Shown: in pieces, positions 1 to 64,000 of the stretch
Numbering within the stretch: the stretch's first letter is position 1
How the letters are laid out: each line of letters begins with the position of its first letter
The notes under the pieces: model-generated
What the model was told of the DNA's origin: nothing
The model's input: the letters and a program-made list of their open reading frames with translations, nothing else
The model's database searches: none
Assembly (NCBI GenBank): GCA_028534125.1
Contig: CM052816.1
Span: 54,066,001 to 54,130,000 of the forward strand
Length of the DNA stretch: 64,000 bases
Source: Lama glama
Taxonomy: Eukaryota
Reading direction: 5' to 3'
Position numbers and translations under genes: made by a program

Positions 1-5
1 ATAAC

Positions 6-140
6 TTTTTTTTTAATTTTAATTTTTTATTGAGGTGTAGTTGATTTACAATGTTAGTTGCAGGTGTACAGCAGTGCGATTCAGTTATGCATATACATAC
101 ATATATATACATATATTTTCAGGTTCTTTTCCATTATACT
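6..140 (-). mobile_element. L1 3' terminal fragment
   Basis: T-rich tail followed by ttattgaggtgtagttgatttacaatgttagtt..caggtgtacagca, the reverse complement of an L1 3' end. Confidence 0.75.
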
Positions 141-187
141 TATATGTAACATTTCTGAGATGACTCTGGATATTCATTTTGACATCT

Positions 188-730
188 TATGGTGAACGCT
201 GTGGCTGCCTCCTCAGTATCTGGTTTTTCTGCCTGATATATACCTGTATTTTCATTAACACTGTCCACTGTTTGTTACAGCATAAACACAGCTCATGTTC
301 TTTGAGGGAAACTGCTCCACCTCTAGCTTTAGAAATGGGCCTCTGAGTGATATTAGCCAATCATATTCCATTTCCCTATTACAGAAATTCATCCTGGGTG
401 GACATGTGATTTAGGCTGATTTAAATAAGGTACATTTCAGAACTCTTGCTTAGAATTCTGGGACAGAAGTGCTTTCTTCCGTGTAACTCTGATTGTGGCT
501 GCAGCATTCCTTTAGCACTAGGGAATCTGGCCTTGGGATGAAGCTTGTACCATAGGTAGCAGAGTGAAGAGAAAAAAAGAAGGTTCTTAATGGCATTTTT
601 GCTGGATCAGACAACCTTAAAGCAGATCCTCCTCCTGGAATTTAGTTACATGAGCCAGAAAATCTCTATAGTGTTTAAATCCCTTGAGTTGAAATCCTGT
701 TACTTGCAGTAGAGTACTAATTGATGTCAT
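188..730. mobile_element. MaLR LTR (MLT1-like), degraded
   Basis: MLT1-type motifs such as gccaatcatattccatttcc, ggacatgtgatttaggctg, tttagttacatgagcc and terminal tgttacttgca. Confidence 0.6.
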
Positions 731-1289
731 TACTCTAATCCCTAATTTAGGTGTACCTATGTATAATGTAAGGAGTGATTTCCTTTATTGAACAGACTAG
801 AGATTGTCTTTCTTCCTTTCTGTCCCTTCATCCTTCCTTGTAAATTCTGTGGCTTTAGGTTTAACTTTTACTCCTCTTTCCCCGTCCATTTCAGTGTCCT
901 CTTGAGGTCTGACCGATCCTCTGCATCAGAAATAGGGAAGAATGCTGTCTGTCTTTAACCCTCCCCCTCAACTCTCAACTCTTACCTAGTTCAGTGCTGT
1001 TCTTTGATCAGTGCAGGTGGAAAAAAGAGGGAGAGGAGGAAGGGACAGATAGACCTATCTTGCCTTAATCCCAACCATTTGTTCTCAGACTATGTCCTTC
1101 TGTTCCATTCCTTCAACCTACCTCCTAGGAGGTAGGAGAGTCACCAGTTCTGTTGCAAAGACTGCAATAAATTAGGAGGCGTTCTTGGCATTTGTTTTGA
1201 ATTTCTTTTTCCTTCTGAGCTTAGTTATATACAGTAAACATAATATCCTGTAGAAAGTGTTTCATTCATATACTCAATAGCATTAAATA

Positions 1290-1457
1290 GACTTTTGTGG
1301 GACATTTTATGAAGCTTAACACCAAGTACATGTATAGCATTTTTCGACTTTTGTGGGACATTTTATGAAGCTTAACACCAAGTACATGTATAGCATTTTT
1401 CGACTTTTGTGGGACATTTGATGAAGCTTAACACCAAGTACATGTATAGCATTTTTC
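1290..1457 (+). repeat. Tandem repeat, 3 x 56 bp
   Basis: Unit gacttttgtgggacattttatgaagcttaacaccaagtacatgtatagcatttttc at 1290, 1346 and 1402; one substitution in copy 3. Confidence 0.97.
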
Positions 1458-1592
1458 CTATGGAAAATATGATTACTGAGATCCCTAAAACCCTGTGGGT
1501 AATTAACATTTTTATATTATAACTGAGTCCCCAAATGGAGAATAACTTATATTGTGATAACCTGGTTTCATGTTTACTCTAAATTTTTTCTA

Positions 1593-1695
1593 GGGCGTGG
1601 AGGGTATAGTTTAGAGATAGAGCACATACGTGGCGTGTATGAGGTCCTGGGTTCAATCCCCACTGCCTCAATTTAAAAAAAAAATGTTTTAAATA
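1593..1695 (+). mobile_element. tRNA-derived SINE (camelid Vic-1-like)
   Basis: gggcgtggagggtatagtttagagatagagc (A box region), gggttcaatcccc (B box), A-rich tail; flanked by imperfect TSD aaat(t/a)ttttct. Confidence 0.8.
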
Positions 1696-2081
1696 AATAT
1701 TTTCTGTCTCTTGTTTTCATGTAATATTGTCAGCCATTAACATGTCTCTTAGTCTTCCTGCTTCTAGTAACTTCTGCTTATATCTGTCACTGTTTTTTTG
1801 TTGTTTTTTGCTATTGCTCATCTATTTTAGGGGAACTTAGACTGTTTTCACTTATTTCTGAATAATGATGTGAAAATTGAGAATGTCAGAAGTCTGCTCT
1901 CTGATTATTGCTTGACTTGGACTAGACTTTCTTTCTCTAGCCGCCATAACATTGTACCTTAATCTCCTATAGGATATAAGCTCCTTAAAGGCAGGAATAT
2001 GTCCCTCAGATGCCTGACACAAAAAAAAGACTCTTGGTAAATACTGTAAAATGAATGAATTTACTCTATGTAACATTTTAA

Positions 2082-2460
2082 AAGTTTTTTATTTTATTGA
2101 GTTATAGTCAGTTTACAATGTTGTGTCATTTTCCAGTGTAGAGCACAATTTTTCAGTTATACATGAACATACATACATTCATGTCATGTTCTTTTTCACT
2201 GTGAGCTTCCACAAAATCTTTTCCCTGTGCTGTACAGTATAATTTTTTTAATCTATTCTATATATACCTGTCAGTATCTACAAATTTTGAACTCCCAGTC
2301 TGTCCCTTCCCACCCTCCTCCCCCTGGCAACTCCACAAGTTTGTATTCTATGTCTGAGTCTGTTTCTGTTTTGTATTTATGTTCATTTGTCTTTTTCTTT
2401 TCTTTTCTTTTCTTTTCTTTTCTTTTCTTTTCTTTTCTTTCTTTTCTTTTCTTTTCTTTT
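2082..2460 (-). mobile_element. Young L1 3' end (copy A), cut by gap; ends in (TTTTC)n
   Basis: Reverse complement of the same 3' UTR seen at 7500-7830, 12260-12550 and 59600-59940; (TTTTC)n at ~2392-2460. Confidence 0.9.
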
Positions 2461-2960
2461 NNNNNNNNNNNNNNNNNNNNNNNNNNNNNNNNNNNNNNNN
2501 NNNNNNNNNNNNNNNNNNNNNNNNNNNNNNNNNNNNNNNNNNNNNNNNNNNNNNNNNNNNNNNNNNNNNNNNNNNNNNNNNNNNNNNNNNNNNNNNNNNN
2601 NNNNNNNNNNNNNNNNNNNNNNNNNNNNNNNNNNNNNNNNNNNNNNNNNNNNNNNNNNNNNNNNNNNNNNNNNNNNNNNNNNNNNNNNNNNNNNNNNNNN
2701 NNNNNNNNNNNNNNNNNNNNNNNNNNNNNNNNNNNNNNNNNNNNNNNNNNNNNNNNNNNNNNNNNNNNNNNNNNNNNNNNNNNNNNNNNNNNNNNNNNNN
2801 NNNNNNNNNNNNNNNNNNNNNNNNNNNNNNNNNNNNNNNNNNNNNNNNNNNNNNNNNNNNNNNNNNNNNNNNNNNNNNNNNNNNNNNNNNNNNNNNNNNN
2901 NNNNNNNNNNNNNNNNNNNNNNNNNNNNNNNNNNNNNNNNNNNNNNNNNNNNNNNNNNNN
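2461..2960. other. Scaffold gap (500 N)
   Basis: Run of 500 N; fixed size suggests a scaffolding join of unknown true length. Confidence 0.99.
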
Positions 2961-3088
2961 CTGAACTCCATTTGCAGCTAGGGTCCTACCAAACTGTTGC
3001 CAGCACTTAGGAGAATTACACCCTAGAATTACAAAGGCCATTACAAGGAACACTCTGATTGAATAAGATCATTCAAAAAGTGCACTTA

Positions 3089-3579
3089 ACCTGTGGACTG
3101 GGAGAAAATCTTTGCAAATGATACAACCAACATGGATGGACCTACAGATTATCATACTAAGTGAAGTAAGTCAGGGAGAGAAAGACAAATATCACATGAT
3201 ATCATTTATATGTGGAATCTAAAAGGTAATACAAATTAATATATTCACAAAACAGAAACAGACTCATAGACCTAGAAAACAAACTTATGGTTACCAAAGG
3301 GAAAAGCTGGGGGGCAGGGGAGAACAAACTAGGAGTATGGGATTAACACACCATTATATATAAAGTAGATAAACAACAAGGATTTACTGTACAGCATAGG
3401 GAACTATCTTATTTAATAGTAATAACCTACAATGGAAAAGAGTCTGAAAAAGTATATATGTATGTGCGTGTGTGTATATGTGTGTGTGTGTGTATAAAAC
3501 TGAATCACTTTGCTGTACACCTGAAACTAATACTGTAAATCAACTACAGTTCAATCAAAAAGTTAAATAATAAATAAAT
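3089..3579 (+). mobile_element. 5'-truncated L1 with internal deletion, inserted in the ERV
   Basis: ORF2 end and 3' UTR with A-rich tail; TSD aaaaagtgcactta (3075-3088) / aaaaagtgtcctta (3580-3593). Confidence 0.85.
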
Positions 3580-6500
3580 AAAAAGTGTCCTTAGAAGCAA
3601 GGGCTTCCAAATCTAACAAATAGAATGGGATACCTATTTTAACTGGTATGCAGGCACCTCCAAAAGACTTCAAAATTCCAAAAGAGCTTCATTGAAAGAT
3701 CTGTTGTAAAAGGCTTATGACAAGTTGAAGAGATAGGAGGTACCTAAAACAGGAGGATGGTGAGACTAATGTGACTCCTACTGCTTCTTTTCCTGAGTAC
3801 TCGTGTTTCACTAATTCTGTCTGAATTGCCTTTCCACCCAGAAGAGATGATTTAATAGTTATCTTTTAAAATAAGACCACCTAAGGCTACAGATTATCCT
3901 CTTTAGATATCTTTCACTTCTTGGCCAAAGGCCAAACTAATGACCAGAGTTGAAAAGAATTTCTTAGAGCGGAGAGTATTCTTAAAAGTTTCTGTAAATG
4001 GATTACTTTCTGAAATTACTGGACAAACAACTAGGGCAGAAAAAAAGATGGGAGGCCACTGATCCAACTGAACTTGTGACCATAGCTGATATTCAGAGCC
4101 TGACAGGAAATTTTTTATGTTTTCTCCTCTAAGTTAAAATAAAACTATGTACCCAGAGGGAAAGAAGTAAATTGAGAATAATGTAGTTGGACAGAAGGAT
4201 CAACCTATGATGTCATTTAAGTTACAACCTAATTCTTTTGAGGACAAATCTTTGCAAAACTGGTAATACAGCTCGAGAGGCCCATTCAAGCTCCACACGT
4301 TCTTTTTCACCAATCCCCAAACCTTCTCTATTTATCTAAAAAGCTGGTTAAGTAATCTCTCTTATTGAGAACTCTTATGGAAACCATCCCCAAATCCTAA
4401 GAAGAGCAAAAACGAAAAAACAGGCTTTTAAAAAATACAAACTGCTATAGAAACACCCTCGCCCAAAACCTAATTCAAGGACAAATACAAATCTTAAATG
4501 CCTTCTCCACAAATAATAGTTTAAAAAAAAAGAAAAGCTTTAGCCATCTGAGTAGATAAACTTATTTCAACTGTTACTTTTGACTAATGAGTTTTGTATT
4601 TTTATACCTGATTCATGGCAAATTTTTTTTTCATAAGGTCTCTGTTTCTGTCTGTGTTTAATGTATGTCTATCTATGTACATTATAGACGTGGAATTTTT
4701 TTCCCTCTGAATGGTATTGCCAAAATTCATTTGTAAAAGTACTATTTAACTGGTGTAAAATCAAGCTTTTTATAAATGAAGTATATCTAAATCTCAGGAA
4801 CATATAATAAACTAACTCAAATGTTTTTTCAAGTTCCGGTGATCTAGGATAATTTTTGGTAAATAAGAACTAGTTTAAATTCATTGGTTAATTAATACAG
4901 ATATGTCTTTAGAGTTATTAGCATTAAGTATAATTCTTTCATTCTATCTAGGTTTACTTAAAGTCAAATAAGTCATGATATCTATTAAAAAATTTGTCAG
5001 CCAGAAAGAGAACTCAGGATGATGACTGACAATGTCTAACATCTGATGAAGTTTTTGTAGATAATTTAAACATGATTGTTAAGAACAAATGAGTTAAATA
5101 AACGTAAAAGAGGTAAGAGATTAAAGTGAACTTTTTAGCAATGATTTTTTTTGTTTTATGATTAAAGAGTTTCCCAAATCTCTTTGGTAACTTACACCTT
5201 AAAGTTTTGCTAAATTAATTAAGTTAAATAATGGTTAAGTTAAATTCAATGAATATCTTGATCATTTCCAAATAAGATAAAACACAGAAACATTAATTAC
5301 TGAACACAGGTTTATCTAATTTTGGATTCCTATTACAAAGAAACTAAAGAAAAAAGTTGGGTGTGAGAGCAAACATGTCTTCTGCCACAACAAAAGACTG
5401 TGATATTTAAAAGGGCACATGCTTCTAGAAATTATAAATTATACTTATAAATTTGATAATCTAATTAATGCTGGTATCATAGACATTTCATAACTGCTTA
5501 ATTCTTAGTTCTCACTAGAAATTAAGGTTTTCAAGGATTATGAATTCCAGTTAATGTGTGTTATTAAGCCTACTGGAAATAACAGGAGAAACAACTCTGT
5601 ATGCAAGAAAAGTAGGATCTGTTTTTCATCAAAAAGAACATGAGGATATGTGTGTTTTAAAAAGAGAGAGACAGAGAGGGGAAGAGAAAGGGAGTATTAA
5701 CTTGTGAGGCCAAGCTGACTAAAACAATAAAGTTTATTATAAGGGTTATGAAATGAAGCTTAAATATCAATAGTGTACTTACATAAAGCTAGAACTTCAT
5801 TTTTTATCTGTTAAAAGGACAAAGTTTTAATGGACTATTGGTCAGCCCTTGATCAGCTATTTTGAAAGTTTTTCTTTCCTTTTAAATAACCTGTCTAGAA
5901 AGCAAAGATTTTGTTGCTTTTTTTGTTTTAAATCAGGTCTCTGATAACTTAGGAAAATTGAGTCCACTTAATATTAAAACAGCTAAATTTTGCTTACACC
6001 TGTGTAACGTTTTGTGTTTGCTTTTGATATCTTTTATTGTCACTATGGTCAAACAGATAATTAAGTATTGTTTCATAATGATCTGTGATCCTATTTAATC
6101 AAGTGTCCAAATCTTTTAATATTTTGGACAAACTTCCCCAAACTAAATACTAAATAAAGTCTTTCTGATCTCTAACTTTGGGATTTTTCATCTCAAAGGA
6201 TTTGCTCTCTCTCCTTATAAAGAGAGCGCCACTATATTAATTAGGCTTATTTGGTATATTAAACTACATGTGAAGCATTGTCAAATAAGTGATGCAAAAA
6301 CCTTCTTGGATTACATTTATGTGGATCTTCGTTATTAATATAAGCGTTCCTGAAATAATACAAAATTCTTAGAAATCTGATGTCTTAGTATAACATTATC
6401 AGTCACAATTCTAGTTATTATTCTAAAATGTTGTATGCCATGAAAATAAACAAATTTCCCTGTCTATTCCATTAAAACAAACCCTTAGCAAATCTTTAAT

Positions 6501-7370
6501 AACAGACATTTAAGTCTTCTGCCATTTACAATTACTGTTTTACTCTGATGCTTTACGAAAATGTTCCTATAAAAATGCTTCATTTCATAAAAAATACCCT
6601 TGTAAGTACTCTGCAATGCAGGTTTTTGATAATGTTAGGATTGTAACACTGAACTGAGTAAAAATTTCTAAAACTGTAATGGAAAGCTGATTGACTCATA
6701 AAGCTGCTAACCTAAAATGAAGATCAACAAGAATTAATTACAGGAGACTAAATGAACTAATGAGGATGATCATAATTTCTATGACTTCTTATGCTGGTTC
6801 TCCAATATTTTGTTTCCCAGATACAAGGAGGCCTTTCCTCTTAAGCTCAACATAACTTACAGCAATTTGGTAAATTATATCTTTGTAAGCAGAACTGAAA
6901 CATTATCTCTTTCTCTCTATCTGATCCTTCCAGGATTTGTAAACTCTGAGTGAATATTCTTATTTTCATGGCAGTATAGTTATTTGCATAAATTTGAAAA
7001 GAATCTGTTCTCCTTATAACAGGATACAATTAGACACATTGGTTGTATTGCCAAGGCTTTGGCTAAAATGTCATATTTGAGAATGTCCCTAGACTCAGAT
7101 AGGACCAAACAGCTTTAAGGAACTAACACTGACTTTATGAGCCAATAAAGCCCCTTGGAAAAACAGTCTAGTACCTTGCTTACAGAGTTCCCAGTAGCCT
7201 TACCTGTTGAGTAAGGAAGGTCACTTCCTGGCAGGAATAGGAACCTTGGGATATTTGGGAGACCTCAAGAAGGGAGGAGTTCACCCAAATCTATAGGTAC
7301 TGCAGGAGTGTCTTACGGCAACTTTTGGCTTGGCTTCCTGGCCTTGAGGGGTATTTAAAAGTTTATGTGA

Positions 7371-7950
7371 CATTCTCCAGGAGCATCCATGTTGCTGCAA
7401 ATGGCGTTATGTTGTCAGTTTTTATCGCTGAATATTCTAAGTGAAGTAAGCCAGAAAGAGAAAGAAAAATACCTTATGAGATCGCTCACATGTGGAATCT
7501 AAAACAAAACAAAACAAAAAACACAAAAAAAAACAAACAAAGCATAAATACAAAACAGAAATAGACTCATAGACATAGAATACAAACTTGTGGTTGCCAA
7601 GGGGGCAGGGGTGGGAAGGGACAAACTCGGATTTCAAAACTGTAGAACAGATAAACAAGACTATGTGGTATAGCACAGGGAAATACATACAAGATCTTAT
7701 GGTAGCTCACAGAGAAAAAAATGTGACAATGAATATATATATATGTTCACGTATAACTGAAAAATTGTGTTCTACACTGGAATTTGACACAACATTGTAA
7801 AATGATTATAAATCAATAAAAAATGTTTAAAAAAAAAACTATGTTCAACATGGAACATTAAACCATTTGAAAATTTCCCCTTGTTTGCTGAGTCAGATAA
7901 ATCAATAAAACTATTGGTGAAAGTCAAAAAATAAAAAATAAAAAATAAAT
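7371..7950 (+). mobile_element. L1 insertion with 5' inversion and 3' transduction
   Basis: TSD aaaagtttatgtga (7357-7370) / aaaagtttacgtga (7951-7964); antisense L1 7371-7434; sense L1 7435-7838; extra sequence 7839-7925; second A-rich tail. Confidence 0.9.
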
Positions 7951-8833
7951 AAAAGTTTACGTGAGATTACTTCTGAAAAAGTCCCAGCAAAGCATACTTA
8001 AAAGAGCCTATATGATCAACTCTTATTCTTGTGGCACTTATGTAAATAACCCGGTCAAGTTTATTGAATGTAAATTTATTCTGCAAACAAAGTAGTCTTA
8101 ATTTGGCTATCTTTGGTTAAAATTGGGGTAATTTTAGAGAAAAAATGTTTCATTAATATACTTCTATGGACACTAGATTCTAGTAGTGGTCACTGCATTT
8201 TAAGGTTTTGTTTTCTAACTGTAAACTGGACTGTATCCTGAATTCTCCTAATTTCCTCCAATATGTGGCTACAACTCTCCAAACTAATGTTTACAATTTT
8301 TCTCCCACCCTTTTGACTTGGAATCATTAAGAATTAAGACTGCCATTTTCTCAAAGCTGTGCAAACTAAAGTTAGACAACTTGACATAAATGTCATAGAA
8401 ATCACAACAGCTCGTGTATGGACAATCTTTGTGCCTAATGCTGTATGGTCATTCAGAAAGATTATCAGACATACAAACTGTAAACCAGGAAAATCTATTA
8501 GGTTGTCACTGTCTGCCCTCACTCCAACTGAAGATGTTTAGAGCCAGACATCTAGAAATGTTCTCAACTGGCTGCATTCGGAATTCAGAAATTGGGATTA
8601 TAGTCTGCTCCAATCATTATTATTTTTCTTTTATTTCCATAGAAATGCCTCGTTAAATACCTGACTGCTTATACCATAGGCCTAACTTGGGAAGCTCACC
8701 TGCATCACTGCCTCCTGAAATGAAACACAACTGTTTAACTGAAATGACTTATTCTCAGGTCTAAGAGATTGGTTGAGTGAGATTAGGTAATCTATCAACA
8801 CAAATTTTCTTGGGGAATTTCCAAAGGTGGGAC

Positions 8834-9312
8834 TGAAGGAGCTCAGAATGAGCATCCTCAAAATATGCCACCTTAGCATGTGGATTATTTTGAGCTAAAA
8901 GACAAAAGAGACCCTGTGGGCTCAAGAAGAATTTCTGCCCCTCCCTTAACTACCAAGAAGAATTTAAACTGGGGGTCTTTCCCAGAACAAGAATTACTAG
9001 CAGAAAACAATTTTATCTGAGTGACCGAACTATATAGCAGAGCAAACATCTAATTACCAAACATCTGCTCTTCTTATTGTCCTGTGAATTGCCCTCCACT
9101 CCTTTGAAGCCCCAGGCCCCTTTCTATTCCTTAGCTCAGGATGGCATATATATCTAATTTTACCCTCCTGTCTTTGAAACTCTCAGGTATCTGGGGTTTC
9201 TGTATGTATAAAATTAAATTTGACTTTCTCTTGTTAATCTATATCCTGTCAATTTGATTAGACCAGCTGAAAGAACATTTGAAAGTTAGGGAAATATTTT
9301 TCCTCCCCAACA
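8834..9312 (+). mobile_element. ERV1 3' LTR (MER34-like)
   Basis: TG...CA ends, preceded by a purine tract; colinear with the LTR at 20856-21602 (shared gccaccttagcatgtggattattttgag ... tcctccccaaca). Confidence 0.88.
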
Positions 9313-9379
9313 CAGTTTAATTATTTCCAAACCAAAAGAATATTAAATGCATTTTAACAACTGTATTAAATTATTAGTG

Positions 9380-10385
9380 TAAGTAGCTCATACAACTTAA
9401 CAATAAAAAACCAAACAATCCATTCAAAAAATGGGCAGAAGACCTAAACAAGCAATTCTCCAATGAAGACACACAAATGGCCAATAGGCACATGAGAAAA
9501 TGCTCAATATCGCTAATTATCAGAGAAATGCAAATCAAAACTACAATGAAGTACCACCTCACAGCAGTCCGAATGGCTATCATTCAAAAGTCCACAAATG
9601 ATAAATGCTAGAGGCTGTGGAGAAAAGGGAACCCTCCTACACTGCTGGTGGGAATGTTGTCTGGTGCAGCCATTATGGAAAACGGCATGGAGATTCCTCA
9701 AAAGACTTAAAGTAAACTTACCATATGATCCAGCAATCCCACTCCTGAGCATATATCCAGAGGGAACCTTAATTCAAAAAGATTCATGCACCCCAGTGTT
9801 CACAGCAGCACTATTGACAACAGCCAAGACATGGAAATAACCTAAATGTCCATCGACAGATGACTGGATATAGAAGTTGTGGTATATTTATACAGTGAAA
9901 TACCACTCAGTCATAAAAAATAATAAAATAATGCCATTTGCAGCAATATGGATGGACCTGGAGAATGTCATTCTAAGTGAAGTAAGCCAGAAAGAGAAAG
10001 AAAAATACCATATGATATCACTTATATGTGAAATCTTAAAAAAAAAAAAGACAAACTTATTTACAAAACAGAAACTGACTCACAAACATAGAAAACAAAC
10101 TTATGGTTATAGGGGATGGGAGGAGAGGGTGGGAAGGGATAAACTGGGCTTTCAAGATTTGCAGATACTAACTAATATATATAACATAGATAAAGAACAA
10201 GTTTATAATGTACAGCAAGGGAAACTATATTCAGCATCTTGTAACTAATGATAAAAAGAATATGAAAACAAATATATGTATTTCATGTATGACTGAAGTA
10301 TTGTCCTGCACACCAGAAATTGACACAACACTGTAAACTGACTATATGTCAATAAAAATACATACATATTATACATATATGAAAA
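9380..10385 (+). mobile_element. 5'-truncated L1 (ORF2 C-terminus and 3' UTR)
   Basis: ORFs 9598-9840 and 9877-10248 give L1 ORF2 C-terminal motifs ([25 protein letters not shown]); TSD aaattattagtg / aaatcattagtg. Confidence 0.92.
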
Positions 10386-10484
10386 AAATCATTAGTGGAA
10401 TTATAAATAGATAAAACTCTTTGGAGGGCAACTTGCCAGTATCTCTCAAAATTTAAAACACATAAGCCACCTGACCCAGCAAAT

Positions 10485-11047
10485 GGTAGCAGACTATACC
10501 ACCCTGAAATAGGTCACTTTGGCATAAGGATAATTTTGAGCTGAAGGCAACTGAGAAAAAGTAAATATAAGAAAAGTCATCTGCCCTTCCCTATTTACCT
10601 AAAAGCTGGACATAAATTTGTGAAAGTGTCTCCCCTTCCCCCTCTACTACAAGACAGAAAATTAATCACCAGATTAATCACTCTAGACCCTTATTAACCC
10701 AGAGAGGCATCAGGGGAATATGCATAACAAACTTTTCTGATAAGCCCTTATCATCCTTAGTTCCCCTATATATATATTTACCTCCTCACAATCTGCCCCA
10801 AACTCAAAAGTCTTTTTCCTTTGTATTATCCCTTTTCTACAAATTTGTTGTTCTTTTGTTAAGATGCTACATACAGTCAAGTTCTAACCTTTCTGAGTTA
10901 TTCATTACTGAATAGTTCTCTGTGGTTTTGTGTTAATAAACTTGCTTGTTTTTTTTCCTTGGTAATCTGTCTTTGTCATTTAATTTATAGAGTCTCAGCC
11001 AGAGTATTTAGAAGGGTAGAGAAAAAAGTTTCTCCTCCCCTATGCCA
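10485..11047 (+). mobile_element. Solo LTR, MER34A-like
   Basis: cactttggcataaggataattttgagctgaaggcaactgag near the start; aataaacttg..tggtaatctgtct..tttctcctcccct near the end. Confidence 0.7.
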
Positions 11048-11595
11048 ACAGTTCAACTTGCAGAAACTTATTTTACAAATGTGCAGGTAGATCTGTAGAA
11101 CTACACACATGAGGAAATTCACTGATGTATTTTCCAAACCATTGAAATACTGGAAACAATACAGAGGTTTATCAAGAGAAAACTGGGTTTTTAAAAAATG
11201 CGCTATATCCATACAGAATACTTTAAAAGGAACTGAGGCTGCTCTATATATTCTAATATCAAAGAACAAAAAATTCAATGTGTAAAACAGTGTCTACAGA
11301 GTATACTATCATTTATTTTTGTTTTTAAAGACATAGATGTAAATATTTGTGCATGCACATAATAGCTCTAGAAGGATACAGAAATGAGTAATGATGTTGG
11401 CTCCAAGAGGGGAAAACTGGGTGGCAAGTAGATAGAGGTGGTAGATTCATGTTTCACTGTGTATCTATCTTTTTGTAACTTTGGAATTTTGTGCCATGTC
11501 TATACTGAAAATTGTTCAAAAGACTATTTGGATATATTAAAGAGAGAGAAAGAATAAGATATTGTTTTTATTCTCAAGGAACTTAAAATGTTACA

Positions 11596-12554
11596 GATGA
11601 CAAAGGCTTTATCTCCAGAATATATAAGCAGCTCATATGACTTAATAAGAAAAAAACAAACAATCCAATCCAAAAATGGGCAAAAGACCTAAACAAGCAA
11701 TTCTGCAATGATCAACAGGCACATGAAAAAATGCTCAATATCACTAATTATCAGAGAAATGCAAATCAAAACTACAGTGAGGTATCACCTCACACCAGTC
11801 AGAATGGCCATCATTCAAAAGTCCACAAATGACAAATGCTGGAGAGGCTGTGAACAAAAGGGAACCCTCCTACACTGCTGGTGGGAATGCAGTTTGGTGC
11901 AGCCACTGTGGAAAACAGTATGGAGATTCCTCAAAAGACTAGGAACAGACCTACCATATGACCCAGGAATCCCACTCCTGGGCATATCTCCAGAAAGAAT
12001 CCTACTTCAGGATGACACCCTCACCCCAATGTTCATAGCAGCACTATTTACAATAGCCAAGACATGGTAACAGCCTAAATGTCCATCAACAGATGACTGG
12101 ATAAAGATGTGGTATATTTATACAATGGAATACTATTCAGCCATAAAAACCAACAACATAACGCCATTTGCAGCAACATGGATGCTCCTGGAGAATGTCA
12201 TTCTAAGTGAAGCCAGAAGAGAAAGAAAAGTACCATATAAGATCACTCATATGTGGAATCTAAAAACAAAAACAAAAACAAAAAACCCCACAAAGCATAG
12301 AATACAAACTTGTGGTTGCCAAGGGGGCGGAGGGTGGGAAGGGATAGACTGGGATTTCAAAATTGTAGAATAGATAAACAAGGTTATATGGTATAGCACA
12401 GGGAAATATATACAAGATTTTATGGTAGCTCACAGAGAAAAAAATGTGACAATGAATATATATATGTTCATGTATAACTGAAAAATTGTGCTCTACACTG
12501 GAATTTGACACAACATTGCAAAATGATTATATCAATAAAAATGTTATAAAAAAA
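11596..12554 (+). mobile_element. Young L1 3' fragment, apparently chimeric (flanks from two different insertions)
   Basis: ORF2 C-terminal ORFs 11708-12070 and 12107-12373, then poly(A). The two flanks do not match each other, but each matches a TSD outside the contig. Confidence 0.9.
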
Positions 12555-12879
12555 AAAAGTCTGTCTTCTACGTGTGGACAATCACACTTGCAGATCTGAT
12601 TCTTAAGACTAAAAGTATGACCAAAAGCCTTTGTTAACAACAACAACAAAAAACAGGCAGTCCATTCCTTACTGAAACATGAAGGCTAGCCTATCTCCAG
12701 TGATTTTTTTTTTTCAGCTATCTTTGGCAAACAGTGAATTATTTAAGTGTTAGCAGTGGGATTATTTATGTGATGGGAATTTTAAAGGAAGTAGAATATT
12801 CCATGAATCAACTTATATAAGAAGTCATTTATCAATGCTCCTATTCAGGTCAAATAAAAGTTAAGCCAACGGAATGTCA

Positions 12880-13030
12880 GGTGACTCGGATTTTAGTTTT
12901 AATTCTTGGACTACTTTGTAATGTGATCTTGGGTAAGCTGCTTAATTTCTCTAGGTCTCAGGTTCAACATCTGTAAAATGAAAGGGTTAGGCTAGACGAT
13001 CCCTAGGGTATTTTACAGCTCAAAAATGGA
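12880..13030. mobile_element. MIR SINE fragment
   Basis: MIR core tgtgatcttgggtaagctgcttaatttctctaggtctcag..catctgtaaaatg. Confidence 0.7.
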
Positions 13031-13664
13031 AAGGAAGAAACACATCTTAAATTCATTTTATTAATAGAGAAAATCAAACTATCAGCATAGACTGGTAATT
13101 TTATTTATTTACAAAGCTGATAATTAATATTCTGAAACTGACCCTAAAATGCTTAGTTGGATTTTCAGGTCAATAAATCTAGCACTTTAAGTTTAACTAT
13201 CAATTTCTCTTCACGTTACTGATGTATTATTCGTCTTTAGGTCTCAAAAGTTGCCATAAAATTTCTTTTTTCTTTGCAATTCATGATATAATTCATCCCA
13301 GTCTAGTGTTTCATCAATTTAACAGTTCTAATTGCCTTATTATCTGCTCTGGTGCGGTAGTAAAGCCCCTGAACATTTCATTTACCTTATCAACAAGAAA
13401 ACCCCATATATCTCAGCCTTAAGGATATTACCTCTACCTCTTGGATGAGTGGAGGCATGAAGAACGTAAGCTCTCCAGAAAGCCAATATAATCTATCACT
13501 ATTTAACTGTTTGTCAATGTTTATCCCCTTTATGCCTGTCTCAACTCATATTTAATGGGGCTTTTTATTGTTATTTTCCACTATAAAATTTTGAAGACAT
13601 TTAAATGTCACTAATTCCCTTCTAAGTTTAGCATGTCTACTGGAATGTTTCTTACTTGGAAGAC

Positions 13665-13880
13665 ACAGTAACACAGTGCAAATGCATGGGCTTTGGAGTT
13701 AGGCAGACTGGCTCCAAATCTTAGTTCTGAGCTTTGCTAGTTATATGGTCTTAAACAAGTTACTTGCCTCTCTGAGCCTGTTTTCTCATGTTAAATAGGA
13801 AGACTAACCACAACAGTGAATATAAAATAATTAGTTCCTGGCCTAATATTGCACACACAGCAAGTATTCAGTAACCGTTA
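13665..13880. mobile_element. MIR SINE
   Basis: gcatgggctttggagttaggcagactgg...aacaagttacttgcctctctgagcctg...gcacacacagcaagtattcagtaa. Confidence 0.75.
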
Positions 13881-13980
13881 CTCATGTCCTTTCCACACCA
13901 AGGGCTCTCACTTTGCTGTGATTCTGCTTGTTGACCTGACCAGTCTGAAAACAGATTTTAGTCATCAGCCACTTCTACAG

Positions 13981-14262
13981 CAGTGTTTCCAAATGGCTGG
14001 TTGCAACCCATCAATAAGGGTTGTAACCCATGACTCCTGAAATTAATTCAGTGGGTTGTGGTCAGCATTGTTTTAAGGGAAGAGAACAGAATGGAATTGG
14101 AAATACCAAAGTATATCATAAGTGGTAAAAATAGGAATATTTCATTAAACTTTTGTTTAAGTTTTGTGTATGTGTGTGTGTGTGTACGTGGACTGTGTTA
14201 TGATACAAAATAAAATCTATTTCTTACTCTAGATTGGATCAAAAAAGTTTGGATTACACTGC
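13981..14262. mobile_element. hAT-type DNA transposon relic
   Basis: Ends cagtgtttccaaa ... tttggattacactg form imperfect terminal inverted repeats. Confidence 0.55.
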
Positions 14263-14739
14263 TCTATAGAGAAGGCCAGTCATCTCTGGCTGGATCACTT
14301 CTCTTCCCTAGTCATCTTCCCCAAGGAATGTACTACTAAGACCAGCATTTCAGTATTTCAAAGTCAAGAGGCCCACCAGCATTATTTCTCTATGGAAACA
14401 GTTATATTTATAGTCTTGAGGTTATCTACATTGTTAATAAGACCAAGAAGCAGAAATGATACCCTTAAAAATACTGTTCTTAACTATTCATCAAATCATC
14501 TCATATTTTTCTTCTTTTGAAACACAGTAGCAAGTAAAAGGCTCTCTAGGGGCCTTAGGGAGCCGGGGGGTGGGGTGGGGAGGATGCTAAAGAAATTTAC
14601 AACCAGAAACTCAGTTATTCAAATAAGAATACATTAAAATCTAAAATGTATTTCGTAAGTACAACCCCTTCAATAAAATACACTGATCTTTTTGCGAGAG
14701 TATTTATTTTGTCTTTTAAAGCAGATCCAAATTAAATGG

Positions 14740-16420
14740 GAGTTGGGGAGGGCTGTCTGGGAAGACTTTCTCAAGAAAGTGGTGTCAAAGTTAGGATTAG
14801 ACAGATGAAAAAGAATTAGCAGAGCAAAGGAAAGGGAAAGAGTATATGGCAGGAGCAGCAAGGAGGGAGGCAGCATTTCAGGTACAAGAAGTACAGCACA
14901 AAAGGTTCTAAAGTGAGAAAGAGTATGGAAAGTTGGTTTGAGAATTACATAAGGCTGGTTCATTGAGTGCGGAGAAGAGCAGCAAGAGATAAAGTTAAAC
15001 AAGAGAGTAAGGGACCAGAAAATGATCTTGTAAAGTCAAAGTAAAGAATATGGATTTTTCCTGAACGTATTTGACAGACATATCAGGTGAGTGACCTAAT
15101 CAATCCTGTTAACTTTTTAAAAAAGATGACTATGACTGCAATATGGACAATGTAACAGAGAGGGCAAGGATAGGGCCAGACAGACAAGGCGAGTGTGGTC
15201 ATAAGCCCGGAGAAAGATGGTGGTGGCCTAGCCAAGGGTGGTAACTGTGGGAATGGAGGGAAGTAGATGAAGGTGAAAATCATTTTAACTATGGTGAATG
15301 ATGGATATAGGAAGATAAGGGAGCAGAAGCCAAAGGTAACTGGGCAGATGGTGGTGTGGCAGTGCCAGTGCCTGAGACAGGGAGACCAGGAGGAAGACTG
15401 TGGGAGAGGGAAAATATAGAACTAGTAACTTTAAGATCATCCTTTATTTGAGGTGCCTATGTGACATTAAAGTGGAAATGTCCAGAGATGTCCAGGCCTT
15501 GAGTTCAAGAGAAAGGTCTGAGTTAAAGATATACATGTGGGAATCAGCAACATGTGGATGTAACAGGGGTCACAGGAGTGAAGGAGGCTGCTCATTGGAG
15601 TGTTTACAAAGTGAAAAGGTAAAAAAGCCCCAGAAAACATTTGAGAGAGGGTAAGCTACACTAATGCAAGAACTACATCTATCTTTAAAAAAAAAATTGA
15701 TGTAAAATTGACATACAACATTATATTAGTTTCAGGTGTACAACATGATTCAATATTTGTATATAATACAAAATGATCATCACCATACACAGATACAAAA
15801 CTTTCTTTCTCGTGATGAGAATTTTTACATTTGTCTTATTCACCACTATATCCCTATCACTCAGTATCTGTCATATATTAGTGGCTCAATAAATCTGTTA
15901 CATAAATAACAAAGGAAGAAAGAACCAAAAACAAGACTGAGGAGAGGCAAAAAGTTAGAAGGGAAATCAGAGGATTGCAATATCACTGTAGCCAAGGAAA
16001 CAGTATAGTATAGAAAGCTTATCAAGGAGGGGAAAGTAATTCTGTCAACAGCCACTAGTAAGTCAAGAGGAAGACGGTTAGATATTATAAATGACCTTTG
16101 TTTCACTGCTGATGAACTCTTTTGACAAGTTTGGCTCCTTGGGAGGGAAATGAGATAATGATTTTTTGCTGTTGATTCTTTAAGATACTAGTGACTACAG
16201 CATGCCTGAATACTGCTGGGAATAAATTGGTAAAGAGATTAAAGGCATAGAAAAAAGAAGAGACTAACACACCATAGCAAGGGGATGGGATTCAGGTAGA
16301 ATGCTGACTTTCAGTAAGAGGCTCAGATCTTTGATTCTAAGAGGAAATAATGAAGAAAGTAAGGGTGCAGATGCACTTAAGTCTGTAGGTTTGATGGCGC
16401 TTAGGACACATATGATGAGC
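14740..16420. mobile_element. Degraded L2 fragments (short L1 3' piece near 15690-15830)
   Basis: Purine-rich L2-like text (gaggtgcctatgtgacattaaagtggaaatgtccag, gagttcaagagaaaggtctgag). Confidence 0.6.
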
Positions 16421-17696
16421 AAGTGATTCTGCCATTAGCCAGGGAAAACTTTAAGAAAGAAGTAATGATTAAGAGGAGACCTAAAAATTGAGGACTAGTA
16501 TTATTCAGAGCAGTATGTTGGAGAATGTTCTAGTTATAGGAAACTGCATATTTAGAAATGGCCTGAAGGGAGATTTTAAATTAAATAATTGATATATTTA
16601 CCAAGTCCAGGAACAAAGAGCAGGGAAATTAGCTTGAACCTGGATTTAGCCCTCAGCTAAATTTCATTTACTCCTCAGACTGATGTTGATACAGTTCAGA
16701 GAATAGTTTCTACCCTGAGAAGCTACTCTAGTTATCCCAATCAGAGGACTCTAACAATTAAGGATTAGAGTATTTGAAGAACTGTGAGCACTGATTCATC
16801 AGCCAGTCATTTATCTATGAATCAAATACTTCTTCAATAACTACTAATTTCAAGGCACCATCCTGGATTCTGGAGAATGCAAAGAGAATAAGCGTGTTTG
16901 TCACTCTCAAGGAGCTTAGTCCCTTCATAGGTGGAATAAGAGAAATGTTATCTGAGGCCCAGAGCCTAAAGCAAATATTTACTCATTCTTTCTACCCCCT
17001 ACTCCCTGCCTTTTGGTTATCTTATGTCTCTTCCCTCTACATTTATCTCTCTCATTTATCCCTCCCCTTCTTCTCCCTACCTTACTGGTCATAAAATAAC
17101 AGTGCAGAAAAAATTTAATATTTATTCAATCTCAACGTAGCTGTTCCGTTCTTTTTTTTTTGTCTGTGTGTGTGATATAACTCCAGTATATGAATTAACC
17201 ACAAACAAACAAAAACCCACTTTGTTTCTCTGAGGAAAAAGACTCAGAAAAGAAAGTCAACTGCTATTGGTAGTGATAACAGTAAGTAAAGGAAACTAAG
17301 AAAATTATCCTGTTTACAAATGTGGGGTATCTGAAGAGATCTCAGAACATAGCCCTCAACAAAACATAAATTGTCTATTGTATTTTCCCCCACTTCCATG
17401 CCACTGTCTATCAACATGACAAACAGCCAGAAAATTAATTGGTCTGAAGATCTGGAATAACTATCAGAGATCTTAAAGATCTGGTAATCAACTACAGAAC
17501 TAAGGTATTTTATCACACCATTAGACTCAAAAGACTGGCTAAGAGAAATAAATGCCATGCCAGAGTCTAAAGTTGTCGCCTTACTAAAAGACAGCATATA
17601 ATGGCTAGAGGCATGGACTAAGACACCTAAACCCTAGATTGCAGAACCTATTTTGCTGCTTAATACCTGTGTGCTCTTTTGAAAGTCACTTAATTT

Positions 17697-18135
17697 GTGT
17701 TAGCCAGGTCCTTGGAGAAGCAGACACTAAGATGGGACCAAATTTGCAAGGATTTTATCAGTGCAAATACCCATAAGAGATAAAATGGGAAGCGAGTTGG
17801 AGAAGGCTGGGAGAGTTTACCAGACCATGATGCAAGTCTGACTCTGAATGAAGGAGACAGTGAGGAAAGGTTAGGAGGAAGCATTGTAGACTGCCACGCA
17901 GTTTTAGGGAGGTTTGGCAAGGCCAATGGAGAGTCCTCAGGCCAAAGTCAGCTGTTTCCAGAATCCCATGACTTCCAGCAAGAGGCCTGTCTGCCACTGG
18001 CTGTCAGCAACTCATGGTAAGCGATGCTTTGGGAAAAATGTAGTAACATATTTCACAGTTCAGTGGCTGGGGCCCTCGGTTAATTATACTCCCTACCTAT
18101 GGAAGTCTTCAAGTTCCAATCTCATGACCACCACA
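17697..18135. mobile_element. MaLR LTR (MLT1-like)
   Basis: Starts tgtgttagccaggtccttggagaagcagacactaagatgg and ends ..accaccaca. Confidence 0.65.
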
Positions 18136-18588
18136 ACTTCTTCTAAGAGTCTTGACATCTATAAAATTCTCTCTTTTTGTCCTTCTTACTAGGTTTAGTG
18201 ACATAAAAGGGCATGGGAACAGCAATATTGATAGTGAGCTTTCACCATGTGCCATACATTAGCTAAGCATTTCATGTGTGTGTCATTTACCCTCACAATT
18301 CTTATGTGAAGTAGTTGTAATGAGCCCCATTCCTTAATTTTCCCAAAGATAAACAGCTAGGAAGTGGTAGAGCCAGGATGAAAGCACCTGTTGAATAAAA
18401 CCAGTGCACTGACTATACTTTGACAGATTTATAAAAATGATGTGACTGTGTGAGGTCATGGGATACAAAAAGATAAATAACACTTTGTTTTCTAGGAGCT
18501 TGTGATGTCAGAGGAAGACAAAGGTCATGTCTTTAAGGGCAGAATGCTTCATGAAACCAGACAAATTTATGATAAATTGCCTCTGGGA

Positions 18589-18842
18589 CAGAGTTTCAAC
18601 CTTGACATTTTGGACATTTTGGCCTTTGCTGGGGACCAGGGAATACTACCCTTTGTATTGTAGGGTGTTTAGCAGTAAGCCTGGCCTCTACTAACTAGAT
18701 GTCAGTTGTATACCCTCCCTCTCCACCTCTGTCCGCAACATACACATGCACACACACACGTGTGACAACCAAAATTGTCTCTTGACAATGTCAAATGCTC
18801 CACTGATGGGTAGGCAATAAAACTCCTTGTTGAGAACCACTG
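18589..18842. mobile_element. MER20 (hAT-Charlie MITE)
   Basis: cagagtttcaaccttgacattttggacattttgg ... gtgacaaccaaaattgtctc ... gttgagaaccactg. Confidence 0.8.
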
Positions 18843-20855
18843 CTCTAGAAGTAGAGAAGCCTTCTGTTTTCACTTTAAAAAATTATCAAAGCCCCAATTT
18901 TTGGTAGAGTCTTAATTTATTCAAATCACATGTATCATAACATTATTTAATCCAGTCAATATATTCTTTATTTACTTACATCATGTGATCAGCTTCTTCA
19001 AGATAAAACTGTTTTGAAAACCAAGTCGAATCTCTGTTTGCTTTATATTTGGAACTATTATGAAACATGTAACATAAAACATCAAAGAACTATTCACTAA
19101 TCTCTTCTCTAACGAAGTTCTACTAAAAGCAATGCATCTAAACAAAAATTTAAATTACTATTCTAAATTATGGGGAGTCAGTATTAAAGTTTACTTACAA
19201 CATTTTAAAGAAAAGTACATTTAAAAAAATCCTTTCTCCTCATAGATAAATACAAGTACTTACAGGTCAAGCCTTTGAGAATCAGATTTATTTCTGGAAA
19301 ACAACCAATTATCTATAATATTTATAATTTCATAGATTTAATACTACTGGGAATTTTCTCAAAAGAAAATCTGGCCTTATTTTTAAAAATCTTAGAATGA
19401 TCACTTTCACTATATATAATATTCTCTTTGTCAGCAAAAAAATGTATCAGTATTTATTCCTCCCATATAACTTCTATAAAACTTTGGTTATAGTTATCAA
19501 AATGTAAGGCACCTATATACTTCAATCAAAAAAAAAACATATATATATACAAAAAAACTTTAAAAAAAAGGTAAGGCAAAATTATTTCCTGTTACATTAA
19601 GAATTCTTAAAGACTGCATGGAACCTAGACTTTCAGAGCAGTTAGCATTTCTCAAAAGTATTCAGGAAAATGCACTGAGCTATAAGGGTCAAATATAGCA
19701 AATGGTTATTAGAGTTCACTACAGTATTAAAAGCTTAGAAAATGAATATAAAAGTGTTAGTCTTTCTTTAAAAGGCTAAAGTCTATTAACAGCTTAAAAC
19801 AGGGCACAGTAGGGGGTTAATACGTTGTTGTCTGAATCACTTTCATCAGTTTAAGTACCTATTAGTCCTTATTAGCAATGTGCTAGCAAGGTGCTATTGG
19901 TCTTTTAAAGTCTATTCTGCTTTTTCTTGGTCTATTTGCCTAGATTCTTTGGCAATAGTATTTGAAATACAAAGTTTAGATTTGTATTTTTCTTTAGAAT
20001 TTAAAATTTTAGATTTGTATTTTAAAAATGTTTTCTCATTTTAGGACTCTGTTCAAAGTAATTTAAATTGTTCAGCACATCTTTCTATCTAACCTGTTAT
20101 CTTACAATTTTCAACAATATGAAAGTACTCTCCAAAATTTCTCTTAAGGAGAGAAATCAAGATGAACCTTTTCAGAAACTGAAGCAATTCACGTGCTCTC
20201 CTAAGTAAGAACACTAGTGCAGAAATGAATACAAAACACATATTCACAAAGTAAAACTGGCCTGTTAAACCAACTTAGTTCTAGCATAACCAATGGTTGG
20301 TTATTCTTTGGATATCATAAATTTATTGTTTAAAAACTAAAATTCAAATACTGAAACTGAGAAATAACTTATGGTAAAAGTTTACTGAACCTAGTTTCAA
20401 GGACCAAACTTTGAATAAAATCTATCTTAAAATATTTTTTGTAACAGTTTAAAACAGAAGTCATTTTGAGGAATTCACCTTTGTGCAATGACATAATGTA
20501 ATGCAGTAATTTTAGAAAGTTTTCCCGTTCTAGCTCTATCAGTAATTAGCTGGGTAATCTGGAGCAAATTATCTCCCTCTCTTGTTTGTTTTTGTGAATG
20601 GAGTGGGAGTGATGGGATGGGGTGATGATGGGAACTGGGAGACAGAGAATCTCTAAGCCATGCTTCATCAGCTCTACAATTTAGTGTTTGAAAGGAAAAG
20701 ATTTCCTCCTTTTAAAGGACTATAATCAGAAGTGAAATTAATTTAAACTGTTTAGCACACCTGTACACCTCATCTGTTTTTATCTTGTCATTGTCAACGA
20801 TGGGGAAAGTACCTTCCTAAAAAACCTAAACATACTTGGGCATTTCTACTTATAT

Positions 20856-21602
20856 TGTTGGAGTTCAGAACAAGTCTCTGCAAAATGTGCCACCTTAGCA
20901 TGTGGATTATTTTGAGGTAAAAGGCAACAGAGACCCTTTGGGCTCAAGAGAAACTTCTGTCCCTCCCTTAACTACCAAAAAGAACTTAAATTGGAGGTCT
21001 TTCCCAGAATGAGAATTATTAGCAGAAATAAATTTTATCTGAGTGACCTATCTATATAGCAGGGCAAACATCTAACTGCCAAACACTTGCTCTTCTTATT
21101 GTCCTATGAGATGCCCTTCCCTGCTTTGATGCTGCCGGCCCCTTTCCACACCTTAGCTCAGGATAGCATATAGACAGTTGATCTTTGTGTAAACCAAGTT
21201 TGAAGACAAGTCACTTATACACAGATTTTTTTCAATAAATATACCTGTATGTACCAGTTCCACATCCACAGATTCAACCATCTGTGGATTCTGTACTACA
21301 TTTACGATCTTCAGTTGGTGGAATCCACAGATGAGGAATCTGCAGATACGGAGGGCTGACTAAAACTTGAACATTCAAGGATTTTGGTACCTGCAATGAG
21401 TCCTAGTAGTAATCCCCAGTGGATACTGAGTGACAACTGTACCTCATTTTACTCTTTTGTCTCTGAACCTCTCAAGTATGTGGGGTTCCTGCATATACAA
21501 AATTAAATTTGATTTTCTCCTGTTAATCTGTCATGTCAATTTGATTATCAGACCAGTCTAAAGAACCTTTGAAGAGTAGAGAAAAATTTTTCCTCCCCAA
21601 CA
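20856..21602 (+). mobile_element. ERV1 5' LTR (MER34-like) carrying a Tigger insertion
   Basis: TG...CA ends, homologous to 8834-9312, followed by PBS-like tttttggcgagccagcaagga. Confidence 0.88.
21175..21439. mobile_element. Tigger2/MER2-family MITE inside the 5' LTR
   Basis: Ends cagttg...caactg, TA on the right flank; absent from the homologous tata site of the other LTR. Confidence 0.8.
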
Positions 21603-22658
21603 TTTTTGGCGAGCCAGCAAGGAGACCTCACCAGCTGGGCACTGCTCACCCCTAAGCTCCTTTGGTAGAAAGATTTCGTGAACTCCAATAAGAGCCAGCA
21701 AAAGAATTCTTACCACAACAGATGCTTGGATCTCTACCTGCCAAGTCTGGTGGAAGCATAATGGTGATGAGAGTCTTGATTTTTCCTTTTCTAAACTTAG
21801 ATTAGCAGGAGAAAACAAATGTGGAACTAGTTCCTTGGGCTTAGCAACTCTTAGTTATTTGGTATGAGTACTCATGGGTTTTGTTGATCCTTTCCTTCCC
21901 AGAAGTGGTTACTGTTTTCTTGTTCTATGTCTTGTCTTAATAGATTGGGTTTATGACTAGTGAAAATATTCTCTTTGGTCTCCACCACCCAAAAGGTGTG
22001 CTTATCAGGGAGCAATTGGTGGCTAGTTGAATAGACTAGGGTTCAGAGAATCTCCCTGTACTGGCCATGCCAGTTCTCAAAGGAGTTTGTTCCAGTCCAT
22101 AAAGGGCCTTTGCCACCTCAACATTTGTGGATTTCAAACAAAGACTACTTTTTAGACTATTTTTAGAAGTTAAATTTCTGAATCTTGTAAGTGCTACATC
22201 TTTTTGCACTTTGTTGCGGGACACCTCTTTCATCTTTGGTTAAGCCATGCTAAGAAGGCTTATTGGTTTGAGTCACTATTGAGATTTAATTGGCTCTATC
22301 TGAAAGAAAAAAAATTTTTTTACAGCTTTTATCCTAAACAATCACCTTACTGAAAGACAAAGTGGATCCAAAGAAGTATACTGGCTAGCCTTAGGAACTC
22401 CTTTAACAAAAGGATAGAAATTAAACTCCACATCCAACATAAATTACCCTTTCTTAAAATTCAAAGTGTTAAGTGCACCTTCTGGCACATCTGCTTATTT
22501 TATGTCTAAGAACTGCAGTGTTGGAAGCTGTAGACATCTTACACATCTTTTTTATTTTTTAAAGGCCAAAATCTTACTAAATTTGTTTTGTGTTCTGAAA
22601 CTTGGTTTGGTGACCATCAGGTTGAGGACTCCAAAACATGGCTGGACAGAAATGTGGA
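21603..22658 (+). mobile_element. ERV1 internal region, 5' portion (PBS/leader), cut by gap
   Basis: Directly follows the 5' LTR; PBS-like tggcgagccagc. Confidence 0.75.
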
Positions 22659-23158
22659 NNNNNNNNNNNNNNNNNNNNNNNNNNNNNNNNNNNNNNNNNN
22701 NNNNNNNNNNNNNNNNNNNNNNNNNNNNNNNNNNNNNNNNNNNNNNNNNNNNNNNNNNNNNNNNNNNNNNNNNNNNNNNNNNNNNNNNNNNNNNNNNNNN
22801 NNNNNNNNNNNNNNNNNNNNNNNNNNNNNNNNNNNNNNNNNNNNNNNNNNNNNNNNNNNNNNNNNNNNNNNNNNNNNNNNNNNNNNNNNNNNNNNNNNNN
22901 NNNNNNNNNNNNNNNNNNNNNNNNNNNNNNNNNNNNNNNNNNNNNNNNNNNNNNNNNNNNNNNNNNNNNNNNNNNNNNNNNNNNNNNNNNNNNNNNNNNN
23001 NNNNNNNNNNNNNNNNNNNNNNNNNNNNNNNNNNNNNNNNNNNNNNNNNNNNNNNNNNNNNNNNNNNNNNNNNNNNNNNNNNNNNNNNNNNNNNNNNNNN
23101 NNNNNNNNNNNNNNNNNNNNNNNNNNNNNNNNNNNNNNNNNNNNNNNNNNNNNNNNNN
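22659..23158. other. Scaffold gap (500 N)
   Basis: Second run of 500 N. Confidence 0.99.
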
Positions 23159-23549
23159 GAGGTGATACCTCATTGTAATTTTGATTTGCATTTCTCTGAT
23201 AATTAGTGATATTGAGCATCTTTTCATGTGCCTATTGATCATTTGTATGTCTTCCTTGGAGAATTGCTTGTTTAGGTCTTCTGCCCATTTTTGGATTGGG
23301 TTGTTTTTTTCTTTTAAGTCGTATGAGCTGCTTATATATTCTGGAGATCAAGCCTTTGTCGGTTTCATTTGCAAAAATTTTCTCCCATTTCTTAGGTTGT
23401 TTTACTTATGGTTTCCTTTGCTCTGCAGAAGCTTGTAAGTTTCATTAAGTCCCATTTGTTTATTCTTTCTTTTATTTCTATTGTTTGAGTAGACTGTTCT
23501 AGGAGAACATTTTTGAGATGTATGTCAGATAATGTTTTGCCTGTATTTT
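23159..23549 (-). mobile_element. Young L1, 5'-truncated end (copy B), cut by gap
   Basis: Minus strand encodes ORF2 [21 protein letters not shown]; bounded by tagaagacagactttt (23550-23565). Confidence 0.9.
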
Positions 23550-25679
23550 TAGAAGACAGACTTTTGATAGATTCCTTAGCAATATGAGCTTCTGCATATT
23601 TATGTCAGAAACTTCAGGAGTGGCTGTAACTTTTGGTTTAAACAGACAGGAAAACGATTCAAATATAAACTCCATCTTCCTTTAGAAAACTTTTTGGGAT
23701 GTTATTGTCACATATTTCCAAAAATCCTTTCTAGGTTCCAGAAACCATATATACTTATACCTTTAGTTTAAGCAGGCACAGCAAAATTCCATTGTTTTGG
23801 TTATAAAATGTTTGATATCTAATATCCATCATCTATATGATTTTTAATGTGGTTACACAGGATAAATATTGAGATACTACTGTGCAAGTGGCTCAACTGT
23901 AAAGCATTATGTAGATGTGTATTATCATCAAGATACCACTATTTGGGTCATAGTTATTTAGGTAAGAAATCACTTTAAAATTCTGCTGGGTGAGTTGAGG
24001 AAGGCTTCCTGCAAGAAATGACATTTGAGGTAGACCTTGAATGAGTAGTCAAGGTGAGAAGGTGAGGCTTGGGAAGAGGAGTTAATGTTCTTTTAACAAA
24101 AGAAATAAGATAGCAATCTCCAGAGTGCATTTAGGAAATGAATAGGGCATATTTGGGCATTTTGTTAACATTATGATAGTTGTGTAAAAAGCATAGGGTA
24201 TATAATGTGAAGTATAGCTGGGGGTCTTTAATGTCCTTCTGAGAAATTTGGAATTCTGTAGACATTTTTTCTGTTTATTGGTTTATCTGAGGAAAGCAAG
24301 GCAGTTCTGGTGACAGTTTGAAGGTTGCATTGTGAAGGTAAAGAAAACAGCTGTTTCCTAGTGTTTCATACTTTTTTTTTCCCCTAGTTAGATTTTTAAC
24401 TTAGAATCAACTTGATCTCTGATGGACTGTGTCTAGTTAAGTGCTACATAGTAATGGTTGCACAGTGTTTATTTAATATGGGTGGATTTCTGCTTTGGCA
24501 ATTTCTTTTAAGTAGAGGTAATCCTGTTTTATGTTGTGTTGTTTTTAATGCAAACCTATGAGTAGGGCAAAAAAACCTGGGCTTCTTATGTTTACCAACA
24601 GCTAATGACACCATTTAGAATGTATATAAAGTATGTACAAAATAATGAAGAGTAAACAATAAGCATGTGGGTATGTGAAGGACAAATTAAGCCAAATAAA
24701 CTTGTTATGTTTGCTTCTTATGGTGTTTGCTTATTGCTTCTTACTGTGTTTGCTTCTTAATAGACTAGAATTACAAAACTAATATTCAATAGAAGGAAAG
24801 CTAATATCTAATTTTCACTAGAATGATTAACACTATTTTAGGAACACTAAAATAAATTATCATTAGTTGTAAACGTGGACTAAAGACTAGCAATTGGATC
24901 GTGCCAAAGGTAATGATGGCCTCATATTTCTGAATTGGTGGTGGTGGTCTGCATGGTGCTATAGGTGTTATATTAAATACAGTTTTATTTAAATCTTATT
25001 AATTAACTGGAAGAAGGCATGCAAGAAAATCCACAAAAGGTGTGAAATTTTGATTGTAATTAAAACAGAGAACTGAAAAGAATTAGAGTGATGAGGCATG
25101 CCTAGGTAGACAATGAAATTTCCTTTGAGAAGTTAATTCCCTTGAGAGGAAAATGGGACAAATTTAATACATTAAAAATGTTTTGTTTTTAATTTGGCAT
25201 TTGCCAATGAGTAGAAATTGAGTGACTTAGTTAGAAGTGTGCCTTTTCATTTGTGATCCTTTGTATCCAGGATGTCAGTAATCCAAAATCTTTTATAATA
25301 TGTAAAACTTAGATATATGATTTCATAGCATATAGATACACATTTGTTCATGGAGAAAAATTTTAAGACTAAGAGAAACTTACAACAGGAAGCTTGTAGT
25401 CACTTTTTGTGGAGAAGCTTTCGTTCTAGAAAATGTTTTTAGAAATGTCCGAAATCACTACTTGGGGAGACATGTTTATTTTTTCTTTAAAGAGAAAATA
25501 TTATAAGTAGTTTCCTCATCTGTCAGTAATGCCTACCCTGAATATTAAATTAATGAGACTCTACCAAGAAATTGCCTCTAGAAGTTTGTCCTCCAAAAAA
25601 AAAAAGTTAACTTTTTCACTTTACTATTAAATTAAGACTATATTTTGAGAAAAGTGCCTTCTTAATCCACATAAACCTT

Positions 25680-40019: not shown

Positions 40020-40325
40020 TCTTTCATCATTTATCTACATGACTTACTATTTGTTTGAGATCTTAATTCACATATCCCCTTCTCAAAGAGTCTTCCCTGA
40101 CCATCCTGTTTTAAATTGCGAATCCCCTGTATTACCAGTCCTTCTTCACTGCTTTTTCTCTACAGCACTTCTCACAATGTAACATGCTATGTATTTTGCT
40201 TATTTATTCTTTATTTTCCCACTAAAAATGCTGTACCACAGAGATTTCTGTAGTTTTGTTCACTGGTGTATCCTTAGTACGTAAAATCATGTGTGGCATA
40301 TAGTTGCTCCTCAGTAAATAATTGG
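40020..40325. mobile_element. L2 3' fragment
   Basis: ttctcaaagagtcttccctgacc...ttgttcactggtgtatcc...tggcatatagttgctcctcagtaaata. Confidence 0.65.
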
Positions 40326-40624
40326 TAAAAGTAGTTAGTGAATTTTCCCCTCACTATTATTGTTATAAACCCAGGCTTTAAATCATTTTCTCTCAGAACT
40401 TTGAAAGGCTTGCTTCATTGCTTTCTGGTACCTAGTGTCATTAATGTGAAATATAAAACTTTTATAGGTGACCTATTTCTTCCCTTTTTGAAAACATTCT
40501 TTTTTTTGATCTCTGGAAATTCTCAACAATGTACATAGTTGGGAGGTTTTTTCACTGATACGTGTTGGCACTTAGAAAGCCCTTTTATTTAAGATTGTTG
40601 TTTTTTTCCAGCTCTGGGAAAATT

Positions 40625-40846
40625 TATTTTTTTAATTGAAGTGTAGTTGATTTACAATATTGTGTTAGTTTTTCAGGTGTACAGTAAAGTGATTCGGTTA
40701 TATATATATTTTCTAATCTTTTTCATTATAGATTATTATAAAATATTGAATGTAACTTCCTGTGCTATAGTAAGTCATTGTTGTTTATCTTTTATATATC
40801 GTAGTATGTGTATGTTAATCCTATACTCCTAATTTATCCCTCCCCC
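40625..40846 (-). mobile_element. L1 3' end fragment
   Basis: tttttaattgaagtgtagttgatttacaatattgtgttag...tcctaatttatccctcccc. Confidence 0.8.
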
Positions 40847-41471
40847 AAAAGAAAAATTTTTCTTAAATTTATTCTTTAAGAAAAATTCTTCCCTTGCTTT
40901 TTTTCTGTAATACTATCTACAACTCCTATTGATTACCAGGTTTGTCTTCTTTCTCCTTGATGTTCATTTTCTACTTTTCTCTTTTTAATTTTACATCTCT
41001 TTAATGTAAGCCTTGATATGCTTATTAGTATTTAAACAGTGAAATCTGGAGTACTCTTTTCTTTGACTAAGATTAAATACCAAATAGTAGGCTAAAATAA
41101 GATAGATTGATTTAATATTTGTATTTTATTTAATACTAGTAATGAATGACAAAGGTGGCTTATCACATTTGTAGAAAAAGGAAGTATTCATCAATAAATG
41201 ATCACTAGTTTACTGGAAAAAGGCTTGGTTTAATTTCTTCTCAGGCACTGTGTATTTTAAATATTACATGATAAGAAAATATTATACATCCATAAAATTT
41301 ATGAATAGGGATGTTCATCACAGTATTGTTTGTATGGGGGTGGCCTAGATGTCCAATAGCATAGTACTTTAATAAGCTGTTATGCTGGTATTATGAAATG
41401 CTTTGCAGCCACTAACAGCAACATTTTCAAAGAATATTTAATGACATTGGAAATGATAACACTGTCCCAGT

Positions 41472-41477
<6 letters not shown>

Positions 41478-41502
<25 letters not shown>
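41478..41502. repeat. (TG)n microsatellite
   Basis: About 12 TG units. Confidence 0.9.
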
Positions 41503-41530
41503 ATTATATATACACATGCATATACATATA

Positions 41531-41749
41531 CAGTTGACCTTTGAACAACATGGATTTGAACTGTGTAAGTCCACTTATGCATGGATTTTTTTCAATAGAT
41601 ATGTACTACAGTACTATTTTTGATCCACGGTTGGTTGAATTTAAGGATGCAGAACCAGATACAGAGGGCTGACTATAAAGCTATATGTAGATTTTCAACT
41701 GTGAGGAGGATCATTACCTCTAATCCCTGAATTATTCAAGGGTCGACTG
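41531..41749. mobile_element. Tigger2-derived MITE
   Basis: TIRs cagttgacctttgaacaac / ttattcaagggtcgactg; TA on the left flank. Confidence 0.85.
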
Positions 41750-43417
41750 TGTGTGTATGTGTGTATAATATAAATTTTCACACATACATGTTTAAAGAAA
41801 AAGACTAGTGAAAAATATTCAAAATGTTAACACAGGTTAACCTTAGGCCCATATATGTTTCTGAATTCCAAATATTTTAGATTTTAGAACAATAAAATAT
41901 ATATTCACATAATAGCTTCTAGAGAGTACTACAGAGTACTCTATAATCAACATTCATATTTCTGCAGTGAAACATGTGATTGTTCACATTAAGTAGGATG
42001 CATGAAGTTTATAAGTAGTTTCATGTCAGTTGAGGTCACATTCTGCTGCTAAATGAGTTTATGCCAAACTTAATTTTAAAATTCCTAAATTTTTTTTATG
42101 TTCTTGGAATTTTAGAATTATGTCCATTTTGGATCAGTGGTGGTTAATTTGGGCAATAAGATTATGTATGAATGATTTTAAAAATTTTGTTCATTATAAT
42201 TTTTCACATGTTCCTGTATTTATAGAAGCATATGCAGAAAAATATTTTTGTAACAAATTTAAAACTATGACTATATATACTTGAGCTAAGTTTTCTTATT
42301 AAGCCTTTTCCTTCCCTAGAGAAAGGGAAAAGAGTCAGATTCACCAGAAGTTGTTCATTCATTGATTTAGCAAATACTTATCCAGTAACTATACTATTTT
42401 AATAAACATAGATAACCTTATAAGTTGTCAGGGAATAATATTCAAATATAATATTAGTATCACTTCACACTCTTCTTACTGTCAGAAATTTAGTAATTCT
42501 GATAATTCCAGTTGTTCACCAGAGTGCCAAGGAGAAATAGGAAATTTTATACACTGCAGATTGAGTATCAACTGATAAAACCATTTTGGAAAACAATTTG
42601 ATAATATCCAGTAAAGTTGAAGTTGTGTATATACTCTATAAAACCCCTTCCATGTCATGTGACTTGTCATCAGTACATTGATTTAAACTATTTGAAACTG
42701 GAACTTTTTCAGTTTCTCTTGCATCTTGGCTTATAGCATTTTATTTGCTGTAATTTTACATGCTGCCATTACTGGGGTCTCACTAACTGATTTTTTTTTC
42801 TTTTAGGGAGCAGTACATTTGCTATTTAATAGCTTTCTTCCTGAGCCTTTTCACAAAATACGGCTTTTTTAAAAACAAAAACTTTAGTTTTGCTTGTTTT
42901 GATACTGTAATAGTCATATAAATATTCCGCACCTTTACTTGTCAAATGTGATAGGTAGTTAAGTATCTCTTCAGTTTTGCTGGAGCTATTGCTGCTATTT
43001 TCCATAGACAGGCTCAATAGAATAGGATGGCTTGGATTACTAGTCAGTGGATCTAGGCATAGAATTTATCTCTTTCATTGTATACTGTCTCAAAAATAAC
43101 CATATTTTTCTTATTTGTCAAAGTTTTATGGATCATTTTTGTTCCACTTCAGATTTTATCTTATATATCTTTTTAAATTAAATTGAGAGTGTTAAAAGGC
43201 AGTAACGAGATTTTTAGACTCAACTTTTTATTCATTCAACAGACATTGAGTACCTACTATGTGTAAATTACAGATCAGAAATACAGTATGAATACAGCCT
43301 AATCCTATCTTCAAGGAACCTAGCAAGAACATAGCTAAGACTTGGTTTCAGGGTAGTGTGGCAGATGCTAAAATAGTTAAGTAGGGGTTGGATAGAGTTA
43401 TGTGAGGTCTTGCAAGT

Positions 43418-43738
43418 CAGTGGTCAGCAACCTTTTTTGTGAAGGACGAGATAGTATATATTTTAGACTTTGTGAGCCATACTGTCACAACTATTCATCC
43501 CTGCTGTCATTGCGTGAAAGCAGCCATTGAGGATACATAAATGAATGAGTGTGGCTGTGGTCTAATAAAACTTTATGGATACAGAAATTAGAATTTCATA
43601 TGATTTTCACATGTCACAAAATATTGTTTATAACTTTTTAACCATTTAAAAATATAAAAACCATTCATAGCTCTCAGACCATACAAAGACAGGTGGCAAG
43701 CCAAATTTGGGTCATTGGCTGCAGTTTGCCAACCCTTG
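43418..43738. mobile_element. MER58B-like hAT MITE
   Basis: cagtggtcagcaacc...gtgtggctgtggtctaataaaactttat...gcagtttgccaacccttg. Confidence 0.8.
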
Positions 43739-44566
43739 TTCTAAGTCTTTGAATCACAGGATATTGTTGAATGTGCTTCTTTCTGATAGCCTATCCAGTC
43801 CCAGCTACTTTCATTTACTAGAGGAGTTTAGTAACCTGTCCTCTTTAGGAATTTTGAAAGTCTGATTATCTGATTATCCCTAATATTCTGAATGTAATTG
43901 TGGTTCTGTTAAGATAGTGAAAACAACAGTAGTGACACCATTGCATTGATGATATGCAGGTTTCCCCGGCATGCAGATGCTAAACTCAGTTGCTTACAGG
44001 GACCAAGTATAAGGTTTGAATGTTTGGGAAACAGGGAGTTGTATAAATTGAGGCAAAGTGAATAGCAGTGCATGTCTTATCTAAAATGGTCAACGGCCAC
44101 TAGTTTGATCCAGTAGTGGGAATGCGGCCCCAATATTCCCTGATGAAAAACATCTTAAGAGGAGCCAGAAATCCAGACTTACATGTTAAGTCTCCGAGTT
44201 GCTTAATTTGGTAACAAATGTATTTTGGGTTTTTTTATTCTGTCTTTTTAACACTGTGAATGTAATAAAACCATCTTCAGGTCTCATTTAAGCAGGCTGA
44301 CCATCTCTATCCTAACAGGTTTCATTTCCTATTTCAAAGGAACTTTTAGAGAAATATCTATAGTGATGTACATTAATGATTTTATTTTGAAATTTTTAAT
44401 TTCAGAGGATATTTTATCTTAATGCTTAAAATTATTGTTAAAGCAGTTTTAAATTAAATGCAGATATCTATACCTGATGTGCACATGTTCAGCTGTCCTT
44501 AAGTCCAGGTTTGAATGTATTGGCTACTTGCAGCTTTCCCCTGTAGATGAATTTGTGGTCACAAGC

Positions 44567-45785
44567 TTTTTTTTTTCTTTTTGTTGACAACTTTATTGAG
44601 ATGTAATTCACATGCCACAGAAATCACCCATTTAAAGTCTACAATTTGTTTGTTTTCAGTATATTCACAGAGCTATATAGCTGTCACCACAGTCATTTTT
44701 AGAACATTTTTATCATCCTAAGCCCTTTAGCTATTACCCTCCAGATTCCCCCATCCTCCTCTGTCCTAGGCAACCACTAATCTACTTACAGTCTTATAGA
44801 TATACCTATATTGGATCTGTCCTGTAAATAGAATCAAGCAGCATGTGACCTTTATGACTGGCTTCTTTCAGTTAGCGTAATGACTACAAGGCTCATCCAT
44901 GCTGTAGCATGAATCAGTACTTCCATTTCTTTGTTTGCCAAATATTATTCCATTGTATGATATACCATATATTGTTTGTCCATTTATCAGTTGATGGACT
45001 TTTGAGTTGTTTCCTCATATTGCCTGTTACCCATACATAATGCTGCTATGAACATTTATGTACAAGTTTTATTATAGACGTATGTTTTCATTTCTCTTGT
45101 GTGTACACTTAGGAATGAAATTACTGAGATATATGGTAACTCTTTGTTTAACTTTTTGAGGAAAAGCCAAGCTTCCAAAGCAGCTGCACCAATTCACATT
45201 TCCACCAGTAATGTTTGATAGTTTCAATTTTTGCATATTCTTGTCAGCAACACTTGTTACTATTATCTGACTTTTTGATTATAGACATCCTAATGGGTGT
45301 GAAGTGATACCTCACTGTGTTTTTGATTTGCATTTCCCTGATGACTAATGATACTGAGCATCTTTCCATGTGCTTATTGGGCATTTGTGTAATGTCTTTA
45401 GAGAAATGTCTATTCATATTGCCCATTTTTTAATTGGGTTGTCTTTTTATTACTGAGTTGTGAGAGTTCTTTGTATATTCTGGATATAAGTTCCTTATCC
45501 AATATATGATTTGCAGATGTTTTCTCCCATTCTGTAGTTGTCTTTTCAGTTGCCTGATAGTGTCCTTTGAAGCACAAAAGTTTTAAATTTTGATAAAGGC
45601 CAATTTTTGTTTCTGGGTTTTTTTGTTTTTTGGTTTTTTTACTTTTGGTGTCATATCTAAAAAGTCATTGCCAAATCCAAGGTCACCAACTTTTGCCTCT
45701 ATGTTTTTTTTCCAAAAGTTTTATAATTTTAGCTTTTTAGATCTTTCATCCATTTTCAGTTAATTTTTGTATGTGGTGTAAAGTG
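44567..45785 (-). mobile_element. Older L1 (L1MA/MB-like) 3' region
   Basis: Poly(T), 3' UTR and ORF2 remnant (ORF 45244-45426 [18 protein letters not shown]). Confidence 0.85.
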
Positions 45786-46462
45786 GGAAAGGGGGTGGAA
45801 ATTACAGGGTTTTAACCTCAAAAATCAAACCAAAGGTAAAATGTCTGAAAAATACTAATAAATAAACACACAAATAAGTAGCAAGAGATACATGAAACAA
45901 GACTGTCAAAATACTAATAATCATTAAGGCTGAGTAATCGAGTACATGGGATTTATAATGCTGTTTTCTCTGCATTTTTTGTTTGAAAATATCCATATAA
46001 AATGTTCTTCTAAATACCAGTTTATTACAGTTTCCTACTAACATTAATTGCATTGGCCTGTCATCTGTATCCTTAGCATGGCTTGGTATTGGGCTATTGG
46101 TATTAGTTATTAGATGGCCAAAAGAACAAGTTTGGTTATAACTATGAAAATTTTATTTGCAATAAGAAAAACTGTAAAATCAAGCTAACAAATGAAGCTA
46201 AATTTTTTTTATCCCAAGGTTTCTTAATTCTTGATTTACTCAACATTTTTATTCTATTTAGAATTTTATGAGCGATGTTTAAATGTGTTGTATCCAGATT
46301 TGTGTAAAGTTTACAGATAACTACAATGTACTTCTCAAACTTGTGTTGAGAGGCAGCTGTTGTAGAGAATGTTGAGCAGGTAAAAGTTCTTTATTGCCTC
46401 AAGTAAGCTTGCAATTGAACAAAGTTAAAACTGATTTCCTTACTACAAAACTCAGGACCCTC

Positions 46463-47484
46463 TTTTTAAAATTGAAGTACAGTCAATTATAATGTGTCAA
46501 TTTCTGGTGTACAGCATAATGTCCCAGTCATGCTTATACATAACATATATTCATTTTCATATTTTCATTAAAGGTTATTACAAGATACTAAACAGTTCTC
46601 TGTGCTATACAGAAGAAACTTTTTAAAATCTATTTTTATGTATAGTGGCTAACATTTATAAATTTTAAATTCCCAAATTTATCCTTTCCCACCCCCTTTC
46701 CCCAGTAACTGTAAGACTGTTTACTATGTCTGCAAGTCTGTTTCTGTTTTGTAGATGAGTTCATAGTGTCCTTTTTTTTTCTCGATTCCACATATGAGTG
46801 ATATCATATGGTGTTTTTCTTTCCCCATCTGGCTTTACTTAGAATGACAATCTCAAGGTCCATTCATATTGCTGCAAATGGCGTTATTTTATTATTTTTT
46901 TATTATGAGTATTATTCCATTATATAAATATACCACAACTTCTTTATCCAGTCATCTGTTGATGGACATTTAAGGTGCTTCCATGTCTTGGCTATTATAT
47001 ATAGTGCTGTTATGAACATGGGGGTGGATGTATCTTCTTGAATTAGAGTTCCCTCCAGATATATACCCAGAAGTGGGATTGCTGAATCATATGATAGGTC
47101 TATTTTTAGTTTGTGAGGAATCTCCATACTGTTTTCCATAATGCACCAAATTACATTCTTACCAACAGTGTAGGAGGGTTCCCTTTTCTCCCCAGCATCT
47201 CCAGCATTTATCATTTGTGGACTTTTGAATGATGACCATTCTGACTGGTGTGAGGTGATACGTCATTATAGTTTTGATTTGCATTTCTCTGGTAATTAGC
47301 AATATTGAGCATTTTTTCATGTGCCTATTGGCCATTTGTATGTCTTCGCTGGAGAATTGCTTGTTTAGGTCCTCTGCCCACTTTTAGATTGGGTTGTTTG
47401 TTTTTTTGTTATATAGTTGTATGAGCTATTTATATATTCTGGAAATTAAGCCTTTGTCAGTCACATCATTGGCAAATATTTTCT
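46463..47484 (-). mobile_element. 5'-truncated L1
   Basis: ORF 46912-47214 ([27 protein letters not shown]); flanks ctcaggacc / ctcaggact as probable TSD. Confidence 0.9.
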
Positions 47485-49307
47485 CTCAGGACTCCTTAAT
47501 ATACAAATACATATCAAATCTTTAAGATTTGGCAAGTAGTGTTTTTTAAGCTTATTTGACCACTAATGTACCATTGAATAGTTTGTAAAACACTAGCGTA
47601 CATATTTAAAATCATGTTATGTTGTACATAGATAGTTAAGTAGCTTGTCATTATTTGATTATTATCCTGATGTTGTCATTTTAAAAAATTTCTCCTCCTG
47701 TCTATCCTTTTCTATTACACTTTCTTGTTTCTTTATATTCCTCATACATATATATAATATATATATATTATATGTATGTTAAACTACTAAAATGACCAGA
47801 TTTTGAATTTGCTATGTTTCTCTGTAGGTATGTGTTTGTAAGACTAATAAATATTTTCAGTTAATTATGCCTTTGTAATAAATTATGACTTTATTTGTAC
47901 ATGTTAATAGCATTTGCAAAACTTGCAAAGGAGTGCAATGTTTAGAGAATCACAACTGTTAGTTGTATTTTGGTATCTTCCTAATTGAGTTTTGTTTATT
48001 CCAGAAAATTTAGAAAATATAGCTAAAGGAATAACTAGCAGACTTGAAAATCATTCAGAATTGTGCCCTCAGATAATTATTAGCATCTAATTTTTTAAAT
48101 AAAAGTAATACTTATACATGGGGAAAAAAACCCTCAAACTGTATTGAGAGATATAATATGAAAGCCTCTCTACCTCCCAGCTAACCATCCCTATCCTAAA
48201 TCATCAGGACTTTTATCCTCAGGTAACCACAAATGGTTGTTTCCCAGGTGTCTTTTGTGATTTGTTTCTTGAATACCCTTTGTTGTTTGTTTATATGCAT
48301 GACAACGTAAAATATATACCTGTTTTGTACTTTGGTTTTTTCATTTTGAGATATTTCAGAATGAGAGTTTGAAGGTCACATGATACTCAGCTGTAAATAC
48401 TGTTAGCACTTTGTTATATTTCTTTCCATGTGTATCACTTGTACAAGATTATGAAGGACAGGATGAGTCTTGCTTGCACAAGTCAAAATTCCCAATGAAC
48501 ATTTTAGTATTTCACTATTTATGCAATTTATATGGTGATTTAAATCCAGGCTTAAAATCTGACTTAAAAGTCATCCAGGTAGTGTGACAGAAGATTTTTT
48601 TCTAGATTTGTGAACTTGTTTTAAGCCCTATTAGAATATGAAAATTAAATCATTTTTTGAAATACACTTAAAAACCTTCACTGCAAATGATTAAATGAAA
48701 ACCATGCTCTAATATAATTTTTAAATTCCATCCCGGTAACATAGGTCTAGAAATCAGTCAGCAAGCCAGATGGAGAAAGCTACTTTTAGTAGGTATGGGA
48801 TCGAGAGTTTTTTCTTTTACTCCTTAGATAATGTGTATATAGGAATTGCAGTGTTTTCTTGGACTGTGCTTTTCTTTTACAACTTTGATTAAACCAGAAT
48901 TAGGAGAGATTACACTATTATCATTAACTGAATTTTGGTTATCTGAGGGATAATCAGTAGACCTTCATATTGCTGTCTCTTCCTTATTGTTGAAAATCTT
49001 CCTGATTTCTATCAATATCTTTTCTTGCTTTAGTAATTAAATACTTGTTTGTTTTCTACTTGTCCGTGAGAAAATCATGTCTTAATTATCTACCCCAGTC
49101 CCTCACATGAGGATGGTCAGACATAAAATTAAGTGCACAGTAAATACTTGTTAAACAATTTTGTTGAAAATAATCTGATTGTTTTTGGATTTGGCATGCA
49201 GTGTACTAATTTTTTTTCCTTTAAACTGGGCTTTTACCATTATGTTGTTTCAGGTACATGTATAAAAATTCGGAAAACATATATTAATTAAAAAGCAAGA
49301 CATTAGG

Positions 49308-50945
49308 ACCACAAAAGACCCCCCAAAATAGCCAGCAATCTTGAGAAAGAAGAAAGCTGGAGGTATCACCCTCCCAGACTTGAAGCTATATTACAAAGCT
49401 GTAGTAATCAAAACAGTATAGTACTGGCCCTGAAACAGACATAGAGTTCAATGGATCAGAATAGAGTCCAAAAATAAACCTATGCTCATATGGTCAATTA
49501 ATCTATGACAAAGGAGGCAAGAACATACAATAGGAGAAAGATGGTCTCTTCAATAAATAGTGTTGGGAAAACTGGACAGCTACATGCAAAAGAATGAAAC
49601 TGGACCACTTTCTTACACCATTTACAAAAATAAACTCAAAATGAGTTAAGGACTTAAATGTAAGACCTGAAATCATAAAACTCCTAGATGAAAACATAGG
49701 CAGTAACCCTCTTTGACATTGGTCTTAGCAGTATTTTTTTTGGATATGGCTCCTCAGATAAGGGGAACAAAAGCAAAAATAAACAAATGGAACATCAAAC
49801 TAAAAAGCTTTTGCACAGTGAAGGAAACCACTAACAAAATGAAAAGGCAGGCTACTGACTAGAAGATATTGGTGAGTGGTAGATCCAATAAGAGGTTGAT
49901 ATCAAAAATATATAAAGATCTTATACAACTTAATATCAAAAAAGCAAACAACTGATTAAAACATGGACAGAGAACCTAAATAGATATTTTTCCAAAGAAG
50001 ACATACAGATGGCCAACAGGCCTATGAAAAGATGCTCAACATCACTCATCATCAGGGAAATGCAAATCAAAACCCACATTGAACCACCCCACACCTGTCA
50101 GAATGGCTATTAGCAAAAGGCAAAAAATATCAAGTGTTGGAAAGGGTGTGGAGAAAAGGGAACCCTCCTGCACTGTTGGTGGGAATGTAAAGTGATGCAG
50201 CTACTAGGGAAAACAGTATGGAGTTTCTGCAAAAAACTGAAAATAAAACAACATACGATCCAGCAGTTGCACTCTGGGTATTTATCCAAAGAAAGTGAAA
50301 ATACTAATTTGAAAATATATATATATATATATATATACACTTCTATATTCACTGCAACACATTACAAGGGCCAAGAAATGGAAGCAACCTGTTCATTAAC
50401 AGATGAAAGAATAAAGATGACATGGTGTGGATGTGTGTGTATATCTATACATGCGCGCACACACACACATACATACAATGGAATATTACTCAGCATAAAG
50501 AAATTGAAATCTTGCCATTTTCAGCAAGATGGATGGACCTGGAAGGTGTTAATACTAAGTGAAATAAGTCAAACAGAGAAAATATTACATGATTTCACTT
50601 ATATGGAATCTAAAAAACAAAACAAGCAAAGCAGAAACAACCTCATAGATATAGAGAATAAACTTGCCAAAGGGAAGAGGGATGTGGGGGACAGATGAAA
50701 TAGGTAAAGAGGATTAAGAGGTACAGACTCCAGCTACAAAAATTTAGTCATGGAGTGTAATGTGCACATAGGGAATATAGTCAATAATAGTGTAACAACT
50801 TTGTATGGTGACAGGTAGTAGCTAGCTGGTCTTACTATGGTTATCATTTCATCATGTATAAAAATAACAAATCACTATGTTGTACACCTGAAACAAATAT
50901 AATATAGTACATTATAACTCAATTTTAAGTAAATAAATGAAGGAA
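49308..50945 (+). mobile_element. 5'-truncated L1 (L1MA-like), sense to TBCA
   Basis: ORF2 3' region (gctggaggtatcaccctcccagacttgaagctatattacaaagc...) and 3' UTR ending tgtacacctgaaac..actcaatt. Confidence 0.88.
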
Positions 50946-51249
50946 AAGATAAATGTTAATATATAATAATTTTGAGTTGTTTCTACATTGTAAATATAGT
51001 TATTGTAATGGAATGTATTTTTAATTAAAAATTCAAGAATTCCATGCTTTGATAGATTGACTTGTTTAAGGGCAGCTGTAAAACTTAAGAGCATGAGGAT
51101 CATACATCCATGGCTAAAGTACTTCTCTTCCCTTCTCCTTATCTAGTACATTTTTTAAGTATGCTTTATATTTACATAGTTTATTGTTTCTTATGGTCTT
51201 TTGCTAGAGAGAAAGGTATTTCTTTGAAACATTTTTGGTTTATTTATAG

Positions 51250-51355
51250 ATTGGTCAAAGAAAAAATGATGTATGAAAAAGAAGCAAAACAACAAGAAGA
51301 AAAGATTGAAAAAATGAAAGCCGAAGATGGTGAAAATTATGCTATTAAAAAGCAG
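51250..51355 (+). CDS. TBCA: TBCA (tubulin-specific chaperone A) coding exon 2, 106 nt, phase 2 to phase 0
   Basis: Acceptor tttatttatAG|A-TTG-GTC and donor AAGCAG|GTaaa. Translation (R)LVKEKMMYEKEAKQQEEKIEKMKAEDGENYAIKKQ matches mammalian TBCA residues ~18-53. Confidence 0.97.
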
Positions 51356-51464
51356 GTAAAATTATATGTTAAATAATTATAACTAACATTTGCAGAATAC
51401 CATATTAACAGTGTATTAACAACCCTCTGAGAAGGTCCTACTAAAGGTCCTATTAAACCTCCGT

Positions 51465-51620
51465 TTAAAAATGAGACTTGCCATTTAAAAATAAGGAAAC
51501 TGAAACACAGCTTAAATAACTTGCCGTGGTCACACAGCTGCTCATGGCATACCTGAGATTTAAACACAGGCATTCTGGCTCTAGAATATGTACTCTTAAC
51601 CATTAAGCAGTACTGCCTCT
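51465..51620. mobile_element. MIR fragment
   Basis: aggaaactgaaacacagcttaaataacttgccgtggtcacacagct. Confidence 0.7.
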
Positions 51621-51799
51621 CCGGTTTTAAGTATTAAATATAAAAATGGCCTAATCTTAATAAAAAATACCTACATACTTAAGTTTACAGATATTGTCCC
51701 AAAACCATATTGAAGATCTCCAAAATTATACACACACACATGCACGCACACACACTGTACATTTCAATGGCTACTTCTGTTTATCCTCATGACAAATTT

Positions 51800-53150
51800 C
51801 GTTCTCCTTAGCATTGCATACAAGGCTTTTCTTGATTTTGATACCTGTTTAGCATTCCAGCCTCATCTCTTGCCAGTCCCTATCTGGATCTTAGGTGCTG
51901 CCTTTTAGTTTCCTGAACAAGCCCTATCTCATTTGTCTCTGAGATAATTGCATATGTCTGGGATGTTCTTCCTACCTCTCCTACGTATCCTCTCCTAATT
52001 ATTCCCTACTCATTCTTTAAACCTCCATCCCAGCACCGAGTTAGGTGCCCCTCCTCTGTGGTTCTATAACACCTTATTTATTCCCATCATAGCATTTATT
52101 GCATATTTACTCTTGGTTGACACTTGTTTTGTAATTCCTCGAGAAAATAGAGGCTTTTGAGGGAACTCATATTCCCACCACAAAATCTATCAACTTACCT
52201 TCATCTGTACCCATACTACCTACCTTCCTTCCTATTAGAATAGATTATGTGCCCTAGCCCTTGTTACAACCATCAGTGACATCATCTCTTCTTTGTCACA
52301 TCTTACATAACCTCAACAGCTTCTGACACAAGTAACCACTCTTTCCTTGAAATGCTCTTTTATATTGGCATCTTTAATAGAATGGTCTCCTGGTTTCACT
52401 ACCTTTATTTCTCAGTCTCCTTGCTGAAACTCTCCCTCTCCCGTTTCTCCTCTCTCTCTTTCTCTCTTTAAATAAATAAATAAATAAAATTTGACCTTAG
52501 GAATTCTATCTACAATCCCTTCTTAGGTAATCTCATACCATCCTATAACTTTAAGTACCATCTTTATGCCCATTCATTTATTCATTTAACCGATATTTAT
52601 TGCATCTCTGCTATTTGCCAGATACTCTTCCAGGCAGTCTTTTAGACATGGCATTAAAAACAACCCAGAATTTCTGCTTACTTGACATTCATTCTGGTGC
52701 CGATATCTCCCAAATTTATATCTCTGGGCCTGACCACTCCAGATACATATATTCAACTAATCATCTATTTAACCTATCCCTTGTGTGTTCAAAATAAAAA
52801 TCTTGGTCTTCCCTCAACGCAGTTCACTTCCCCAAAACAAGAAGGTATTCCTTCTCTTATTTACCCTCCTCTTAATAAATGTTACCTTCACTTACCCAGA
52901 TACCCAAGCCAAAATTTTTGGGTCTCCTTTTGATCACCAAGTTCTGTTTCTTTTTCCCTCTATTTCTTACTCTACTGCCACTATCCTAGTCCAGTCCACT
53001 GTCAATTCTTGCCTGTGCTTTTGCGAAAGCCTCCTAGTTGATGTACCTCTTTGTCTCTTGATAACCCTCCATTCCTTTCATACCACAACAACCAGGTGAT
53101 CTCTTTAAAATGTACATCACATCACTTGTTCCTTTACTTAAAATTCAGTG
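51800..53150. mobile_element. Degraded L2 fragments
   Basis: ctttccttgaaatgctct, tctactgccactatcctagtccagtccactgtc, gatctctttaaaatgtacatcac. Confidence 0.6.
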
Positions 53151-55049
53151 TTCAATTGGAAGTCAAGACTTCTTTTTAAAATCAGCTTTATGAACTCAAA
53201 CGGTGGTTTTCGTCATGTAAATTATGTTACAAATGGTAATAATGCATAGGTAACCCAGAATTAATTCTTAAAATGGATTAATCACTTTTTTTTGGATTAA
53301 TCACTTATAATGAATTTTTCTTTGGTACAAAAAGAGTGTGTACCTGAAATGTTTCCTTCTTTGGGCTATCCAAGAAGGGAGCTTTTTTAATTTCCTGAGC
53401 TTCCAAGAAAGCCTGCCTTCCTCTATGTGTGATATAGCAAAGGACATTTGTGTGTCAGATATTCTTAAATTGGGGGAGGATTTGTAAACAAGTATGTTGC
53501 TATAGTATGTCCCCCAATATGCTGACCTTTATGAATTAACTGCTCTTCATAATGTTTTACCAATGGAATATAACTTTTTGATTCTTAGAATTATGACGTT
53601 AAATGCTTTTTGAATATATACTTCCATAAATATTCATGTCTTTCATGTCACATTTGTACCTCTCTCATTTTAATGTCCTCATTATTTTCCCACATCTAAT
53701 GAGAAACATTATAACATGGTGTATCACTTATTTCATCCAGATACTTCTTGAACCCCATCAGGCTTGTTTTGCATCTTGTGTAGCTAGTGACCTTACTTAG
53801 TTTTTTCTTTGCCCTGTTCTTTTCATCACCCATAATGTATTTTAAAATAGCCCTATAGCTAGAACATGAATTGTAAGTTACATGGAATGGGAGCAATGTT
53901 TCCTTTCTAAATACAATTCTACAGATTGATAATGTCACAGATGACCACAGAATCTGTTTTATTTCATTGGTATTTATACATTGATCATCTTTCAGTAAAA
54001 TCACTACTTGATAGGTAAGAATTAACTCTTTTTTGAATCCTGTGTTCTAATTGCTCTTTTAAAATATTAGCCACTTACTGGTTATATCATTGACTACATA
54101 TGCAAGATGTAAAAGGAAACTTTTTTTTCAAAAGCCGTTTCTACACTCAGCCATGTTAAAATTCTTTTGTCACAGTGGTCATGGTTTATAACATGATTTC
54201 CTAGTTTCATAGTCAGCCAAGTACTTAAATTCAAGAATACCATCCCATATCTAATTACAGAATGATAAATTTTTCTGTTTGCTGCTATTCTGTATTCTGT
54301 ACACCTGCAATGTATACAGTTGTCAATTGCAATTTTGTCCCAGTCTTAAGAAAACTTACCTTGTCTTAACCCCAGCGTACATGCTTTTCTCGGTTCCTTT
54401 TCCTAGCTTAGCTGTTCGGTGGCCAGCCATTCATGTTTTATATTATATGCAAGGGGAGTTGCATTGCCAGAAGCACTGCTGTGTTCCTAATTGCCTACTA
54501 CTTTAAGGTCAGCAGTTGTTTCTCGACATTTGCTGATGCCCCTCATAAAAAATACCTAGGAAGCCTAGTGCCAGATTTTTTGGGTTCTCTACTCTCCTTG
54601 TATTTCCTCCTCTTCTGAGATAAATGCCATCCTCAGTCACTTGTCACTACCTTGGCTCTTCTCTCACTTGGTTCCATTTAGCTCTGGCTTTCCTAGCTCT
54701 TCTGAACTAGCCCCGTGTTATAGCATACACATACGATGCTGTCTTTCGGTCCCTATCAAACTTCTTACTTGAAATTGATTACCAAAATTGTTCTCTCCAG
54801 GACTAGGCCCAGTTTTGGTTCTTTAAAAATGAATAACTAGGCAGAAGCTTCAGGACGCTAATAGGCCAAAATACCGGTCAGTCAAATTGCTATTCTGCTG
54901 TCCTTCCTTTTCTGGCTGCTGTATAAATGCAATATTCACCTATTGCCTAAATGCTGATTTTAGCCTTCTGCTTATTATATTCCTCTTTTCCTCCAACTTC
55001 CTCCAAGAGTGTTGTATAACATGGTTTATAAATGGTGATTTTTTTATAC

Positions 55050-57550
55050 ATTTGCTTTTTTTGTTTTTTGTTATAGACTCACAGAAAGATACAAAAAATG
55101 TTCAGGGAAGTCTCATACACCCTTTACCATTCCTCCTACAATGTAGCATCTTGCATAATTATATTATAGTATCCAAACCATGAAACTGACATTGCTGTAC
55201 TACAGAGCTTATTTATATTTCAGTAATTATACATGTACTCATTTGTGTGTATGTGTAATTCTACATAATTCCAACACATGTGTAGCATGTGTAACTACTA
55301 CCACAGCCATGATGGAGAACTATTTTATCACAAGACTGCCTTGTGCTATTTCTTTATAGCCCCTGTCCTCTCCACCCACTAAATCCTAATTAACACTCTT
55401 CCAAGAATGTTGGAATGGAATCACACAGTATTTAACCTTTTGAAATTGACTTTTTCCACTTAGCATAATTTCTTGAGATCCACTGAGGTCACTGAGTATA
55501 TAGTTTGTTCCTTATTATTGCTAAGTAGTAGTCCATGGCATGGATGTACCACAGTTTAACCATTGAAGGACGTTTGGATTGTTTCCAGGTTTTGGATGAT
55601 ATGAAAAAGGCTGTTGTGAACATTCATATACAATTTTTTATGTGAACATTAACTTTTTTTTTTCCTGGGATAATTGCCCAAGCAATTTCTGGGTCTTATT
55701 AGTACATTTTTTGTTTTAAGAGAAACTACCACCCTCTTTTCTGAGTGGCTGTACCATTTTACATTCCTACCAGTGATGTTTGAGTGGTTCCATTTCTCTG
55801 CAATCTGACTAGCATTTGGTGTTAACAATTGTTTTTAGTTTTAGCATTTCAACTTCTATGTAACATGTGAGGTGGGTTACATGGATTAATTTTCAATATT
55901 GAGCTAGCCTTGCCTACCTCCTTAATCACTTGATTGTAGTGTATTATTCTCTTCATTGCTGTATTAGATTTGCTAATATTTTTTGAGGATTTTTGCATCT
56001 AAGTTTATGGGAGATAATGGTCTACAGTTTTCTTTTTTATATATATTGTATTAGTCTGATTTGGGTGTCAGGTCAGTACTTATCACATAAAGTAAATTGG
56101 GAAGTGTTGCCTCCTCTTTTCTTGAAGGATTTATGTAAAATTGGTGTTAATTCTTTAAATATTTAATAAAATTGTCCAGTGGAAGCATCTGGGCTTGGAG
56201 AATTCTTTTTCAGGAACTTTGAAACTACAAATTAAACTTCTTTCATGATTACAGAACTATTCAGTTTATCAGTTAAATTTTGGTGGTTTGTAGTTTTCTA
56301 GGAACTAGTCCATTTCTTCTAGGTGGTTGAATTTATAAGCATTATGGACAATATTATAAAATTACTTACAGTATTTCTTTTTTCTCCTGTTGGTTGCAGG
56401 ATTTGGTGACATTCTCTATTTTGTTACTGATATTGGTGATTTGTGCCTTCTTACTTTATATTTGTCAGTCTTAACCAGAGGTTTATGATTTTTTTTTTGA
56501 AAAAAAAGCTCTTTCTTTTTTTCCCTCTGTTCTTTTCCTGTTTTTAATTTTACTGATTTCTGATCTTGTACTTATTATTTCCTTTCTTCTGCTTGTTTTG
56601 GGTTTGTTTTACTCTTCATTTTCTAGGTTCCTGAAATAAGAACTGAGATTTATAATTTGAGTTCTTTCCTTTTTCTTAATCTGAGCATTTAGTGCTCTAA
56701 ATTTCCCTGCACTGCTTTAGCTGAATCCCACAAAATTTGACACGTTTTCTTTTCATTTTCATTTATCTATGTATTTGTTTCCTTGAGACCTCCTTATTTA
56801 CCCATCAGTTATTTATAAGTATGTTGTTTCATTTCTAAGACTTAAAAGGTTTTTCTGCTATCTTCTGTTATTGATTTCTAATTTTGTTCCAATATAATCA
56901 GATATGTACTATGTATTATCTCGATACTTTTAAATTTATTGAGGTTTTTGTTTGTTTTGTGTTTGTCGGTTTTTGACCCAGGACATAGTGTACTGCGATG
57001 AATGTTTCATGGGTGCTTGAAAAGTATTTGTATTTTCCTTTCTTAGGTAGAGTATTGTATACATGTCAATCAGATCTTTTGGTTGGTGGTGTTACTCAGT
57101 TCTTTTATCTTTGCTCTTTTTTTTTTCTCTAGTACTTCTTTAAATTGCCAAGAGTTGGGCATTGATATCCTCAACTGTATTTGTGGATTTTTTTGTCTCT
57201 CCTTTTAACTTTATTATTTCTTGTTTTATGTATTTTTGAAGCTCTTTTGTTTAGTATGTACACATCACTGTTTTCTTGATGGATTGATCATTTTATCATT
57301 ATGTAACACCCCTCTGTGTCCCTCATAATTTTTTTGCTCTTAAGTCTGTTTTATCCATATTAATATAACCACTTCTCTTTTTTTAATGTTTACATGATAC
57401 ATCTTTTTCCATCGTTTTATTTTTAACCTATTTTATTATGTTTGAAGTGAGTTTCTTGTAGACAGTATATAGTTGGATCCAATATATGATTCTCTCATTT
57501 TCAGCTGGTGAATTTAGACCATTCATATTTAAGTAATTACTGATATGTCA
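55050..57550 (-). mobile_element. Old L1 (L1MB/MC-like), 3' UTR plus non-contiguous ORF2 portions
   Basis: L1 antisense text (ggatgtaccacagttt, gaggatttttgcatctaagttt, gtgagtttcttgtagacagtatatagttgg). Confidence 0.75.
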
Positions 57551-57684
57551 GGACTTAGCGCCCAGATTATTTCTGACACTAGGAGTCTTCTTAACATCCT
57601 TAACCATTCATCAGTACCCACAAAACACAAGTCAAGTGAATTAAGTGAATTCTTTCTCTCTTTTTCTTTCTTTTTTTTTTATCT

Positions 57685-57930
57685 TCAGCATGGTGACTGG
57701 GTCCTAAGAGAAGGGTTTCCCAAAAGTGATTATCTAGGAGGCCCATCTGGAAGCTACAAGGCTTCTTAAGACCCAGCTTCAGGTCTTCAGTCCTAGAATG
57801 CCACTTCTGCCACATTCTATTGGTCACACAGTGCCAAACCAAATTTAGTATGGCAGGTGACTGCATAAGGGTAGGAATACAGAGATGAGGATCACTTGGG
57901 GCCAACTTGGGTACTGACTGTCACTACCAC
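57685..57930. mobile_element. MaLR LTR fragment
   Basis: gccacttctgccacattctattggtcacaca...ggatcacttggggccaacttgg. Confidence 0.65.
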
Positions 57931-58099
57931 TAATTCACATGCTAGAGTTGAAATCAGAGTCACGATCCTTTCAACTAGCTAATCACTCTGGGACTTGACT
58001 TTATCATTTGTAGATTGAGGAGATTAGACTAGATGACCACTTACGTCCCTTCTGATCTATGATTTTTTGTCTATTTCTATGTCAGAATATTTGTATATC

Positions 58100-58295
58100 T
58101 TTTTTCCCCAGCTTTATTGAGGTATAGTTGATGATTTGAAATTGTATAGATTTAAGGTGTATAACTTGATTTGATAGATATTGTGAAATATTGAGCACAA
58201 TCAAATTACTTCTAACTTGATTTAATATATATTGTGAAATATTCACCACAATCAAGCTACTTAACATATACATCACCTCATATAGTTACCATTTG
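58100..58295 (-). mobile_element. L1MA-like 3' end containing an internal ~51-bp duplication
   Basis: cagctttattgaggtatagttga...; diverged units at 58162-58212 and 58213-58262. Confidence 0.75.
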
Positions 58296-59594
58296 CTTGC
58301 TTGCTTTCATTCATTCATTCATAAAAGGATTTTTTTGACATGTTTATTAGCACTTTACCATTTTACCACCATGTAGGAAAGACTTAACCATTATTCAAGT
58401 AATCTTTGACTAATCTTGAGCTCAGTTTGACAAACTAATGCAGTTACCATTGGTTCCAGAGGTAGCCAATATCAAATATAAGATGGTCTATACATTATCA
58501 TAGGTATAGGGAGCCCTGCGGGAGTGATTTGGATCACTAAAGAAACTAGAAATCTTGTTTCAATTGATCAACAGCAAAAGAAATTGACTTTGGCTTAGAT
58601 TATTTCACAGACTCTTCTTTCTGAAAAAATGAAGATCTGCGAGTTAGGGCTTTTCCTTTCCAATTTATATATGTTTGATTATAAAAGAAATTGATCAGAT
58701 TTTAGTTCAGTAGCTTATTCATTGTTATAATCTGAGCCTTGCTGAGCTTCCCCCAGCTTCCATTTTACCTGAATAACTTTCCCTCCCCAAAATCATAACT
58801 TGTTTTAAAAACAATAAAATATGGGTAGGACTGCATCTTGTTGTGTTCCTCCAAGATTCCTCGTACCTCATATTTGTGCCAGGATCTTGACTTAACCTCA
58901 GCCTTGCCATAGTCAGCACTAGAATGAACTGGCACTAGAATGAACTGAGTTTATCCAGATATTTTAAACAGAGGCACCAGTCATTTGAGTGATTTCCTCC
59001 CAGGGGAACACTTTGAATGATAATACTTTTTTAGTTTATTAAGGTATTTTGAGGGGTGTCTTTACTGTATAATAACACCTTACATACTGTCTTTTAAAAT
59101 TATTCCTGATAGTTGTAATTCATTATAGGAAAGTAAAGTATATGATTTATAGCCTTGATAGAGATGTGGTTTATGGATCCCAAATCATAGTTATCACTAC
59201 ATAATATGCCTTTGGCTCCCAGTGGCACTGTCCTCTTGAAGCAGTGTGAAGTGTTTATTTTCATGTTTATTCTCCTATATGGGTTGAAGGATGATATCTT
59301 CTCTTTTTCATCTTTCTATCCCCTGTACCTGGCATCTTGCAGATATATAGTAAGCTTATTGTATAAACTGGGGCTGTGTATAGGAGAGACTGAGCTTTGG
59401 CCCTACTTAAGTCAAAGTCCTATTTTGATAGACTAATTGAAGAGTTTTGCTCTCTACTAATGGATAGAATAATAATGGATAGAAGTTATTTTGAGCAGTA
59501 TTATTTAAAGTTCATTATAGTGACAACACTAAAGCTTCCCAAACAAATTTTAGAAGTATACATTTTGGCTTATCATGTGTTTGACCTAATTCTT

Positions 59595-60502
59595 CTTTTT
59601 TTTTTTTCAAGCATTTTTTTTTTACTGAGTTATAGTCATTTTACAATGTTGTGTCAAATTCCAGTGCAGAACACAATTTTTCCATTATACATGAACATAC
59701 ATGTATTCATTGTCACATTTTTTTCACTGTGAACTTCCACAAGATCTTGTATATGTTTCTCTGTGCTATACCATATAATCTTGTTTATGTATTCTACATA
59801 TGCCTGTCAGTATCTACAAATTTCGAATTCCCCATCTATCCCTTCCCCCCCACCCCCCGCCCCTTGGCAACCACAAGTTTGTATTCTATGTCTATGAGTC
59901 TATTTCTGTTTTGTATTTATGTTCTTTTTTTTTTCTTTAGATTCCACATATGAGCTATCTCATATGGTATTTTTCTTTCTCTTTCTGGCTTACTTCACTT
60001 AGAATGACATTCTCCAGGGACATCCATGTTCCTGCAAATGGCATTATGTTGTCATTTTTATGGCTGAATAGTATTCCATTATATAAATATACCACATCTT
60101 CTTTATCCAGTCATCTGTTGATGGACATTTAGGCTGTTTCCATGTCTTGGCTGTTGTAAATAGTGCTGCTGTGAACATTGGGGTGCAGGTGTCATCCTGA
60201 AGTAGATTTCCTTCTGGATATATGCCCAGGAGTGGGATTCCTGGGTCATATGGTAAGTCTATTCCTAGTCTTTTGAGAAACCTCCATACTGTTTTCCATA
60301 GTGGCTGCACCAAACTGCATTCCCACCAGCAGTGTAGGAGGGTTCCCCTTTCTCCACAGCCTCTCCAGCATTTGTCATTTGTGGATTTTTGAACGATGGC
60401 CATTCTGACTGGTGTGAGGTGATACCTCATTGTAGTTTTGATTTGAATTTCTCTGATAATTAGTGATATTGAGCATTTTTTCTTGTGCCTATTGATCATT
60501 TG
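59595..60502 (-). mobile_element. Young 5'-truncated L1
   Basis: ORF 60044-60523 is an open ORF2 C-terminus ([26 protein letters not shown]...); TSD gacctaattctt (59583-59594) / gacccaattctt (60503-60514). Confidence 0.93.
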
Positions 60503-62017
60503 GACCCAATTCTTTATATTCATTTTATCTTGTTTAATTCCTTTAAGCTATTCTCAAGGAAAGTACATAGGGGAGGAAATAAGAATCGCTTACCCAATGA
60601 AATATCTGAGTCACTCATTTTTCACATGTATTCAAACTAACAAGGTACACAAAAATAATTTAGTGGCAGTGATTAAATATTAGGGCATAATATGATTAAC
60701 TGTGAAATAAAGTCACGATCCTATGTTTGAAATTTCCAACTTGTACCTTAGTAGTAAAGGAATTATCAGTTCGGCAATAGATTTTCACCTGAGGAAAGAG
60801 ATATGGATAGAGAGCAGCCTTGTATATTATAATTCTTATTTTTATTTACATTGTGAACTATGACAGAACTATTAAGAAAAGGAAGAAAGTAATAAGATTT
60901 ATTAAAGTTTCTGTTAAAATATAGTATGATTACCATTAAATTATGTCCTCCCATTTTATTTTAGGTGAGCTAGGTAATAAAGCTTCTTGGTTAAAGTTCA
61001 GATTTTGTACCCATTTAACTAAAGGTATTGACCTAACATTATTTTTTGTAAATAAACATTTAAATGATCTCATGTCTCTTTCTAAGACTAGTTTAAGGAA
61101 ATAAAGCTTCTTCTACCACCTTTGAAAAAAGACTTATTTGAGGTCCAACATCTGACACTCATATATTTACTCTCTTATTGATTGGGTTTCCCAGTCATCT
61201 ATTTGACTTTTTTTTTCTTTTTCTGTGATTTGATATGTTACAGTCCAGCTTCAGATGATGGATTTTTAAGTTCAGAAATATCCTCTAAAGTAAAGATTCC
61301 TATGTTTAATTCTGTAGTATCTGTCTTCACAAGGAATAGACAGAAGTAGAAGTTCAGATTCAGAGGGGCGCCAGGTTGGTAATTTGGATCAAACTGCATG
61401 GGGAGAATAATCTCTCTCCTAAAATGAAGCACAAGGATAAGTAATAACTTTTTATGCATGATAAGCATCAAAAATATGAACCTGCTGGTCTTTGCTTTTC
61501 ATTTTTCTTTACCTCTGTCTTTCAGTGAGAACCTCCTGCAGTGAGCACACGATGTGATCAATAACTCAATAACTTTCTTCATGCAGTAATTATCTCCATG
61601 TGATATTATCTGAACACGGTTTTTCTTTATTACTCAAAAGATGCAGGAGATACTTATATAACCAGCTGATCCCATTTTGGATAAAGGTGCTTTGTGACAG
61701 CAGGAGAAATAGTTTATTTTAAATAGCCTTTTTAAATAAATGCTGTATAAAAAGCTTTTCCAGTTAATTTTCACTTAGTGTGAGAAGGTGATTCCCAAAA
61801 AGGTTTAGGTCTAAAACTTGTACTTTGTGTATTTCATAGTATGACAGTCATTCTTCCTAACTTCTAATAAGCACAGTTAAAATCAAAATATTGAATCATT
61901 TAACATAACCATAATTTATTTTCTGATTCCTCTAAATCACTCTATATATTTTCAGAGGTGTTAGCTAAACACATAGGTTCTACCATCTCTGCATGTCTCA
62001 CAGAGATTCTCTTATAG

Positions 62018-62104
62018 GCGGAGATCCTGCAAGAGTCCCGCATGATGATCCCAGATTGCCAGCGCAGGTTGGAAGCTGCATACAGTGACCTTCTGCAATT
62101 ATTA
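62018..62104 (+). CDS. TBCA: TBCA coding exon 3, 87 nt, phase 0/0
   Basis: Acceptor ctcttatAG|GCG and donor TTA|GTAAGT. Translation AEILQESRMMIPDCQRRLEAAYSDLLQLL continues in frame from exon 2 (...IKKQ-AEILQES...). Not in the ORF track. Confidence 0.97.
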
Positions 62105-63974
62105 GTAAGTAATAGTTATGTATCTTATGTTTCACTTTTTTTTTCAGTCTAATACATGGAAGGCCAAGATTTTAAATATTTAACACTGAAAGCTAGTTGG
62201 TGACATTTTGTTTGCTTGTTCAGTATATCAGTTTATTTTTAAATAATTAATGGAGTTTAAATGGTATTTTAAGTTATACCTCCAGTAAAAGTACTGTGTC
62301 TAGCATGTTTACTTTTTATTTAAACTTAGTTAATTAAATGTATTTAAGTTATTAGGGTAGGTATACATACTAGTAATATTGTACAGCAATATCTTGAATT
62401 ACTTGGTTTTCATACATGAAGATCTTTTTGGACACATTAAAGGTGAGTAGTCTGTCTAAAATTTTAAAAGATCCAAATATTTCCAATGAATTTGGGCCCT
62501 TTTAAAAAAGTTTTGGAATTCTTTCTGATTCAAACCTTAATCTATTTGAGAGAGGGGGGAAAAGATACCCTGCAATATATAGGCAGACCCCTCATATTAA
62601 CCTAGAGCTGGATAACACTGTTATCATACTTGGCTGGTATAAATGTCTTGTGATACAGTAGCAGAATCACTTTTAAAGGGATTCTAAGAAAAATGAAAAG
62701 TCATCTTATTTCTTTCTTAGTAGAGTTGAAAGCCTAATACTGTATGCAAGCCAATTGTTACTGCTGCTTGATGATAATTTGATGAATTCTATCATTTCCT
62801 TTACTAACCTCATTTTATGTTTCTAGTTTGTGAGCTAATACTTATTTCTAGCTACATAGCTGTCTCCTGATTCATTGTTCCTTATATTACAAAAATAATG
62901 TGAGGCTTTTTCAGGATGAATATAAATATGTATTCCTTGAAAGAGAATGAGATCTGTTTTCCCACCAAAATAATATTAGGACTAAATCTGTAGAAAAAAA
63001 GAAGGAGAGAATTACTCACATTTTACTTTACTTTTGACACAGAACTCATATATATCTATAGGAACCTTTTAAAGGCAGGGTAACTCTCTCTAAAGCCAAA
63101 AATGAAACTTTGATTTTAAAATAGAAGATAGACGAAAGCAGGAAATAATTACTGTATTAAAATATTACCTAAAACAGAAGCATCATTTGTGTCTCCTAAC
63201 AATTTAAATACTTTTTTCTCTCATTAATCTAGTTGCTGAGAAAGTAACAGAAATTGCTTGAAAAAATAATACTGTCTTTGGATTGATATATTTGTGTTTG
63301 AGATATATTCAGCAGTATATCTATTACCCTCAAAGAGCTTGTATTTCCTGACAGAGAACAAACACATGTTTAGGTGTAATATGGAGGTTTAAGAAATTAT
63401 TACCTGTAGTATGAATTAAGCAAATCCTCAGTCATTTTTGCTTTAAATTTTCATATTAGATGGATACACACACACTTTATTCCCTCTGCTCTATAACTGT
63501 TTGTGTGTCTCCATCTTTTATTGACTTGATGTGAATTGCTGACCTTAGCTGCATTTGTTTATTAAAAAATCAAACAATTTGCCATGCACATTAACTTAGA
63601 TGATGTTACTTTATTTATCTATTACTGTTACAATAGATTAGTCAAATTTTTCTGTATATAGTATGGAAAAACTCAATCTTTAAATATCAGAAAATGAAAG
63701 ATACTAGTAGTTTGTTTCCTTGTAGTAGGGTACATAATACTCATTAACAAGCAGACGGTTCACTTTTCTGAGTCAAAGATTGTATTAACTCTAGTGTGAC
63801 ACCTTCTTTGTTGTGAGTAGTTGGAGGATTATTTTAGTCTGAATGTAAACAAATTTTTGCTTTTAGTGCATTAGTAATCTCATTTCTATGGCAATGTGGT
63901 GACAAAGTGAGAATACATTTTTTAAAATTTTTCTGAGGTTTCAGTTTAATTACTTAATGCCAATAGCTTTAGAT

Positions 63975-64000
63975 GACCATGCTTTTTTCACTTATTGTAT
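63975..64000 (+). other. Probable polypyrimidine tract upstream of TBCA exon 4 (exon outside window)
   Basis: Window ends gcttttttcacttattgtat, ~1.9 kb after exon 3, similar to the short last TBCA intron I recall. The AG and exon are not visible. Confidence 0.4.

What the first reader, a model, noticed from the sequence alone, without database searches (positions are those of the whole stretch)
2069..23565. The ~20 kb contig between the gaps is inverted and circularly permuted through a chimeric L1
Seen in sequence: (1) The L1 at 11596-12554 (+) ends in poly(A) then aaaagtctgtcttcta (12555-12570). Its exact reverse complement tagaagacagactttt (23550-23565) bounds the 5' end of the minus-strand L1 half after gap 2 (16/16 match). 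(2) Its 5' flank ttaaaatgttaca (11583-11595, a TT/AAAA endonuclease site) is the reverse complement of tgtaacattttaa (2069-2081), next to the tail of the minus-strand L1 half before gap 1. This match is weaker because aaaatgtt also occurs in this family's tail. (3) The ERV's 3' half opens the contig and its 5' LTR plus PBS closes it. Inference: the true order is 1-2460, L1-A, revcomp(~11.8k to 2961), revcomp(22658 to ~11.8k), L1-B, then 23159 onward. The segment between two direct L1 copies has been closed into a circle and opened inside the ERV. Most likely this is an assembly collapse of two near-identical L1s. The same topology is what L1-L1 recombination would excise as a circle, leaving a ~20 kb intronic deletion allele.
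Basis: partly seen in the sequence, partly recalled or inferred. Interest (0 to 1): 0.75.

Follow-up and report, generated by a model that had tools for sequence, protein, structure and literature searches.

The report
Scrambled 20-kb contig in TBCA intron
A 20-kb piece of a mammalian gene's intron appears flipped and cut open in the wrong place in this assembly; the order shown is very probably an assembly error, but the hybrid jumping-gene copy inside it could be the real junction of a collapsed tandem duplication.

Summary
The sequence observations hold. The L1 at 11596-12554 shares its target-site duplications with the two half-L1s outside the gaps (16/16 and 13/13), not with itself. A class-I provirus is split across the contig ends. 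T-A skew and repeat orientation are reversed relative to the rest of the TBCA intron. The contig is therefore inverted and permuted through a chimeric L1 (about 90%).

The two L1s are not near-identical: 95% at the ORF2 end and 90.5% in the tail, with several indels. A false join through a short shared stretch (about 50%) competes with a real L1-L1 recombination junction of a collapsed 20-kb tandem duplication (about 35%); both give the same circle.

No reads or contigs across the joins are in hand, so copy number and exact abutment of the contig ends are untested. The provirus flanks show no matching duplication. Either way this is a known kind of thing: a scaffolding error, or an intronic repeat-mediated copy-number variant.

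The parts
2069..2081 (-). 3' copy of TSD-a (13 nt), after the tail of L1-A
2082..2460 (-). 3' half of L1-A (tail without the 21-nt deletion); contig ends inside a (TTTTC)n tract at 2393-2460
2461..2960 (.). Gap 1, 500 N
2961..8833 (+). 3' part of an AT-rich, non-coding class-I-type provirus interior with two L1 insertions; longest stop-free frame in 3700-8837 is 89 codons; PPT-like tract 8823-8833
   Evidence: class label recalled
7368..7950 (+). L1 with 5' inversion, short 3' transduction and its own TSD (control element)
8834..9312 (+). 3' LTR; right flank CAGT
9380..10390 (+). Older L1 with its own TSD, 11 of 12 nt (control element)
11583..11595 (+). 5' copy of TSD-a at a TT/AAAA site
11596..12554 (+). 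Chimeric L1: 5' end of L1-A, tail of L1-B; switch somewhere in about 11778-12260, not localised
   Evidence: chimerism inferred from TSDs
12555..12570 (+). 3' copy of TSD-b (16 nt)
12571..20855 (.). Mostly unique intron DNA with reversed T-A skew; 12600-20800 is held by 18 of 24 listed public runs at 97-99% of sampled words
20856..21602 (+). 5' LTR with a 265-nt inverted-repeat transposon insert (21175-21439); left flank ATAT
21607..21624 (+). Primer-binding site, 17 of 18 nt complementary to the tRNA-Arg(ACG) 3' end
21625..22658 (+). Provirus leader, cut by the contig end; longest stop-free frame 84 codons
22659..23158 (.). Gap 2, 500 N
23159..23549 (-). 5' half of L1-B, reaching about 190 nt further 5' than the chimeric copy
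23550..23565 (-). 5' copy of TSD-b
51245..51355 (+). TBCA exon (profile positions 15-48), fixes the sense strand; ends approximate
   Evidence: E 1.5e-8
62018..62104 (+). Next TBCA exon (profile positions 52-79)
   Evidence: E 6.8e-7, 30.0 bits, just under the 30.3 cut-off

Best explanation
The genome carries one copy of this 20-kb segment between two direct, 5'-truncated, antisense L1s (L1-A and L1-B) in the first intron of TBCA. Inferred steps: the assembly broke in L1-A at its microsatellite and in L1-B near the ORF2 end. That left the segment with two loose ends that overlap in L1 coordinates over about 460 nt at roughly 95% identity. The two ends were falsely merged into one chimeric L1. 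The piece was written out starting inside the provirus, and long-range scaffolding put it in the right place but the wrong orientation, between two fixed 500-N gaps. Shown: swapped TSDs, split provirus, reversed strand bias, L1 divergence. Inferred: true order, false join, assembler behaviour.
For: TSDs pair across the gaps, not in cis; native TSDs were recovered for 4 of 5 control L1s (19 nt exact; 15, 12 and 12 nt with one mismatch). T-A skew in repeat-masked 1-kb blocks is negative in 7 of 9 inside and positive in 29 of 37 outside (p = 3e-4; after flipping p = 0.36). L1s and the provirus inside are sense in 4 of 4; L1 pieces outside are antisense in 7 of 9 (tally; hypergeometric 36/1716 = 0.02, my arithmetic). 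Both discontinuities coincide with fixed-length gaps, and one contig end is a microsatellite. A shared exact run of 60 nt or more in 480 nt has probability 0.73 at 95.2% identity. Short contigs are the ones Hi-C scaffolders mis-orient (4.3% local errors, PMC7672694, passages).
Against: A purely sequence-based collapse has no reason to pick the neighbour 20 kb away among the hundreds of thousands of L1 pieces of a mammalian genome (350,000-397,000 in camelids, PMC8605555, table passage). The artefact needs locality (mate pairs, linked or long reads, local gap filling), and the assembly method is unknown. Exact runs of 100 or 200 nt are unlikely (0.14 and 0.001 at 95.2%), so a large-k assembler would not merge these copies. 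G-C skew shows no reversal (p = 0.82), the skew blocks are not independent, and two of the nine inside blocks are purine-rich and may be unmasked old repeats. The LTR flanks show no matching TSD.
Confidence: 0.5

Rival explanations
1. Collapsed real tandem duplication. Unequal recombination between L1-A and L1-B made an allele A - L1a - X - chimeric L1 - X - L1b - B. The two identical 20-kb copies collapse into a cycle closed by the real chimeric L1; both flanks broke off near the crossover, and the cycle was written out from an arbitrary point and scaffolded upside down. The displayed order is still an artefact, but the junction is real (germline polymorphism or a clonal somatic event).
For: Explains why the join is with the neighbouring L1 and needs no long identity. 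Fits documented human events: L1-mediated homologous rearrangements have median similarity 93.5%, L1 junctions a median microhomology of 34 bp, events reach 25 kb, and 4 of 96 L1 events were duplications (PMC9675761, passages). It predicts exactly the same TSD swap, permutation and contig ends.
Against: Such events are rare: 4 L1 duplications in three human genomes. LINE pairs are enriched at CNV breakpoints only from about 95-97% identity (PMC4344489, passages), and these copies are about 1 kb long and 90-95% alike. Both flanks must also have broken independently. No depth or junction reads are in hand.
Confidence: 0.35
2. A real inversion of 12555-22658 only, between two inverted L1s; 2961-11595 is correctly oriented and the 13-nt match is chance.
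For: Explains the strong 16-nt swap. The 13-mer resembles the family's tail and has a chance copy at 35211; the provirus flanks do not match; the unique part of 2961-11595 is too short for a skew test (-0.017 on 1,189 nt).
Against: Leaves two opposite-facing half-proviruses with related LTRs, one with only a PBS end and one with only a PPT end. Needs a 4-in-104,316 match at the predicted spot and leaves three L1s and a provirus in sense orientation.
Confidence: 0.05
3. Extrachromosomal circle excised by L1-L1 recombination and abundant enough in the sample to assemble, with a reciprocal 20-kb deletion allele.
For: Same topology; the junction would be a true recombinant.
Against: A circle of ordinary intron DNA would have to reach near-genomic depth. 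The segment is ordinary DNA in 18 of 24 listed runs from 7 studies (14 of them flagged as possible sources), so a deletion is at least not fixed.
Confidence: 0.04
4. The displayed order is real: a circular intermediate re-inserted in place, as described for permuted segmental duplications.
For: Permuted order through circular intermediates is documented (PMC7450558, abstract).
Against: Both required new junctions fall exactly in assembly gaps of fixed length, and the flanking half-L1s would both have to be fused to the opening point.
Confidence: 0.03

Closest known systems
Local mis-orientation and mis-joining of short contigs in Hi-C-scaffolded short-read assemblies (PMC7672694, passages; bioRxiv 10.1101/254797, passages)
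   Same: A roughly 20-kb contig in the right place but the wrong orientation, bounded by uniform gaps, with contig ends in a microsatellite and an L1.
   Different: The contig is also internally permuted through a chimeric repeat, which orientation error alone does not give. That 500-N gaps mark a particular scaffolder is recalled; the term '500' was not found in the preprint.
Transposable-element-mediated rearrangements, LINE-1 homologous type (PMC9675761; PMC4344489; passages)
   Same: Two direct L1s, one chimeric L1 at the junction with swapped flanks, 90-95% similarity, size within the 25-kb range reported.
   Different: Here the junction is seen only in an assembly, with no read, depth or PCR support; the substrates are about 1 kb and below the identity at which LINE pairs are enriched at CNV breakpoints.
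Circular-intermediate segmental duplications with permuted block order (PMC7450558, abstract and outline)
   Same: Permuted order of blocks.
   Different: Those have a second, distant locus and junctions with only microhomology; here there is one locus, closure is through homologous L1s and the opening coincides with gaps.

Membership tests
Mis-assembled (inverted, permuted) contig | Discontinuities coincide with contig ends or gaps | tested here: met
   both at 500-N gaps
Mis-assembled (inverted, permuted) contig | Insertion hallmarks pair up only after re-ordering | tested here: met
   for both L1 TSDs
Mis-assembled (inverted, permuted) contig | Split provirus has matching flanking TSD | tested here: not met
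   ATAT versus CAGT; LTRs are 13-15% diverged, so decay is possible but 3 of 4 mismatches is more than expected
Mis-assembled (inverted, permuted) contig | Strand asymmetry reversed inside the contig | tested here: met
   T-A skew p = 3e-4 and repeat orientation; G-C skew uninformative
Mis-assembled (inverted, permuted) contig | Contig end continues directly into contig start | tested here: inconclusive
   no end overlap; 0 of 89 motif hits were relatives of the provirus; no reads in hand
Repeat collapse of near-identical copies | Two copies near-identical over more than the assembler's word length | tested here: not met
   95.2% and 90.5% with indels, longest shared word 41 nt in the visible parts; the middle 480 nt is seen in one version only
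L1-mediated tandem duplication | Direct homologous L1 pair with a single chimeric L1 and swapped TSDs | tested here: met
L1-mediated tandem duplication | One crossover within a tract of identity | tested here: inconclusive
   private-substitution scan did not localise a switch
L1-mediated tandem duplication | Raised copy number of the segment and reads spanning the junction | not tested
Class-I-type LTR provirus | Paired TG...CA LTRs, PBS, PPT | tested here: met
   PBS 17/18 to tRNA-Arg(ACG); family name not determined

The most novel reading that the evidence does not exclude
The chimeric L1 is the true junction of an unreported 20-kb tandem duplication in TBCA intron 1, made by recombination between two 1-kb L1 fragments of different subfamilies only 90-95% alike, and hidden in the assembly as a circular contig. 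Permuted contigs with swapped TSDs would then be a way to find collapsed repeat-mediated duplications from assembly sequence alone.
Probability: 0.35. Interest if true: 0.38.

Novelty: not a real feature. Interest (0 to 1): 0.2.

Why it matters
If it is an artefact, it matters only as a local correction: 20 kb of TBCA intron 1 is inverted and permuted, no exon found in the window is touched, and repeat annotation or inversion calls here would be wrong. If the junction is real, it is one more L1-mediated copy-number variant, notable for short, diverged substrates and as an example of how a collapsed duplication can be read from an assembly. No effect on TBCA is suggested by anything seen.

Tried and rejected
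No whole genome is held for this window, so no genome-wide L1 or provirus copies could be compared. A run search found 24 rows, 18 holding the unique segment at 0.97-0.99 (7 studies, five organism codes, 14 flagged as possible sources); 4 rows held next to nothing and 2 raw-read Hi-C rows were unindexed. This shows presence, not order or copy number. An 18-nt motif near the contig end gave 89 metagenome loci; all 89 were scored and none resembles the provirus beyond the motif (best local scores 25 upstream, 22 downstream). A first scoring used a motif shifted by one base, covered only part of the loci and was discarded. The first TSD null (3 of 3000 at 16 nt or more, 1 of 3000 at 13 or more) did not exclude L1 copies and the true sites and was replaced. 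Sliding identity and private substitutions did not locate the crossover. Twin priming was rejected for the 16-nt pair: its TSDs would be direct and adjacent, as in the element at 7368-7950. An in-cis TSD for the middle L1 was rejected: 9 nt, the family's tail motif. Earlier-finding look-ups: 0 near, 0 relatives, 0 for two word searches, 8 of 15 shown for the genome and none about this topology. Paper searches for TBCA + camel + duplication (9 of 9 listed) and camelid CNV/L1 terms (6 of 6 listed) showed no title or abstract start on this locus; two searches on circular contigs from collapsed duplications gave nothing usable from their listings (1 of 1; 20 of 160 listed). No supplements were opened; a CNV table in one could bear on novelty.
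Full report
Setting. The window has two gaps of exactly 500 N (2461-2960, 22659-23158) around a 19,698-nt contig. Two TBCA exons lie on the + strand near 51245 and 62018; a recalled first-exon motif was not found, so the region is taken as intron 1 by inference. No whole genome is held.

The observations are real. The + L1 at 11596-12554 ends in poly(A) followed by a 16-mer whose only other occurrence is its reverse complement at 23550-23565, abutting the 5' end of the minus-strand half-L1. Its 5' flank is a 13-mer whose reverse complement follows the tail of the minus-strand half-L1 at 2082-2460; this word also occurs by chance at 35211. In a matrix of 9 L1 5' flanks against 7 tails, the top exact matches were a native TSD (19 nt) and the two swapped pairs (16 and 13 nt); the remaining 60 were 10 nt or less. 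Native TSDs were found for 4 of 5 control elements. Among 104,316 non-L1 positions, 0 reached 13 nt against the middle L1's tail and 4 reached 13 nt against the left tail. The middle L1's 5' part and the half-L1 after gap 2 are two different sequences for the same L1 coordinates, so at least two elements contribute to it whatever the 13-mer means.

The provirus. An LTR at 8834-9312 is preceded by a purine tract and 5.9 kb of AT-rich interior that begins at the contig start. A related LTR at 20856-21602 (85.3% and 87.3% identity either side of a 265-nt insert) is followed by a PBS matching tRNA-Arg(ACG) at 17 of 18 nt (sequence from PMC7757669, passages) and 1 kb of leader that runs into the contig end. 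It is old and non-coding (longest stop-free frames 84 and 89 codons). Against a single provirus: the outer flanks, ATAT and CAGT, do not form a TSD. Whether 22658 abuts 2961 exactly is open: the ends do not overlap, and a motif scan found no relative (0 of 89).

Independent evidence for inversion. With the L1s and the provirus masked, T-A skew is negative in 7 of 9 1-kb blocks inside the contig (mean -0.050) and positive in 29 of 37 outside (mean +0.076; p = 3e-4; p = 0.36 after flipping). Runs of five or more T versus A are 25:34 inside and 193:111 to the right. G-C skew shows nothing (p = 0.82). The three other L1s and the provirus inside are all sense as displayed; 7 of 9 L1 pieces outside are antisense (tally). 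T excess on the sense strand and antisense bias of intronic L1s and proviruses are established knowledge, recalled. Together these put the corrected order at about 90%: left flank, L1-A, reverse complement of 11595 to 2961, reverse complement of 22658 to 12555, L1-B, right flank.

The cause is not the one first proposed. L1-A and L1-B are 95.2% identical (179/188, 19 gap columns) at the ORF2 end and 90.5% (219/242, 42 gap columns) in the tail. The longest shared word is 41 nt. The middle copy's tail shares a 21-nt deletion with the copy at 7434 that L1-A lacks. The switch lies in about 11778-12260 and could not be placed. In simulation, an exact run in 480 nt at 95.2% identity reaches 60 nt in 73%, 100 nt in 14% and 200 nt in 0.1% of trials. 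A small-k or gap-filling step could therefore merge the two ends; a large-k one could not.

Two histories give the same picture. In the first, the segment is single-copy; its two loose L1 ends overlap in L1 coordinates and were falsely merged. This needs some locality to pick the neighbour among hundreds of thousands of L1 pieces, which mate pairs, linked reads or gap filling can supply (inference). In the second, unequal crossover made a tandem duplication whose copies collapsed into a cycle closed by a real chimeric L1. Human L1-mediated events have median similarity 93.5% and junction microhomology 34 bp, but only 4 duplications were seen in three genomes (PMC9675761, passages), and enrichment at CNV breakpoints starts near 95-97% identity (PMC4344489, passages). 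I put the false join at 0.50 and the duplication at 0.35; these are judgements, since no depth or junction reads are in hand. In both, the wrong orientation is an ordinary scaffolding error for a short contig (PMC7672694, passages). A simple inversion of 12555-22658 (0.05), a free circle (0.04) and a real permuted order (0.03; PMC7450558, abstract) are not excluded but fit poorly. The segment is ordinary DNA in 18 of 24 listed runs from 7 studies, 14 of them flagged as possible sources, which says nothing on order or copy number.

Novelty and score. The displayed order is very probably not a feature of the genome. The most novel surviving reading is a new member of a known class of repeat-mediated duplications. 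Searches showed nothing on this locus at the level of titles and abstract starts; supplements were not read. Interest 0.2; 0.38 if the duplication is real.

Noticed in passing
window 7357-7965: L1 inside the provirus with a 67-nt 5' inversion (twin priming), then after its poly(A) about 85 nt of extra sequence with a second poly(A) signal and tail, closed by a 15-nt TSD with one mismatch: a small 3' transduction.
   Followed up: partly
window 1290-1457: Three head-to-tail copies of a 56-nt unit, 98-100% identical: a recent local tandem expansion or an assembly stutter.
   Followed up: no
window 21175-21439: 265-nt element with CAGTTG...CAACTG ends inserted in the 5' LTR only; resembles a Tigger-type miniature DNA transposon (label recalled), which would date the provirus as very old.
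   Followed up: partly
window 1590-1690: Short tRNA-like SINE with an A-rich tail, resembling the camelid Vic-1 family (label recalled, not tested).
   Followed up: no
window 27513-27685: 135-nt L1 tail with a perfect 19-nt TSD, a young and extremely truncated insertion in sense orientation.
   Followed up: partly
window 51000-58000: Strong pyrimidine bias on the + strand just after the TBCA exon (GC skew to -0.30, AT skew to -0.29), not examined.
   Followed up: no
window 30203-30246 and 58162-58262: Near-perfect short tandem duplications of 23 and 51 nt.
   Followed up: no
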